Below are positions 1 to 64,000 of a DNA stretch of 64,000 nt, piece by piece. The translations under genes were made by a program, and so were the position numbers. The stretch covers positions 1 to 64,000 of the forward strand of contig JAUVXV010000013.1 of the NCBI GenBank assembly GCA_030603365.1, read 5' to 3'. Under the pieces are notes generated by a model. The model was given only the letters and a program-made list of their open reading frames with translations, made no database searches and had not been told where the DNA came from. How positions within the stretch are numbered: the stretch's first letter is position 1; each line of letters starts with the position of its first letter. This DNA comes from Candidatus Heimdallarchaeota archaeon. GTDB lineage: Archaea > Asgardarchaeota > Heimdallarchaeia > Heimdallarchaeales > Heimdallarchaeaceae.

Positions 1-206
1 TTTATTTCAAATATTGAGCCACTCAAAGTATTTGTTTTCAAATTTTCTCAAACTTGGCAATATATATTCTGGTTCTTTTTATAGCTATTTCTCACTGTAT
101 ACTTGGCTACTTCTAGTAGCACAATAATTGAGAGATGATAAGAAATGAAAAATAAAAAATTTCAAGTATAATAGTTACAACTATTGTTGTTTTCTCACTA
201 GCAGGA

Positions 207-1673
207 ATGATTCCAACTATGCTAGTACAGGGAGATTCAGGCAATGGTGTAACAATAAACGATCCAACAGGAACTACAGAAGTTCTGTTCTATAACAAAC
301 TAACGGTCAATTTCACTGTTACCAAAGGAGATCCTCCATGGATTTATACTGGTACTACCATTTATCTTGATAACTTAGCTGTTGATTCTACATCTGAGGG
401 TCTAGGTTCTCCTTTTGTAAAAACCTACTATCCTGAAGGATACGCAGGAGCTCACTTTGTCCGAGTTGAAGCTCACTTTGTTAAAGGTTGGCAAGATACT
501 GAAGATAAATCAGATACCGCTGGTTACATTGTTAAGAATGCAGTAAACACCACAAATCTTGAATATCTAAGAATCGACAAACTCCATGACTACGAAACTG
601 ATAAAGGTTATTTAGATGGTTCTGGAGTGACTATATGTATTATTGAAGATAGAATAGGGTGTAACAATATCACAAACTCCTTCTTCAATAAATCCTTATA
701 TAGAACTTGCCACAATGATCTCTACGAAGACCCGGATAGAAAATTTGTTGATATAAAGTATTATGAATTTGACTTTGACTCAGGTCTTAATCACAGTTTT
801 GCTGAATTCTGGGATGAAGAAACTGATACAAGAGAAGAGAAATGGGAGGAATTGTTTGAAGAAGGAAAAAACAGTAATTACAGTTCAACAGCTGATGTTC
901 ATGGTACCTATGTTCTAGCAACTTTAAGGCAAATAGCTCCAGCTGCAAACTTTGTTTTTGTTGCAACAAATGATAGTATTGCTAATAGAGGATTCGCTGT
1001 CGAATGGGTTCATGACAATCTACAGGATTTAGGAATAGATATTATTTCCATAGCTTGGCCTGGATATGAAGCATGGGAATATTTATTTGATGATATAGCT
1101 GGTAATGGTACGATTACAGTACATTCTGCAGGAAATAATAATGAAACATTCACTTATTATAATGATGCAAAATATCCATGCTCTTTTGATAATACAATTG
1201 GAGTTACAGGAGTATTTGATGGTGACCATGGTAATTCCTCAGAAAGATGGAAAAGAGGGTATGTTGTTAATTCTGGTTACGGAGTTGACATTACTTCTAT
1301 ATGCAATGCCACTACATTGGATTGGTCTCCTGTTCCGGGAGGAAATGAGTTTAATTTCACTAGTAATGCATGTCCAGTAGTTGCTGGGATTCTTGCTCTT
1401 CTTGAACAGTATCAAATAAATTACAAAAGCGGAACGGATTTAACAGTTTCATTGACACAGATTCTATTTGAAGAAACAGGAGATGAACCAGGTAATCCTC
1501 CTAATGCGACTACTACTGTTGGAGGATATTATGATTGGATTAATGAAAATAATCAAACACCATATTATCCAGATTTCCCCTATGAAAATTATGCAAACTA
1601 TACATTCTATTGTTACGGTTGGGGACTTATAGATGGTTATGAGATGTTTTCCTACTTTAAAAACAATTATTAG
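207..1673 (+). CDS. S8 subtilisin-like serine protease, divergent; the signal peptide upstream (from ATG 145) is out of frame
   Basis: Motifs GSGVTICIIEDRIG (Asp region), HGTYVLA (His), SAGNN (oxyanion Asn) and FTSNACPVVAGILALL (Ser) occur in subtilase order. Confidence 0.75.
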   Translation: MIPTMLVQGDSGNGVTINDPTGTTEVLFYNKLTVNFTVTKGDPPWIYTGTTIYLDNLAVDSTSEGLGSPFVKTYYPEGYAGAHFVRVEAHFVKGWQDTEDKSDTAGYIVKNAVNTTNLEYLRIDKLHDYETDKGYLDGSGVTICIIEDRIGCNNITNSFFNKSLYRTCHNDLYEDPDRKFVDIKYYEFDFDSGLNHSFAEFWDEETDTREEKWEELFEEGKNSNYSSTADVHGTYVLATLRQIAPAANFVFVATNDSIANRGFAVEWVHDNLQDLGIDIISIAWPGYEAWEYLFDDIAGNGTITVHSAGNNNETFTYYNDAKYPCSFDNTIGVTGVFDGDHGNSSERWKRGYVVNSGYGVDITSICNATTLDWSPVPGGNEFNFTSNACPVVAGILALLEQYQINYKSGTDLTVSLTQILFEETGDEPGNPPNATTTVGGYYDWINENNQTPYYPDFPYENYANYTFYCYGWGLIDGYEMFSYFKNNY

Positions 1674-1704
1674 TTTTCTCTTTTTCTTCTCTTTTCTTTT
1701 TTTT
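1674..1704 (+). terminator. T-rich archaeal-type terminator
   Basis: An uninterrupted pyrimidine/oligo-T tract directly follows the protease stop codon. Confidence 0.55.
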
Positions 1705-1823
1705 GACTTACCTTTATACATAAAAAGGTGATTCAACAATTCTATAATCATATGAATTTTTCCATTAGTATAATATATTCTTCTAAAATCATGGAGTTAA
1801 ACGCAATGAGGTTAAGTCTTGTG

Positions 1824-2531
1824 CTAGTATACCACTTTACGTCTTGTAAATAGTCTTCTAATTATAGCTCTAAATAGGAAAAAAACAAATATGAAAATTA
1901 CAGGAAAAGAGGTTTGATTTGTTTGTTGTAAGGGAGTTGTTGTGGGAGTTGGTGTAGGTGTTGGAGTATGTAAATAGTAAACTTCTGTTGAATTATTGTA
2001 TTCAAAGAAATATGTTACATTAGACTGTGAAACATGAATGTTTAGTTTTTCAGTGAAAACGGGAACAGAAACTGAACAACATTCAACGTAATCAAACCAA
2101 AATATATAGTTTCCTAGGGGAAGATACTCATTCTCATAAGGTTCTATGAAAAACGCAAAAAATGCAAAAGCTGATGTTATCCCTGGTGGAATGTTATAAC
2201 TCCCTCCAACCCCCTCAATGTACACTGCTAGACTGACACTGAGACTTTTATTTTCAAGATTAGTCTGCAAACAAGGAAATGGAGAAGGTGAACAAATATA
2301 GTCAACTTTTATATTTGATTGAGTAGGGTTTTCAATTTGAATTTGGGTTTCAAATTCAAAGAGGGAAAAATGATTAACATTATTTATCAGAACTCTTGGA
2401 GGAAAGTTTGCATTTACTATTCTCACTATCAGATACTCCTCTTCTGAAAAAACTTGCATTGACCCTGTTAAGATAAATGAAGTGAATACAATAGTGATTA
2501 TCATCCATTTTAGCTTACGATTCATTCTCAT
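1824..2531 (-). CDS. Secreted protein with a C-terminal membrane anchor and Pro/Thr linker
   Basis: N-terminal signal peptide, TPTPTPTPTTTP linker, C-terminal hydrophobic helix and basic tail (RRLFTRRK). Confidence 0.7.
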   Translation of the reverse strand: MRMNRKLKWMIITIVFTSFILTGSMQVFSEEEYLIVRIVNANFPPRVLINNVNHFSLFEFETQIQIENPTQSNIKVDYICSPSPFPCLQTNLENKSLSVSLAVYIEGVGGSYNIPPGITSAFAFFAFFIEPYENEYLPLGNYIFWFDYVECCSVSVPVFTEKLNIHVSQSNVTYFFEYNNSTEVYYLHTPTPTPTPTTTPLQQTNQTSFPVIFIFVFFLFRAIIRRLFTRRKVVY

Positions 2532-2917
2532 GTCTAATTCCTATTCCTTAGATTTTGAAGGTAAAATACTCATTACTTTCTACATCTTAATTATATATAC
2601 TGACTTTACTATTTAAGAACTATGACAAAATTAGTTATAAAATATAACCTCTACTGTAATCCGTTTTTCCCCATTATGCTTAAATACTTTCTTTGCCTAA
2701 AATAAAAGGAGCTACCCTAACAATTGATACAGTCTTTCATTTGCAGTCTTTCGCTAAAGAAAAGGGATGAGAATAGAATCAATTGTCAAACACCTCTTAT
2801 ACTATGTTTTCATTAGTAGCTTTACGATCTCATCCAAAAGAGAGATTTTTCTGAACTAAGTAATCTTGCCTTTTTTTCCTTTCTGTTTTAATACTTAAAA
2901 AACCCGAGAGAATCAAT

Positions 2918-3139
2918 ATAAGTGATTATTCTATCTATAAACTAGGTAGAGTTGAACTTGAAACTGAGAAAGCTTATCTAGCCATTATTGAGAATTTCAC
3001 TGACAGAAAAGTATGGTTTCCTAAATCTGTTGTTGATCCTGATAAGAGTATCAAACAATGTTTCATCGACCAAAAAGATAAGGAAATTAAGGATTTCATG
3101 AGAAAAAAGAAACAGTCAGACTTGGAACAATTTTTCTAA
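2918..3139 (+). pseudogene. Uncalled ~73-codon ORF (ETEKAYL...VWFPKS) ending in a PIP box; the start is ATA (non-canonical or decayed)
   Basis: The frame is open from 2864 to TAA 3137-3139 and reads (I)SDYSIYKLGRVELETEKAYLAIIENFTDRKVWFPKSVVDPDKSIKQCFIDQKDKEIKDFMRKKKQSDLEQFF. GAGAG lies just upstream of ATA 2918, and there is no in-frame ATG/GTG/TTG near the start. Confidence 0.55.
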
Positions 3140-3294
3140 TCTCTCAACTAAAAAGATTGTTCTACATCTCTTTCGTCCAATGTTTTTTAATAAAACTTTC
3201 GCTTACTCTGTAAATATTTTTCTTCAATGCATTCTTATCCTAATAAGACAGTTTGAGAATATATTTTTAAACAAGTTTGTGATAACTTTTCTTC

Positions 3295-3783
3295 ATGTCA
3301 GAACAACGTGAGGTTCCTGAATATGCAAAACGTGCATTATATGTTGGTACCATGATACTGAGTTTGGTAAGTGCTATCCTTATTTTCACTTCTGAATTTG
3401 GATGGTGGTACGAAGGCGGGTATTATTATGGTTACGACTATGATATTTATGCAGACTATACTCCTGGATTTCACAAATTTCTCCTCGTTATTTTAGGAAT
3501 AGGTTTTATTTTTGTATTACTTATGGCTTTACAGCAACTCTATCCTGTTCTCAAAGTATCCAAAGATGTAGATAAAAAATTAGGGCTAAGCGGTTTATTC
3601 GTATCCTTAGGTATGTTAGTCTTGACCTTACTTATTACAATACTCTTTTTCGTCTATGTTAACTCTATCAGTACACTTTGGGATAGCGGTCTAGGGACCA
3701 GTTTTTATGCAGGATTATTTGGTGGATTACTTTCTACTCTTTTCTTCTGGTTTGCTGGGAGGATCGACAAACAAACAACATAA
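3295..3783 (+). CDS. Hypothetical 4-TM membrane protein
   Basis: Four hydrophobic segments and a Tyr/Gly-rich loop. Confidence 0.7.
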   Translation: MSEQREVPEYAKRALYVGTMILSLVSAILIFTSEFGWWYEGGYYYGYDYDIYADYTPGFHKFLLVILGIGFIFVLLMALQQLYPVLKVSKDVDKKLGLSGLFVSLGMLVLTLLITILFFVYVNSISTLWDSGLGTSFYAGLFGGLLSTLFFWFAGRIDKQTT

Positions 3784-3865
3784 AAATTTAGGTGAAACTA
3801 TTTAAAACCTTTAATTCTTTTTTTCTTGACTAAGAGTTCTGTAACCTAAATTAGGATGTATTAAA

Positions 3866-5254
3866 TTGAAGGCCTTCGATTCTTTTAAGGATAACAAACA
3901 AGATTTTTTGGATGAATTATTTGATTTGATTAGAATCCCTAGTATTTCTAGAGATAAAGCATCAGTAACTACAGCTGCTAATTGGCTTGATAATAAGTTA
4001 AAACAAACTGCCGATTATGTTGAACAAATTGAAACTTCAGGTAATCCTGTTGTAATTGCTGAATGGAGACCTCAAATTGATGAAATTTCTTCTAGTGTAT
4101 CAACCTCTATTCTCTTTTATGGTCATTATGATGTTCAACCCCCTGATCCGATAGATGAATGGCTCTCTCCTCCATTTGAACCCGAGATTAGAGATGGTCG
4201 CATTTTCGCACGAGGTATTGGTGATAATAAAGGTCAATTCTTTGCTCATATTGTAGCAATAGAATGCTTGCATAAACTCAACAAATTAGGTGTTCGTGTT
4301 AAGATGATTTTGGATGGGGAAGAAGAGTTGGGTTCCCCCTACATAGATGAAGCTATCAACAAAAGAAAGGAATTTTTCAACGATGTTGATTTAGTTATAG
4401 TTTCAGATGGTCCTGCTGATCCTACTTGGAAACCAACTTTAGAATTTGGTGCTAGAGGAATAATCACAGTTCAATTTGAATTACAAACAGCAAAAGGGGA
4501 TGTCCATTCGGGTAATTTTGGAGGAATTCAACCTAATCCTGTTTGGGACCTCATTTCTATTCTTAAGACAATGAAGAGTGATCAAGGTAAATGTCTGATA
4601 GAGGGATTTTATGATAATGTTTTTACCCCAAGTGAAGCAGCACTGAAAGCTGCAGAAGATTTAGATAGAGATCCAGAAATTTACAAGAAACAACTAGGTG
4701 TTACATATTTTGGAGAAGAAAAGGATTTACCATTAACTCATAGATTAATGTTTAGGCCTACATTCAATATCCGTGGGATTTGTTCAGGTAGTGTTCGAGA
4801 AAATGCTCGTACTATCATACCCAAGGAAGTAGTTGCTGAATTAGATATAAGGCTTGTACCTAACCAAACACCTGAAAGAATAGAACAACTGGTTTTGGAG
4901 CATTTACAAGGGTTAAAAGAAAAATCACAAAACTATGCTCAAATTCTTGAAAGATGTAAAATTAATTTTGGTACTAGTTTTTATCCTATGTTCACTCCTC
5001 TTGAACTACCTTGGACCGATATTTTAGTTAAATCAATTCGTGAAGGATTTGATGAAGAGCCACTTAAAATCCCTCTTGCAGGAGGAAGTCTTCCCTTATA
5101 CTCTCTCTATAAAGCTACTAAAAAACCAATGTATATAATTCCTTATGCTCAACCTGATGAAGATAATCATGCTCCTAATGAGAATATGATGGTGGAGTGG
5201 TTTGAAAAAGGTGTTAAAACATCTATAGCTCTTCTGAACAGTCTCAAGGAGTAA
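3866..5254 (+). CDS. M20/M25/M40 family metallopeptidase (dipeptidase-like)
   Basis: YGHYDVQP, ARGIGDNKG, DGEEELGS and NHAPNE metal-binding motifs. Confidence 0.9.
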   Translation: MKAFDSFKDNKQDFLDELFDLIRIPSISRDKASVTTAANWLDNKLKQTADYVEQIETSGNPVVIAEWRPQIDEISSSVSTSILFYGHYDVQPPDPIDEWLSPPFEPEIRDGRIFARGIGDNKGQFFAHIVAIECLHKLNKLGVRVKMILDGEEELGSPYIDEAINKRKEFFNDVDLVIVSDGPADPTWKPTLEFGARGIITVQFELQTAKGDVHSGNFGGIQPNPVWDLISILKTMKSDQGKCLIEGFYDNVFTPSEAALKAAEDLDRDPEIYKKQLGVTYFGEEKDLPLTHRLMFRPTFNIRGICSGSVRENARTIIPKEVVAELDIRLVPNQTPERIEQLVLEHLQGLKEKSQNYAQILERCKINFGTSFYPMFTPLELPWTDILVKSIREGFDEEPLKIPLAGGSLPLYSLYKATKKPMYIIPYAQPDEDNHAPNENMMVEWFEKGVKTSIALLNSLKE

Positions 5255-5285
5255 AAGATATTAAGCTAAGATAAACTTTCAATTT

Positions 5286-6002
5286 ATGAATAGTGAGAAC
5301 AGTCAATCCTCTCTTAGGATTCTCATTACTGGAGGATCAAGTGGAATTGGTGAGGCAGTTGCACTAGAGATGGCAAAAGATAAACACAGTTTTTACTTAA
5401 CTGGAAGGAATGAACAGAGCTTAAAGAAGATTTGTGAGAATTTGACATTAATGGGATGTAAAGCCCATTATGGTGTTGGGGATGTAAGTGACGAACAAAC
5501 TGTCGGAAACATGCTTGAAGATATTAAATCAAATTTGGGGGGAGTTGATGTCGTATTTGCTAATGCAGGTGTAGGTTATTTTGGTAATTTAGAAGATTTA
5601 ACTATCGAGCAGTATGATGAACAATTCAATACAAATGTTCGTGGTGTTTTTCTATGGTTAAACAGAACTCTACCTTTACTGAAATCTCAAAATAAAGGAC
5701 AAATAATAGTTACATCTTCAAATTTGGGTTTGAAGACAGGAGCAAGATGTTCTTTATATGCTGCAACAAAACATGCAGTTCAAGCAATGGTTTGGTGTCT
5801 TCGTGATGAACTAAAAAGTACAGGGGTTAAAGCTGCTACAATAAACCCTGGTTCAGTTGATACGCCTTGGTTTGATGGAAAAGATGTAGATAGAACCAAG
5901 ATGTTAGCTGTTGAAGATGTTGCAAAAGCTGTTCGATTCATAATAGATCAAGATGAAACTAGCAACATTGACCATATATTATTAGTGCCTGGTAAGCAAT
6001 AA
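5286..6002 (+). CDS. Short-chain dehydrogenase/reductase
   Basis: TGGSSGIG, NAG and catalytic YAATK motifs. Confidence 0.92.
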   Translation: MNSENSQSSLRILITGGSSGIGEAVALEMAKDKHSFYLTGRNEQSLKKICENLTLMGCKAHYGVGDVSDEQTVGNMLEDIKSNLGGVDVVFANAGVGYFGNLEDLTIEQYDEQFNTNVRGVFLWLNRTLPLLKSQNKGQIIVTSSNLGLKTGARCSLYAATKHAVQAMVWCLRDELKSTGVKAATINPGSVDTPWFDGKDVDRTKMLAVEDVAKAVRFIIDQDETSNIDHILLVPGKQ

Positions 6003-6015
6003 AACTATCTTCAGA

Positions 6016-7356
6016 CTACACTTTGAAATCCCGTTGAATTCGAATCAGTTTATGTGATATTGGGTGTGACTTTGCTTTCTCAAAAGAAATTTTTATTTTT
6101 GGACTGTTGCAGGAATATGACCTAAAAACAGCTCTAAGCTTTGTTGTTACATTGTGGATAATTTTTTCTTTCAAAACATGCTTAATTTTAAGTTGTAAAC
6201 GAACTTCTAATTCTGTAAAGGATTTTTGGATAACTTGATATTCTGATATGTCGTCTGAAGAAGAGATAATTGCTCTACGTAAATAATCAGGAAAGATGAA
6301 TTGCAACTCTCCACTGTCAGTTCTGTGAGACCACAATAAGTCATCATTTCTTCCTTGAATCTGTTCAATCACTCTAAAAGAAGAACCACATTCGCATTGC
6401 TGAGAACTAATTGTCACTAAATCGTTTAATTCATAACGAATAATAGGTTGCGTTTTTCTATGTAAATCCGTTACTATCATCTTGTAACAGGATTCCCCAG
6501 GATTAGTTATTGTTCCATCTGAATTAAATGTTTGAACTTTAATTAGATCCTCATTAATATGTAGAGAACCATATTTACAAGACATAGCAATTGAGCCTTC
6601 ACTAGCTTGATAAATTTGATGAATTTTACAACCAAAAATCTGTTCTAACTCCTCTTCCACCTCAGGATAAAGAACCTCTGCAAAAGAGACAACTCTAGGG
6701 GGTTTGATGTCCAATCTACCTTCATTTATCTCCTTAGAAAGCATTTGGAGCATGGAAGGGGGTGCTGAAAGTACATTTGGTTGAAGTTCTTGAAGTTGTC
6801 GAGATATCTCATCCAAAGAATTTAATTGACTAATATGTGTCAGTTTCTGACCAAATTTGTCTATCTGAAAGGCAGGGGTTGTTACTCTCAGGATGAAAGC
6901 GATATTCAGTCTTAATGTTTTAGGAAAACTGAATCGTGCAAAAAAAGCTGCTCTAAGATATTTCTCCTCAGAAGGACTAGTAATAACAATTCCTTTGTTA
7001 CCGCTTGTTCCAGATGACATAGCAACATTATACTTGTTGAACTGTTCTTCATAGTTTTGAGTTTCTTCAATGCGAATACAAAATTCCTCTAAATCTTGCT
7101 TGTTTAAACCATCAGTATTGTAATTTGTTAGGTTATCCATCATAATTTTCTTATTGACAGTTGGAAGGTTCCAAACATCTTCTAGGTCAAACTCAGAATA
7201 ATATTTCTTGAAAAATGGTGAATGTTCATAAACATATTTTGTGATATTTCGAGCATTTGTCAGTTGATAATTCTCGAGTTTTTCTTGACTCATTTTCTTG
7301 AAACGTCTTCTACATGCAAGAAAGAAATACAAAAAAGACCTGGTTTCAAGATTCAC
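6016..7356 (-). CDS. Adenylate-forming enzyme, PaaK/F390-synthetase-like
   Basis: MSSGTSGNKG AMP-binding loop, YQASEG, PIIRYELND and GRNDD motifs. Confidence 0.8.
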   Translation of the reverse strand: MNLETRSFLYFFLACRRRFKKMSQEKLENYQLTNARNITKYVYEHSPFFKKYYSEFDLEDVWNLPTVNKKIMMDNLTNYNTDGLNKQDLEEFCIRIEETQNYEEQFNKYNVAMSSGTSGNKGIVITSPSEEKYLRAAFFARFSFPKTLRLNIAFILRVTTPAFQIDKFGQKLTHISQLNSLDEISRQLQELQPNVLSAPPSMLQMLSKEINEGRLDIKPPRVVSFAEVLYPEVEEELEQIFGCKIHQIYQASEGSIAMSCKYGSLHINEDLIKVQTFNSDGTITNPGESCYKMIVTDLHRKTQPIIRYELNDLVTISSQQCECGSSFRVIEQIQGRNDDLLWSHRTDSGELQFIFPDYLRRAIISSSDDISEYQVIQKSFTELEVRLQLKIKHVLKEKIIHNVTTKLRAVFRSYSCNSPKIKISFEKAKSHPISHKLIRIQRDFKV

Positions 7357-7451
7357 TTACACACCATTTCTAAATTTAAAGAGAAGATAAATTCTAACTT
7401 TAAAAGAATTCTGAAAAAGAAGATGTGATTTTCATAATTTTCTAGTTCTGA

Positions 7452-8018
7452 TCAAACTGCATATAGTTTTTTCAATAGAACTTCTCTAGATAAAGATTGA
7501 AAAGCTCTTTTTACTCCAATCCCTTCAATGGCTATAGTTTCATATACAGGAATATTCATTCCCAAGTCTAAGGCATCAACCAATTCTTTCTTTGGCATGG
7601 CATCTGGAGCATCTCGTTTGTTTAATGCAATTACAATTGGTATTTCTCCACCAATTTTCTCTCCCAATCCTATCTTCAATTCTTCTGCAGATTCGACATT
7701 ATCTGCTAGCATTGCCCTTGATGAGTCAGCTACAAACAGTAAACCATCTACTCCTTTTAACACTAAAGCTCTTTGATGTCTATGTCTTCTTTGTCCTGCT
7801 ACTGTGTAAATATCTAAAATTACAGAGGAGGTTGCCATAAACGGGCTAAAATCAAAGTAGATGGTTCTTCCAGAAGGATCTTCTATACTATTCAATCCTC
7901 CTTTTTTGATTCCAGTAACGTCAGTGTGAAGTTTCTTCAGTAGTGTGGTTTTGCCTGATAAACTAGGTCCAACAAAGACCAGTTTAAAATGCATTTTTCC
8001 TGATGCGTCTTTTCTCAT
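7452..8018 (-). CDS. MglA-like small GTPase
   Basis: GPSLSGKTT, GRTIYFDF (MglA switch I with intrinsic Arg), YTVAGQ and NKRD. Confidence 0.85.
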   Translation of the reverse strand: MRKDASGKMHFKLVFVGPSLSGKTTLLKKLHTDVTGIKKGGLNSIEDPSGRTIYFDFSPFMATSSVILDIYTVAGQRRHRHQRALVLKGVDGLLFVADSSRAMLADNVESAEELKIGLGEKIGGEIPIVIALNKRDAPDAMPKKELVDALDLGMNIPVYETIAIEGIGVKRAFQSLSREVLLKKLYAV

Positions 8019-8060
8019 CGTTTCTTCATCAACTTTTAATGTTGTATCCGTGCTTTAGGA

Positions 8061-8363
8061 CTACTTATTTTTATCTCTTAGTACAATTAACACATAATCA
8101 TTTTCAGGAGCGACCAGAATCTCGCCTTGACTTGTGTCTAGAGTGAAGAAATTCAATTCTCCTTCGTTGAGTTCAGTAACAACTGCTTTTGCTCTTCCCA
8201 CCAACGAGGCAACCAAAGCCGATACATTTTCTCTCATTTCCATACTGAGATTACTTGTACTTGAAATAGGTAATCCGTCGTTGCTTGTAATAATTACGCC
8301 TCTTACCCCAGGATGAGACTCTAGTGATTTTAATGTCTCTTCAAATTGTTTTTGTGATATCAT
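8061..8363 (-). CDS. Roadblock/LC7 (MglB-like) protein
   Basis: [17 protein letters not shown] and a typical ~100 aa roadblock pattern. I moved the start to ATG 8363, which follows a GGAG RBS. Confidence 0.88.
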
Positions 8364-8599
8364 TCGATAATCTCCTTTAATTCGGTACCTTTTGATTTTT
8401 TCCAATAAATATATTAACGCTGATATATACTTATTGTAATTCATTTTTAAAAACTTATGATACTCCCCAAGAAATATGCAGAGAATATTTTCGAATCATT
8501 TTAACTGTTGAATAATCATTTTTTCTGTTTTTGACTAAATTTTTACCGAAATCTAAATTAAGTTAAAATTAGAACTAGAACAAAAAATACTCCTTTCTA

Positions 8600-9292
8600 G
8601 TGTTGTATAAAATGAACTCTCAAGATAAGCTTATAGAAGAGAAAAAACAAGTTCTTTCAAAATTAAGACTTCACAGTATTTCTCTTACTGAAAGAATGGC
8701 AAATGCTTTCTTAAATGTACCAAGAGAAGAGTTCGTTTTGGGTAATTATAGAGATAGAGCTTATATTGACACTCCCTTACCTATTCTAGCTAATCAGACT
8801 ATAAGTGCAATTCATATGGTTATGATTTATATTTCACCATCATGTACAGATCCACAAATTGGTGATAAAGTACTTGAGATTGGAGCTGGAAGTGGTTACA
8901 ATGCTGCTATGTTTGCTGAGATGGTTGCTCCTGAAGGTACTGATAATCCAGGGCATGTTTACGCTCTTGAGATAATCCCTGAACTCGTTGAGTTTGCAAA
9001 GAAAAATATTGAACGAACAGATTATACTGATAGGGTTACTATACTTCAATCTGATGGAGGTTTAGGTTATGAAAAAGAATCTCCTTATGATATCATTTCT
9101 GTTGCAGCTGCTAGTAAGACAATACCTCCTCCATTATTAGAGCAATTATCAGTGAGGGGAAAATTTGTGATCCCCGTTGGTAAACGATTCTATCAAGAAT
9201 TAGTTCTCATAACAAAAGAACCAGACAATAGTTTTTCTGAAAAAAATCTGGGAGGAGTTGCTTTTGTACCACTCACTGGAAAATATGGTTGA
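8600..9292 (+). CDS. pcm: Protein-L-isoaspartate O-methyltransferase
   Basis: VPREEF, QTISAIHMV, VLEIGAGSGYNAA, PYDII and VAFVPL motifs. Confidence 0.92.
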   Translation: MLYKMNSQDKLIEEKKQVLSKLRLHSISLTERMANAFLNVPREEFVLGNYRDRAYIDTPLPILANQTISAIHMVMIYISPSCTDPQIGDKVLEIGAGSGYNAAMFAEMVAPEGTDNPGHVYALEIIPELVEFAKKNIERTDYTDRVTILQSDGGLGYEKESPYDIISVAAASKTIPPPLLEQLSVRGKFVIPVGKRFYQELVLITKEPDNSFSEKNLGGVAFVPLTGKYG

Positions 9293-9359
9293 TTTTTCTC
9301 TTTTTAGACAAGTTTTTTAACTTTCATAAAATATATTCATTTGCTAGGTGTGCTTGAAA

Positions 9360-10397
9360 ATGGGTGTTAAAAATATAAAGGAATTATTTCAAGGAACCCC
9401 AATAGAAATAGACCATCTAAAACAAAAAAAATTGGCAGTTGACGCTTTTAATATTATTTACCAATTTTTAGCTTCAATAAGAGGTTATGATGGAAGTTTG
9501 TTATCAGATGGAGAAGGTACCATAACTAGCCATCTTACTGGACTTCTATATCGAAATGCTAGATTATTAGAAAGAGGAGTAAAATTAGTTTATGTTTTTG
9601 ATGGAGAACCATCCAAATTAAAACGAGAAGAAATAAAACGAAGAGCTGCAGTTAAAGCAAAGGCAAGAGAAGAGTTAGAAGAAGCTCTTGAAAGAGGAGA
9701 CATGGAAAGAGCCAGAACTGTGGCTCAAAGAACAAGTAAATTAACAAAACCAATGGTTGAAGATAGTAAGAAGCTTTTGAAGCTTCTTGGTATTCCCATC
9801 GTAGAAGCTCCTCAAGAGGGAGAAGCACAAGCAGCTTATTTGGTTCAACAAAAGAAAGTTTGGGGTGTCGCTTCCCAGGATTATGATAGTTTATTATTTG
9901 GGTCACCAACTTTAATTAGAAATCTAACGCTATCAGGTCGCAGAAAACTACCTAGATCAAATCGGTTCATTACAGTAAATGTTGAAGCTTACCATCAACA
10001 TGAGTTGCTTCAAACACTAGATATTTCTCGAGAACAGTTAATTGATATGTCGATTTTAATTGGAACTGATTTTAATCCAGATGGAATTAAGGGTATAGGT
10101 CCAAAGACAGCATATAAACTGATTAAAGAACATGGAAATTTGGAAACTGTGTTAGAAAAGGATGATAAAGTAGTTCTAGATGCAGATTATGGCGCAATTA
10201 GAGATATTTTTCTGAAACCTGTTGTAAGTAAAGAATTTGAGCTTAATTTTGAGCCAATAGACATTGAAGGAGCTATAGAATTCCTCTGTGATGAAAGAGG
10301 ATTCAGCAAGGATCGAGTTTTTGGTACTCTTCAAAAAGCAAAGAAAGGTCAGGATACTGCTTTAAAACAAAAAAGTCTTGATTCATTTTTTGGATGA
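9360..10397 (+). CDS. fen: Flap endonuclease 1
   Basis: MGVK N-terminus, DAFN..YQFL, EGEAQAA, SQDYDSLLFG, GTDFN..GIGPKTA and C-terminal PIP box QKSLDSFF. Confidence 0.96.
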   Translation: MGVKNIKELFQGTPIEIDHLKQKKLAVDAFNIIYQFLASIRGYDGSLLSDGEGTITSHLTGLLYRNARLLERGVKLVYVFDGEPSKLKREEIKRRAAVKAKAREELEEALERGDMERARTVAQRTSKLTKPMVEDSKKLLKLLGIPIVEAPQEGEAQAAYLVQQKKVWGVASQDYDSLLFGSPTLIRNLTLSGRRKLPRSNRFITVNVEAYHQHELLQTLDISREQLIDMSILIGTDFNPDGIKGIGPKTAYKLIKEHGNLETVLEKDDKVVLDADYGAIRDIFLKPVVSKEFELNFEPIDIEGAIEFLCDERGFSKDRVFGTLQKAKKGQDTALKQKSLDSFFG

Positions 10398-10404
10398 TGA
10401 TATC

Positions 10405-11658
10405 ATGACTTCAAAATATTCAGTTTTTGTAAAATTCGGGTCCAACAGGGAATTATCTAAGCTAGAACTGTCATCTCTTCTTGAAAAAATAAATCTAAAA
10501 GAAGTCTCATTTCAAGAATGGAAACAAGTTTTATTATTGAAATTATCAGAATATGAGACAGGAAGATTCTTCAACCAATTAAAGACTACAGGAAGTATAG
10601 TCAAAGCTGGAATTCTGGAATTTGAAGAAAATATCCAAAGAGAAAAGGAATGGAAATCAAAATTAAGAAAATTGTTAAATGAAACAATACAGAGAGTATC
10701 AGCGAAAAAAAAGAATCAGTTAAAAATCTCTATAAGTATTCAGAGTGTTTCTAATGAGATCACTACAAACATTCACAAAACCGTACAACGAACTATAAAG
10801 AATCTATCAGCTGATTTAGATTTACCGATAAAAATTCCTAAGCTGAAAAATGAACTCTATGAACAAACTCCTTTCCAGTATCAGAAGGAAAATATGTGGA
10901 GGAGAGGTTTTGAAGTTACAGGGTTTGTTATTAAATCTAAAATTTTCTTTGGTATAACAAAGTGGGTGACTAATCCACTAGATGATATCAAACAAGACGA
11001 AGGAAGAAAAGTACGATTTTTTACACATGGGACTTCAATAAAACTGGCAAGAAGTTTAGTATATCTTTCACAAATCCGAAAAGGAGAAACATTACTTGAT
11101 CCCTTTTGTGGCACAGGTACTATTCTTCTTGAGGGATTGAAACAAAGTGTAAAAGTCATAGGGATTGATAATGATCCAAAATGTTACAGAGCTTCTAAGG
11201 AAAATCTTAACCAATTTACATTCCAATTTCCTTCCAAGGAAAAAATGAAGGAAAAATGGATTGTGTACAAACAAGATTCTAGACAATTAAAGAGAGTTGT
11301 TAATGATAAAATTGGTGCTGTTGTGACTGAACCGTATCTAGGACCCTTTCTAACAGAATTACCTGAAAAAGATGTAGCGCGAAATATCATGAAAGAGCTG
11401 GAAAAGCTATATACTTCAGTTTTAAGAGCAAGTAAAGAATCATTAAGAGATAAAGCAAAAGTAGTTATGATTATACCTGAATATCAATACTCTAATGACT
11501 TAACAATACGTCCAAATGTAGAAAACATTGCAGGAAATAGCTCTTTAGATCTTGAAAATGTAAGTAGGTTTTTTTCTGTAAAACTACCCTTGGAGATAGG
11601 TCGCACACATAATATCATTGGTCGAAGGTTAGCGATTTTTAGAAATTCGATACCATGA
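10405..11658 (+). CDS. Trm11/TrmG10-like tRNA methyltransferase (SAM-dependent)
   Basis: LLDPFCGTGTILLE motif I and VTEPYLG motif IV, with a THUMP-like N-terminal region. Confidence 0.72.
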   Translation: MTSKYSVFVKFGSNRELSKLELSSLLEKINLKEVSFQEWKQVLLLKLSEYETGRFFNQLKTTGSIVKAGILEFEENIQREKEWKSKLRKLLNETIQRVSAKKKNQLKISISIQSVSNEITTNIHKTVQRTIKNLSADLDLPIKIPKLKNELYEQTPFQYQKENMWRRGFEVTGFVIKSKIFFGITKWVTNPLDDIKQDEGRKVRFFTHGTSIKLARSLVYLSQIRKGETLLDPFCGTGTILLEGLKQSVKVIGIDNDPKCYRASKENLNQFTFQFPSKEKMKEKWIVYKQDSRQLKRVVNDKIGAVVTEPYLGPFLTELPEKDVARNIMKELEKLYTSVLRASKESLRDKAKVVMIIPEYQYSNDLTIRPNVENIAGNSSLDLENVSRFFSVKLPLEIGRTHNIIGRRLAIFRNSIP

Positions 11659-11708
11659 GTAATTAAGAGTAAAAATGCATTTGAAAATAATCTTTCATGT
11701 TATTTAAG

Positions 11709-11975
11709 CTAATCTTCTCCGATTGCTAAAAAGTTCATATCTCTTGTCATTCTTTGGATACGTCTTTTTGTTTTAGAAATCCATCCCACATGAATCAAAC
11801 CTTGATTTTCTAATGTCATAAGTGCTTTGTTTAACTCTGAATGGGAATAATCACCATACATGTCTTTCAAAGGATTTTCAAGATCGCTCTCAATAACTAC
11901 CCCTCCTCTTTTCTCTAGTATAGCTAGAATGCAAGATTTCAAGGGTGTTACTTTCCACATGCCGTTTGAGCTCAT
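11709..11975 (-). CDS. Small archaeal winged-helix protein
   Basis: 88 aa; SELNKALMTLENQGLIHV matches a wHTH recognition helix and wing pattern. Confidence 0.7.
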   Translation of the reverse strand: MSSNGMWKVTPLKSCILAILEKRGGVVIESDLENPLKDMYGDYSHSELNKALMTLENQGLIHVGWISKTKRRIQRMTRDMNFLAIGED

Positions 11976-12097
11976 GGATAAAATAACATCACACTGGTTT
12001 AAATGCCTTGTGATTGAGAAAAAAAGGTGCTTACTTTAGACTATTCTTATTCAAAATTAAAATACTTTGCAACACAAAACTTATTATTAGTTAAATT

Positions 12098-12292
12098 TTG
12101 AGGACTTCAATCATTATGAACGCACGAGCTAGAATATTCCTAATATTCTTTATGTCTATGGGGATCATATTTCTTATTATAGCAATTGTCCAACACCAAT
12201 CTTGGTTCTATGAACAAATATCTTATTTCACAGAAGGCAACATGAAGAGTTTCTTAGACGCATATGTCTCAGGATTTCCAAAACCTTGGTGA
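12098..12292 (+). CDS. Small single-TM protein, probable partner of the downstream polyferredoxin
   Basis: One hydrophobic helix; ends 13 nt before the next gene on the same strand. Confidence 0.55.
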   Translation: MRTSIIMNARARIFLIFFMSMGIIFLIIAIVQHQSWFYEQISYFTEGNMKSFLDAYVSGFPKPW

Positions 12293-12305
12293 GCAAAGAA
12301 GGTAA

Positions 12306-13238
12306 GTGAACAAAATGGCAACAAAGCAAATAAAACCAATCCTTTCCCGGGCACTACGTCCAATACAAGACCATAGAATTAGAATTATCAGGTTAATTGT
12401 CCAATTCATAATGTTTGGATTGCTAAATGGGATAATTTTTGGAATAGGAAGAATACCTGTTCTTCTCCCAATAGCATATCCTACAGGTGGTCCTTTTTCC
12501 ACAGTTTGGAACGCTTTTGAAGGATTACAATATTTGCTTACTCGCTGGATATTCCCTTATCTTGCTATATCTGTGTTTATTCTATTTGGTACAATTCTAG
12601 GGAAGACAACATGTGGCTGGGTTTGTCCTTTTGGTTTCTTCCAAGACCTATTTAGGTTAATTCCTATAAAGAAGAAAAAAGTTTCAAAACCCTCAAATAA
12701 AAATTTGAGTAGAATAGGAATGGCAATAACTATTTTTATTCTAATGATGTCATTCATTATTGGTGTAACCTTCAACAACAGTGGAACAAAAACTGCTTTT
12801 GGTGCAGGTAAAGATATGCCATATAGTACAATAGATCCAGCATCTACATTGTTTGGGACACTCTATTATTACTTAAGTTGGGGAATGCAATCTGACAATT
12901 TTGGAGCAGAAATAGGCCAATGGACATTCGTGTTCTTTCTCCGCATTATAATTTTTATAGTCGTTTTAGTACTAATCACACTTTATCCAAGAGCTTACTG
13001 CAGGTGGTTCTGTCCTACTGGAGTTATGCTAGGTTTCTTCAGTAGATTTAGTATATTTGGATTGCGTATAAACAAAAATAGATGCTCAAGTGGTTGTGAC
13101 AATTGTGAAAAAGCCTGTCCAACGCAAGTTCCAATTTTACAATATGATAAGGACATCACGAATAAAATGTGTATTAATTGTGGAGAATGTATAGATGCTT
13201 GTAAAGATGGAGCTCTCAAATTAAAATTCAGATTTTAA
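12306..13238 (+). CDS. NapH/MauN-type membrane 4Fe-4S protein
   Basis: CGWVCPFG and YCRWFCPTG motifs, several TM helices and a C-terminal 2x[4Fe-4S] domain (CxxxCxxCxxxCP / CxxCxxCxxxC). Confidence 0.88.
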   Translation: MNKMATKQIKPILSRALRPIQDHRIRIIRLIVQFIMFGLLNGIIFGIGRIPVLLPIAYPTGGPFSTVWNAFEGLQYLLTRWIFPYLAISVFILFGTILGKTTCGWVCPFGFFQDLFRLIPIKKKKVSKPSNKNLSRIGMAITIFILMMSFIIGVTFNNSGTKTAFGAGKDMPYSTIDPASTLFGTLYYYLSWGMQSDNFGAEIGQWTFVFFLRIIIFIVVLVLITLYPRAYCRWFCPTGVMLGFFSRFSIFGLRINKNRCSSGCDNCEKACPTQVPILQYDKDITNKMCINCGECIDACKDGALKLKFRF

Positions 13239-13418
13239 TTTCCATCATTCTTTTGCTTTTATATACCTAATCCTTCATTATTTATTGATTATCTTACAAA
13301 TCATGGAGTTTTATATTGAAAAATATTGTGTCTGTTAATCCGATAAAATATAGTTTATAAAGCTCTAGAACATATCAAAAACAGATTAAAACTCTATTTA
13401 TTCTTTGAGGAATAATAA

Positions 13419-15605
<2,187 letters not shown>

Positions 15606-15713
15606 CCCTAGTTTTATATTTTTAATCAATAATTTTACTAATAGATTATATGAGATATTAAACAAATTTTTAAGTATCAACATACACTAAAGAATCTAAG
15701 GGTTGTTTGTACG

Positions 15714-16565
15714 TTGATGGGGTTCTACATTATAGACAAGGAGAAAATGGAAGTATTATTCTGCAGACCTTTAGCAGTAAAAGCTGATGAATCTGAAATA
15801 GATAAGATTATTCAGTTGCTATTAGATTTTTACATTAAATCTGAAGATAAACCAACATTAAAAGAGTTACAGCTTTTGAAGTTTGCTCAGTCAAAAGTTA
15901 TATTCATGAGTAAATTTTCTTTCCTATTTGTCCTTCTTAGTCCCCCAAATTATTCAACTGAAATGGTTTCATCACAATTATTTTTCTTTATGAAATTATT
16001 TCTAAATGCATTTGAAATCAAAGACCTTAAAAGTGCTGAAGAGTTTTTGAACGAGTTAAAAGGTATTAATAGAAGAGAAGTTTCTGAATCGCTTTCCCAT
16101 TCTTTTCTACTCTGGAATGTATTAGATTTGCACATTGAAGACATAGACAAAAGAAATATGATTGAGGTTTTTGAGAATGTGATTAATTCAATTTGGTTAG
16201 GGATGAAATTATTCAGTGCTGAAAATGAAGCAAGCGTGCCACGTGATTTGATCAAAGAAGTGAAAGAACAACTCCAGAATTATATTAATGAAAATTCTTT
16301 CAATATCAAAGAAGCTTATAAATTAGATGAAAATGAAGGTTTTAGTTTTTGTGATTTAGATATTCAAAAAGGTACAACTACAGAGATAAAAAGAGAATTT
16401 TTGTTACTTGTAAAAGCATTTACGGAGATTATTGAAAAGCAATTGACTATTGAAGGCTTACGTCAGATTATTGCTATGAAGATCCCTTCAACAATGAAAG
16501 CGGAATGGGAAAGGATGCAAGGATTAAGCATGCTGCAAGAAATTCTAAATCAGGTGTGGAGGTAG
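15714..16565 (+). CDS. Longin-like N-terminal domain protein
   Basis: N-terminal beta-beta-alpha pattern (GFYIIDKEKMEVLFCR...FLFVLLS) typical of longin folds; lies directly upstream of a Rab-like GTPase. Confidence 0.5.
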   Translation: MMGFYIIDKEKMEVLFCRPLAVKADESEIDKIIQLLLDFYIKSEDKPTLKELQLLKFAQSKVIFMSKFSFLFVLLSPPNYSTEMVSSQLFFFMKLFLNAFEIKDLKSAEEFLNELKGINRREVSESLSHSFLLWNVLDLHIEDIDKRNMIEVFENVINSIWLGMKLFSAENEASVPRDLIKEVKEQLQNYINENSFNIKEAYKLDENEGFSFCDLDIQKGTTTEIKREFLLLVKAFTEIIEKQLTIEGLRQIIAMKIPSTMKAEWERMQGLSMLQEILNQVWR

Positions 16566-16570
16566 GAAAA

Positions 16571-17158
16571 ATGAATCAATTACAAAAAATAATATGTGTC
16601 GGCTCTGCTTTTGTGGGAAAAACATCATTATCAAGACGATTTACACTGAATACATTTATTCATAGTTATATTCCAACTTTAGGAGTTAGTTGGTTAACAA
16701 AAACTATCACTTTAACTCAAGAACAATTGAATGGTAATTTGTCCAAAAAAGTTTACACTGAACCTTTGACAACACGCCTTAGTTTGTGGGATACAGGTGG
16801 TCAGGAGATGTTTACCTATCTTCGTCCTAAGTACTATTCTGGAGCCACTTGTGCTGTACTTGTTTTTGATATAACCAATCAGAGTTCCTTTGACGACATA
16901 GAAATGTGGGTAAATGAAGTAGTTGCTAAATGTCCTGACATTCCTATAGTTATCAGTGGAAACAAGTATGATTTAAATGAAGCAAGATCTGTAAAAAGGG
17001 AAGTTGCTGTGGAATATACTAGGCTTCATCGTTTTGATTATATTGAAACTTCTGCATTATCTGGTTATAATGTTGACAAACTATTCTATCATGCAAGTAG
17101 ATTATCACACCAGTTTAGCGATGAAACTCTGAAATTCAGAGAGGAATATTCATTGTGA
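16571..17158 (+). CDS. Rab-like small GTPase
   Basis: GSAFVGKTS, YIPTLG, WDTGGQE, GNKYD and ETSA. Start taken at ATG 16571, just after the upstream stop. Confidence 0.92.
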   Translation: MNQLQKIICVGSAFVGKTSLSRRFTLNTFIHSYIPTLGVSWLTKTITLTQEQLNGNLSKKVYTEPLTTRLSLWDTGGQEMFTYLRPKYYSGATCAVLVFDITNQSSFDDIEMWVNEVVAKCPDIPIVISGNKYDLNEARSVKREVAVEYTRLHRFDYIETSALSGYNVDKLFYHASRLSHQFSDETLKFREEYSL

Positions 17159-17240
17159 TATTTTTCAGTTTGTTTTAAACCTTAGATACCAAATCTCACC
17201 AAAAATATATTTTATAAACTGAAAATACAAATTTGCTATC

Positions 17241-18401
17241 ATGAGCGACGAAGCTTTATCCATTATTTCTGATTATGTTTCAATTAATGGTAATGAAACA
17301 TTATCTAAAGCTCTTCCTATTTTTAAAGAACAAGAGAGAGAATTGCTTATATTTGAAGAAGGCGATGTCTTCCTCGGTTATCTGACCAAACGACATATTA
17401 CATTACAGTCAAGAATACAACCAGATGCAAAAGTATCTAGTTTAGTAACAAGGGTTTCGACCGTCCACAAGGATACACCTTCAGATGCAATTGCTAGAGC
17501 TATTTTATCAGAGAAAATCTTTTCTGTACCTGTTGAAGAAAATGGTAAAATTATCGGTGTTATTCGCGATATCGATTTACTAAGGGCTTCTGAAGATGTT
17601 TTTGGAAGTAAAAAAGTAAAAGAAGCGATGACTCAAAATCCTATAACTATTACAGATGATACCTCTGTTGCTCGTTTCATTGCAATTTCTAGAACAAATA
17701 ACATCTCCAGAACTCCTGTAGTTGACTTATCAAATAAATTAGTCGGAATTGTTAGTCCTCACGATACTTCAACCTTAATACTTTCAGAATCTTCAGGTCA
17801 GACAGTTGGTGATAGGAAATCAGCAAAACAAGATATCCTTTCTGTAAGTGTTAAAGAAATTATGACTGAAGAAGTAGTAACTTGTAAGGAGGATGATTTT
17901 CTAATAGAAGCGATCAATCGTCTTTACAATGCTAATCATAAAGCACTGATAGTTACTGATAGTGGTAACCATCCCGTAGGGATTCTAACAACAAGCGATT
18001 TACTTGAATCTGTGTCTATACCTCCCCAAACTGAAGGCTATTACTTTAGAGTCTTAGGTGATGTAGATGATACTGATATGGAACAAGTAATTGAAATGGG
18101 TATTGAATTAGTAAAGAAGTTTGCTGATATTATTGGTAAATCAGGTCAAATGTTTGTTCATGCAAAGGTTTTCCCAAAAAGGAAATTCAGAGGTTTTGTT
18201 CTATATCAAACAAGAGTAAGAATATCTACTGATAAAGGCAAGACATACGTTGCTAGATCTGATGGTTATGGTATCTTCAGTGCATATGCTGTCGCATTAG
18301 ATCGTATAGAAAGGGAAATAGTTTCAGAGAGAGAGTTGGAACTTGATCGAAGACAGTCGGGTAGTGAAAGATATATCCTAGAAGAAATAGACGAACTCTA
18401 A
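17241..18401 (+). CDS. CBS-domain protein with a C-terminal HPF/RaiA-like domain (Hib-type ribosome hibernation factor candidate)
   Basis: Four CBS repeats (e.g. VKEAMTQNPITI, VKEIMTEEVVTC), then YVARSDGYGIFSAYAVALDRIEREI, which resembles the HPF C-terminal helix. Confidence 0.7.
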   Translation: MSDEALSIISDYVSINGNETLSKALPIFKEQERELLIFEEGDVFLGYLTKRHITLQSRIQPDAKVSSLVTRVSTVHKDTPSDAIARAILSEKIFSVPVEENGKIIGVIRDIDLLRASEDVFGSKKVKEAMTQNPITITDDTSVARFIAISRTNNISRTPVVDLSNKLVGIVSPHDTSTLILSESSGQTVGDRKSAKQDILSVSVKEIMTEEVVTCKEDDFLIEAINRLYNANHKALIVTDSGNHPVGILTTSDLLESVSIPPQTEGYYFRVLGDVDDTDMEQVIEMGIELVKKFADIIGKSGQMFVHAKVFPKRKFRGFVLYQTRVRISTDKGKTYVARSDGYGIFSAYAVALDRIEREIVSERELELDRRQSGSERYILEEIDEL

Positions 18402-18430
18402 TCTCTTTTTCTTTTTCATTTTCATTTTTT
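18402..18430 (+). terminator. T-rich terminator
   Basis: Oligo-T tracts immediately after the stop codon. Confidence 0.5.
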
Positions 18431-18492
18431 AAATAATGGTATAAAGTCCCTATCGTTAATCTTTTTAATTTAGAAAGTTGGAGAGAATTGAA

Positions 18493-19551
18493 ATGAGCAA
18501 TACAGCAACAAAAAAACGAAGATCAAATTTTGCTTTATTAAATAGAGAAGTTATAAAACCAGGGTATTGTACTAGTTGTGGGGGATGTGAAGCTGTATGC
18601 CCCGTATTTGTTATTTCTATTGATCAATTGGTTCCTAAACTCATCGGAGGGTGTATTTCTTGTGGAGCTTGTGTAGATGTTTGTTTAAGATATAAACAAA
18701 GAGTGGAACAAGCTGCTGTTGAAGAAGAGAGTCTCGGTGAAATAATAGAGTTGTACAAAGGTAGATCAAAACTTGAGGATATCAAAGATAATTCACAAAA
18801 TGGGGGCGTTGTAACCACCTTACTCCTTACAGCGATGAGGAAAGAGAAAATTGATGGTGCATTAGTTACAACCCATATTTCTGATCTGCTAGGACCTGTT
18901 CCAATGCTTGCATTAAATGAACTTGATATAAGAAAAGCTTCGAAATCAAAATATACCCTAAATCCTGTACTTATAAAACTACCAGCAATTAAATTAAGTC
19001 ATAAGGAAAAAGTAGCTTGTGTTGGTTTGCCATGTCATACTGAAACATTATCAAATGCAATTGAAATGAAGAATCTAGGTGCTGATTTCAGAGTTGATTA
19101 TAAAATAGGTCTTTTCTGTATGAGCAGTTATAACCCTTCAACTTTCCGCAATATTATAAGTCAGAATTTAGGATTGGATGCAGAATCGTTGTATAAAACC
19201 GATTGTGCGAGAGGTAAATTCTTCTTTGTTGGTCCAGATGGAACTACTGATATAAAAATTAAAGAATGTTCTGAAGCAAAAGCTGAGGGCTGTAAATATT
19301 GTTTAGATTTCTCCGCTGAATTTGCTGATATTTCTGTTGGTAATGTTGGTGTAGGTGATGATAGTAATATCATCCTTATAAGAACTGAAGCAGGAAAAGC
19401 ATTATTTGATTTTGCTCTTAAAGAAAATGTTTTGGACGTAGAAAAAGTAGAAAAAGATAAGTGGGAAGAATCATTAGCAGCTGCAAAGAAACTATCTACA
19501 ATAAAGAAAAAAGGAGCTAAATCCCTTCCTCCTATCGAATCTCCAAAATAA
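18493..19551 (+). CDS. F420 hydrogenase/dehydrogenase beta-subunit family (FrhB/FpoF-like) with an N-terminal ferredoxin domain
   Basis: Two CxxCxxCxxxC motifs, QNGGVVT, SKY, VGLPCH, IGLFC and GCKYCLDF..ADISVG. Confidence 0.88.
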   Translation: MSNTATKKRRSNFALLNREVIKPGYCTSCGGCEAVCPVFVISIDQLVPKLIGGCISCGACVDVCLRYKQRVEQAAVEEESLGEIIELYKGRSKLEDIKDNSQNGGVVTTLLLTAMRKEKIDGALVTTHISDLLGPVPMLALNELDIRKASKSKYTLNPVLIKLPAIKLSHKEKVACVGLPCHTETLSNAIEMKNLGADFRVDYKIGLFCMSSYNPSTFRNIISQNLGLDAESLYKTDCARGKFFFVGPDGTTDIKIKECSEAKAEGCKYCLDFSAEFADISVGNVGVGDDSNIILIRTEAGKALFDFALKENVLDVEKVEKDKWEESLAAAKKLSTIKKKGAKSLPPIESPK

Positions 19552-19567
19552 TAATTGAAAAAAATAG

Positions 19568-20326
19568 GTGAGAGCCATATCTCGTATAGAACTCATCCCT
19601 GTAAGATTACCTATAGTTCAGAAGGATGATGACATTTCCCAGTTAATTCTATTGTCTCTAGACGATGCTAATATAACAATTGAAAATAGTGATGTTTTTG
19701 TTATAGCCCATACAATTGTATCTAGAGCTGAAGGGAAAGAGTTCCATATACCATCTCTCCACTCATCTCCTTTTGCAGAATATATAGCTAGAAAGACAGG
19801 AAAAGATCCAGCTTTAGTTCATCTAATACTTGAAGAAGCGGAACAAATCTTGAAAGTTCAAAACAATATTATTATTACCAAAACGAAACATGGATGGATA
19901 TGTGCAAATTCAGCTATTGATCAATCAAATTCTAGACCAAATTGCGCAGTGTCTCTACCTTCTGATTCTAATGCTTCTGCTGAGAAAATTGGCAAATATT
20001 TGAAAAAAATGGTAGGTAAAGAATTAGCAATCATCATTTCAGATACACATGGACGCGCATTAAGAAGAGGAGCTATCAATGTGGCAATCGGTTCTTATAA
20101 CTTTCCAGTTATTGATGATGTTAGAGGAAGAAAAGACATTTTTGGCTATGAACTAAAAGCTACTATAGTCGCTCTAGCAGACGAAGTGGCATCTGCTGCG
20201 GAGTTAGTTATGGGTCAAGCTGGGGAGATGATACCCGTTGTAATTATTAGAGGGTTGGAATTTAAGTCTCCTATATCAGACATTTCAGAATTACAATTTG
20301 ATGATGATAGAAGGTTATTTAGGTAA
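19568..20326 (+). CDS. cofE: Coenzyme F420-0:L-glutamate ligase
   Basis: HTIVSRAEG, CANSAIDQSN, SDTHGRALRRG and ADEVASAAELVMG...PVVIIRG. Confidence 0.92.
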   Translation: MRAISRIELIPVRLPIVQKDDDISQLILLSLDDANITIENSDVFVIAHTIVSRAEGKEFHIPSLHSSPFAEYIARKTGKDPALVHLILEEAEQILKVQNNIIITKTKHGWICANSAIDQSNSRPNCAVSLPSDSNASAEKIGKYLKKMVGKELAIIISDTHGRALRRGAINVAIGSYNFPVIDDVRGRKDIFGYELKATIVALADEVASAAELVMGQAGEMIPVVIIRGLEFKSPISDISELQFDDDRRLFR

Positions 20327-20411
20327 TTAAATTCAAGTTGTCACCAACACTACTTTAAAAAAACGAAGGATTTTAAACTAGTATACCTATCTGTACTTAA
20401 GGTGTTCATTA

Positions 20412-21131
20412 TTGTTTAAAGGAATGCGGAAGTCTGTAGCAGAAAGAGCCAACGAAGAATTAGGTAACGCTAGACAGGCTGCTCAAAGAAAAGACTATCA
20501 GGTTGCAGTGGAATGTACTGAAAAAGCTCTGGAGTTTCTTGAAGATGAAAAAAACCGCAAAAAGATGGATATGGCTAAAGCATTGTATAATGAATATCAA
20601 GGAATGAACGCTATTAAGTTTAACAAGGCGTTAGAAGCTGCAAATTATCTTGGAAGGTCTGGGGGATTTTATCACCGATTAGGTATGCTAACTGATCATC
20701 AAAGAGTTTTCGAACAACAAGCAAAAATTCTACGGGTGGTAGCTAGACAATACATGCAAGATAAGAAATTTGTAGACGCTGCGTCGTATTTTGAACGTGC
20801 TGCAATGGCTTACCAGAAATTCGATAAAAAAGCTGACGAGTTAGATTGTAAAGCCAAATCATATATCTCTAGAGCAGCTGCGGAAAAAAATATTTCAGGT
20901 AGAAAACTCTACCTCAAAAAAGCTGTGGAATTAATAGAAGAACGGGGTTCAGATGAACCTGTAATTAAAGCACATTTATCTTATTATAATGCTCTTTTTG
21001 TGGAAGAAGAAAGACCAGATCTTGCTCTGAAGTACTATACTGAAGCTCTGCAAAATTATCAACTTGCAGGAATACAAAGTAGAATAGAAGAAATAAAATC
21101 TAAAATTCAGAAGCTTATAGAACTTGTGTGA
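20412..21131 (+). CDS. TPR/alpha-SNAP-like helical repeat protein
   Basis: Repeated AAxYFERAAxAY-type helix pairs; all-alpha and soluble. Confidence 0.6.
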   Translation: MFKGMRKSVAERANEELGNARQAAQRKDYQVAVECTEKALEFLEDEKNRKKMDMAKALYNEYQGMNAIKFNKALEAANYLGRSGGFYHRLGMLTDHQRVFEQQAKILRVVARQYMQDKKFVDAASYFERAAMAYQKFDKKADELDCKAKSYISRAAAEKNISGRKLYLKKAVELIEERGSDEPVIKAHLSYYNALFVEEERPDLALKYYTEALQNYQLAGIQSRIEEIKSKIQKLIELV

Positions 21132-21220
21132 AAATTCTAACAGACACCAACAACAGATTTAAAAGAACTTTTCTCCTAAAGATGTAATAGGAAATAATAT
21201 ATTATAAGGAGGAAAAATAG

Positions 21221-21472
21221 TTGGTAAGTATATTACAAGCTTTGAAGGTTTCTGCATTATTCTTAATTTTGGGTATAATTCCTTTAATAGTCGCTATATT
21301 CTCAATTTTCGCATTATATAACGGAGGAATTGCAGAATTCGGTTTTATTGCACTTGACCTATCAGGACACTCTTATGTTTGGATAATTGGGTTGGTTGTA
21401 GGATTGATTGTATTTTTCATAGGACTATTCAAAGCAATAGGCGATATTACTGAAGCTGCGTTAATTGAGTAA
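21221..21472 (+). CDS. Small 2-TM membrane protein
   Basis: Strong GGAGG RBS upstream of the TTG start; two hydrophobic helices. Confidence 0.7.
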   Translation: MVSILQALKVSALFLILGIIPLIVAIFSIFALYNGGIAEFGFIALDLSGHSYVWIIGLVVGLIVFFIGLFKAIGDITEAALIE

Positions 21473-21627
21473 AAAGCTCTTGTCTTTTTACATTAACCTC
21501 TTTTTTTAGTTTTACAATTGCCACTATAGAATTACGTCATTTTACCCAAAATAGATTTAAGTGTATATTATAAGATTCAACAAGAGAAATTCAATATTAG
21601 CTCACTGCTGACTTTTGGAGAGATAAA

Positions 21628-23313
21628 ATGACACCGCCTATTGGTACGTCTAAATTAGAAGAACCCATAAACTCCATATTGGTACCAAGTAGACATTTAT
21701 ACAATCAGATTTTCAATATCTCTTCACTATCTAAATTTTTATTCCTTGGTATTTTGTATGTATTTTTCTATTTTGTGATATACATTCTAAAGATATATTA
21801 CATTAATTCTGTTTATTTCCCAATTATTGCAATATTCGTGATTTTCACTGGTTTTCTAGTCTGGTCTTCCAGTTTCTTTGTAATGTTCTCGATAACAGGG
21901 TCTAATGTTGAAAAATCATTAGTAAAAAAAATTTTTCCCGTTTTGATAATATTAGGAATATTAACAGCTTATCTAGCAATAGTAATTGAAAATAAATTCC
22001 TAACTCTTGTAACCATTTTAACTGAAACCCCTTTATTTTTTGGTGTTGCCGTTAACATTTCTTTTGCTCAATTAGTTAACATAATTTTTTATGTGTATGT
22101 AGTTCCAGTTCTTGAAGAAATTGCAAAAATTTTTCCTATTTTAATCTTGATGGGTAATTTTGCTAAGATATCTATAAGAGATAGGAAAATACTAACACCT
22201 CTAACTCCATCACATCGTACTATTGTCTTATTTGGAGGGTTTTTTGGTGCCTGGTTTGACTTATTTGAGCAAATTTTGTCCTTTTCTGTTTCATCGAATG
22301 TAGTCTCATTAATCTCTAATAGATCTATATACCCTCTTCATAGTGTAACTGCAATGATAACAGCTTTTGGAGTTGGTTGGATTTTTGTTAGTCGTAAGAA
22401 CCTAAATAAGATATGGAAATTCTTGATATTTCTAGTTTCTCTTACGGTTTCCAGTATTTTCCATGGTTTGTGGAACAACAACTATTGGATTGAAGATGAT
22501 CCAATTTTACGCTTAAATAACTTAACAATTTTGGGGTATGTTTCTTATGGATTATTTGCACTTTTTCTTATATGGATATTAATCAAAGTGCCAAAACTGT
22601 GCTCTAACTGTTATAGTGAACATTTAGCAAAAGAGTGTACTATATTTAGTTCTGTTTCGAAGAAACACAAAATTAACCTTGAAAAAAATAAAATAATCAA
22701 AGACATATATGACGAATCTTCTGGCTTGATGCGGTGTCCTGAATGCCAGGTTCATCTATACAATGGTGAGTTCTGTATAAACTGTTGGTCCTTTCCAAAA
22801 CTACAATGTGAAAATTGTAATCAGATTATTCCTGCATTTTCTCGGAATTGTTGGGCATGTGGGACTGAAGTCCCATCATTGATTGATAAAATGTCTTCCT
22901 CTTCTCCTCCAATGTACATTAACATTGCTGTAGGATTTACACGAATTCTTGGTATGGGAATAATTGTCGTGTTCTTTTTTATTTTTCTAAATGCATCAAA
23001 TACATTAGTTTTCCTCGGAAATACAATTTTCTTACTTGGGGTAATAATTTCAATTGGTATTACTATTATCTGGTTCAAATCAAGTGAAAATAGAGTCAAA
23101 TCAATGTTGACATCGATGAATGTAACATCGATTATAGCTTTAAACATAATTATAATGGTTCTTTATTTGGTTATTTTTGGGTCACTTTTAATAATCTCAA
23201 TAGCACAATTATTTTTTGGTTTACTAGGGATAAGTCTATTACTCCTATTAGCTATAGGGTGCATATTTTTCCTTTCTAAAGTAATTGGAGGTACTAATTT
23301 AATAATAATTTAG
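21628..23313 (+). CDS. PrsW-family intramembrane protease with a double zinc ribbon
   Basis: PVLEEIAK, FDLFE, PLHSV and FHGLWN motifs; CxxC pairs (CSNC, CPEC/CINC, CENC/CWAC); additional TM helices. Confidence 0.8.
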   Translation: MTPPIGTSKLEEPINSILVPSRHLYNQIFNISSLSKFLFLGILYVFFYFVIYILKIYYINSVYFPIIAIFVIFTGFLVWSSSFFVMFSITGSNVEKSLVKKIFPVLIILGILTAYLAIVIENKFLTLVTILTETPLFFGVAVNISFAQLVNIIFYVYVVPVLEEIAKIFPILILMGNFAKISIRDRKILTPLTPSHRTIVLFGGFFGAWFDLFEQILSFSVSSNVVSLISNRSIYPLHSVTAMITAFGVGWIFVSRKNLNKIWKFLIFLVSLTVSSIFHGLWNNNYWIEDDPILRLNNLTILGYVSYGLFALFLIWILIKVPKLCSNCYSEHLAKECTIFSSVSKKHKINLEKNKIIKDIYDESSGLMRCPECQVHLYNGEFCINCWSFPKLQCENCNQIIPAFSRNCWACGTEVPSLIDKMSSSSPPMYINIAVGFTRILGMGIIVVFFFIFLNASNTLVFLGNTIFLLGVIISIGITIIWFKSSENRVKSMLTSMNVTSIIALNIIIMVLYLVIFGSLLIISIAQLFFGLLGISLLLLLAIGCIFFLSKVIGGTNLIII

Positions 23314-23324
23314 GTGAAATATGA

Positions 23325-24326
23325 ATGGGTATTGATCGCAGACAACAATATGTTCCTCCAAAACCGAAGAAAGATAAGGAAGATTCACCTACGTTTAAAC
23401 TGGAATTTCGTTATCTTTTAACCAAATTCATTTTTCCTCACATGAAAAATAGAGGAAAAAGGGAATATGTGGGGATTCTAATTAGAAGAATATCCACATA
23501 TCTTGCAATAAGTTATGCAGTTTCAATTTTCTTTGGAATTGTTCTTTTTTATTTAGATGATTTGTCGATTATTTATGGAACTGTGTGGAATCCTGAAGAA
23601 ATTCTGTATTTGCCATTTCTTTTTACTTTTATGTCTCAAGAAGCAGAAGCTCTTATAACAAGCTATGTTCTTACAGTCTTTGTACCTTTCTTGATAGCTG
23701 CTACTATTTGCGCGTTAATTTGGAGAGACGAAGCAAGAGATTTAGTGTTGATGTCATCATTTATTACCTTCGGACTTTTTATCATTCTACATTTATCACA
23801 ACTTATAATTTTCACTTCAATCGCTGCAAGTGTCTCAGGCATTTTCTCAGGATTTTGGTACATTGCTTATGTTTTTCTTTTCTCCCTCTCCTTTCTGATT
23901 ATAAGTGCTCTTGGAGGTTCAATAGGAGTTAGAATTGGTAAAATTCTTACAAATGTATTTTTCTCAAGGAAGGGAGCAAAAATCTATTATTCACATCTTC
24001 TTAATCCGGAGATGCCTTTATCTGTTAAAACTATTTTTGATTTGGAAAAACCTCCACAAAGAGATGATAGACGATTTAATGCAATATCAATGGTTTACTT
24101 GCACAATCGAGTTGTAAAATTACTTAAATCATCACAGAAGAAACATTGCACCTATTTTACTGAAGGTAAATGTGCTTATTTAGGTTATACAACATCGGTT
24201 CATAAATATCAGATTTGCGTTACAGATTATTGGCCACTATGTAAGGTATATGCCTTCTTAAGTCAAAGTAAATTTCTTCTTAAAGAATCATCGGTAGGTG
24301 AAAATAATGTCAAAAAGGGTTCGTAA
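23325..24326 (+). CDS. Multi-pass membrane protein with a C-terminal 4-Cys cluster
   Basis: About four TM helices; C-terminal HCTYF..KCAY..ICV...LCKVY. Confidence 0.7.
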   Translation: MGIDRRQQYVPPKPKKDKEDSPTFKLEFRYLLTKFIFPHMKNRGKREYVGILIRRISTYLAISYAVSIFFGIVLFYLDDLSIIYGTVWNPEEILYLPFLFTFMSQEAEALITSYVLTVFVPFLIAATICALIWRDEARDLVLMSSFITFGLFIILHLSQLIIFTSIAASVSGIFSGFWYIAYVFLFSLSFLIISALGGSIGVRIGKILTNVFFSRKGAKIYYSHLLNPEMPLSVKTIFDLEKPPQRDDRRFNAISMVYLHNRVVKLLKSSQKKHCTYFTEGKCAYLGYTTSVHKYQICVTDYWPLCKVYAFLSQSKFLLKESSVGENNVKKGS

Positions 24327-25095
24327 GTTGTTCAATGTAAGAATCATTCTTCTTCTTACCTGCATTATTGTTTTCATTTTACTAAACAGTACTCAAGAAA
24401 GTTTTGTACAAATAAGTGATATGGCATCAACTACTTTAGTAACAACAGATACCGGTACTGAAAGTTTTACAGATACATATTCCGAGCTAACGCCTACAGG
24501 TCCAACTTTTCCTACTTATAACCCACCTGATACAAACAACAATGGAGGAATTATAGATGGTGGAAACAGACCCATGTTACCTGCTCAAGTTATACCAATA
24601 ATAATTGGAACTGTAATAGGTGTATTAATCATTGCTTTACTACTTCAGAGAAGAAGAGCTGAAAAGAGTTCTGGATACTTTAAACAATTAGAAAGGTCTT
24701 CACCTTCTATAGTAAGAAGAAAAAGGGAGAAGTTTAGAACACAGATTAGTACATTAGTTGAAATTCTTACTGAATATCTTGAAGAAGGAAAATATACTGA
24801 GGGAGTAATCTACGGATATCATCAATTAGATAAGAATACAAAAAGAATACTGGGAACTCGGAGAGAAACCTATCTTACTCCAAAAGAATTTGCGAGTTCA
24901 CTAGAACTTCCTGAGATAATTGTTCCGCTGAAATGGATCGTAGAAACCTTCTATGTGGCAAGATATAGAATATCCCCTATGGGCTATGAGGATTTGAAAG
25001 AGTTCATTATACATTTACAAACTCTCAAAGAGATGAGTAAATCTGGCGCTGATATCAAAATTATTAGAAGAGATATTGATGGTGATGAAGAATGA
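24307..25095 (+). CDS. DUF4129-like domain membrane protein (module 1)
   Basis: Signal/TM, Thr/Pro linker, second TM, then YLTPKEF...FYVARY (the DUF4129-type T-x-E / F-x-x-ARY pattern). Confidence 0.7.
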   Translation: MSKRVRKLFNVRIILLLTCIIVFILLNSTQESFVQISDMASTTLVTTDTGTESFTDTYSELTPTGPTFPTYNPPDTNNNGGIIDGGNRPMLPAQVIPIIIGTVIGVLIIALLLQRRRAEKSSGYFKQLERSSPSIVRRKREKFRTQISTLVEILTEYLEEGKYTEGVIYGYHQLDKNTKRILGTRRETYLTPKEFASSLELPEIIVPLKWIVETFYVARYRISPMGYEDLKEFIIHLQTLKEMSKSGADIKIIRRDIDGDEE

Positions 25096-26384
25096 GCTTA
25101 TCGAAAGGATTGTTTTCTAAAAAATACTCTCCATTTTTCAAGATGTTTATTCAAACACTTCTTCTTTTCGTTGTTCTTACATTGCCTTTGAGTCTTAATA
25201 TTACCAGTACTCCCCCACCATATACAATGAATGATACTGGCCCAAGTGGGATGTCCACATTCTCTAATCTTCTTCTTCACAATGGTTATAATGTGACTAG
25301 AACAATCTTATCAACTGAACCCATCAAGGATCTGCCTCCTTCTTCTGTTCTGGTAATTGCAGGAGGAGCAAAAAAATATCGCGATTCAGAAAAAGCTGTA
25401 ATAAATGCTTTCATTGCTAACGGTGGAACCATACTACTTCTTGCAAGTGAAGGGGTATCATATGATTTAGCAGAATATCTCGGATTTTATATCACTTCTT
25501 CAATTTTACTGGATACAGCTGCCTCAAATACAACTCCTTCTCCCGATATATTACTGATTGAATCACCATTTAATTCAAGTGACACCCTATGTTTCTTTAG
25601 AGCTAAGCATATAATAACTGTTGCAGAGAGTCCTCACCAATGGTTGGTTAGTTCTATTAAAACACCTAATACTACCTTCATTGACGAGAACAATGACTAT
25701 CAGTGGAACGTAGTATATGAACCTATTAGAATACATACTGTTGCCACAGTAATAAGGAGAGGATTAGGAACTATTATAATGGTAACTTCAACCAGTTTCC
25801 TAACAAATGATCTCTCAAATTTAGGTTTCAATAATATTAATACTACTTTACAAATCTTAGGCAATATAACTTCGAGTGAACAAACATTGGTCTGTTTTGA
25901 AGAAAGTCATAAGAGGTGGCCATTTACTACAACAGATGGAATAATTAACCAGACATATGGAACTATTATCCTACTATCGAAAACAAAACTTTTCATTTTT
26001 TTGGTTATTATTATACTTCTGCTCTTTTACTATCTAACACCAAGGTTTAGAGAAACATATAAGATGAGAGAATCGTATAAAAAATTCATCTCTGACAGGA
26101 TGTGGAGTAGACGAAGAGAACTTTTCGATACATTTGGTACGGCAATTAAACCCACGGTAGAGGAGAAGTATCTTACATACCTATACTTTCAACATGAATT
26201 GTATCCTAGTAGGGCTTATAATTATTTTATTGCAGAGAAATTAAAATTCATTCCTACACGTTCATTAAATGAGGAAGAGAGAGAGCTCTTTGAGCTTGCA
26301 TTAACAAGAAAACTAGATCATCAAAGTTTCTTATTTCTATTCAAGAAATTGGAAGAAATACAAAAAAGAGGCCGATTTGAATGA
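25092..26384 (+). CDS. DUF4350/GldG-like extracellular domain membrane protein (module 1)
   Basis: NDTGPSGMSTF, FIANGGTILL, GLGTIIMV, FLTND and FEESH, followed by a TM helix; ATGA overlap with the upstream gene. Confidence 0.7.
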   Translation: MSLSKGLFSKKYSPFFKMFIQTLLLFVVLTLPLSLNITSTPPPYTMNDTGPSGMSTFSNLLLHNGYNVTRTILSTEPIKDLPPSSVLVIAGGAKKYRDSEKAVINAFIANGGTILLLASEGVSYDLAEYLGFYITSSILLDTAASNTTPSPDILLIESPFNSSDTLCFFRAKHIITVAESPHQWLVSSIKTPNTTFIDENNDYQWNVVYEPIRIHTVATVIRRGLGTIIMVTSTSFLTNDLSNLGFNNINTTLQILGNITSSEQTLVCFEESHKRWPFTTTDGIINQTYGTIILLSKTKLFIFLVIIILLLFYYLTPRFRETYKMRESYKKFISDRMWSRRRELFDTFGTAIKPTVEEKYLTYLYFQHELYPSRAYNYFIAEKLKFIPTRSLNEEERELFELALTRKLDHQSFLFLFKKLEEIQKRGRFE

Positions 26385-27325
26385 CACAAATACAAGAAAC
26401 AAAAGATATTTTTAATAAAATTATGGATGAAATGAAAAAGAGAATTGTCGGAAATGAGAATGTCATTGAGCTGATGTTTGCTTCTCTTTTGAGTGGAGGA
26501 CACATTCTTCTAGAAGGTGTTCCTGGTATTGCTAAAACATTAATGGCTAGCACTTTAGCTGAAGTAATAAAAGTGGATTTCAAACGAATACAGTTTACTA
26601 GTGATTTGATGCCAGCTGATATTACAGGTGGCAATATTTATGATAGAGAAACTAGTTCTTTTAATTTCATAGAAGGACCAGTTTTCGCTAATGTTTTACT
26701 AGCTGATGAAATCAATAGAAGTCCCCCAAAAGCACAATCCGCTCTTCTAGAAGCAATGCAAGAAAAGCAAGTATCGATAGGTAGAACAACTTACAAACTT
26801 CCAGAACCATTTATGGTAATTGCTACTCAAAACCCTATAGAATCTACAGGAGTATATCCTTTACCAGAAGCTCAAATCGATCGTTTCTTACTAAAAATAC
26901 CTGTTTATCCTCCAACATTACATGGTGAAGTACAGATGCTTCTGAAGAAGAAAGAAAAAATGTTTGCTGATATTGATGTTATAACAAAGATAGAAAAAAT
27001 TCTCAAATTGTCAGCAGAAATTGAAAAGGGTGTAATAATAAGTAACCAGATTATTGAATATATAGCTAAACTAGTTGTTGCAACACGTACCGTACCTTCT
27101 GTTGCTCTAGGCGCTAGTCCCAGAGGATCAATTGCTTTACTAACACTTGGTAGATCAATAGCTGCTATAAGAGGAAGAGATTACGTTGAACCTGATGATA
27201 TAAAATCCATTTTCTATCCAGTAATGAATCATAGACTCATTCTTTCTCCTGAAGCAGAAATTGAACAAGTTCGAATATCAGAAATTATTGAAAACATACT
27301 CGCGGATGTGGAAGTAGTAATCTAA
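26381..27325 (+). CDS. moxR: MoxR-family AAA+ ATPase (module 1)
   Basis: GHILLEGVPGIAKT, RIQFTSDLMPAD, LADEINR, ATQNPIE, LPEAQIDRF and GASPRG. Confidence 0.95.
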   Translation: MTQIQETKDIFNKIMDEMKKRIVGNENVIELMFASLLSGGHILLEGVPGIAKTLMASTLAEVIKVDFKRIQFTSDLMPADITGGNIYDRETSSFNFIEGPVFANVLLADEINRSPPKAQSALLEAMQEKQVSIGRTTYKLPEPFMVIATQNPIESTGVYPLPEAQIDRFLLKIPVYPPTLHGEVQMLLKKKEKMFADIDVITKIEKILKLSAEIEKGVIISNQIIEYIAKLVVATRTVPSVALGASPRGSIALLTLGRSIAAIRGRDYVEPDDIKSIFYPVMNHRLILSPEAEIEQVRISEIIENILADVEVVI

Positions 27326-27347
27326 ATTAGACATCGAGGAAAATATT

Positions 27348-28724
27348 ATGCAAGAAGATAGGCATCTAGAACTCACAAAAAATGGAAAAATATTCATATT
27401 ATTTGGAAGTTTATTTGTAACTGTAGGGTTAGCTATCGATAATTACCTACTTATAATTCCTGGTGTGTTCTTCTTGTTAATCATATCTTCTACTTTCTCT
27501 AATTTTCTTCTAACCCAGAATGCAAATATCTCAGCTAATTTGAGAATATCAAAAAACTATATGCGAAGTAGAGGGCTTTTAGCAGTATCTGTGGAATTAA
27601 CAAATAATTCGAATAAAAAAATCAAAATGAAAGCAAGACTTAGATTCTCCTATCATTTTCAAACGATAAATGTACCAGAACAAGTGTTCCTTGAATTGAA
27701 ACCTGAACAAAGTAAGAAATTGGTGTGGATACTTCTTGGAGTTAGAAGGGGAAACGCAGAAGTTGGACCTGTTGAAATAGATATTGGTCCCTTTCAATAT
27801 CTGTTCAAACAAACCAGAATTCTGAAAGTGGTCGAATATATCAAAATTCTTCCTCAAAGACCTAGAATCAATATTCCTTGGAAAACAAAGAAGGAGCTTC
27901 TTCTTAAAATGGTTCATGAATTTGCTAAAAGAGTGAAAGGTCGTGGAGATGAATTTTTCGCTCTCCGAGATTATATGCCCGGTGATGAAGTTAAGCATAT
28001 AGATTGGTATGCTACTGCTAGGCATGACAAACTTATAACTAAGGAGTTTGAGGATGAAAGAAATCTCCATTTTCTTGTCTATCTGGATCTGGGAAGTACA
28101 ATGTTTGGTCCAAAGTTCGAATATGCTTTGTCTTCTGTAGTCGAACTTTCTTCACTCATTAGAGGTACAAATCATGATCTAGCTGTAATTGCTTATGGTG
28201 ATAATGTTAGTCGTTTCATAGTTCCTCAAGTAGGGAAAAATGAACTAAAATTGATGCTTAATATCTTTGATGTGGAAGCTTCTGGCGTTGAAAGTAATTT
28301 TATTAATGCAATTAAATTTACAAAGTCCAATCAGCTGTTACATTCTATTGCTATAATATTCTCAGATTTGGAAGGTGATTTAAGAAACAAGCTTCAAGGA
28401 TTACATCTTCTGAAAACAATGGGGAGTAGAGTGATATTTGCCAACTTCTCAACTATGGGTTTCAATATTCTTGCATCACCAGATTGGGCAATAGAAAATG
28501 CACAAAATATAGAATACAAAGATATCATGCAAGAGGTATATCCTAGTTTAGTTAAAGATGATTATTTCTCAAGAGAAAAACAACTTAGACAAATTCTGTA
28601 TTCAGTAGGTGGAGATTATGTAGAAGTGGGAGGATATATGGATAACATAATTCTATCTCTCTATAGATTAATGAGAAAGTATTCACCTTCTCAAAGGTTA
28701 GTTCAACAAGCATTGGGGCGATAA
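27348..28724 (+). CDS. DUF58 / vWA-like MoxR partner (module 1)
   Basis: EFFALRDYMPGD..HIDWYATAR, KEFEDE and a degenerate MIDAS (LDLGSTM); N-terminal TM pair. Confidence 0.88.
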   Translation: MQEDRHLELTKNGKIFILFGSLFVTVGLAIDNYLLIIPGVFFLLIISSTFSNFLLTQNANISANLRISKNYMRSRGLLAVSVELTNNSNKKIKMKARLRFSYHFQTINVPEQVFLELKPEQSKKLVWILLGVRRGNAEVGPVEIDIGPFQYLFKQTRILKVVEYIKILPQRPRINIPWKTKKELLLKMVHEFAKRVKGRGDEFFALRDYMPGDEVKHIDWYATARHDKLITKEFEDERNLHFLVYLDLGSTMFGPKFEYALSSVVELSSLIRGTNHDLAVIAYGDNVSRFIVPQVGKNELKLMLNIFDVEASGVESNFINAIKFTKSNQLLHSIAIIFSDLEGDLRNKLQGLHLLKTMGSRVIFANFSTMGFNILASPDWAIENAQNIEYKDIMQEVYPSLVKDDYFSREKQLRQILYSVGGDYVEVGGYMDNIILSLYRLMRKYSPSQRLVQQALGR

Positions 28725-28725
28725 A

Positions 28726-29571
28726 ATGAGGCTTAGAGATAAAGTATTTGAGGATGACTGGGAACAAGCTACACGAGAAACACAAAGATCTTCTCTTGTT
28801 ATCTTAGCGCATCATTTTTTTGGTATCGCAGCAATAGCTATCATTATTCTTCAATCTGCAATAAGCTTGAACATATATATTTTCACAATTTGGCTAGTAT
28901 TAGGCTTAATTATCTTACTATTGGATATTTCTAGAGGAAACAAGTTAAATTTAGGAAATGAATTAGCGTTTGGGTTCTTTTTTATTTTTGGAACAGCTTT
29001 CTCGCTCTTGTTGGGTAATTTCAATTCAATGTTCTTTCCTGATACCCTTGGTAGAATTGACATAATACTTTTCCAAATCTCAGCAGGGGTTTGTGTTGTA
29101 ATTAGGTTGTTATTAACCTTATATTATATGGAATTTAGAACACATGATGGATTCTTCATTATTCCTACAAGTAACTACTCCCAGGATCAACTCAAACAGT
29201 ATCAAGATAATCTTACACTCACTGATTTTGAGCAGGAGAAAAGTGAAAAAGAAGGATTTTTGAAAAATTGGAGACTTCTATTCCAACAGATGTTGTGGCC
29301 ACTAGTTATCATAATTATTCTAATTATAGTTGCTGTAGCTTATTCCTTCATGATTTATTTCATAATCCCAAATGACTCAATAGCAGAGCTTATCATCAGA
29401 CCATCTTTGATTGTAGTAGCTATTCTCTATACTCTCTTACTCTTAAGAACTCATACGATACTACCTCAAATAAAAAATGAAGCAGAGTTATCACCCGAAA
29501 CAGAAGAAGACATCGAAGAATCAGATGAAATAATAGATGATATTGACAAAGAAATTTTCGAAGATGTATAA
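28726..29571 (+). CDS. Multi-pass membrane protein with an acidic C-terminal tail (module 1)
   Basis: About six TM helices; tail EEDIEESDEIIDDIDKEIFEDV. Confidence 0.75.
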   Translation: MRLRDKVFEDDWEQATRETQRSSLVILAHHFFGIAAIAIIILQSAISLNIYIFTIWLVLGLIILLLDISRGNKLNLGNELAFGFFFIFGTAFSLLLGNFNSMFFPDTLGRIDIILFQISAGVCVVIRLLLTLYYMEFRTHDGFFIIPTSNYSQDQLKQYQDNLTLTDFEQEKSEKEGFLKNWRLLFQQMLWPLVIIIILIIVAVAYSFMIYFIIPNDSIAELIIRPSLIVVAILYTLLLLRTHTILPQIKNEAELSPETEEDIEESDEIIDDIDKEIFEDV

Positions 29572-29631
29572 TTATATTTATGTATATTAGTACTAGTATA
29601 ATATAACATATTTATCAGTAATAGAGAAAAT

Positions 29632-30336
29632 TTATTTCTGATTTTCCTTTATCTGTTTGAGAGTTTTTGTTCTACCACAAGAGTGATCATTTTCAGGACA
29701 ATAACCATAAAACTCACAGTATGGCCCCATGTCTCGAAATATTAGTGGTGAAACTTTCTTTACTTCTATTAACATTTCTTCGGCTAGTCTTGTAATTTCC
29801 AGTTGTGCTCGTGTGCATAATCTTCGTACAAAAAAATCTACTAAAGCATGAGCATTCATAGAAACAATCATTTGTGTTGTAGTTGCATTAGGTAAAACAT
29901 ATCGTGCATCTTCTTTTGAAATTCCATTATCAACCATTTTTTGGTAGAGTTCAAATCCTTTTTTCATTGCTTTATCATATTCTTCACTAAAAACAGAGTT
30001 TTCTATAGACCTAGGTTTAACAGTTGTAAAACTTTTAGCATCTACATATCTCTGAGACTGTTGAGAAAAACTCGCTATGCGCTTTCTAACAAGTTGATGA
30101 CTGGTAACTCTGGAAATTCCTGAAATATAAAAAACATATATGTTGTGTTCTAGTATTGATAGGTGACCATTCTTGACAATTTTACTCAAGTATTCATTTG
30201 GTTTCTCTTCTGCTTTCTTTCTGATTTCATCATAATCATGACCTCCTGAATAGCAAATTGCAGCAGCCATTTTTGCGACTAAATCTGTTTCAGAAGGGTA
30301 AGAAACTAATTTTACTTGAATTACTTTCACTTCCAT
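29632..30336 (-). CDS. thyX: FAD-dependent thymidylate synthase
   Basis: GHLSILEH, HQLVRKRIASFSQQSQRY (variant of RHRxxSxxxxSxR), EDARYVLP and RLCTRAQLEI. Confidence 0.93.
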   Translation of the reverse strand: MEVKVIQVKLVSYPSETDLVAKMAAAICYSGGHDYDEIRKKAEEKPNEYLSKIVKNGHLSILEHNIYVFYISGISRVTSHQLVRKRIASFSQQSQRYVDAKSFTTVKPRSIENSVFSEEYDKAMKKGFELYQKMVDNGISKEDARYVLPNATTTQMIVSMNAHALVDFFVRRLCTRAQLEITRLAEEMLIEVKKVSPLIFRDMGPYCEFYGYCPENDHSCGRTKTLKQIKENQK

Positions 30337-30376
30337 ATTATTCGTTCAACAACGTGTGGGGGTAAACAATTTTCAT

Positions 30377-30397
30377 TTCAAATACTCAGTATTTGAA
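30377..30397. promoter_or_regulatory. Perfect 10-1-10 palindrome, candidate operator in the thyX / module-2 divergent region
   Basis: TTCAAATACT-C-AGTATTTGAA, about 40 nt upstream of the thyX start. Confidence 0.45.
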
Positions 30398-30784
30398 TGA
30401 ATGTATGACATCTCTTCGATTTCTTTTTTGTTGATTATATGATACCTTAATTAATTGAATGCAAAGTTTAATTTTCAATTTGATGTAATATTTTTTCGGA
30501 GATGTTTCATATCTTTTAGGAATATATTGTTTCAATAATATAATTTGTAAAATCATATATTAACACAATAAAATTTTTGTCAAATTTATCTCGAAAAATC
30601 AAATAAACTCTGAAGTATCCGTTTTCAAGCTTTATAGCGTTAATGCACTATTAAACACCATGAATTTTTGGCATTACCAATTTGCAAGAATTTATATCGC
30701 AAAAAGTTTTTGAATATAGTAGGGGTATAAGGATAATAGGGTAATAATTGATACTCTTATATTTTATACATATGAGGAGACAAG

Positions 30785-33781
30785 ATGTCACAAGAAGGAA
30801 AATCTGGTAGATCTAGGCAGTTAAAGGGCGGTGTAAAGCTAAAAACTAAACCTGCTGTTGTTCCTAAAAGAAGAAAAATGAAATCAAGTGCAGAAAAGAT
30901 GCCAATGGCTGCTATGATGCCCAAAGGTATCACCAAATGGAATATTATCTTCACAGTTATTTTTGGAGCTCTTCTGATTCTAACCATTGTCAACAGTTAT
31001 TTCTACACATTTTTAAGAATCCCACTTCCAGATATTTTACTTCAATTTGTTGAACCCGCAATTATAATTATAGAAGTTTTTATGGTTTTAGTAGCTTTTG
31101 AAGCAAAAACTTTCAAATTCCCAAAAATTCATACACGACACAGTGTAAAAAGAATCTTGATTACAGGATTTATTATTGGTACATTATTAGTCTCCTTCTT
31201 TACTCCTTATGTTAATCTGATTGGAAAATACCGAGACTTACCTCCTGGGTCAATTGAGGAAATGGACGTGAACGATAGTTGGTTTGAATCACTCTTTACT
31301 GGTTCAGCTCCTTTCTATATTGATGGTTTACTAGATTTACTTGATGCTTTAGATTTGAATGATTCATTGAGTGATATTGATATTGCCCAAATTACTGCTG
31401 AATCCGGTTCTTCACTCGGGGAATTTCTATATCGGTGGGACGTACGAGATACGTATCAATCTAATACATGGGAGTTTATTGAATCGAGCCCAAGTACCAG
31501 GTATAATCTGCAACCAGAAAATTATGGGCCCCCTCTACCAGATCCAAATATTACAGTAGAGGAATTCAAAGTAAATCAAACTGTTTATTCCATAACAACT
31601 GGTCTCCTAATGAACCTGATATCTTCATGGAGCAATAATTATAACGAACCATTCTTGCAACCAGATGATTTTGGTATTATAGGTGATTGGGATGATAATC
31701 TCTTGGATGATGATTTTGTTGTATCAGCTGAAGATGGAACAACAAATGTAAAGTACAATTTACGTGATATGCTGTCACTTCAAGCTACTACAAAAGTAAT
31801 GGGATTCTTAGGGTCTTTCTATTATGATACTTATTTTGTTAGAGATGAGAATATCTCTGAGATTGTTTCTAGTACAGGTCAATTTGGTGATACACCATAT
31901 GTTAGCAGTGCATTTAATACAACTAATGCTCGGTTCCTACAGAAACCAGCAAACTATGAGATAATATCGCCAAACGTTGCATCTTTTGCACAAACTCAAG
32001 CTAATCTTGGATTAACTAATGGTCATGATTATTACCAACAAATAACCTATATCTTGGAAAACATAATTGGTACTTTTGGTCCACCTTTAACAGCTGATTC
32101 TGATAATGGAGGACAAGATAGAGCTGAACTTGTAGTGCAAGGTTCTGATAGATCGCTATCAGGATATCTCGCCTTAGCTATAATGACTTTGAGATTAAAC
32201 AATATTCCTTGCAGACCAGTATTTGGTTTTGCTATCGGTAATGAAATCGGTGGTGACCCAAACGATCGAATGCTTGAATTAGACAACTTTTATGCTTGGA
32301 TTGAAGCTCTAATACCCATTGATTTAGGAGGAGGTAAAATTGTTTATAAATGGGGACAATTCCAAATGGGACCCTATTATGATGGGGTAGATTTAATCTA
32401 TTGTGAAAATACTCTTTACTCTTCATATGATATTGATTTATACATATTAAACGAACCTCCTCTATACTTCCCAGTTTCTAGTCAGTTGGCTGGAGGAGAA
32501 CTAGTTTATGTTACTGATTATGCAACCAATTATACCTTTAGGGCAGTAGTATCAGATGTAAACGGTCCAGTGGATGGAGCTACTGTTACATTCAAAACAC
32601 TTACCCTTGAAGATTATTACGCTTACCAAGCTAATCCTATTTTATTATTAACTTCCGCTCGGGATGTAGGGACGGCAGCAACGGTGGGAGGAGTGGCAGA
32701 ATTATACACGGAATTAGATCCCATTGCCTATCCGATGTATGTGCCAAATGACAATTCGACGGTTTTTGCACTCTTAGGATATGTAACGTTCTTATCGATG
32801 AATGCGACGGGATTCATAGTTGCACCTGATGGATATCTGACGAATGTCTATATTGATACAAACAAACAATTAATGGTGAATCCTTATCCGCCACCTATAG
32901 GGATAGCAGATTTTTATATCCTCCAAAGAGGTGTAAATTATACTATATCTACAAATTTGTATGGTGAAATAACACATACCACACCTTTACCCAATAGGCT
33001 GGTAACATACTACATTTTAGATGACCCACAGCTGCAATTAATAATTGCAGACCCATTGAACCTGTTAAGTATCACTCCATATGGTGAGGCTCTAGCTTTT
33101 ACTAATAGTACGGGTGGATCAGCTGTAGCTACTTTATCAACAGGTTTCAATTTCTTTGAAAATTGTTCAGTATCTACGACCTACTATGTTGTTGCTCGAT
33201 ATGGACAAAATTATACGATTACAATATTAATCTATGAAGACAGTAAGAAATCAACTATTGATATAAGTGATGATTTCTTCAACAAGGATACAGAAGGAGA
33301 TACCTTTACAACAGATGTAGATTTCTATTTATATCTAGAACCTTCAGGTGGAACACCAGAACCAATAACCAATGAGGGTATTGATATCTGGTTTGTTGCT
33401 CAAGATGTATATAACGCTGCAACCAAGACAAGTAGATCAGCTCTAGAAAGCGATTTAACTGCTAGTCCTTTTGCTGTATTAGAAGAGAGTGCATTAACTG
33501 ATGGTGGCGGTATTTACAACACAACTCTAGTAGTTGACGTCTCTACTTTCTATGCAGGAATTTATTATGTAGTAATTTTCTATCTTGACACTTGGAATAT
33601 ATCAGCAGAAATTGTAATTGCAGATGTACCTCTCTCCCCTGTATTTGGTATGGATGGTCTTGAAAACAGTCTACCATCAGTTGAGCTAGGTGTAAATCGC
33701 GTTTTAGAATTATCGTCGCTATCAGAAAATTATCTTCTTTCTTCTCGAATGAAAATGATGCTTAGTGAGGTCTTAAAATGA
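30785..33781 (+). CDS. Large membrane-anchored protein with a catalytically dead transglutaminase-like domain (module 2 head)
   Basis: Three N-terminal TM helices. YLALAIMTLRLNNIPCRPVFGF / YAWIEA / WGQFQ follow the transglutaminase core pattern, and the C-terminal region is beta-rich. Confidence 0.72.
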   Translation: MSQEGKSGRSRQLKGGVKLKTKPAVVPKRRKMKSSAEKMPMAAMMPKGITKWNIIFTVIFGALLILTIVNSYFYTFLRIPLPDILLQFVEPAIIIIEVFMVLVAFEAKTFKFPKIHTRHSVKRILITGFIIGTLLVSFFTPYVNLIGKYRDLPPGSIEEMDVNDSWFESLFTGSAPFYIDGLLDLLDALDLNDSLSDIDIAQITAESGSSLGEFLYRWDVRDTYQSNTWEFIESSPSTRYNLQPENYGPPLPDPNITVEEFKVNQTVYSITTGLLMNLISSWSNNYNEPFLQPDDFGIIGDWDDNLLDDDFVVSAEDGTTNVKYNLRDMLSLQATTKVMGFLGSFYYDTYFVRDENISEIVSSTGQFGDTPYVSSAFNTTNARFLQKPANYEIISPNVASFAQTQANLGLTNGHDYYQQITYILENIIGTFGPPLTADSDNGGQDRAELVVQGSDRSLSGYLALAIMTLRLNNIPCRPVFGFAIGNEIGGDPNDRMLELDNFYAWIEALIPIDLGGGKIVYKWGQFQMGPYYDGVDLIYCENTLYSSYDIDLYILNEPPLYFPVSSQLAGGELVYVTDYATNYTFRAVVSDVNGPVDGATVTFKTLTLEDYYAYQANPILLLTSARDVGTAATVGGVAELYTELDPIAYPMYVPNDNSTVFALLGYVTFLSMNATGFIVAPDGYLTNVYIDTNKQLMVNPYPPPIGIADFYILQRGVNYTISTNLYGEITHTTPLPNRLVTYYILDDPQLQLIIADPLNLLSITPYGEALAFTNSTGGSAVATLSTGFNFFENCSVSTTYYVVARYGQNYTITILIYEDSKKSTIDISDDFFNKDTEGDTFTTDVDFYLYLEPSGGTPEPITNEGIDIWFVAQDVYNAATKTSRSALESDLTASPFAVLEESALTDGGGIYNTTLVVDVSTFYAGIYYVVIFYLDTWNISAEIVIADVPLSPVFGMDGLENSLPSVELGVNRVLELSSLSENYLLSSRMKMMLSEVLK

Positions 33782-36700
33782 AGAAAAAGCAGTTATCAAT
33801 GTTGTACTCTGTCTTCATTTTCTTATTTTTGTTAACTAGTAATTATGCACAAATTGCAGTAGATGCAAATATAAAACAAAACCAAGATAGAAGTTTAGTA
33901 ATTAGTGGCTCCCAAAACCCAATGTCTGCACCTGACTATATAATAGAAATGCTGAACAACAGACAAAACTTCGAGTCAATGGAAGAATCTGATACTGTAT
34001 CAACTATTTCAGATTTAGAAACATCATCGTTAGATCCAATGAATCCTGTGTTTGAGGAATTGGAAATAACTATTCACGAAGATGAAGATTATTCTCTTGA
34101 ATCAGATTTAGGTGGAACTCATGAATTAATCCCACCTATCCCAGATAATAAGATTAAGCGAGGTGCCACTGTAACTGTTACAGGAAGATTATGGGGAGGT
34201 ATAACTGGGAGATATTGGGATAATGAAATGGTTTATCTTTATTACAGTATCACAGAAGCAGAATATGAGGGCAATCAAGCTTTTTATTTTGGAAATGGTC
34301 AATATGAAGTAAGTTCAGATTTGACTGATATTGATGGTATATTCAGCATTGATTTGGTAACATCTATATTAAGCTCTAGTGATTTCTCGAAAGTAGGTGA
34401 TATAAATCTTTTAACTTGGTTTAATGGTTCTTCAGCTGAAAGATTGGCCGGAAGTCCAGGAGCAAAAAATGTCACTTTCTTTGGACAAATGGATATCAAC
34501 AATATAGCTTCAGTTACAAACCCAAGTAATCCTTATTCTTTTACAACTAGCATTGTTTTTGAAAATGGAACAACTGTAAAAACATTCGGAACTAATTATG
34601 ACCTAGTTGTTGATTGGTCAGTTTCAAATGGTTTTGATCATAGCAGCACAAATGCTTTTACTGTATCACATCAGCATTCTTATGGTACAACTGCACCTGG
34701 TCCTGCGGAAGAAACGGTTTATTATTCTGCTTCATACAACATTGCGCAACTAGGAATAAACTTCTTTATAGAAAATTCAACAGGATTTATTGTAACAATT
34801 GAAGATTACACGATTAATACAGTTAATGTTCCATATACTACAGAAGAATCTCTAGTGGTTGATGCATATTTTGATTTTACTGGTACATATCTAAAAGGAC
34901 CTCAAGAGATTCAGATGGGTTCAACAATTGATTTCTATGCTAATTTATCATTCTCAGGTGGTTTGGTTAATGGTAGTGACATTGATATCTATATTCTATA
35001 TGGTACCACACCAACATATAGCCATTCTAATACAACAGTTGCTGGAGCGATTTCATTCAGTTTATATTTTGATCCAACAGTATATACAGATATCACACAA
35101 GGAATCTCAATTCAATTTAGATTTTATGAAAGCACTTACTATCCGGCCCGATTCCTCAATGATAGCCTAAGTACTATCCTAGCTGTAGATATAAGTACTG
35201 TTACTCTTACTTTAGATGATTCTTCTATTTTCTATACTACCAGTATGTCCCTAGGTTTCAATGTTGAGGTTAGAGATGTTAATAACAATCTAGCACGATT
35301 ATCTAGATTCCAGTTGATTTTTCCAGGAATAGGAACTGAAGAGATTGTCACTGCAACTGGATCAGAAGATGTTTCTAAAATTGTTCCATCTTATGTTATT
35401 TTGAATGATTTTGAAACAATTATAATTACAGCATTGTTTGAAGATGGGGGACACTACAAATATTATGTCCCAGGTAGTCCTTCAGACAGCGACTCATTTG
35501 ATATTTATCATTCTCTTACACTAATATTATATTATCCTAATGCAACGGTTGTATCGACTGCATCAACAAATGAATGGAATCAAACCTATTGGCCTCAATT
35601 TTCTGCAGGATATTATGAATTGACAGCTGTTGATCAATCTGGAAGAAACCCAATTGGTGCAGAAATATCTATTTCCTTTGCAGGAAGCACAATGAATGCT
35701 TATATTACTGTAGGAGTAAACTATGTCAGATGGGGATCTGCAAGTTTGGTTAATGCCTCATTTGAAACTTGGGAGGCATATGTTGGTGATTTGATAGCTA
35801 CTGGAGGATCTATGCCAACTCCACCTTCAATTATTTTATCTGTCAATGTCTTTGGTCCAGATAATGCATTTCCAACAATCGATGATATTATATTGACACC
35901 TGATCCATTTATACTGATTCCTCATGATCCTTATTACAATATTACAGTAACAGTAATTGCGAGTGATATAGGAACTGGAGTAAGAACAGTAAACCTTACG
36001 TATGGTGTTTTTGATTTTACAGACACACTAGTTTATTGGGATATCCTTATAATGTCAAATATTGGTCCTAACACATATCAAGCAAACATAACAACCTTTC
36101 TTATCCATGATCAGTATTTAGTTCGCTTTGCACTTGAAGTCAATGATTATAATGGTTATGGAATAAATGCTGTTGGTGGTCTACAGACGAACCCAATATT
36201 TTGGTATGACCAATGGGCTGCAAATTACTATCTATTTCCATTGGTTCCAGAATTTAGAGTAGGAGATGTTTATGGTCCTGTTGAAGATTCACCACCTTTA
36301 TTCAATCCTTCATCAGATCCTTTGGATCCTTCTGTTGATATTACTGTATATATGAATGATAGTATTGTTTATTCTGGAATGAATGATGTAATAATCGCTG
36401 TTCATAGAAACAACACAATAACAGGAGTGCTAGAATTATTCTTCGTAAATAATGAGTCAATGACGAATATACTTGGTACTAACCAATGGACTTATGCTTT
36501 GGATATGGATTATAATTATGAATATTGGGTGTTTTACTTAGGATTCGATACAGCGAGTCCAGGTAATAACCCAACGCCAACTGGATTTTATGGTCCTGTT
36601 TATCTTCAAGCTATAGATAGTACAGCACCAAGTATAAGCGCAATTACACCGATATATAATGGAACCATTGCTTCACCTGATACTGTTATTACATATAATG

Positions 36701-37446
36701 TGACTATTTCTGATACTCAAACTAACATATCCTCTGTTGTTCTCAGTATAGATATCACATTGGGTGAAACAGTTTATGTTGAAGATTATACGATAATAAT
36801 GACAAGGGTTGGAACTTCAGACGTGTTCACAGCTCAACTTGATCTTAGCGATTTTGCTCTGACAAGATCAGGAACATATGCCCTCTTATACTCTGTTACT
36901 GCAACGGACGAGGTAGGAAACTTTGATACAATTTCAGCTTCAATGGGAATTCTCAATGAAGCAGGTGGATTAGGTATAAGTAATTTGGGTGCCATTATTG
37001 GTGGAGTGGTAGGTGGAATTGTTGTTCTTCTAGCAGGTTTGTTCTTGTGGTTTAATAGGCACACTATCCAGACTTATACTAAGAAACAAACATTCAAACG
37101 AAGATTACGAGATTATCTTAGAGAGATTATTGAGGACATCAAAAAGGATGGTTTAGAAGGGAGATACAAAGAAGGTATACTAAAAAGTTGGAGTGTTGTG
37201 GAGGGAATAGGTAGAGAATTCTTCAATCTGCCAAGATATAGGAGTCAAACTCCTACAGAATTTGGAAGATTATTAACATATAGAGGAAAGATTGAGAGCG
37301 AACTCATCAATACTCTATTGCTTTATTTCGAAAAAGCACGTTATGGCCATGAAGAAATCACAGAGAAAGATTTCAACGCAGGTATTCGTGCTTTACTAAA
37401 ACTAGTCGATAAAATAGAAGTAGGTGAAATGAAAATTGAGTCATAG
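33778..37446 (+). CDS. 1222-aa surface protein: signal peptide, Ig-like repeats, TM helix, cytoplasmic DUF4129-like domain
   Basis: DxxAPxI...V.A.D Ig-like repeats, TM IIGGVVGGIVVLLAGLFLWF, and QTPTEF...FEKARYG. Confidence 0.8.
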   Translation: MKKKQLSMLYSVFIFLFLLTSNYAQIAVDANIKQNQDRSLVISGSQNPMSAPDYIIEMLNNRQNFESMEESDTVSTISDLETSSLDPMNPVFEELEITIHEDEDYSLESDLGGTHELIPPIPDNKIKRGATVTVTGRLWGGITGRYWDNEMVYLYYSITEAEYEGNQAFYFGNGQYEVSSDLTDIDGIFSIDLVTSILSSSDFSKVGDINLLTWFNGSSAERLAGSPGAKNVTFFGQMDINNIASVTNPSNPYSFTTSIVFENGTTVKTFGTNYDLVVDWSVSNGFDHSSTNAFTVSHQHSYGTTAPGPAEETVYYSASYNIAQLGINFFIENSTGFIVTIEDYTINTVNVPYTTEESLVVDAYFDFTGTYLKGPQEIQMGSTIDFYANLSFSGGLVNGSDIDIYILYGTTPTYSHSNTTVAGAISFSLYFDPTVYTDITQGISIQFRFYESTYYPARFLNDSLSTILAVDISTVTLTLDDSSIFYTTSMSLGFNVEVRDVNNNLARLSRFQLIFPGIGTEEIVTATGSEDVSKIVPSYVILNDFETIIITALFEDGGHYKYYVPGSPSDSDSFDIYHSLTLILYYPNATVVSTASTNEWNQTYWPQFSAGYYELTAVDQSGRNPIGAEISISFAGSTMNAYITVGVNYVRWGSASLVNASFETWEAYVGDLIATGGSMPTPPSIILSVNVFGPDNAFPTIDDIILTPDPFILIPHDPYYNITVTVIASDIGTGVRTVNLTYGVFDFTDTLVYWDILIMSNIGPNTYQANITTFLIHDQYLVRFALEVNDYNGYGINAVGGLQTNPIFWYDQWAANYYLFPLVPEFRVGDVYGPVEDSPPLFNPSSDPLDPSVDITVYMNDSIVYSGMNDVIIAVHRNNTITGVLELFFVNNESMTNILGTNQWTYALDMDYNYEYWVFYLGFDTASPGNNPTPTGFYGPVYLQAIDSTAPSISAITPIYNGTIASPDTVITYNVTISDTQTNISSVVLSIDITLGETVYVEDYTIIMTRVGTSDVFTAQLDLSDFALTRSGTYALLYSVTATDEVGNFDTISASMGILNEAGGLGISNLGAIIGGVVGGIVVLLAGLFLWFNRHTIQTYTKKQTFKRRLRDYLREIIEDIKKDGLEGRYKEGILKSWSVVEGIGREFFNLPRYRSQTPTEFGRLLTYRGKIESELINTLLLYFEKARYGHEEITEKDFNAGIRALLKLVDKIEVGEMKIES

Positions 37447-37879
37447 TGGATTCTTTGGATTCTTTAAGAAACGGAAACAAGTAAAAGCTTTGAACCAGAT
37501 GTTCACATCAGTTATGGCTGATGTTAGAATTTTCGAGCAAAGGCAAGATTACAAAGGAGCAGTAATAGCTTCTTTTGGCGGTTTAACAAACATTGCTGGT
37601 GGTCTTCTTGAATTAGCTCGTGCTCCTTACCAAACAGGTAGAGAATTTGGTTTCCAAGTGGCTGACAAAGCAAACATATCAAGTGAAGTTATGGATGAAT
37701 ATCTTACTTCATTTGAGATTGCTAGATATACAGATGCTGAGATAACTTACGACGATTATCAAGAAGCAGTTCAGAGATTAGATATCTGTTTCAGAGGTAT
37801 AAGAGAACAGGGTGTAGAAGTAGTTGAGCCAGCAAGAACCCAAACAAAGGCAAGGAAGAAGATTAAGAGAAAGGATTAG
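37436..37879 (+). CDS. Stand-alone DUF4129-like protein (module 2)
   Basis: YQTGREF...FEIARY; overlaps the upstream stop codon. Confidence 0.72.
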   Translation: MSHSGFFGFFKKRKQVKALNQMFTSVMADVRIFEQRQDYKGAVIASFGGLTNIAGGLLELARAPYQTGREFGFQVADKANISSEVMDEYLTSFEIARYTDAEITYDDYQEAVQRLDICFRGIREQGVEVVEPARTQTKARKKIKRKD

Positions 37880-39485
37880 AGGAATAAATCTCAACTTCAC
37901 TAAATATACTATAGTGATGTCTATCCTCTTCTTGATTGTAGTGGTACCTATATTATTAGGGATAGTAGGTCTAGGTCGAGCTGGTATGAAATTCAGTATT
38001 TATAATGATAATTGGGATGGTCTATCAAGTTTACGAGTATCACTTCAAAGTGAAGGTTATACCAACATAACTAATGGAATGTCGTCTTTGTCATTACTAA
38101 ATCGAGTGTATGAACCAGGTGTTCTTGTTATAATGGGTCCAGCTACCCAATATTCAACAACAGATACTATATCATTGATAACGTTCTTAGCAAGAGGAGG
38201 TAGTCTGTTAGTTGCGGATGATTATGGAACGGGAGCTGAAATCTTTGAACCATTATTCAATATCTTAAATACGTGGGAAGAAGTAGCAGCTCTAGCTGGC
38301 TTGGCTTCATTAACAGACTTGTTTGGATTTGGTGCAAATGAATCTGAAGGACTAACCGAAGAAGCACTGATGTTTGAAATGTTAGGGATGCTCAGAGGTT
38401 TTGCATTTAATGGTTCGGTTCTAATGGACGCGGGTAGTTATACAACTAATCCAGCACAACCTGTTTTGATAAATATGGAACCTTCAAATCCATTAACCGC
38501 AGGTGTCACTAGACTTCAGATGGAATTTGGTACTGTGTTAAGCATCGCAATTCATCATCCATTATATATAGATAGTGGAGGGACTGAAACAGTTAAAACA
38601 TACCAAACAGATTGGATGCCTTTACAAGCAGTTACTTTGGAATTATTTGGTATGGAAATAGAGAATCAATTCCTTCCATTCTTACCATTTTACACAACTA
38701 CATCAGCTTGGTTAGAATCTGATTTTCAATCAGCAAAAGAAGGAACTGCCACACCAGATGTGGAAGAATGGGGGGGAGTAATGTTTTCTCCAATCATGAC
38801 TCTACCTATTGGCTCAGGTAAGATTGTAATGATAGGAGATCCTGATATATTCATCAATAAATGGATAGATCAAACTACAGAAAATGATAATTTACAATTT
38901 AGTTTAAATCTTTTTAATTATCTTACCGAAGATTTAAACGTAACATATAATCCCAGATCAGCACAAATTATTTTTGATGAGGGTCATACTCATCAGAAAT
39001 TCTACAGTGCTTCTGTTTACTCAATGACCATAATGAGATTTCTGACAGAAATGTCAATGTTTCCATTATATTCTCCGTTTATCCCAATAATTTTTGCAGT
39101 CTTGGGATATAAACTAATTCCTAAAAAATCAAGACTTTCTCCTGTTCTTTGGACAAAATATAGAGGAGAAAAAGGTAAGTCTAGGTTTGAAAGAGAAATA
39201 CGAAGAATCACGGAAACGGGAGCATATAGTGAGGCAGTGGGGTTGTTATATCGAACCTTAGTTAGAGGTTTAAGAAAGGTGTCAAAACAATCGATGTCGA
39301 CACCAGAAGAAATTGCAGGATTCTTCTCAGAAAGAGATACTTCTATGAGGTATAAAGATCTGCATGAAACTTTAGTTAGAATAGATAATTATCTGGCAAA
39401 ACCAAAGATTCTGCCTGAGCATCTGTTCATGAAATATATGGCATTCATTAAGGGGTTAATTGATAGATTACCCAAAATTAAGTAA
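37824..39485 (+). CDS. DUF4350/GldG-like membrane protein (module 2); start uncertain
   Basis: FSIYNDNWDGLS, FLARGGSLLVADD, GSGKIVMIGDPDIFIN and IFDEGH, followed by a TM helix and a cytoplasmic helical domain. Confidence 0.78.
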   Translation: MSQQEPKQRQGRRLRERIRGINLNFTKYTIVMSILFLIVVVPILLGIVGLGRAGMKFSIYNDNWDGLSSLRVSLQSEGYTNITNGMSSLSLLNRVYEPGVLVIMGPATQYSTTDTISLITFLARGGSLLVADDYGTGAEIFEPLFNILNTWEEVAALAGLASLTDLFGFGANESEGLTEEALMFEMLGMLRGFAFNGSVLMDAGSYTTNPAQPVLINMEPSNPLTAGVTRLQMEFGTVLSIAIHHPLYIDSGGTETVKTYQTDWMPLQAVTLELFGMEIENQFLPFLPFYTTTSAWLESDFQSAKEGTATPDVEEWGGVMFSPIMTLPIGSGKIVMIGDPDIFINKWIDQTTENDNLQFSLNLFNYLTEDLNVTYNPRSAQIIFDEGHTHQKFYSASVYSMTIMRFLTEMSMFPLYSPFIPIIFAVLGYKLIPKKSRLSPVLWTKYRGEKGKSRFEREIRRITETGAYSEAVGLLYRTLVRGLRKVSKQSMSTPEEIAGFFSERDTSMRYKDLHETLVRIDNYLAKPKILPEHLFMKYMAFIKGLIDRLPKIK

Positions 39486-39503
39486 AGGAAAAAGTGAAAA
39501 AAA

Positions 39504-40505
39504 ATGAGTGAAGAAAAAAGTGAAGAAGTGAAAGGAAAAGCAAAAACAACTACTGAGGCAGTTGTTACTCCTAAAGATGTTAAGAGAGTATGGGATGAAA
39601 TCTACAGCGAACTAAGCAGAGTCATCATTGGCAAATTGGACGTTCTTGAAGATATGTTCATCTCATTATTAGCAGGAGGACATTGTCTTTTAGAAGGTGT
39701 TCCAGGTATTGCTAAAACTGTTATGGCGAAGACTTTTGCAATGACTCTAGGATGTGAGTTTAAACGTGTGCAATTTACACCAGATCTTCTGCCATCAGAT
39801 ATTGTAGGTACTACCATTTATGATCCTAAAGCAGGAACATTCAAAATGAGAAAAGGGCCTATCTTTACCAATATCCTTCTAGCAGACGAAATTAACAGAA
39901 GTCCTCCAAAAACACAAGCAGCGCTCTTGGAAGCAATGGGAGAAAAACAAGTTACAGTTGAAGGTACAACTTTCAAGCTTGAAGATCCATTCTTGGTCAT
40001 CGCGACTCAGAACCCCATTGAGCAAGAAGGAACATATCCGTTACCAGAAGCTCAGGTTGACAGGTTCATGTTTAAGCTCTTAGTTGGTCTTCCTTCTCCA
40101 GAAGAAGAAATGGACATTATCAAGCTTAAGCACAAACAAGTCAGACAAACTGTTAGAAGAGTTACAACTCCTATGACTATTGTCAAGATGAAAGAGACTG
40201 TTGAATCCAAAATATATTTACATGAAGATTTGATGGTGTATATCAAAGATTTAGTAGTATCGACAAGAACAGATCCCAGATTAATGCTTGGTGGAAGTCC
40301 CAGATGCAGTATTGCTTTATTGAATGCTTCTAAATCTGTTGCTGCAATGAGAGGTAGAGATTATGTTATCCCAGATGATATTAAGAGGATAGCAAGAGTA
40401 GCTACTGCTCATAGATTGCAAATGAAACCAGAAGCAGAACTTGAAGGAACCACTGGTACAATGGTTGTCAATGAGATATTGAGAAACTTACCAGTACCTG
40501 TGTAG
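39504..40505 (+). CDS. moxR: MoxR-family AAA+ ATPase (module 2)
   Basis: GHCLLEGVPGIAKT, RVQFTPDLLPSD, LADEINR, ATQNPIEQEGTYPLPEAQVDRF and GGSPR. Confidence 0.96.
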   Translation: MSEEKSEEVKGKAKTTTEAVVTPKDVKRVWDEIYSELSRVIIGKLDVLEDMFISLLAGGHCLLEGVPGIAKTVMAKTFAMTLGCEFKRVQFTPDLLPSDIVGTTIYDPKAGTFKMRKGPIFTNILLADEINRSPPKTQAALLEAMGEKQVTVEGTTFKLEDPFLVIATQNPIEQEGTYPLPEAQVDRFMFKLLVGLPSPEEEMDIIKLKHKQVRQTVRRVTTPMTIVKMKETVESKIYLHEDLMVYIKDLVVSTRTDPRLMLGGSPRCSIALLNASKSVAAMRGRDYVIPDDIKRIARVATAHRLQMKPEAELEGTTGTMVVNEILRNLPVPV

Positions 40506-40532
40506 TATAACAGTGGAAATAGGTGGAAAATA

Positions 40533-41984
40533 GTGTTTACACGCCGTGGTGGCTGGCTAATCTTTGCTGGAATTGTGATGATTAGCGTAGGCTTTGCACT
40601 GGCTGGTTATTTATCGTTAAACGTTATGTTTGATTCGTTTGGATTGAATCCACAACCTAATGATACTTATGTAGATCCAGGAGTATCTCAAGGATTTGGT
40701 GTAATGGACTTTCTTCATTTCTATATGGATAGGGCGGGGACATTAATCTGGTTCTTCATAATTGGAGGCGTAATGTTAATCTTTTCAGTACTCTTAGGTT
40801 TGCCTTTCTATAGGTTAGGGGCTAATCCCAAATCAATAGAAATCAAAAGAAGAGTATCCAAACCTAAAGCTTTTGCTGGAGATTATCTCTACATTGAAGT
40901 AACTGCCAGAAATAAGTCTGTAAATCAATTACCAACAATAGAAATTTATGATGCAATTCCAGAGGTTTTTGATCTAGTTTTAGGAGAAAATTTCATAGTA
41001 ACGCAACTGAATCCTAGACAAACCATATCCTATGGGTATGTTGTACGAATACCTATTCGAGGATTATTTGAGATTGGACCAACTAAGGTTATAATCAGAG
41101 ATCGAATGGGTTTCTATGCAACCGAAGGTAAAATTAGATCAAAAACAGAGATACTTGTTTATCCAAGCTATGAAGATATTAAGAAACTAGAGATGGTTGG
41201 TAAAAAACGTCAATTAGGGCTTCTATTTGGTGTGCATAGGACTAAGCTAAAAGGGATGGGTACTGAATTTTGGGGTATCCGTAAATATCAAACTGGTGAT
41301 GCTTTCAAATTCATTGATTGGAAAGCTTTCTCTCGTTCTGGTAAAATGATGGTTCGCGAATTTGAGTCTGAAGAAAATATTCGTCTTCTTATCATGATCG
41401 ATTCCTCTGCTAGTATGGGGGCTGGTTTACCTCGAAATACCAAACTTGAATATGCTATCCGTAGTGCTGTTCTTCTCATTCATCTGGGTTTCGAGAAGAG
41501 AGATCTTGTTGGTTTGTGTGTTTATGGTGATAAGGTGAGGAATTGGGTAGACTTAACTTCTACTAGAACTCGTTTATTCCAGTTCCTTGAAGTATTAGCT
41601 CACACTAAACCTGAAGGTGAGTCAGATCTAGAAACTGCGATAGCGTATGTTCTTCAGAGGGTTAAACGTTCTGCTTACATAGTTATACTTACCGATCTTG
41701 AATCTCATCCTGAGCGCATGATTCAAGCAATTAGAAGAGCTAGAGCTAGGAAACATAATATAACTGTTCTATCACCATTCGGTCCATGGTTTGAAATTGT
41801 TTCTCAACAGCTTTCACCAGTAGAACAGATGATTGGCTATGCTATGGTCGAGAAACAATTAGGGGAACGCCAGAATATGTTTAAGATGCTACGAAGATAT
41901 GATGCAGTTTCAATATCTGTTGGTCCAGATGATTTCTTACCAACAGTAATGGCTCAATTCAATAGGATGCAAAGACAAGGGTGA
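40533..41984 (+). CDS. DUF58 / vWA-like MoxR partner (module 2)
   Basis: EFWGIRKYQTGD..FIDWKAFSR, REFESE and a canonical MIDAS IDSSAS. Confidence 0.9.
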   Translation: MFTRRGGWLIFAGIVMISVGFALAGYLSLNVMFDSFGLNPQPNDTYVDPGVSQGFGVMDFLHFYMDRAGTLIWFFIIGGVMLIFSVLLGLPFYRLGANPKSIEIKRRVSKPKAFAGDYLYIEVTARNKSVNQLPTIEIYDAIPEVFDLVLGENFIVTQLNPRQTISYGYVVRIPIRGLFEIGPTKVIIRDRMGFYATEGKIRSKTEILVYPSYEDIKKLEMVGKKRQLGLLFGVHRTKLKGMGTEFWGIRKYQTGDAFKFIDWKAFSRSGKMMVREFESEENIRLLIMIDSSASMGAGLPRNTKLEYAIRSAVLLIHLGFEKRDLVGLCVYGDKVRNWVDLTSTRTRLFQFLEVLAHTKPEGESDLETAIAYVLQRVKRSAYIVILTDLESHPERMIQAIRRARARKHNITVLSPFGPWFEIVSQQLSPVEQMIGYAMVEKQLGERQNMFKMLRRYDAVSISVGPDDFLPTVMAQFNRMQRQG

Positions 41985-41990
41985 AAAAAA

Positions 41991-43499
41991 ATGGAATCAT
42001 TATCAGATACAAGAGTTATTGACCTTGGAATAAGAGGAGTTCAACGAAGGATTAAGGGCGCAAGAACCCAAACAGTGATTACACATGTAATTGGAAGATC
42101 GTTAGCAATAGGAGCTATAGCTTGGGTACTAGTGCAAATCTTCACTCTCATAGCCTTTGATGACCCTGCTAGATTCCCTGAAGGATATTTTATTGATTCA
42201 CTTTCATTCATTTTTGTGTTAATTGAGTTGATTGCTATTATAATATTTACTGCCCCATTGATGATTTTTGTTGCATTTCTAGGAGATGATGCATCGGGAA
42301 TTCTATTAGGTGCAAGAGCTTTCCTTACAGGAGACCTATTTGGTAGTATTAGTCCTCCATCTGGGGTGGATAGTAATCTGCTCTTTGGAAGTACAGCATT
42401 AGACATATTCTCACCATTTGTGTATCTTTTTGGTGGAGAAATACTCCAGCCACTAAGAATTGCAAATCGAGCATCATTCATGTTATTTTTCATAGTAATT
42501 CTAGTAATAGCTCTTGTAGCATTCCTGTTTAGAGCTGAGATGCGATCTGCTGCTGCTGCATTCATTAGTATACAAGTTATCATCTTTCATGGAAGTGTAC
42601 AACGACTGTTCAGTTCCAGCTTTAGTTTCTCACCAACAAATAATATAGGGGAGCTCTTTTCGAACAGTGTAGTTCTGATTGCACTCTCGTCGTACTTATT
42701 CCTAGAAATAGCTTTACAAATCTCGTATATCTCGCAGCTACTCAATCCAGCGCAAAGTAGACAACAGCGTGTACTCAGAGCACTTACTAGATTAAATGAT
42801 TTTAGGCTTGGAGTAACAACAAGTCCAGCTCAGCAACAAATTGTGACTGCTGAATCCGATGAAGATGGTGACGAACGACAGTCTACAAAATCTATTGGAA
42901 GCACGGGGAGTTCTATTGCACGTAAATTTGGTGTTGCGGGAATGACTTATTTCTTAGAAAAAGCTTCTGATTCATTATTTTCTCGTCCAGGCGGACAACA
43001 AGATAAACTAACTTCAAGGTTACAGAGATACCATGATGGTTTAGTACACAGTGATCCAAGAGTAGATGAGAAGCTTGTTGGAGCAGAAGTTACAGTTAAA
43101 CCACTAATGACAATAGTATATGTACTCACATCAGTCGTGTTTAGAGTTTTCATAATGTTAGCAGGATTGTATGCAATACTTAATCCAAATGTTTTATTAT
43201 TTGTTTTAAGATATCCAGAGCCAATTTACAATTCACTAGAGATGTTGCAACCTGAGGGAGTAGTGTTATTACTCATTCCTATTGTAGTAATAATCTTATT
43301 GCTTACTTCTCTAATTGGCTTCATACAAGAAAGATTCTCAAAAAGATTTGAAGATGCTCTAGACCCAATGTTAGCTGACCAAGAATTCTATGAAGAAGAA
43401 CTTCCAGGGATTATTACAGAAGGAGAGTTAGAACCTATAACTGAAGAAGAGATGTTTTATGATAGACTCTCTGAAGAATTTGGGGAAGAAGAAGATTAA
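41991..43499 (+). CDS. Multi-pass membrane protein with an acidic C-terminal tail (module 2)
   Basis: About seven TM helices, a large cytoplasmic loop and a strongly acidic tail (EEEMFYDRLSEEFGEEED). Confidence 0.78.
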   Translation: MESLSDTRVIDLGIRGVQRRIKGARTQTVITHVIGRSLAIGAIAWVLVQIFTLIAFDDPARFPEGYFIDSLSFIFVLIELIAIIIFTAPLMIFVAFLGDDASGILLGARAFLTGDLFGSISPPSGVDSNLLFGSTALDIFSPFVYLFGGEILQPLRIANRASFMLFFIVILVIALVAFLFRAEMRSAAAAFISIQVIIFHGSVQRLFSSSFSFSPTNNIGELFSNSVVLIALSSYLFLEIALQISYISQLLNPAQSRQQRVLRALTRLNDFRLGVTTSPAQQQIVTAESDEDGDERQSTKSIGSTGSSIARKFGVAGMTYFLEKASDSLFSRPGGQQDKLTSRLQRYHDGLVHSDPRVDEKLVGAEVTVKPLMTIVYVLTSVVFRVFIMLAGLYAILNPNVLLFVLRYPEPIYNSLEMLQPEGVVLLLIPIVVIILLLTSLIGFIQERFSKRFEDALDPMLADQEFYEEELPGIITEGELEPITEEEMFYDRLSEEFGEEED

Positions 43500-43510
43500 C
43501 CAATCTTCAC

Positions 43511-43647
43511 TCATTTTTTCCTTTCATTTTTTTTGATTTTCATTATTTTGTAACAATATTTTTCCAGTGGAAACAATAAGGTACTTGTTGGAAAGGTATT
43601 ATTTACTTGTTAAGAATAAACAAAAGAATAAAGAAAGAAGAAAAAAA
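43511..43647. terminator. Convergent T-rich terminators
   Basis: A T-tract on + after module 2 and an A-tract (T on -) after the EF-2 gene. Confidence 0.5.
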
Positions 43648-43649
43648 GT

Positions 43650-45881
43650 TTAGGTTCGTTTATACATGAACCTTTCCCAGTTAGAAACATCAGGGACTTG
43701 AGGAGATAATTCTTTACGAGTACGAATAGACTCGATGATTTCAGTTTCAAGATTAATGGGGACACGTTCGAAACCTGTAAATTCATAACCAAAGAAAGCT
43801 CTACCTGAACTGCTTCCTCGTATTTCATCTGCTAGATCAATAGTTTCGGCAGTAGGAACCTTTCCCCTTATTCTAGTATTTTCACCCTCTTGTATCATAT
43901 CTAAAATTATACCTCTATGTTGTGTAATCACTTTAGACATATTTCCTACATAATCTGCAGGTACTTTGATGTCAATTATGAGCATTGGTTCCAAAACTTG
44001 TGGTTCACTTGTAAGGAATGTTGTATGAAATGCTGCTAAGCACATTTGGAAAATTTCGGTAAAACCTGTATGGGCTGGATCTACGTGAACTGTTGCATCT
44101 GTGATTGTAAATAATGCTCCCATGAGAGGCTCTTTAGCCAAAGTAGCACCTTCACAGAAATCATGGAAAATCTGGATGATATAGGCCTTAATATTGTCTA
44201 ACCTTTGAACACCAGTTGTAGCATCTATTATCATATTTGAGTCTTTAATGTACCAAATTCTTCTTGCCCTTTTAGCTTCCCAACCACCTTCTTGTTGAAG
44301 AAGATTAGCTCTTTCTCTCCTATCTTGGTCATTATGTACTTTTCCTGATTTTATCAAATCTATAGATGCTTGATTCAAAGGTTGAACATGAATCATAAGT
44401 CTATTATGACCATTTGGAGATTTAGCATGAACGTTAATACCCATCTTTGTTGGCACTTCTCTATAAACTATAATTGGGTCGCTAACATCTATTTGAACCT
44501 GTTCTTCAATTCTGGTAACCAAAATTTCTATCTGTAGAGGATCTATACCTGAAAGAACATATGTTTTAGACTCTTGGTCGTGTCTAAAAGTTGCTGTAGG
44601 GTCAGCCATAATCCACTTCGAGACAACTTCTCCTAACTTAGCAATATCTTGAGGATCTTTTGGTTTGATAGTTCTACTAACAACAGGTTCAGCAACATAA
44701 GAAATTTCTTCGAATGAAGTTAAGTTACCTTCCTCCCCTTCTCTAACAAAAGTTTCTCCTGCTGGAGTAATGAAACCATAAATAGCAAAAAGATTTCCTG
44801 CAGGAACCTCATCAACATCAAGTATATCTGTAATTTCCATTACTCCAAGTCGCTTTATTCTGGCAGTGGTTTTTTTACCCATCAAATACAACGTGTCAGA
44901 GCTTCTGAGTGTACCTGAAAATACTCTTCCAATTAGTGTAGGTCTTTTTGATTTTGGTTCAATAAAGATTTTAGTGATCATTCCCATTAATGGTCCATCT
45001 CTATCACAATTCATCAAAGATTGGCCTTCAGGAGAAGATAAATCTCCGCCCCAAATGGCAGGAATTTTCATTTTTTGGCCTTCTACAGGGTTTGGTAGAT
45101 GTTTAATTACCATTTCTAATAGTGGTTCTTCTAAAGGTAGGTTTTCTCTTAACCATGCTTTATCATCATGTTCATATTTAGCAAAAACATCTTGAGGTTT
45201 GATTTGCAATCTTTTTAGAGTGGTCATATTAAATGCCCAGCCATCTTTTGCACTTCCAATTGCAACAGAACCATCAGCAAATGAGACTTGCCAATCTTTA
45301 ACTGAATCTTCAGGAGCGTTATCTCTGATGAGTTTGTTCACACCATTGAGAATGTTATCGATTTTTTGAAAAACATCTGCTGGTGCTAACTTTAATTCAG
45401 AAATAAGTCTGTCAACTTTATTAATAAACAAAACTGGTTTACATTTTTCATTCAAGCTTAACCTAATGTTTGTTTCAGTTTGGGTCATAATTCCTTCAAG
45501 AGCATCAACAAGGATAATTACACCGTCACTACCTCTAAGAGCTCTGCTTACTTCTCCTGTGAAGCTTATGTGTCCTGGAGTATCATTGATTTCAAATAGG
45601 TAAGATTGAATATCTCCATTTTCATCTTCAAAATCATAGTTTAGCAATACAACTGAAGTAAAGATAGTAATTCCTCTCTCTTGTTCTTCTTCATCTGAGT
45701 CCATCATAACTTTGACCCCAGCGTCCTTATCACTCATAAGTCCAGCTTTTCTTAGTAGGTAGTCGCTGGTAGTTGTTTTACCATGATCGATATGTGCAGA
45801 TATAGAGAACACTCTTCTTAATTCCATAGGGTGATTCTTAATCATATCACGAATTTCTTCTGGATTCTTTACACGAACCAT
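43650..45881 (-). CDS. Elongation factor 2 family GTPase, probably the divergent Asgard-type paralogue (aEF-2p)
   Basis: AHIDHGKTT, ERGITI, DTPGH and NKVD. The diphthamide loop reads HVDPAHTG rather than HRG, and no rps7/rps12 genes are adjacent. Confidence 0.85.
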   Translation of the reverse strand: MVRVKNPEEIRDMIKNHPMELRRVFSISAHIDHGKTTTSDYLLRKAGLMSDKDAGVKVMMDSDEEEQERGITIFTSVVLLNYDFEDENGDIQSYLFEINDTPGHISFTGEVSRALRGSDGVIILVDALEGIMTQTETNIRLSLNEKCKPVLFINKVDRLISELKLAPADVFQKIDNILNGVNKLIRDNAPEDSVKDWQVSFADGSVAIGSAKDGWAFNMTTLKRLQIKPQDVFAKYEHDDKAWLRENLPLEEPLLEMVIKHLPNPVEGQKMKIPAIWGGDLSSPEGQSLMNCDRDGPLMGMITKIFIEPKSKRPTLIGRVFSGTLRSSDTLYLMGKKTTARIKRLGVMEITDILDVDEVPAGNLFAIYGFITPAGETFVREGEEGNLTSFEEISYVAEPVVSRTIKPKDPQDIAKLGEVVSKWIMADPTATFRHDQESKTYVLSGIDPLQIEILVTRIEEQVQIDVSDPIIVYREVPTKMGINVHAKSPNGHNRLMIHVQPLNQASIDLIKSGKVHNDQDRRERANLLQQEGGWEAKRARRIWYIKDSNMIIDATTGVQRLDNIKAYIIQIFHDFCEGATLAKEPLMGALFTITDATVHVDPAHTGFTEIFQMCLAAFHTTFLTSEPQVLEPMLIIDIKVPADYVGNMSKVITQHRGIILDMIQEGENTRIRGKVPTAETIDLADEIRGSSSGRAFFGYEFTGFERVPINLETEIIESIRTRKELSPQVPDVSNWERFMYKRT

Positions 45882-46013
45882 TTTTATCACATAATTGTGC
45901 TATGAGGCTTTTTCAAAAACTTATATTATAAATATAATGATTTTTGCGAATGTCCAAGATTGTTTTTGTTCTACAAAGATTTATTATCCTATCAAATAAT
46001 TAGTTCCTTGCAA

Positions 46014-47165
46014 ATGGTTATAGTACGTGGAAACGCTTTAATTGGACCAGATTTGGAGTTTATTGAAGGCATAAGCATTCATGTGGATGAAAACGGTATA
46101 ATCACAAATATATCCAAGAAACAAAGCTCTGCTAAATATGTTTTACCTCCTTCTTATGTAATTGTTCCAGGTTTTATTAATGCCCATACCCATGTTGCTG
46201 ATGCTTTTATTAAGGATTATACTTATGGTTTATCGCTTGAAGAAGCGGTTGGTCCGAATGGGATAAAACATTCCAAACTAAGATTAAGTTCATTGCAAGA
46301 TAAAGCTGAGAGTATAAGAAATTCTTTGGAATTATTAATAAAAAATGGTTATACTACCTTTGTTGATTTCAGAGAAGAAGGTATAGAAGGAATTAGACAA
46401 TTAAAAGAGGAATTGGATGACTTTCCGATAAGAGGTTTAATATTAGGACGAAAACATGGCGAAGATGATTTATTAGATGTTTTTGAACAAGCTGATGGGC
46501 TCGGTTTTTCTGATGTTTTTTCAATTAACAATGAATCTATGACTCAAACAAAGATTCTGAAAGAAAATAACCCTGAGAAAATCATTGCTATTCACGCATC
46601 TGAGTCAATGGAAACTATTTCCGAATCCCTTACTCAGTTTGGTAAACCAGATATAGAAAAAATATGTGAGTATCCGTTTTTTGATTTTGTTGTTCATGCA
46701 ACATACTCAAATGAAAACGATCTATCTCTTCTAAAGAAAAACGACATAAATGTAATCACTTGTCCTATTTCAGCCCTCTATCACGGTTTGAAATTTCCTC
46801 CTATTGCGTTAATGCTCAAGAGCAAAGTTTTACTTGGTTTAGGGACTGATAACACTTTTTGCTGTAACCCTGACCCATTTAGACTTATGGCATTCACATT
46901 GTATTCTGCACGTAGTAATTATCAAAATGTATCACCTAAAGAAATTCTAAAAACTGTTACAGTTAATCCTGGATTGATTGTTAAAAGACAGATAGGTCAA
47001 ATTACTGAAGGGTATAGTGGAGATTTCATCGGAATTGATTTGAATAGTCCTAACACTAGATATTCAAAGGATGTTTATTCAGCTTTGACTATGCGCGCAG
47101 AACCTAGTGATATAGGCTTTCAAATGTATAAAGGAAAGGTTGTAAAATGGAAAGACCAAAAATAA
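46014..47165 (+). CDS. Amidohydrolase-superfamily metal-dependent deaminase
   Basis: PGFINAHTH, FVDFREEG, IHASE, VVHAT and GLGTDN. Confidence 0.85.
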   Translation: MVIVRGNALIGPDLEFIEGISIHVDENGIITNISKKQSSAKYVLPPSYVIVPGFINAHTHVADAFIKDYTYGLSLEEAVGPNGIKHSKLRLSSLQDKAESIRNSLELLIKNGYTTFVDFREEGIEGIRQLKEELDDFPIRGLILGRKHGEDDLLDVFEQADGLGFSDVFSINNESMTQTKILKENNPEKIIAIHASESMETISESLTQFGKPDIEKICEYPFFDFVVHATYSNENDLSLLKKNDINVITCPISALYHGLKFPPIALMLKSKVLLGLGTDNTFCCNPDPFRLMAFTLYSARSNYQNVSPKEILKTVTVNPGLIVKRQIGQITEGYSGDFIGIDLNSPNTRYSKDVYSALTMRAEPSDIGFQMYKGKVVKWKDQK

Positions 47166-47818
47166 TTGTTAATGTAGCTTGCTCTTTAGATGGTGTAATC
47201 GCGTCTAATAAAGGAGCTTTAATCCTGTCGACTACAGAAGATTGGTTAAGAGTACATGAACTCAGAAATTCAGTGGATGCGATTCTTGTTGGAATAAATA
47301 CTATTGAGAAAGATGATTCTTTGCTAACCATTCGTTATGTGACACCAAAAACACCTCACCCTTTGCGTGTTATATTAGATTCTACGTGTAAAATACCTCT
47401 TACAGCAAGAGTTTTGACGAATTTAGAAATATATCCTACTTTGATAGTAACCTCTAAAGAATCTTCTGATGAAAAAATCAAAAAAATAGAAGAACTTGGG
47501 GCTCAAGTCCTTAAGATAACTAATAAACAACATCCCAACTATCTTAGCTTAACTGAAATCCTTCAGAAATTAAAGCAAGAATTCAATATAGAAAGACTAT
47601 TGGTTGAAGGTGGTTCGAAAATAATTACCGAGTTTCTCAAGTGTAAGTTAGTGGACACTATGCACATATTTTATGCAGCATTATTTGCTGGAACAATTAA
47701 TGCTAAACTTTTGTATGATGAAAAGGTTGTAGTTAATGTGGCTGATACACTAGATTTTGAATTAGAAAAAGTAGAACAATTTGAGGAAGGCTTTGTAGTC
47801 ACCATTAAACCAAAGTAG
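47147..47818 (+). CDS. RibD C-terminal-type reductase (2,5-diamino-6-ribosylamino-pyrimidinone 5'-phosphate reductase-like)
   Basis: ACSLDG.I, VHELRNSVDAILVGINT..DDSLL.R and LLVEGG. Confidence 0.88.
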   Translation: MERPKIIVNVACSLDGVIASNKGALILSTTEDWLRVHELRNSVDAILVGINTIEKDDSLLTIRYVTPKTPHPLRVILDSTCKIPLTARVLTNLEIYPTLIVTSKESSDEKIKKIEELGAQVLKITNKQHPNYLSLTEILQKLKQEFNIERLLVEGGSKIITEFLKCKLVDTMHIFYAALFAGTINAKLLYDEKVVVNVADTLDFELEKVEQFEEGFVVTIKPK

Positions 47819-48922
47819 TTGAGAGGTATGGAAACAGAAAATATTCTCTCCTTATTGCAGAATAATAAGGAAGAACTGTTCCTAAAGGCTAAAGAAAAAA
47901 AAGGGCAATTCTATAACAACATTGTAACATTTTCGCGAAATGTGTTTGTGCCTGTAACTCGTCAATGCAGAAATAGATGTGGATATTGTGGCTTTGTGTC
48001 AGATGATGCAAGTAGTTGGATTACTCCAGACAAATATCAAATTTTGCTTAAGAAATCTAAAGATGCAAAATGCAAAGAAATTCTGCTCACTTTAGGAGAA
48101 AAACCTGAAGAGAAATATCAAACAGCAAAAGATTTCTTACTTAGTCATAATTTTGAATCTACTGTAGACTATGTTAATTCCTTCTGTGAAACTGCATTAG
48201 ATAATTTTCTTCTCCCGCATTCAAATTTAGGAATTTTATCTTTCGAGGAACTTAAACTCCTCAAGGAAACAAATGCTAGTATGGGACTTATGCTTGAAAC
48301 AAGTAGTTCACGTTTGATGGAAGCAGGAGGAGCTCACCACTATTCACCAGGAAAGGATCCATCTGTACGTCTAGAAACACTTTCAAATGCTGGAAAACTA
48401 AAGATTCCATTTACTTCTGGAATTTTAATTGGAATAGGAGAATCTTGGGCTGAAAGAATAGAGTCTCTTCAAACAATTGAGAAAATTTACAAGAAATACA
48501 ATAATATACAAGAGGTTATTGTACAGAATTTTAATCCCCAGCCTAATACTCCTATGTCTGATTGGTTATCTCCCACTGATGAAGAGATTTTACTAACTTT
48601 GTCTATAGCTCGCATCGTCTTATCTCCAACAGTTAATATTCAAATTCCACCTAATCTAAACAAAGACAGAATTGTGGAAGCTTTAGATTCAGGCGCTAAT
48701 GATGTTGGTGGTATTTCTCCCCTAACTATTGACTATATTAATCCTAACATGGATTGGCATGAAGAAAAAATGCTGTATAAGCAATTGGGAGATTATAATT
48801 ATGAATTAATAGAAAGATTACCCGTTTATCCTCCTTATGAAAAATATTTAAACACTCGATTGAGAGAGATAATTGAGGATTATCACCACAATGAAGAAAC
48901 TCTCTACTCCAAAAATCGATGA
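47819..48922 (+). CDS. cofG: FO synthase subunit 1
   Basis: TFSRNVFVPVTRQCRNRCGYC, LLPHSNLG, SMGLMLE, HHYSPGKDP and QIPPNL. Confidence 0.92.
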   Translation: MRGMETENILSLLQNNKEELFLKAKEKKGQFYNNIVTFSRNVFVPVTRQCRNRCGYCGFVSDDASSWITPDKYQILLKKSKDAKCKEILLTLGEKPEEKYQTAKDFLLSHNFESTVDYVNSFCETALDNFLLPHSNLGILSFEELKLLKETNASMGLMLETSSSRLMEAGGAHHYSPGKDPSVRLETLSNAGKLKIPFTSGILIGIGESWAERIESLQTIEKIYKKYNNIQEVIVQNFNPQPNTPMSDWLSPTDEEILLTLSIARIVLSPTVNIQIPPNLNKDRIVEALDSGANDVGGISPLTIDYINPNMDWHEEKMLYKQLGDYNYELIERLPVYPPYEKYLNTRLREIIEDYHHNEETLYSKNR

Positions 48923-50015
48923 AATGTGTGATTTAAGCTCGTTTAGAGCAACACATCAAGATGAAATTAAAGAAATAACTCAAATGCTTAAAAAAAGAGG
49001 TGGAGAGTTATGGATACAGACTTCAGTAGCAGATGAATTACGTACCCAACAATCTGGAGACGAAGTCACCTTTGTTGTTAATCAGAATATCAATTTCACT
49101 CAACACTGCATAGGATCTTGTCGTTTCTGTTCTTATAGTATAAAACCTGGAACTGTCAAAGATAAACCTACAAGGATGTCATTGGATGAGATAAGAATTG
49201 AAGCAGAAAAAGCGGTAACAAGAGGTTGTACTGAGTTATGTATTCAAGGTGGTTTAGATTCAGAACTAGATTATGAGTTCTATATTAACTTACTAGAAAC
49301 AATAAAATCAGTTTCTTCTAACCTTCACATCCACGGTTTTTCTCCTTCAGAAATTGCTTTTATGTCCCAAATCTCTGAACTAACTGTAGAAGATGTTTTC
49401 AAAGATTTAATGTCACATGGATTGGATTCTTTTCCAGGAACAGCTGCAGAAATTTTGGTTGATGAAGTAAGAAGGAAAATCTGTCCAGAGAAGATATCAA
49501 CTAATCAATGGGTCAATATAGTTTTACTTGGACATTCTTTAGGATTAAAATCAACAGCAACAATGATGTACGGACATATTGAAACATATCAAGAAGAAGC
49601 TGAACATCTGGCTATTCTCAAATATATTCAAAGCAATTCAAAGGGTTTTACAGAATTCATTCCTCTAACTTTTGTTTATCCAAATACAGTATTATACAAA
49701 TATTTAGGAGCAAGACCTAGTAGTACAGGAATGCATGATTTAGCTCTATTTAGTACGGCAAGATTATATTTAGGAGAATCTTTCTCCAATATTCAGGCTT
49801 CTTGGGTTAAACTAGGACCTAAACTAGCTCAAATATCTTTGAATGCTGGTGTCAATGATTTTGGTGGAACTTTATTTACAGAGAATATAACAAAGAGTGC
49901 AGGGGGAACTTTTGGAGAAGAAAAAAGCATCGAGGAATTTGTTGACTTAATTAGAGATGCGGGTAGAATACCTGTTCAACGAGATACTATGTATAGTAAG
50001 TTAAATACCTATTAA
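48891..50015 (+). CDS. cofH: FO synthase subunit 2
   Basis: VTFVVNQNINFT.HCIGSCRFC, PGTAAEIL, TATMMYGH, NIQASWVKLG and NDFGGTL; adjacent to cofG. Confidence 0.9.
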   Translation: MKKLSTPKIDEMCDLSSFRATHQDEIKEITQMLKKRGGELWIQTSVADELRTQQSGDEVTFVVNQNINFTQHCIGSCRFCSYSIKPGTVKDKPTRMSLDEIRIEAEKAVTRGCTELCIQGGLDSELDYEFYINLLETIKSVSSNLHIHGFSPSEIAFMSQISELTVEDVFKDLMSHGLDSFPGTAAEILVDEVRRKICPEKISTNQWVNIVLLGHSLGLKSTATMMYGHIETYQEEAEHLAILKYIQSNSKGFTEFIPLTFVYPNTVLYKYLGARPSSTGMHDLALFSTARLYLGESFSNIQASWVKLGPKLAQISLNAGVNDFGGTLFTENITKSAGGTFGEEKSIEEFVDLIRDAGRIPVQRDTMYSKLNTY

Positions 50016-50048
50016 GGATAAGCCAAGTTTTAAATTAAATGAAGTGCT

Positions 50049-50912
50049 TTGTTTTATAGGGGTTCAATGAGTTCTAAAAAACGATCTTCTCCAGAGATTT
50101 GGAAGTCTCTTTCTAATAAAATTCGAAGAGATTTATTGTGTTTTATTGGAGAGAAGAACGTTGCTTCTTTTACTGAGATTCAAGAAAGATTCCAAATGAA
50201 AGTGGGGACACTCTACCATCATCTAGATACATTGGGCGCTCTTCTAACTCAGGATTCATCAAAACGTTATTTATTAACTGAAAAAGGAAAGAGATCTTAT
50301 GCATTGATTGAAGAAGAAATCGATGTGTCTGCTCCTAGTCAGCAATTGTTTGGCGCTCTTTCTTTTCTCCATATCATATTTTTGAGACCAGTCTATCGTT
50401 TTATAAAGACAGATTCTATAAGATCTCTGGGTTTTTCATTAATCCTCTTGATAGGTTTAACAGTTGCAACCTATTTTCTTTCTGCATCACCCATTTTTCT
50501 ATTTCCTTCTTTCATATCTCCTGATTTTCTTGCTCCAATATTCTTTCTAGCTTCAGTTGCAATAACCTACGCTATTTGTGAAGTATTTGTATCTCTAGTT
50601 TTTAAGCGGAAAAATGACAAATTGGCTCTCTTTCAAAGTGTTATAATTATTCAAATAGTTTTGATAATTCCTACAATTATACTTGCATTTGTTTTTGGGT
50701 ATGAATATCCTGTATCATTTCTGGATTTGAATGTCTGGTTCATAATTGTTGTATTTCTTTTCCAATTACTGTGTGTTGGTTTATTAATTGAAGCTATCAT
50801 TATTATCAAAGAATTAAGATTCGAGAAAGCTGGCGTTCTTGCCTTGTTTGTTGTTTTTATCGTAAATGCTCTCGCTTTTGTAATAATGAACTTACTGGAG
50901 GTTACGATTTGA
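50049..50912 (+). CDS. ArsR-type wHTH fused to a multi-pass membrane domain
   Basis: LSNKIRRDLL...GTLYHHLDTL...YLLTEKG, followed by about five TM helices. Confidence 0.8.
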   Translation: MFYRGSMSSKKRSSPEIWKSLSNKIRRDLLCFIGEKNVASFTEIQERFQMKVGTLYHHLDTLGALLTQDSSKRYLLTEKGKRSYALIEEEIDVSAPSQQLFGALSFLHIIFLRPVYRFIKTDSIRSLGFSLILLIGLTVATYFLSASPIFLFPSFISPDFLAPIFFLASVAITYAICEVFVSLVFKRKNDKLALFQSVIIIQIVLIIPTIILAFVFGYEYPVSFLDLNVWFIIVVFLFQLLCVGLLIEAIIIIKELRFEKAGVLALFVVFIVNALAFVIMNLLEVTI

Positions 50913-51009
50913 TGAAGTTCGAGAAAATTGGAACTCAATACTTTAAAATTTATAGAAATAAATGCTTATCAATTAACGTATATATAATAAAACATGAGGG
51001 GAACGCTGA

Positions 51010-54000
51010 ATGAGTGCCAATAACCTCCAACAATCAAAGAATAGAATAGCCCCACCATTTCTAAAAATCTTTTTGGTACTCATCCTTTTCCTCTCTTCCA
51101 TAGTTCTAATTCCTACATCCTTGGGGTTCAGTGATCTCAATCAAAATCCGCAAGACCCAATCAGCTATACACCTTCTCTTCATGTAAGTGAAGAATTACC
51201 TTTATTTCATGAAAAGATAAATGTGATTATTGGAAAAAATGATTCATTAATAAGCGTACTTGAGCTAAATGGTGGTGAGATTAGAACTCCATTCGATCTA
51301 TCGAGTTCTGAACTTGTTTTGGTAAATCAACTTGACTTTATCGTTAACAATCAGTCTTCCTTCTCAAAAATTTGGACAAATCCATTATGGCAATTTCCTG
51401 ATGGTTTAGTAATTAGATTAACTGCAAGAACTCAAGATTATAACCGTTTAATCTCTATTTATCGTTTTGTTGATAATATTATCCGAAATTTCTATGGTGT
51501 AACTCCTGGAGTTTTCAATTTACGTTCTTTATCTTCTACAGATACTGTTATCTCACTTGTTGCACCTATCTCCTATACACAAGCATTAGAAATTTTTCAG
51601 GAAATTTTTGTTTTTGAAGATCAAGTAAATAACGGAAACACAATCTCACTGATGGGTGATTTATTGAGTCAATCACCAGCTGTCTATGCTTTTGGATATT
51701 CAATACAAAAAAGATTGGGGAGTATAAGTCGTTTAACCAAGAGTGTTCTAATAGGTGTAGAGAATAAAATCCCACACAATGGAGACCAAAGATCATTCAA
51801 TTTAGAAGATGTTTTTGGAGCAGCATTAATTCCAAATTCCCATGCTCTTCTTACAAACTTTGCTTTTCATGTTCCTTTTCTAGTAAATATTACATATATG
51901 AACCCTCTTCCTGATAACATGGGAGGTACAGCAACTGGATCTTTTGAATGGATCTTGAAGTATCTAACTATAATCTCACATCCATCCTTCAACTTAGATG
52001 TGATTTACTATCCTTTCACCTATGATGATTTCATTTTTCCCAGAATCACTGTATCTAACTCTTATTCTGACTTCAAACTGGAAAATGATGGTGTTCTAAA
52101 TATGACGTATACAATCAACAATACTGGAACTGATACAGCTTTTAATACCTCTATAGTTCTTCCCATTCCATTTGAATTAGGGGTTTTTGTACAGGAGGGG
52201 CTTGTTATACCAGTGTTAAAAGAAACAATCCAGATTAATGAGAGCTTTACTTCCTATGTAGAACTCAAAATAAGTTATAGTGTGTATTCATTCAGTATCC
52301 CTATTATCGATATTCAAGGCTGGTATGAAAATTCTTCGACATTGATGCCAGAAAGATGGTTGGATGAGAATATTATCGAATTAAACGAATATGTTTCAAT
52401 TCATTGCTCTAATGGCATATCTTCAGATTTACTCTTCGCAATTGAAACACATATTATACCCATTTTGGAAATTGGGATAGATGAGATAATGGCTGATTTT
52501 GGTTATTATGAACCTTTAATTGTTGATTCATTGAAAACAGCTGCAACTGAATCCTATGAAATTGCTTTCGAAGCTTTTTATGAGAATAAAACAATCTTCC
52601 AATTCAGTTCTTCAGATTTCATATATAATTCCAATCCGTACGGTGGGTATTTGGAACATGTTATCCCTCAAATAGAAGTAGATGAGACTCTAGAAACTTC
52701 ATGGACAATTTTTAATATTCCAACCTCAGCTGATAGATATGGTGGTTTTTCTTGGGATTTGAAGACAGTCAGTTATGATGAGTATATAGTTTTTCAAACT
52801 TCAGAACGTGACTATAAGGATTTTATGTTAAGTGTTTTTGCTGCAATAGATTCTGCGGGAAGATTTCTAAGTGTGCATGACCCTATAACAGGTGTTTTTG
52901 TTTCCTTAGGAAGTAGATACCAATATGCAGATTCTTTAGGTAGAAAGTATTTTGGGTTAACAAATGGTCTTAATCTTCAAATAGGTGATGATGAAGCGGT
53001 TTTAGAAAGCATCCTAAATATGAATAGTACGATCTATCGCGTAGGTGATGAAGTTCCATTCAGTCTAGATATTACTAATTTGGGGACAATAGAGGCTTAT
53101 GATATTCACGTGGATATAGTTAATTTGAAGCTAAATTATTTGTGGCTTCCAACTGATGTGGTTGTTGTAAAATCATTTGACATTGATCAGATCAACGCAG
53201 GGGAACATATTAAAATAGATTTTTCAGCATATGCAAATAGCTATATAGGGTTGAATACTTATGTCGCAATTATAAGTTTCATTTCAGATAAAGATCAGGT
53301 TGCTACAGAGGTTATTGATCTTTGGACTGGTCAACCAGTACCTTGGGAATATAGTGGCGAAACCACAAATGTAATTACCTCTACTTTAACTTTCGGAGTT
53401 TTATTTCCCCCATTATTACTGGAAGATGAACTAAGACCAAGTTTTCCACTTCCTGAAATTACTACTTCTAACAATTACGAAATAGATCAAGAAAAAAGAG
53501 AACTACTATTGGAATATGAAATAACCAATACAGGTCTTTCGTCAACAGATCTCACCTTATATCAAGTGTTTCCAAAGGGTCAAGGAGATCTTGAATATCT
53601 AAATTGCTCACTAATTCAAGGTGACACAATTATCACATTAGAACCTGTTATATCTACTAAAGGAGATTATTATTTTATTAACTACGTAAATATTACTTTA
53701 GAACCAGGAGACAAAATATTGGTTGAAGCTCGTCTGAGCAATATTTCAGAAGATTTTACCATTCCGCCGATAATCATAAAATACTATTCCATTTATCAAA
53801 TTCATACAACTGATTTTGCAACCACTAACAGTCAAACTGAAGTGAATACAGCTAATCCTGCAAGTCTCTATGTGAAAGCATCCCCTTCTACTGTTATTGA
53901 AGGGGGTCAAAACCAATTCATATGGTCATCCTTCTCTCCAGTTATTCATATAAATCTTCCTTTCTCAAGTGAGTATGAACGAATAATCTTCTCATCCCTA

Positions 54001-54084
54001 CCCTGGCTATATCCTGTTATAAGCACAGCGATTTTAGGAGGCTTGATCCTCATAGCAATGATAATTTCTAGAACCCGAAAATAG
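51010..54084 (+). CDS. Large secreted surface protein with CARDB/Ig-like domains and a C-terminal TM anchor
   Basis: Signal peptide, repeated TI.N.G motifs (INNTGT, ITNLGT, ITNTGL), and a C-terminal TM followed by RTRK. Confidence 0.75.
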   Translation: MSANNLQQSKNRIAPPFLKIFLVLILFLSSIVLIPTSLGFSDLNQNPQDPISYTPSLHVSEELPLFHEKINVIIGKNDSLISVLELNGGEIRTPFDLSSSELVLVNQLDFIVNNQSSFSKIWTNPLWQFPDGLVIRLTARTQDYNRLISIYRFVDNIIRNFYGVTPGVFNLRSLSSTDTVISLVAPISYTQALEIFQEIFVFEDQVNNGNTISLMGDLLSQSPAVYAFGYSIQKRLGSISRLTKSVLIGVENKIPHNGDQRSFNLEDVFGAALIPNSHALLTNFAFHVPFLVNITYMNPLPDNMGGTATGSFEWILKYLTIISHPSFNLDVIYYPFTYDDFIFPRITVSNSYSDFKLENDGVLNMTYTINNTGTDTAFNTSIVLPIPFELGVFVQEGLVIPVLKETIQINESFTSYVELKISYSVYSFSIPIIDIQGWYENSSTLMPERWLDENIIELNEYVSIHCSNGISSDLLFAIETHIIPILEIGIDEIMADFGYYEPLIVDSLKTAATESYEIAFEAFYENKTIFQFSSSDFIYNSNPYGGYLEHVIPQIEVDETLETSWTIFNIPTSADRYGGFSWDLKTVSYDEYIVFQTSERDYKDFMLSVFAAIDSAGRFLSVHDPITGVFVSLGSRYQYADSLGRKYFGLTNGLNLQIGDDEAVLESILNMNSTIYRVGDEVPFSLDITNLGTIEAYDIHVDIVNLKLNYLWLPTDVVVVKSFDIDQINAGEHIKIDFSAYANSYIGLNTYVAIISFISDKDQVATEVIDLWTGQPVPWEYSGETTNVITSTLTFGVLFPPLLLEDELRPSFPLPEITTSNNYEIDQEKRELLLEYEITNTGLSSTDLTLYQVFPKGQGDLEYLNCSLIQGDTIITLEPVISTKGDYYFINYVNITLEPGDKILVEARLSNISEDFTIPPIIIKYYSIYQIHTTDFATTNSQTEVNTANPASLYVKASPSTVIEGGQNQFIWSSFSPVIHINLPFSSEYERIIFSSLPWLYPVISTAILGGLILIAMIISRTRK

Positions 54085-54123
54085 CGAGAAGTAGTTAAAA
54101 ATCAAAATAATGAGATAACAGAT

Positions 54124-54381
54124 TTATCTCATGTCAAAATCTTCTGATGTAAAGCTTTTCAGAAAAGCCATTATCTCCTCTTGCATTTCCGCGCTTTTTC
54201 TGAAACTCATTGCTTGTGTATAAAACATAGCGAACATATCTCCTAACAAACATTGAGTACATAGATCAGATGTTAATTCCTCATCGGGATATCTGCAGGG
54301 GAAATTAACTGGTTGAACTTTACCTTCAGGACTTCTTCCACTAATCCCTTGCTTCCACTTACAAACTCTTGGTGCAGACAT
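54124..54381 (-). CDS. Small Cys-containing hypothetical protein
   Basis: 85 aa with four Cys (VCKW, PCRY, LCTQC); AGGT RBS-like sequence upstream. Confidence 0.65.
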   Translation of the reverse strand: MSAPRVCKWKQGISGRSPEGKVQPVNFPCRYPDEELTSDLCTQCLLGDMFAMFYTQAMSFRKSAEMQEEIMAFLKSFTSEDFDMR

Positions 54382-54519
54382 TTAAGTTACCTTTTAACGG
54401 AAACAGATATAGTATTTTTTAAACATATCCATTAATTATTATTCTGTCAAAATAACTATAAGATTTCTTGCTCCAGCTTTATTAATAATAAACCTTATAC
54501 AGTTTCAAGAAGTGTTTCA

Positions 54520-57066
54520 ATGAAATGTCCAGACTGCAAAAAGGATTTGAATGTGGCGGGAAGTGCAAACTTTTTTACTTTTCGTTGTAATTTTTGCGGG
54601 TTAAATGAAAGGACATTTGCACCTAATGAAGAAGAAGCGTATGAAAAACTAATAGAAGCAAAAAAGACAAGAAGAGATTTGACTAAACAAACAAAACAAA
54701 AAACTGAAGATTCTCCTCTTCCATTCCCTAGAAGGACAATGGAAGAAAAGCAGCGTTTAATTGCAAAAGGGGGATATAACCCTGATAATTTACCTTCAGT
54801 ATTAAAAAGTATAATTAACAATCCTGACATTGAATTGATTTATTACAAATTTCTCAAACAAAAGTTCCCAAAGATTACAACAAAAAAGGTACAACTCCCA
54901 GAAAATTTAGATAAATTCCTTAAAGAAAGTAATTTTCTTTCTTTGTATGAGTTTCAACATAAAGCATTTGATTCAATTATGAATGGTAAGGATACTGTGA
55001 TTGTTGCTCCAACAGGTACGGGAAAAACTGAAGCTTTTCTTTTACCAATAATATCGAAAATCTGGGAAATTTCACCACATCCTTTGCTTAGAAGAGGAAT
55101 TTCTACTATTATCATTTATCCCACAAAAGCATTAGCACGAGATCAAGAAAAGAAGATAAAGAGATATGGAGGGGCACTTGGTGTCACTTGTGAAGTTTAT
55201 GATGGAGATACATCGAAAACTAAAAGAGAAAATATCATGGAAGCACCTCCTGATATTCTTATTACAAATCCTGATATGTTGCATTATCATTTAAGAAATC
55301 ATCAGTTTACAGTTCTTCTTAAAGGGTTGAAATTCGTTGTTATTGATGAAGTACATATTGCAACTGGAGCTTTTGGTTCCAATCTATATTTTATCCTAAA
55401 AAGACTTCAAAGGTTTGCAGCAAACAGAGTACAATTTGTAGGCTCTTCTGCTACAATAGGAAATGCAAGAGAGTTTACTAACCAATTGTTCGACAGAGAT
55501 ATGCACGAGGTTGTAGTTGAAGAAGCTAGAAAAGCACCAACACATCTATTGATTATAATTCCTTGGCAAGTGAGTCAATATACAGTTACGTCAGAAATTA
55601 CTAGACAACTAGTAAATGCTGGACATAAAACCTTGTGTTTTCAGAATAGTCACAAAAATGCTGAAATAATCAATTTACTATTGAAATCAGCTAGAATACG
55701 TTCATCTGTTCATCGTGCTGGATTAACAAAGGAGTATAGAGATAGAATAGAAACACAATTCAGGGAAGGAAATATAGATGCACTTGTTTCCACGCCTACC
55801 TTAGAACTAGGGATAGACATTGGAGATGTAGATGGTGTCGTGTCTTCTATAGTTGACATTACTAGATTTACTCAAAGATTAGGTAGGGCAGGAAGGAAAG
55901 GACAAGAATCTGTTGGTTCTCTAGTTTTGAGGAATGATGATCCCATAAGTACCTTCTATTGTGTCTATCCAGAATCATATTTCGATGATATCAGACGAGG
56001 TTATGTGGAATCAAGAAATGAAATTGTTTCATATTACCAAATTCTTGCAGCAATTTTAGAAAAAAACCTCGAGAAGAATGAATTTGAAAATCATAAGGAT
56101 ATTCTGAAAAAACTTGAAAATGAATCGTTAATTAGAAGAACATCTTCAGGTACATTCAGAGCTCAGTCACGAAGTGAAATTATACGAAAATTGCAATCTT
56201 ATTCTATTAGGGGCATTGGTGATAATCTAGTTCTAAAAGACGATAAAGGAAGAAAAATAGGAGAGAGATCAATGCCTATGGCTGCAAGAGAACTTCATCC
56301 TGGAGCAATTTACCTTCATGGGGGAAAGCATTACAAATCTCAAACTTTCAAATATAACCCTAAATTTGGCGGAGGAGAAATAGCACTTCAACCTATTCAA
56401 CCAGTAAATCACAAAACTACAGCTAATAGATACGCTATCCCTACAATCCTCCAGATAAATCAAACCAAAGAAGTATTAGGAACGGATGTAATCTATTGTG
56501 ACCTTCAAATTACAGAACATGTTACAGGATACAAAGTTACAGATATCTTTACCAATAAGCTACTAGAATCAAAGGATTTTGATGAACCTATAATATATAC
56601 ATTCAAAACAAAAGGCTTCATGTTCACAATGCCTAAACCTTCTAGTATGCTTAATGAGTTGCAACATCTTTCAGAAGACATTATCCTAAATGGTACTTTT
56701 CATGCTGTTGAGCATGTTGTAATAGAATCTAGTTCAATGCTCACAGGAGGTGGTAGTTCAGAACTTGGAGGTATCTCAATGGGACAATCTGGAGCAATAT
56801 TTGTGTATGATGGAGCAAAAGGAGGAAGCGGATTATCAAAATTACTCTATGATAGATTAGAAGAAGGTTTTCAAAGATCTCTAAAAATACTGAAAAATTG
56901 TAAATGTACAACATCAGATGGTTGTCCAAGGTGCACTTATTCTTATCAATGTGGTAACAACAATCAGCCATTAAATAAGTCTGGTGCAATTGAATCACTG
57001 AAACAACTAGGAAAATTGAAACTAAAAGTAGTAGAAAACTATAACGATTTTGAAGCTTATGTCTAA
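54520..57066 (+). CDS. SF2 helicase with a C-terminal DUF1998 Zn domain (Hrq1/MrfA-like)
   Basis: APTGTGKTE, YPTKALARDQ, DEVH, SAT, TLELGIDIG, QRLGRAGR, HAVEH and CKC..GCPRC...C. Confidence 0.92.
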   Translation: MKCPDCKKDLNVAGSANFFTFRCNFCGLNERTFAPNEEEAYEKLIEAKKTRRDLTKQTKQKTEDSPLPFPRRTMEEKQRLIAKGGYNPDNLPSVLKSIINNPDIELIYYKFLKQKFPKITTKKVQLPENLDKFLKESNFLSLYEFQHKAFDSIMNGKDTVIVAPTGTGKTEAFLLPIISKIWEISPHPLLRRGISTIIIYPTKALARDQEKKIKRYGGALGVTCEVYDGDTSKTKRENIMEAPPDILITNPDMLHYHLRNHQFTVLLKGLKFVVIDEVHIATGAFGSNLYFILKRLQRFAANRVQFVGSSATIGNAREFTNQLFDRDMHEVVVEEARKAPTHLLIIIPWQVSQYTVTSEITRQLVNAGHKTLCFQNSHKNAEIINLLLKSARIRSSVHRAGLTKEYRDRIETQFREGNIDALVSTPTLELGIDIGDVDGVVSSIVDITRFTQRLGRAGRKGQESVGSLVLRNDDPISTFYCVYPESYFDDIRRGYVESRNEIVSYYQILAAILEKNLEKNEFENHKDILKKLENESLIRRTSSGTFRAQSRSEIIRKLQSYSIRGIGDNLVLKDDKGRKIGERSMPMAARELHPGAIYLHGGKHYKSQTFKYNPKFGGGEIALQPIQPVNHKTTANRYAIPTILQINQTKEVLGTDVIYCDLQITEHVTGYKVTDIFTNKLLESKDFDEPIIYTFKTKGFMFTMPKPSSMLNELQHLSEDIILNGTFHAVEHVVIESSSMLTGGGSSELGGISMGQSGAIFVYDGAKGGSGLSKLLYDRLEEGFQRSLKILKNCKCTTSDGCPRCTYSYQCGNNNQPLNKSGAIESLKQLGKLKLKVVENYNDFEAYV

Positions 57067-57173
57067 GTTTTTTCACAATAATTTGTTATTTTTCTTTTAG
57101 CGTGTAATACCCGAGATATGTTTACAATCATATCTCTGTCTGATGTGCTTTTATGTTATATTTAAGCTGATTT

Positions 57174-57593
57174 GTGTTAATGATGACAGTTGATTATGAC
57201 TCAGAAGAGTTCATTGATATTGCACTTAATTGTATTTTTCCATCAAGTGAGGAGATTGAACCAGAAATCTTGAAGGAAATAACTGTTTTTCTAGAAGAGA
57301 GTGATAATCAAGTTTCACCTGAAGATGCAGAGATGGTAAGAGGAGAAATAAGGAAAGCTTTAATTCATTTTAAGAATCGACCATATCTTTATAATACACG
57401 TAAGAAGATGGAAAAACTCCTTAAAGTAAATGATAATTGGAGACGTTTTATTGTTTCACCAAATTCTTTCGTATCTGAATTTCGAGATGCAGGTCTAAAT
57501 AATGAAGAAATTGATTTATTACGAACATCATTGAAGACAGCTAGAAATTCATACTCTGTGATAAAGAATATCCCACTACCACGCACAAATTAG
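57174..57593 (+). CDS. Hypothetical protein
   Basis: 139-aa ORF with host-like codon usage; no recognisable motif. Confidence 0.6.
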   Translation: MLMMTVDYDSEEFIDIALNCIFPSSEEIEPEILKEITVFLEESDNQVSPEDAEMVRGEIRKALIHFKNRPYLYNTRKKMEKLLKVNDNWRRFIVSPNSFVSEFRDAGLNNEEIDLLRTSLKTARNSYSVIKNIPLPRTN

Positions 57594-57695
57594 AACTGAA
57601 CGAATTCATAATCAAGTTTTAATACTCCTATTTGAAACTTGATGTGGTTCAAAACGCAAAATTATCTCGTAAAGAATAAAGATAAAAAAGGATAG

Positions 57696-58619
57696 TTGGG
57701 GGATAAAATGCAGAAGGAAGAATTATTCGAGATTCTTGATAGTTATCTTTTTAGTAATTCTCGTCTTGATGAAAAGAAACTGAGTGAAAAAATCCAGATA
57801 AGTCAGAAGAATATAAAGGACTTTTTCTCTCAGAAATCAGAGGAAATGGGTTTTATTAGAGATGGAAGTTCTATTTTCTTTGCACATGAAATTATAAGAG
57901 AAAATATTGAAGACATAAATGAATCCTTTTGGAATTGGTATCTTCGTTGTGTCCCCAGTTATAGTGATCTTGCATGGGAAGAAGGAGCAGCAATTGCTGA
58001 TACCTCAAGAATAAAAATAATTCCCTTTAGAACATCTTCCAAGAGTTTTATCCAATCATTTACAGCTCGAATATTAATTCTAGGTGAAGAAAAAACAGGT
58101 AAACAATCATTTGTTTTTGCTCTTTCAGGAGATTCACTGAATAGACCAGCTCCGGGTGTATTTTCAGGAAAAATCTCAAGATTTTTAGATGAATTTGAGA
58201 CTGATTTTGAGAGTATAATTTTGGATATTCCGCCAGATTCTCCACTTTGGATTTATGCAAAAGCTTCATTTGGAGTTATCCTTACATATGATCTTTCGGA
58301 ACCACAGACTTTTGAAAAATTACTATATTGGCTAGATGTTTTCATGGATTCATATTCTTATGAATTATGTCCTCCCATAATGCTATTGGGAACAAAAATG
58401 GATTTACTTACTCAAGAAGAAATTACTGCATCTAGAAGAAAAGCAGAAATATTGAGAGAGCAGATAGAACAAGAATATGGAACGATAGCCTTGAATGAAC
58501 TAATCTCCTTAACAGAAGGGGGTAATGTTTTAAACTCATTTGAGAATTTTGCTAAAACAGTTCGTCAATGGTATCAAATTATTAAACAAGAATATCTTGA
58601 TGATAATCCGATGGCTTAG
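57696..58619 (+). CDS. Degenerate Ras/Rab-like GTPase domain with an N-terminal extension
   Basis: ILILGEEKTGKQS, GVILTYDLS...TFEKLLYW and LLGTKMDL; the G3 DxxG motif is absent. Confidence 0.7.
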   Translation: MGDKMQKEELFEILDSYLFSNSRLDEKKLSEKIQISQKNIKDFFSQKSEEMGFIRDGSSIFFAHEIIRENIEDINESFWNWYLRCVPSYSDLAWEEGAAIADTSRIKIIPFRTSSKSFIQSFTARILILGEEKTGKQSFVFALSGDSLNRPAPGVFSGKISRFLDEFETDFESIILDIPPDSPLWIYAKASFGVILTYDLSEPQTFEKLLYWLDVFMDSYSYELCPPIMLLGTKMDLLTQEEITASRRKAEILREQIEQEYGTIALNELISLTEGGNVLNSFENFAKTVRQWYQIIKQEYLDDNPMA

Positions 58620-58711
58620 GAACAAAAATTTCAACATCGTTTCGAAAAAATTAAATGTCATATCTCATTTAGTGTCTTAAGATTTGAGAATAAAGGCTAG
58701 AGTGAACAAAA

Positions 58712-60820
58712 ATGGAGAAACTAATAAGCTTGCAGCTTCGTTTCCAGGATAAAGCTAAAAAAAATAAAGTCAAACTCCTTAAAATCCTGATTATTATTGC
58801 TATTGCAATCTCTCTTCTAGTAATCTCCATAATTATTAAAAATATGGTGTCAGAATGGTACTGGGATAAACATGGACAAGGATTTTATTGGTCTGATCCA
58901 GAATTGTTTGGCACCATATATGAAGGCGACACATGGTATATCGAAGCTTATGTTGATGCTTCTTGGTATTATGAACCCTATCTCAAATCTTTTCGATTTG
59001 AGAACTGGAATCCATATGCTGGGGGGCAAGGGCCGCTAAATGGTTATGCATATGGTCCTATGTTTGTCTTTGGATTATATTTTATCTCACTTGTTATTAG
59101 TATATTCTATCCTAATATGCCAATTGACGAATTGGTACCTTTATCTGTAAAATGGACTCACATAGCATTTGACTCATTATCAGTGGTTATGGTCTATCTC
59201 ATCGTTGTGATGTTAAAATCGTTCAAACAGAATGAATTCAAGAGACATAGCTATGGTATTTTAGCTGCTAGTATTTTTGCTTGTATGCCAATAAATTTGA
59301 TTTATGTAGATAGTCTTTATCTTAATACTCCTCAAATGACATTTTTCACTCTATTGAGCCTTCTTCTATTCATGAAAGATAGATATAGAGTAGGGGCGTT
59401 TATTTTATCAATAGCGTGGTTGACAAAGCAAATGCCACTGTTTCTATTGATACCATGGTTTTTCATAGTGTGGAAGAAAAAATCTCTCAAATCAGCATTC
59501 ATGGACTTTTTATTACCGTTTCTACTAACGACGGTGATAATTTCTTTACCTTGGCTTATTATGACGCCTAGAAATTATCTTCGTAGGGTTTTTGGTCCTG
59601 GAAGACCAGTGAGAGTGTTTAATGTAGAGGATGCTTTAAGTAGCACGTATAATGGTCGAACCGTTACGCTTGCACACAGTTTTCTACAACTTGGAAATGA
59701 GGGGTTGGCAGTGTTCTACCACCAAATAAATTTGTATATGATTCCCTTCGTTTTATTCTACCTCATTGCAGTGATGTTTGCTTATTTCAATGGTGAGAAA
59801 ATAGGTAATAACGAATCCTACCAAATTATATTCGTTACATGGGTCCTAATTAATACCCATCTCTTTATTTCTCGTGGTGTATACAAATATTACAACGCTT
59901 TTCTCACACCTTTCGTGGTAATCAGTTTGTTAGTGTTTTTCGATGATGTCATTCCTAAGGCAATTGGAGAAATGCCTAAACTTAAAGAGAATACATTGAA
60001 AATCTTGAAACCTAGAGATGGAGCAAAAAATGATTTAGAAGATGGAGTAAAATCCAAATCAAACGAGAAAATACCTCTACTTCAAAAAATGATTTTTCCT
60101 GTTTCTCTGACAATTACCTTTTTAGGATCTTGTGCAGCTTTCTACTATTTTAATTGGATATTAATTGTGAATTCAAGACATTTGCACCCACTTTACTTAC
60201 TTATTCTGTTTGGGATTGTTAGTGTGCTAATACACCCTTCAATTTATGCTAGTCTTTTCAAAAAAGATAATTATTGGATGATTTTCATAGATTTAAGATA
60301 TATTTTAAAAGAATTCGGGTTAATTTTGCTCTCATTTGGCAATTATATTCGTAAAATAGTTGATAAATTCGGGTTAATTTTGCTATCATTTGACAATTAT
60401 ATTCGTAAAATAGTTGATAAAGTACAAAAGAAATTTGACTATATTGAGTCTAAAATTTTTAAATATAAAGATTCTACTCCCAAATTGGATGGTCTAAATA
60501 TATTTGTTGCAAACTTGACACATTTCTGGGAGAGGTTTGGACTAATCTTACTTTCGTTTGACAATAGTATCCATAAACTAACAAATACAGTACAAGAGAA
60601 ATTTGACTATATTGAGTCCAAGTTTGAGAGTTCTGAATTCTCCTTTTTCCTGACTGATATTTTTTGTGCGTTTATTGTACTATTAGCTTACACAATATTG
60701 TTGGGAGTTTGTATTGGATTAGTCTTAATTTTATTTGATAATGCTATTCGTAAATTAGTTGATAAAGTTCAAGAGAAACTTGACTATATTGAGTCCAAGT
60801 TTGAGAGATCTAAAGACTAA
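58712..60820 (+). CDS. GT-C-fold (GT87/PMT-like) multi-pass glycosyltransferase candidate with C-terminal repeats
   Basis: First-loop YVDASWYY...YAYGP, the AWLTKQMP motif and many TM helices. Confidence 0.6.
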   Translation: MEKLISLQLRFQDKAKKNKVKLLKILIIIAIAISLLVISIIIKNMVSEWYWDKHGQGFYWSDPELFGTIYEGDTWYIEAYVDASWYYEPYLKSFRFENWNPYAGGQGPLNGYAYGPMFVFGLYFISLVISIFYPNMPIDELVPLSVKWTHIAFDSLSVVMVYLIVVMLKSFKQNEFKRHSYGILAASIFACMPINLIYVDSLYLNTPQMTFFTLLSLLLFMKDRYRVGAFILSIAWLTKQMPLFLLIPWFFIVWKKKSLKSAFMDFLLPFLLTTVIISLPWLIMTPRNYLRRVFGPGRPVRVFNVEDALSSTYNGRTVTLAHSFLQLGNEGLAVFYHQINLYMIPFVLFYLIAVMFAYFNGEKIGNNESYQIIFVTWVLINTHLFISRGVYKYYNAFLTPFVVISLLVFFDDVIPKAIGEMPKLKENTLKILKPRDGAKNDLEDGVKSKSNEKIPLLQKMIFPVSLTITFLGSCAAFYYFNWILIVNSRHLHPLYLLILFGIVSVLIHPSIYASLFKKDNYWMIFIDLRYILKEFGLILLSFGNYIRKIVDKFGLILLSFDNYIRKIVDKVQKKFDYIESKIFKYKDSTPKLDGLNIFVANLTHFWERFGLILLSFDNSIHKLTNTVQEKFDYIESKFESSEFSFFLTDIFCAFIVLLAYTILLGVCIGLVLILFDNAIRKLVDKVQEKLDYIESKFERSKD
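60312..60419 (+). repeat. Two near-identical 54-bp in-frame tandem repeats
   Basis: AATTCGGGTTAATTTTGCT(C/A)TCATTTG(G/A)CAATTATATTCGTAAAATAGTTGATA twice with 2 mismatches; more degenerate copies near 60535 and 60715. Confidence 0.92.
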
Positions 60821-60911
60821 TGACCTTTCCATGTTTTCATCTTGCCCGTATACTTAAAAGTTAAATATTAATACAATATATGTAGATTATAACAAGTTCT
60901 CGGGATTACAG

Positions 60912-61481
60912 ATGTTCAAAAAATTACGCAATTCAAAGAAAGGTGTTTCTGAAGTATTAGCATCTGTAATAATAATTTCACTTGTTATAGCTGCTACAGC
61001 ACTTGTTAGTACAATACTAACAAATGTGGACATTGTAGATTTATTTGGTTATTTGGATACACCTAAAGATAAAGTGGTAACTATAGCTTTGGATATTTTA
61101 ACTATTAATGATACAGATTTAGATTCTTTATCAGATACGGTGATTTTGCTATTATCTTTAGATGTAGATTCTCCAAGTATTTATGTTCAAGATGTGGATG
61201 TTCAACTTCCAACGGGAGATACACTAGATGATATTACACCATGGTCAATATTAGCCACTTCACAAATATGGAATAACGAGTTTAATGGATACACTATTGT
61301 ATACGGACACTTTAATGCAACTTTTACAGTTCAAATAAATGACATGGTACAGAATGAGGCTGAATTGAGCTCTGGAACAGCTTTTCATCTCGTCTTCTAT
61401 TATATATATGTCTCAGATTTAGGTGGAAAAATAAGAACCATATCCAGTTACTACGTGAGTTCACTCTTAGTTGCTCCTTAG
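60912..61481 (+). CDS. Archaeal type IV pilin-like protein (class III signal peptide)
   Basis: KKG|VSEVLASVIIISLVIAATALV cleavage motif and hydrophobic N-terminal helix. Confidence 0.82.
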   Translation: MFKKLRNSKKGVSEVLASVIIISLVIAATALVSTILTNVDIVDLFGYLDTPKDKVVTIALDILTINDTDLDSLSDTVILLLSLDVDSPSIYVQDVDVQLPTGDTLDDITPWSILATSQIWNNEFNGYTIVYGHFNATFTVQINDMVQNEAELSSGTAFHLVFYYIYVSDLGGKIRTISSYYVSSLLVAP

Positions 61482-61559
61482 TATATTTCTTCTCTATAAA
61501 GAGAAAACTTTCTTAAATACTAAATAACTGCTATTCTTATTGAAATCAGGGGGCAAAAA

Positions 61560-62891
61560 TTGAAAAAACACTTAGAAATTTTGAAGAATCTTGTCGCTTA
61601 TAATACTGTAAACAACCCAATTGAAAATCAAATTCCTTCAAGAGATATTCTCGATCATATTAACGAGAATTACTTGCAACCGCTTGGATATTGTAGTGAG
61701 TTTTATGAAAAAGAAGATTATTGGTCTCTTTTTTCTTATTTAGAACGTGGTTCTCCAGTTATTTTGTTTATTGGACATTGTGATGTAGTTCCTATTGGTC
61801 CAAATTGGGAAACAGATCCCTTTGATTTAACATTAAAGGAAGAGCGAGCTTATGGAAGAGGAGCTTCTGATATGAAAGGAGCAGTAGCTGTAATGTTGAG
61901 CTTGGCAGAGGAGTTTAGGGATTACAATAAGGGGACAATAATTTATACAATCAATTTAGATGAAGAATCTGGTGGAAGAAATGGTGCCGGGGAATTAATC
62001 ACCTTATTACAACAAAAAAACCTTGAGCCTGATTATGTGATAAATGGAGATGCAAATGGTCTACAGATAATCAATAGACGGAGAAATCCCTATATTTCAT
62101 CTTTTAAACTAGCCAAGAAAATACAACAGATTAAAGGCATTAAAAAGGTTGAAAAATTCACAACAAAGATTGCTGCAGACAGAACTATGCATGCAGCATA
62201 TTTTATGCGAGATATTGATGTTCACTGCGCTGATGAAGTTTCAGATTTCTTAAGTGAAAATTCTTATTTCATTCATAAACTACGTGGATCATTTGTGAAA
62301 AATAACGTTTTACCTTCAGATATAACAATTGAGTATATAATTCCTGATGAAAAGAGTAATCAAACGCATGATGTCGATATGAATCTAACAAAATTCATAA
62401 GTTCGGTATCAAAATTCAATGATATAGATATTCCATCTGCTCCAAGTGATTATGGAATTAATCTTACATTTAATTATTATAGAGAAGAGAAAGAATATCA
62501 TCTCTGTCAGATGGATTTAAGAATTATGAGTAAAGATCACAAAGCAGTTGAGAACTATTTTCTCAATTTTGCTGATTCAGAAGGGATTGAGGCTGAAATA
62601 AAAACAAAAGGCAGCGTTGGACCTGTACTTACACCAAAAGAATCTCCATTAGTGCAAGTGTGTATGCAAGTAGCTAGAGAAATGAACCTAACACCTGAAC
62701 CTATGGAAATGGGAGGGGCAACAGATTCAAGATGGTTTAGTGCCATAAACATTCCATCCATCGAATTTGGTCCTTTAGGTGGAAATGTACATGGCGCAAA
62801 TGAATATATAGAAATCAACAGCCTAGTAACAGTAAAAGAGTTTTATTTTAGAATATATGAAAAATTGGTGGTAGAACACAAAGAAAAATGA
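61560..62891 (+). CDS. M20 family ArgE/DapE-like metallopeptidase
   Basis: GHCDVVP, GRGASDMKG, DEESGG, GGATD and HGANE. Confidence 0.9.
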   Translation: MKKHLEILKNLVAYNTVNNPIENQIPSRDILDHINENYLQPLGYCSEFYEKEDYWSLFSYLERGSPVILFIGHCDVVPIGPNWETDPFDLTLKEERAYGRGASDMKGAVAVMLSLAEEFRDYNKGTIIYTINLDEESGGRNGAGELITLLQQKNLEPDYVINGDANGLQIINRRRNPYISSFKLAKKIQQIKGIKKVEKFTTKIAADRTMHAAYFMRDIDVHCADEVSDFLSENSYFIHKLRGSFVKNNVLPSDITIEYIIPDEKSNQTHDVDMNLTKFISSVSKFNDIDIPSAPSDYGINLTFNYYREEKEYHLCQMDLRIMSKDHKAVENYFLNFADSEGIEAEIKTKGSVGPVLTPKESPLVQVCMQVAREMNLTPEPMEMGGATDSRWFSAINIPSIEFGPLGGNVHGANEYIEINSLVTVKEFYFRIYEKLVVEHKEK

Positions 62892-62949
62892 CTTTGGAAA
62901 GTAATGACTATATAACTGAATCATTGCTGACTACAAAAGAATTAAATCT

Positions 62950-63711
62950 ATGAACAAAAATCATCTATTAGATAATATGTCACTCGAACCAAAAAGAGCT
63001 TACAAAATTGTTCTTATAGGTGATCCCGAAGTAGGTAAAACTTCAATTAGAAGAAAGTACATGGGAAAGTCATTTAGAGCTGACTATCTAAAAACACTAG
63101 GAGCAGATTTTGCAGCTCAAAAAGTTAATGTGGAAGGAGAATCAGTTCTTTTAACAATTTGGGATTTAGCAGGTCAATCTATTTTTCATGGAATGAGATC
63201 TTCCTTTTATCATGGTTGTAAATGTGCATTAGTTGTTTTTGATGTTACCAACCCCCAAACCTTAGAAAATTGTTATAAATGGGCTGAAGAGGCAGCTAAC
63301 TTCGCTAAAAGTTCCATGAAAGAGATTTATCTTATAGGAAATAAAATCGATTTAGTAGATGATCGTTTAGTCAACCATGACGCAATAGCGAGCATCGCTG
63401 AGAAATTCAGAATAGCTTTCAAATTTCCTGTAGAAATCTATGAAACTTCAGCTTTAACAGGAGAAAATATAATTGAACTCTTCGAACATATGAGTAGAAG
63501 ATTAATCATTGGTGACGAAACTAGAGAAGAGCAACTAGAAGTGCAATCTGAAAATGAGCAACAGGTAAATGAAGAAAAAATCATTGAAGAGGGAGAAAAA
63601 ACAATAAGTAATGAAACCATAATTAAGATGCTTGAAGAACTGGAAAATAGAATAAACAACATTACTACTGACTTAAGTGAAATAAAGAAACAACTAAAAA
63701 ATGTTGATTAA
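62950..63711 (+). CDS. Rab-like small GTPase with an acidic linker and C-terminal coiled coil
   Basis: GDPEVGKTS, YLKTLG, WDLAGQ, GNKID and ETSA; heptad tail LEELENRINNITTDLSEIKKQL. Confidence 0.92.
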   Translation: MNKNHLLDNMSLEPKRAYKIVLIGDPEVGKTSIRRKYMGKSFRADYLKTLGADFAAQKVNVEGESVLLTIWDLAGQSIFHGMRSSFYHGCKCALVVFDVTNPQTLENCYKWAEEAANFAKSSMKEIYLIGNKIDLVDDRLVNHDAIASIAEKFRIAFKFPVEIYETSALTGENIIELFEHMSRRLIIGDETREEQLEVQSENEQQVNEEKIIEEGEKTISNETIIKMLEELENRINNITTDLSEIKKQLKNVD

Positions 63712-63895
63712 GGCAATTTCAAGGTATATTTGTTTTTTTTGTAGCACCTCAAATCAAAGAATTATCATTCGTTTTTTAAGAAACAATATTAGAACCCCCT
63801 ATAATATTATTATATAATATATATGCATAATATTTTTATATTACATGACAATAAGATAACTGCTTACATAAATGTAGGTAAAGGTGAAATAAAAA

Positions 63896-64000
63896 ATGAA
63901 TAAAAAAGGACTAATTTTGATATTCCTTTTCCTAGTTTCTGCCGTCGGTGCTGTAACTGTAACACAAGCAGCTACTGACAATCAAGTCGAGATTAACTTC
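63896..64000 (+). CDS. Secreted protein, N-terminal fragment (runs off the window)
   Basis: GGTGA RBS, then MNKKGLILIFLFLVSAVGAVTVTQAA signal peptide. Confidence 0.7.
   Translation, partial: MNKKGLILIFLFLVSAVGAVTVTQAATDNQVEINF

Follow-up and report, generated by a model that had tools for sequence, protein, structure and literature searches.

Two tightly packed operons in the window (the whole 64,000-nt stretch of Candidatus Heimdallarchaeota DNA that was analysed) encode two lineage-specific versions of a widespread DUF4129/DUF4350/MoxR/DUF58 membrane module. On the reading that we favour, with modest confidence, a membrane-tethered MoxR-DUF58 chaperone acts on the DUF4129 tails of both versions. 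The modules are lineage-specific variants of a known system and do not constitute a new kind of system.

Two seven-gene operons separated by thyX

An ORF check of the window places all 14 ORFs on the + strand, with ATGA start/stop overlaps at 25092, 26381 and 33778 and with remaining intra-operon junctions of −56 to +27 nt, bearing out the first-pass annotation's description of two tightly packed operons. The features are as follows:

21628..23313, +: M1a, 561 aa, polytopic PrsW-family (M82) protease domain with zinc ribbons (PF13367, E 6e-12)
23325..24326, +: M1b, 333 aa, 5-TM protein with C-terminal Cys/His cluster (TM and Cys positions)
24298..25095, +: M1c, 265 aa, bitopic protein with DUF4129-like tail (hhalign 95%, E 3.5e-8)
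25092..26384, +: M1d, 430 aa, DUF4350 protein (PF14258, E 2e-9; PF09822, E 3e-8)
26381..27325, +: M1e, 314 aa, MoxR-proper AAA+ ATPase (AAA_3, E 1.8e-64; AAA_lid_2, E 1.6e-22)
27348..28724, +: M1f, 458 aa, DUF58 protein with N-terminal TM hairpin and vWA-like domain (PF01882, E 2e-18)
28726..29571, +: M1g, 281 aa, 5-TM protein with acidic C-terminal tail (TM prediction, tail composition)
29632..30336, −: thyX, flavin-dependent thymidylate synthase (PF02511, E 2.2e-60)
30337..30784, no strand: AT-rich intergenic region, 448 nt, between divergent thyX and M2a (sequence read)
30785..33781, +: M2a, 998 aa, TgpA-like pseudo-transglutaminase (profile match to 6g49)
33778..37446, +: M2b, 1222 aa, giant bitopic surface protein (DUF4129, E 4.8e-6, residues 1151-1205)
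37436..37879, +: M2c, 147 aa, soluble stand-alone DUF4129 protein with basic C-terminal tail (PF13559, E 2.2e-5)
37824..39485, +: M2d, 553 aa, DUF4350 protein with TM helices (PF14258, E 3.7e-12)
39504..40505, +: M2e, 333 aa, MoxR-proper AAA+ ATPase (AAA_3, E 3.3e-66; AAA_lid_2, E 5e-21)
40533..41984, +: M2f, 483 aa, DUF58/vWA protein with TM hairpin (DUF58, E 3e-32; VWA_2, E 9e-14)
41991..43499, +: M2g, 502 aa, ~6-TM protein with acidic tail (single-copy Asgard family, adjoins DUF58)

Pfam thus assigns PrsW, DUF4350, MoxR, DUF58 and DUF4129 families at this locus. The separation by thyX and its upstream region was also correctly described: thyX lies on the − strand and is followed by the 448-nt gap, which presumably holds putative promoters of both thyX and M2a. 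thyX is a separator between the operons and no part of the system; its position is kept in the fetched loci of the family Heimdallarchaeaceae, and the flanks of the two operons are housekeeping genes. Every locus fetched from the same genus or the same family shows the two-operon layout, a recurrence far above chance expectation. The gene order said to be common to both operons, with two lead genes in each, needs correction at its start: M2b is the DUF4129-tailed counterpart of M1c and not a second lead gene.

The two modules are only partly homologous

The first-pass annotation had read the operons as twin paralogous versions, arisen by duplication and acting together as one undescribed envelope system, which we regard as very improbable. 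The thyX-separated pair is indeed retained in 3/3 Heimdallarchaeaceae genera with fetched loci, one closed genome included. Against this, homology extends to four of the seven positions: the DUF4129 tail, DUF4350, MoxR (49% identity) and DUF58 (24%). The lead genes are unrelated, and hhalign detects no homology between M1g and M2g (probability 2.5%). On the question of duplication versus independent acquisition, the MoxR tree returns two separate deep clades: M1e falls in an M1 clade (support 100/99), M2e falls in a phylum-wide M2 clade, and the two clades parted before the radiation of the order. Side-by-side modules are confined to the family Heimdallarchaeaceae; families f2-f4 carry the modules on different contigs, with up to two M1-type copies per genome. 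The system, moreover, had already been described in 2015. Partial homology, the deep MoxR split and the separate loci in families f2-f4 largely refute duplicated twins.

The acidic tails ascribed to the terminal multi-TM proteins are real in the window (16 and 19 D/E among the 45 C-terminal residues) but are not conserved: the net charge of the last 40 residues ranges from −14 to +13 in relatives.

Module 1 is headed by a PrsW-zinc-ribbon protein

The module 1 seven-gene unit was found in Heimdallarchaeia only, where it recurs across four families of this order as well as in a second one, and the PrsW-zinc-ribbon gene is fixed as its head in five families. M1a comprises a PrsW membrane protease domain, a cytoplasmic triple zinc ribbon and 3-4 further TM helices. 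In particular, it has all four PrsW motifs (EEIAK163, FDLFE210, PLH and HGLWN279) and five CxxC pairs, confirming the PrsW protease with zinc ribbons that had been proposed as the head of the module. The ten Cys are invariant in 14 members of the family, including copies lacking the protease motifs. M1a resembles Bacillus subtilis PrsW (M82) in its PF13367 domain with all four motifs; its triple zinc ribbon, its additional TM helices and its fixed place within a MoxR operon set it apart. We found no paper bringing PrsW and MoxR together.

The proposed Cys-cluster TM protein is likewise present: M1b has four Cys at 275-306, and it matches no Pfam or NCBIfam model and no known family. Its positional equivalents, of 210-270 aa with 4-5 TM helices, are found at every M1-type locus, with a Cys count of 0 to 6. 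TM helices of M1c (alternative ATG start at 24307) are predicted at 11-29 and 98-116: the first belongs to an N-terminal TM/signal segment, and the second divides a short Pro/Thr-rich ectodomain from a DUF4129-like tail on the cytoplasmic side; a Pfam search gave no match, and the tail aligns with the M2c/DUF4129 family profile (hhalign 95%, E 3.5e-8). In M1d, a signal anchor and a C-terminal TM helix (helices at 19-37 and 292-310) flank an extracellular GldG/ABC_transp_aux-like domain, and ~120 aa form a cytoplasmic tail. The TM hairpin of M1f is formed by helices at 12-30 and 33-51. Its MIDAS site is degenerate (DLGST), and the site is lost in some M1-type copies; a MIDAS-based grip is therefore not general. 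M1g has no Pfam match and belongs to no known family.

These features bear on whether module 1 is a regulated-proteolysis signalling system, in which PrsW would cut M1c or M1d upon an envelope signal, MoxR-DUF58 would extract or unfold the stub, and the zinc ribbons would dock cytoplasmic partners. Bacillus PrsW is the site-1 protease that cleaves the anti-sigma factor RsiW; the four motifs are intact in M1a and its subclade; the gene keeps its leading position in five families; and several family f3 copies have lost both the protease motifs and the DUF58 MIDAS Asp. However, the seven-gene unit persists, zinc ribbons included, in one whole M1a subclade that has lost the protease motifs; the unit can therefore do without proteolysis. 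Archaea, to our knowledge, have no sigma or anti-sigma factors, so that a substrate of the Bacillus type is not possible; the operon contains no transcription factor gene; and module 2 has no protease. We accordingly give this reading a low probability.

Module 2: the Heimdall version of an operon shared across Asgard archaea

In M2a, N-terminal TM helices precede a large extracellular domain. The protein's match to Transglut_core (E 0.007) is under the cut-off, and a profile of 16 orthologues matches the structure of the TgpA periplasmic domain (6g49, E 0.0011). The catalytic Cys is replaced in 16/16 orthologues, and His and Asp are also replaced in the window's copy, in agreement with the dead transglutaminase first proposed to lead the module. 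M2b comprises a signal segment, ~ten beta-sandwich (macroglobulin/Ig-like) domains, a TM helix (1072-1090) and a cytoplasmic DUF4129 tail. Its AF2 model (pLDDT 67) is nearly all beta, and a Foldseek search with the ectodomain finds alpha-2-macroglobulin/CD109/TEP domain arrays (E down to 5e-17); the predicted structure thus upholds the earlier description of an Ig-repeat surface protein. M2c, for which TM prediction gives no helix, is 27% identical to the M2b tail and 83-95% conserved within the genus. In M2d, whose TTG start is uncertain, an extracellular domain lies between a signal anchor and a TM helix, and the cytoplasmic tail (~125 aa) has no significant likeness to DUF4129 (hhalign 1.3%). 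The genome encodes a third DUF4350 domain, which is part of a subtilase fusion. The MIDAS site of M2f is intact (DxSxS), with D290, S292 and S294 conserved phylum-wide. M2g belongs to a family found only in Asgard archaea in this analysis; it has a conserved, probably cytoplasmic loop (residues 241-374), no match in a Pfam search and an AF2 model (pLDDT 71) with no convincing structural match in the PDB or the Atlas.

Elsewhere in Asgard archaea, the protein encoded just before the core combines TgpA_N, Transglut_core (E 1e-13 to 1e-19), Big_3_5, MG2 or MG4, and DUF4129. The ancestral module 2 head was a single TgpA-like protein, ordered as TM, transglutaminase-like domain without catalytic Cys, macroglobulin/Ig array, TM and DUF4129, and was split in this order into M2a and M2b. 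The catalytic Cys is absent from the transglutaminase-like domain in 21/21 Asgard copies examined, and module 2 therefore cannot act as a TgpA enzyme. The variable head position is thus occupied by protein-processing folds in both modules: PrsW in module 1 and the transglutaminase fold in module 2.

The module 2 core, comprising a DUF4129 protein, DUF4350, MoxR, DUF58 and a ~480-aa membrane protein, is Asgard-wide. Gene order is conserved in relatives, as had been expected: among the 12 distant Asgard loci fetched, the core is collinear in 10 and DUF58 adjoins M2g in all 12. M2g is single-copy in 152/201 sampled Asgard genomes, and the M2 clade of the MoxR tree tracks kinship ranks (family, order, class). 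The Heimdall lineage has, in module 2, its own form of an operon that is single-copy, vertically inherited and shared across Asgard archaea. In sister family f3, the head genes and the DUF58-MoxR-M2g genes occupy separate loci, and cis coupling of the module 2 parts is therefore not obligatory.

Within the genus, MoxR and DUF58 are 68-95% identical, versus 39-78% for the ectodomain proteins. Fast-evolving ectodomains, together with weak secondary bpMoxR matches (E 2.8e-12 and 1.5e-7), would fit a MoxR-vWA ternary-type biological-conflict or defence system with the surface proteins as sensors. That function is scarcely credible: AAA_3 scores far above bpMoxR, neither a beta-propeller nor an effector domain is present, the flanks are housekeeping genes, and the single-copy, phylum-wide, vertical M2 core is unlike defence islands.

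Relation to known systems

The envelope system that the first-pass annotation took to be undescribed has a published model. Makarova, Galperin and Koonin described in 2015 an arCOG01314 (DUF4350)-associated putative novel secretion or membrane-remodelling system of archaea, with Ig-like proteins in a DUF4350-MoxR-vWA neighbourhood (PMC5898192). Both there and here, the DUF4350 protein has a signal segment and a C-terminal TM helix and stands in one predicted operon with COG0714 MoxR, a DUF58-type vWA protein, Ig-like surface proteins and small 2-5-TM proteins (PMC5898192). The DUF4129 tails, the PrsW-zinc-ribbon head, the transglutaminase-like head and the M2g family are present here and are not in that description, and its S-layer-like component, DUF1616/arCOG02884, was not found at this locus. 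We found no paper assigning a function to the module and no expression data for these operons.

We take PA2875 and PA2874 of P. aeruginosa to be a MoxR ATPase and a DUF58 protein, and Rv3690 to be the DUF4129 protein heading the mycobacterial cluster Rv3689-Rv3695. In PA2875-PA2874-tgpA (PMC3507681), as here, MoxR and DUF58 lie beside a membrane protein with an extracytoplasmic transglutaminase fold, and the TgpA_N and C-terminal DUF4129 of the Asgard relatives' head proteins extend the likeness. Unlike TgpA, an active, essential enzyme, the Asgard domains lack the catalytic Cys and the window's protein is split into M2a and M2b; DUF4350 and M2g genes are added. A DUF4350-MoxR-DUF58-SpoIIM-like-RDD cluster is present in M. 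tuberculosis (Rv3689-Rv3695) and in M. chelonae (BB28_RS01875-01900), where it is co-regulated (PMC8191103). It shares the DUF4350, MoxR and DUF58 core followed by polytopic membrane proteins; here, however, the terminal membrane proteins are neither SpoIIM nor RDD (no Pfam match), and large ectodomains and head genes are added. The Bifidobacterium PFNA cluster, pkb2-fn3-aaa_atp-duf58-tgm (PMC8430577), likewise groups a beta-sandwich-repeat surface protein, MoxR, DUF58 and a membrane transglutaminase, but is headed by a Ser/Thr kinase, lacks DUF4350, has a transglutaminase presumed active, and is bacterial and host-associated.

Topology and proposed mechanism

DUF58 is anchored in the membrane by its N-terminal two-helix hairpin. 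A K/R-rich stretch follows the hairpin in both DUF58 proteins, and by the positive-inside rule the vWA domain probably lies on the cytoplasmic side, unlike the vWA protein drawn as secreted in the 2015 model (PMC5898192). MoxR has no TM helix and is thus a cytoplasmic AAA+ ATPase. The DUF4350 and DUF4129-tailed proteins are each bitopic and lie mostly outside the cell, and the DUF4129 domains of M1c and M2b are C-terminal to the last TM helix. Topology and gene pairing thus agree with the earlier proposal of a cytoplasmic AAA+ motor coupled through DUF58 and DUF4129 to ectodomains; we infer the MoxR-DUF58-DUF4129 binding that this coupling would entail.

It is unlikely that the modules are a protein secretion system with a channel built from the polytopic M1g, M2g and M1b, with MoxR-DUF58 powering or gating the export of the large surface proteins, and with the GldG-like DUF4350 domain as an outer component. 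Secretion was the preferred model for this gene set, with DUF4350 linked to GldG of the gliding/type IX apparatus (PMC5898192); a polytopic protein always follows DUF58, and giant surface proteins are in the same operon. However, the N-terminal signal-like segments of M2b and its relatives are ordinary, suggesting Sec export; M1g and M2g are unrelated and match no known channel fold; and where the operon is minimal, its DUF4129 protein measures just 143-172 aa, leaving nothing large for export. MoxR-family ATPases, including RavA, CbbQ and NorQ, are known as maturation chaperones rather than translocation motors.

In the tethered-chaperone mechanism that we favour, a MoxR hexamer would dock onto the membrane-tethered DUF58 adaptor and would remodel, driven by ATP, the cytoplasmic DUF4129 tails of bitopic surface proteins; the DUF4350 tail may also be a MoxR target. 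A link to surface-protein processing is in keeping with the protein-processing folds at the head position and with the subtilase fusion of the third DUF4350 domain, and the higher identity of MoxR and DUF58 within the genus sets this engine apart from the ectodomain proteins. The outcome would be control over the assembly, maturation or turnover of an extracellular complex comprising the DUF4350 domain, variable ectodomains and the head enzyme or pseudoenzyme. The system would thus be an inside-out chaperone for the processing or anchoring of surface proteins, and not a transporter.

Two compact operons separated by thyX

The window contains two tight blocks of plus-strand open reading frames (ORFs; n = 14), at 21628-29571 (module 1) and 30785-43499 (module 2), kept apart by minus-strand thyX and an AT-rich gap of 448 nt. 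Within the blocks, junctions range from -56 to +27 nt, with ATGA overlaps at 25092, 26381, and 33778; the MoxR-DUF58 gaps are 22 nt and 27 nt; and GGTG- or GAGG-like motifs lie 5′ of most internal genes in both blocks. The two packed operons of the first-pass annotation are confirmed, with all 14 ORFs and the three ATGA overlaps in place.

21628-29571, + strand: module 1 (M1a-M1g)
M1a: PrsW domain with four motifs, then five CxxC pairs (zinc ribbons) and further TM helices
M1b: 5-TM protein with a Cys cluster at its C-terminal end
M1c: bitopic protein; tail matches the DUF4129 profile (95%, E 3.5e-8)
M1d: DUF4350 protein (PF14258); N-terminal signal/TM segment and single C-terminal TM helix
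M1e: MoxR (AAA_3 E 1.8e-64, AAA_lid_2 E 1.6e-22); DUF58 gene directly downstream
M1f: DUF58 protein with a TM hairpin; MIDAS position reads DLGST
M1g: 5-TM protein with an acidic tail
29632-30336, - strand: thyX
30785-43499, + strand: module 2 (M2a-M2g)
M2a: 998-aa TM protein; weak transglutaminase match, below the Pfam cut-off in the window copy
M2b: 1222 aa; signal segment, ~1050 extracellular residues, TM helix, DUF4129 tail
M2c (37436-37879): 147-aa soluble DUF4129 protein
M2d: DUF4350 protein (PF14258); N-terminal signal/TM segment and single C-terminal TM helix
M2e: MoxR (AAA_3 E 3.3e-66, AAA_lid_2 E 5e-21); DUF58 gene directly downstream
M2f: DUF58 and VWA_2 protein; MIDAS DxSxS, kept phylum-wide
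M2g: 502 aa; ~6 TM helices, acidic tail

The flanks are unrelated to the blocks, with F420-related genes and a TPR protein gene upstream and an EF-2 paralogue downstream. An 83-aa ORF with a TTG start (21221-21472), directly 5′ of module 1, has no Pfam match. Sequencing runs matching the locus are DNA only, mostly labelled cold-seep or sediment metagenomes (shares ≤0.48); the sequencing-run search listed no RNA runs containing it.

The window thyX encodes 234 aa and has no intein; in a same-genus relative, G004, the inter-module thyX (L038:14962-16749) encodes 595 aa, including an intein with a LAGLIDADG domain within the Thy1 domain. A thymidylate-metabolism gene adjoins M2a upstream in two families: in Heimdallarchaeaceae it is the divergent thyX (29632-30336 in the window), and in f3, another family of the order, genome G030 has thymidylate kinase on the same strand as M2a, and genome G026 has an ORF of matching size (209 aa) at that position (loci compared, L016:18856-19485 and L018:2581-3210). 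The association may be leftover synteny.

Protein content of the two modules

M1a matches PF13367 above the gathering score (45.8 bits vs a cut-off of 23.5) and contains all PrsW motifs, EExxK/R, FxxxE, H, and HxxxN/D, at residues 163, 210, ~238, and 279, respectively; in both respects it resembles PrsW (MEROPS M82). No Ig-like protein is encoded in module 1.

Module 2 is led by a protein that the first-pass annotation had called a dead transglutaminase, and profile comparison bears this out. Specifically, a profile of 16 M2a orthologues matches the TgpA periplasmic domain of P. aeruginosa (6g49; E 0.0011), the match running through the LR..GIPAR..G and W.E scaffold. In the window copy the catalytic triad is replaced (Cys by Leu, His by Tyr, Asp by Gln). 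Across the order, the Cys column reads L, A, V, F, I, or S in 16/16 orthologues; the His column is Y or F within the family and is retained as His in two f3 copies, and the Asp column is Q or N in the orthologue alignment.

The predicted structure of M2b likewise agrees with its earlier description as an Ig-repeat surface protein. The AF2 model of the ectodomain is almost all beta, with ~10 putative sandwiches (pLDDT 67), and Foldseek matches it to macroglobulin-domain arrays (CD109, A2ML1, TEP1, and bacterial alpha-2-macroglobulin; E down to 5e-17) with low TM-scores, as expected of a flexible domain chain. Its Atlas neighbours are archaeal proteins combining Big_3_5, CarboxypepD_reg, or MG4 with DUF4129. 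M2c, which resembles the M2b tail (27% identity), is 83-95% identical within the genus, far above M2b, and has a strongly basic C-terminal tail that is retained in families f3 and f4. The predicted complex of M2c with the M2f cytoplasmic part (residues 95-483), given as alignments, scored 0.00, which counts neither way.

No fold could be assigned to M2g: the best Foldseek match in the PDB had E 0.28, Atlas matches had TM ≤0.23, and the wide VIA-align search returned generic helical bundles within helical-model noise (best Z 8.9). A single Pfam match to EMC3/TMCO1, in 1/24 members (E 5e-4), was treated as noise. NCBIfam gave no match for the ten unassigned proteins.

A common core with different heads and separate MoxR clades

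The first-pass annotation gives the two modules one gene order with different head genes. DUF4129, DUF4350, MoxR, and DUF58 occur in both; the lead genes have nothing in common, and M1g and M2g are not homologous even by profile (hhalign 2.5%). The M2d tail, tried as a fourth DUF4129 copy, reached 1.3% in hhalign. Because of these three results, the module-to-module alignment was corrected. Module 1 runs [PrsW-zinc ribbon + 5-TM head][bitopic DUF4129][DUF4350][MoxR][DUF58][polytopic], and module 2 runs [pseudo-transglutaminase head][giant bitopic DUF4129][soluble DUF4129][DUF4350][MoxR][DUF58][unrelated polytopic]. The idea that the acidic tails serve as a conserved ligand for the MIDAS or a pore was rejected, since the charge of the tail ranges from -14 to +13 in orthologues.

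Between the modules, identity is 49% for MoxR, 24% for DUF58, and 26% for DUF4350, the last over the N-terminal part only. In a maximum-likelihood MoxR tree (57 sequences, all from within the phylum), the M2 clade comprises 32 rows, is phylum-wide, and is in line with kinship ranks, and the M1 clade comprises 21 rows with support of 100/99; the third MoxR of the genome lies near the M1 clade with weak support. The two separate MoxR groups indicate that the modules are old paralogues or separate acquisitions and not the product of a local duplication.

Conservation and spread

The full layout, including thyX, is kept in every same-genus locus fetched and in two further Heimdallarchaeaceae genera, one with a closed genome, so that the expected synteny is present throughout the loci fetched from this family, to which Candidatus Heimdallarchaeum endolithica also belongs. 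Within the genus, identity is 68-95% for MoxR and DUF58 vs 39-78% for the ectodomain and head proteins. The shared layout would fit a cooperating twin pair, a rival reading; outside Heimdallarchaeaceae, the modules are not adjacent. Specifically, family f4 has M2b through M2g collinear (L032), and family f3 has module 2 in two loci, a head locus (tmk-M2a-M2b-M2c-M2d-folE) and a DUF58-MoxR-M2g locus.

The core of module 2 extends through the phylum (Promethearchaeota in Atlas labels). M2g is single-copy in 152/201 sampled genomes and occurs in 46/59 genera; DUF58 and M2g are adjacent in 12/12 distant loci; and a DUF4129 protein (143 to 2261 aa), DUF4350, MoxR, DUF58, and M2g are collinear in 10 of these 12. 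Directly upstream of the core, distant lineages encode a large TgpA-like protein with Transglut_core (E 1e-13 to 1e-19) and Big_3_5, CarboxypepD_reg, MG2, or MG4 domains; two have TgpA_N, one chain combining it with a DUF4129 tail. The catalytic Cys is absent in 5/5 sampled TgpA-like proteins of other Asgard lineages, which makes the pseudo-enzyme state ancient. In the Heimdall order, the TgpA-like protein is split into M2a and M2b.

The M1-type unit comprises genes for a ~600-aa polytopic zinc-ribbon protein, a 4-5-TM protein, a bitopic DUF4129-like protein, DUF4350, MoxR, DUF58, and a 5-6-TM protein. It also occurs in families f2-f4, where a genome has at most two copies, and in a second order of the class; two families further away have the PrsW-zinc-ribbon gene by itself. 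In family f5, of that second order, the unit has an extra upstream gene encoding 520-532 aa with 20 Cys and 6 TM helices (L071:14860-16458; L072:2591-4153); in the L071 copy, the N-terminal part has three double zinc ribbons (DZR, E 4e-16).

Ten zinc-ribbon Cys are invariant in 14/14 aligned M1a-type proteins, including a subclade without PrsW motifs, and in several f3 copies of that subclade the DUF58 MIDAS Asp is also gone. In particular, in f3 loci L015, L017, L024, L025, L026, and L028, QGG or AAG replaces DxS in DUF58, and the units belong to the subclade whose aligned lead proteins have lost the PrsW motifs and kept the ten Cys. It looks as if two presumed active sites had decayed together within an intact operon. 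Module 1 could alternatively be a PrsW-based regulated-proteolysis device, as the complete motif set of M1a would allow; the intact units of the motif-less subclade bear on the other side. PrsW acts in site-1 cleavage of a membrane anti-sigma factor; archaea are not known to have sigma or anti-sigma factors.

Homologue searches with M2g and M1a profiles returned Heimdall-labelled proteins only; the search was word-indexed, with a filter that narrows its reach, and these matches are therefore no proof of absence elsewhere.

Relation to known systems

Makarova, Galperin and Koonin (2015; PMC5898192, section 3.2 and Table 2) described operons in which arCOG01314 (DUF4350) is accompanied by a MoxR ATPase (COG0714), an Ig+vWA protein, S-layer-type proteins with Ig-like domains, and proteins with 2-5 TM helices, and proposed that the products form a novel complex for secretion or membrane remodelling. 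The window modules resemble this neighbourhood: M1d and M2d are DUF4350 proteins that begin with a signal/TM segment and have one TM helix in the C-terminal part; COG0714 MoxR and a DUF58-type vWA protein are encoded within one operon in both modules; and an Ig-like surface protein (M2b) and small polytopic proteins (M1b, M1g, and M2g) are present. They differ in that the arCOG02884/pfam07760 S-layer-like component, which is frequent but not universal in arCOG01314 operons (PMC5898192), has no Pfam match in the 14 proteins.

M1e and M2e, each an AAA_3 core with AAA_lid_2 beside a DUF58 gene, resemble MoxR-proper (MRP) ATPases. A conflict system of the MoxR-vWA-beta-propeller type would share the MoxR-vWA pairing; however, bpMoxR scores 46.6 and 31.1 bits vs 216 and 221 bits for AAA_3, and the window operons have no propeller or effector domain.

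In P. aeruginosa, PA2875, PA2874, and tgpA are transcribed together, and the periplasmic transglutaminase TgpA is both active and essential (PMC3507681). M2a is similarly a membrane protein whose extracytoplasmic part has the transglutaminase-core fold, and its gene is linked to those of MoxR and DUF58, but it differs in lacking the Cys-His-Asp triad, the Cys being gone in the 16 orthologues and the five other Asgard proteins alike. Mycobacterial Rv3689-Rv3695 comprises DUF4350, MoxR, DUF58, SpoIIM-like, and RDD genes, with locus tags whose order fits a DUF4350-MoxR-DUF58 cluster (PMC8191103), and the bifidobacterial PFNA cluster is pkb2-fn3-aaa_atp-duf58-tgm (PMC8430577). Unlike the bacterial DUF4350-MoxR-DUF58-SpoIIM-RDD module, M1g, M2g, and 34 relatives have no SpoIIM or RDD match. 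Both window modules run DUF4129, DUF4350, MoxR, DUF58, and a DUF4129 protein presumably precedes the DUF4350-MoxR-DUF58 core of the bacterial module as well.

No mechanism is assigned to the DUF4350/MoxR/DUF58 module in the literature found, and PrsW together with MoxR was not found in the literature searched. The two operons are a lineage-specific variant pair of a known, unsolved system and not a new kind of system; their identity as a DUF4129/DUF4350/MoxR/DUF58 membrane system is highly probable. The first-pass interpretation thus survives in its packed operons and conserved order, but not in its undescribed system, published in 2015 (PMC5898192), or its twin paralogues.

The genome has a third DUF4350 domain in a 976-aa protein (L036:8209-11139; G000 contig C1, about 646-649 kb) with a signal segment, a subtilase domain (Peptidase_S8, E 6e-43) ahead of DUF4350, and a C-terminal TM helix; DUF4350-matching ORFs of 970-1030 aa occur in most genomes of the order. 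The fusion hints that DUF4350 possibly works with extracellular proteases. The third MoxR locus (L035:400-11000; G000 contig C1, about 400-411 kb) is built unlike modules 1 and 2: its genes encode MoxR, proteins of 734 aa (4 TM helices), 247 aa, and 530 aa (8 TM helices), a DUF58/VWA_2 protein that lacks TM helices, a CARDB protein of 624 aa, and a protein of 733 aa with 11 TM helices. DUF4350 and DUF4129 are absent from this locus, and its orthologue in G030 (L053) has an identical beginning.

Proposed mechanism and implications

The domains, the TM segments, and the conservation of gene order are directly established. Given the positive-inside rule and a MoxR that resides in the cytoplasm, we infer a cytoplasmic position for the DUF58 vWA domain and every DUF4129 domain, and an outward-facing one for the DUF4350 domain, the macroglobulin/Ig array, and the transglutaminase-like domain. 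In MoxR-vWA pairs such as RavA-ViaA, CbbQ-CbbO, and NorQ-NorD, a vWA adaptor presents a target to an AAA+ ring for remodelling. A membrane-tethered MoxR-DUF58 chaperone would act on the tails that bitopic surface proteins extend into the cytoplasm, and tail remodelling would control assembly, maturation, or turnover of an extracellular complex of surface proteins. A MoxR-DUF58 chaperone acting on surface-protein tails is the most economical reading, and one we hold tentatively, at a little short of an even chance.

A true secretion system is a rival, in keeping with one half of the 2015 proposal. The variable head position has a protein-processing fold in each module, namely PrsW in the first and the transglutaminase fold in the second; together with the subtilase-DUF4350 fusion, these point to surface-protein processing or anchoring. 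The lack of a catalytic Cys in any Asgard copy examined suggests that the transglutaminase-like head likely has a structural role in Asgard archaea.

A broader reading, which we consider unlikely, would make the M2 core (the DUF4129-tailed giant macroglobulin/Ig protein, DUF4350, MoxR, DUF58, and M2g), single-copy, phylum-wide, and vertically inherited, a dedicated machine for assembly or anchoring of the main Asgard surface coat. If it were true, the pseudo-transglutaminase would be an ancient scaffold, M2g a new Asgard-specific membrane subunit, and module 1 a Heimdallarchaeia invention placing an intramembrane protease under the same AAA+ engine; the archaea most closely related to eukaryotes would then control their cell surface from the inside out.

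The DUF4129/DUF4350/MoxR/DUF58 module is among the most widespread membrane gene clusters of no known function, spanning archaea and bacteria, including mycobacteria and Pseudomonas, whose linked TgpA is essential. Among tractable hosts, Haloferax volcanii, Thermococcus (TON_1832 family), and M. smegmatis (Rv3689-Rv3695 homologues) have the homologous core. As a phylum-wide, single-copy operon with its own membrane subunit, M2g, the M2 operon probably belongs to the core of Asgard envelope biology, and this bears on how Asgard cells contact partners. The value of the locus lies mainly in Asgard envelope biology and in testable clues for the wider module.
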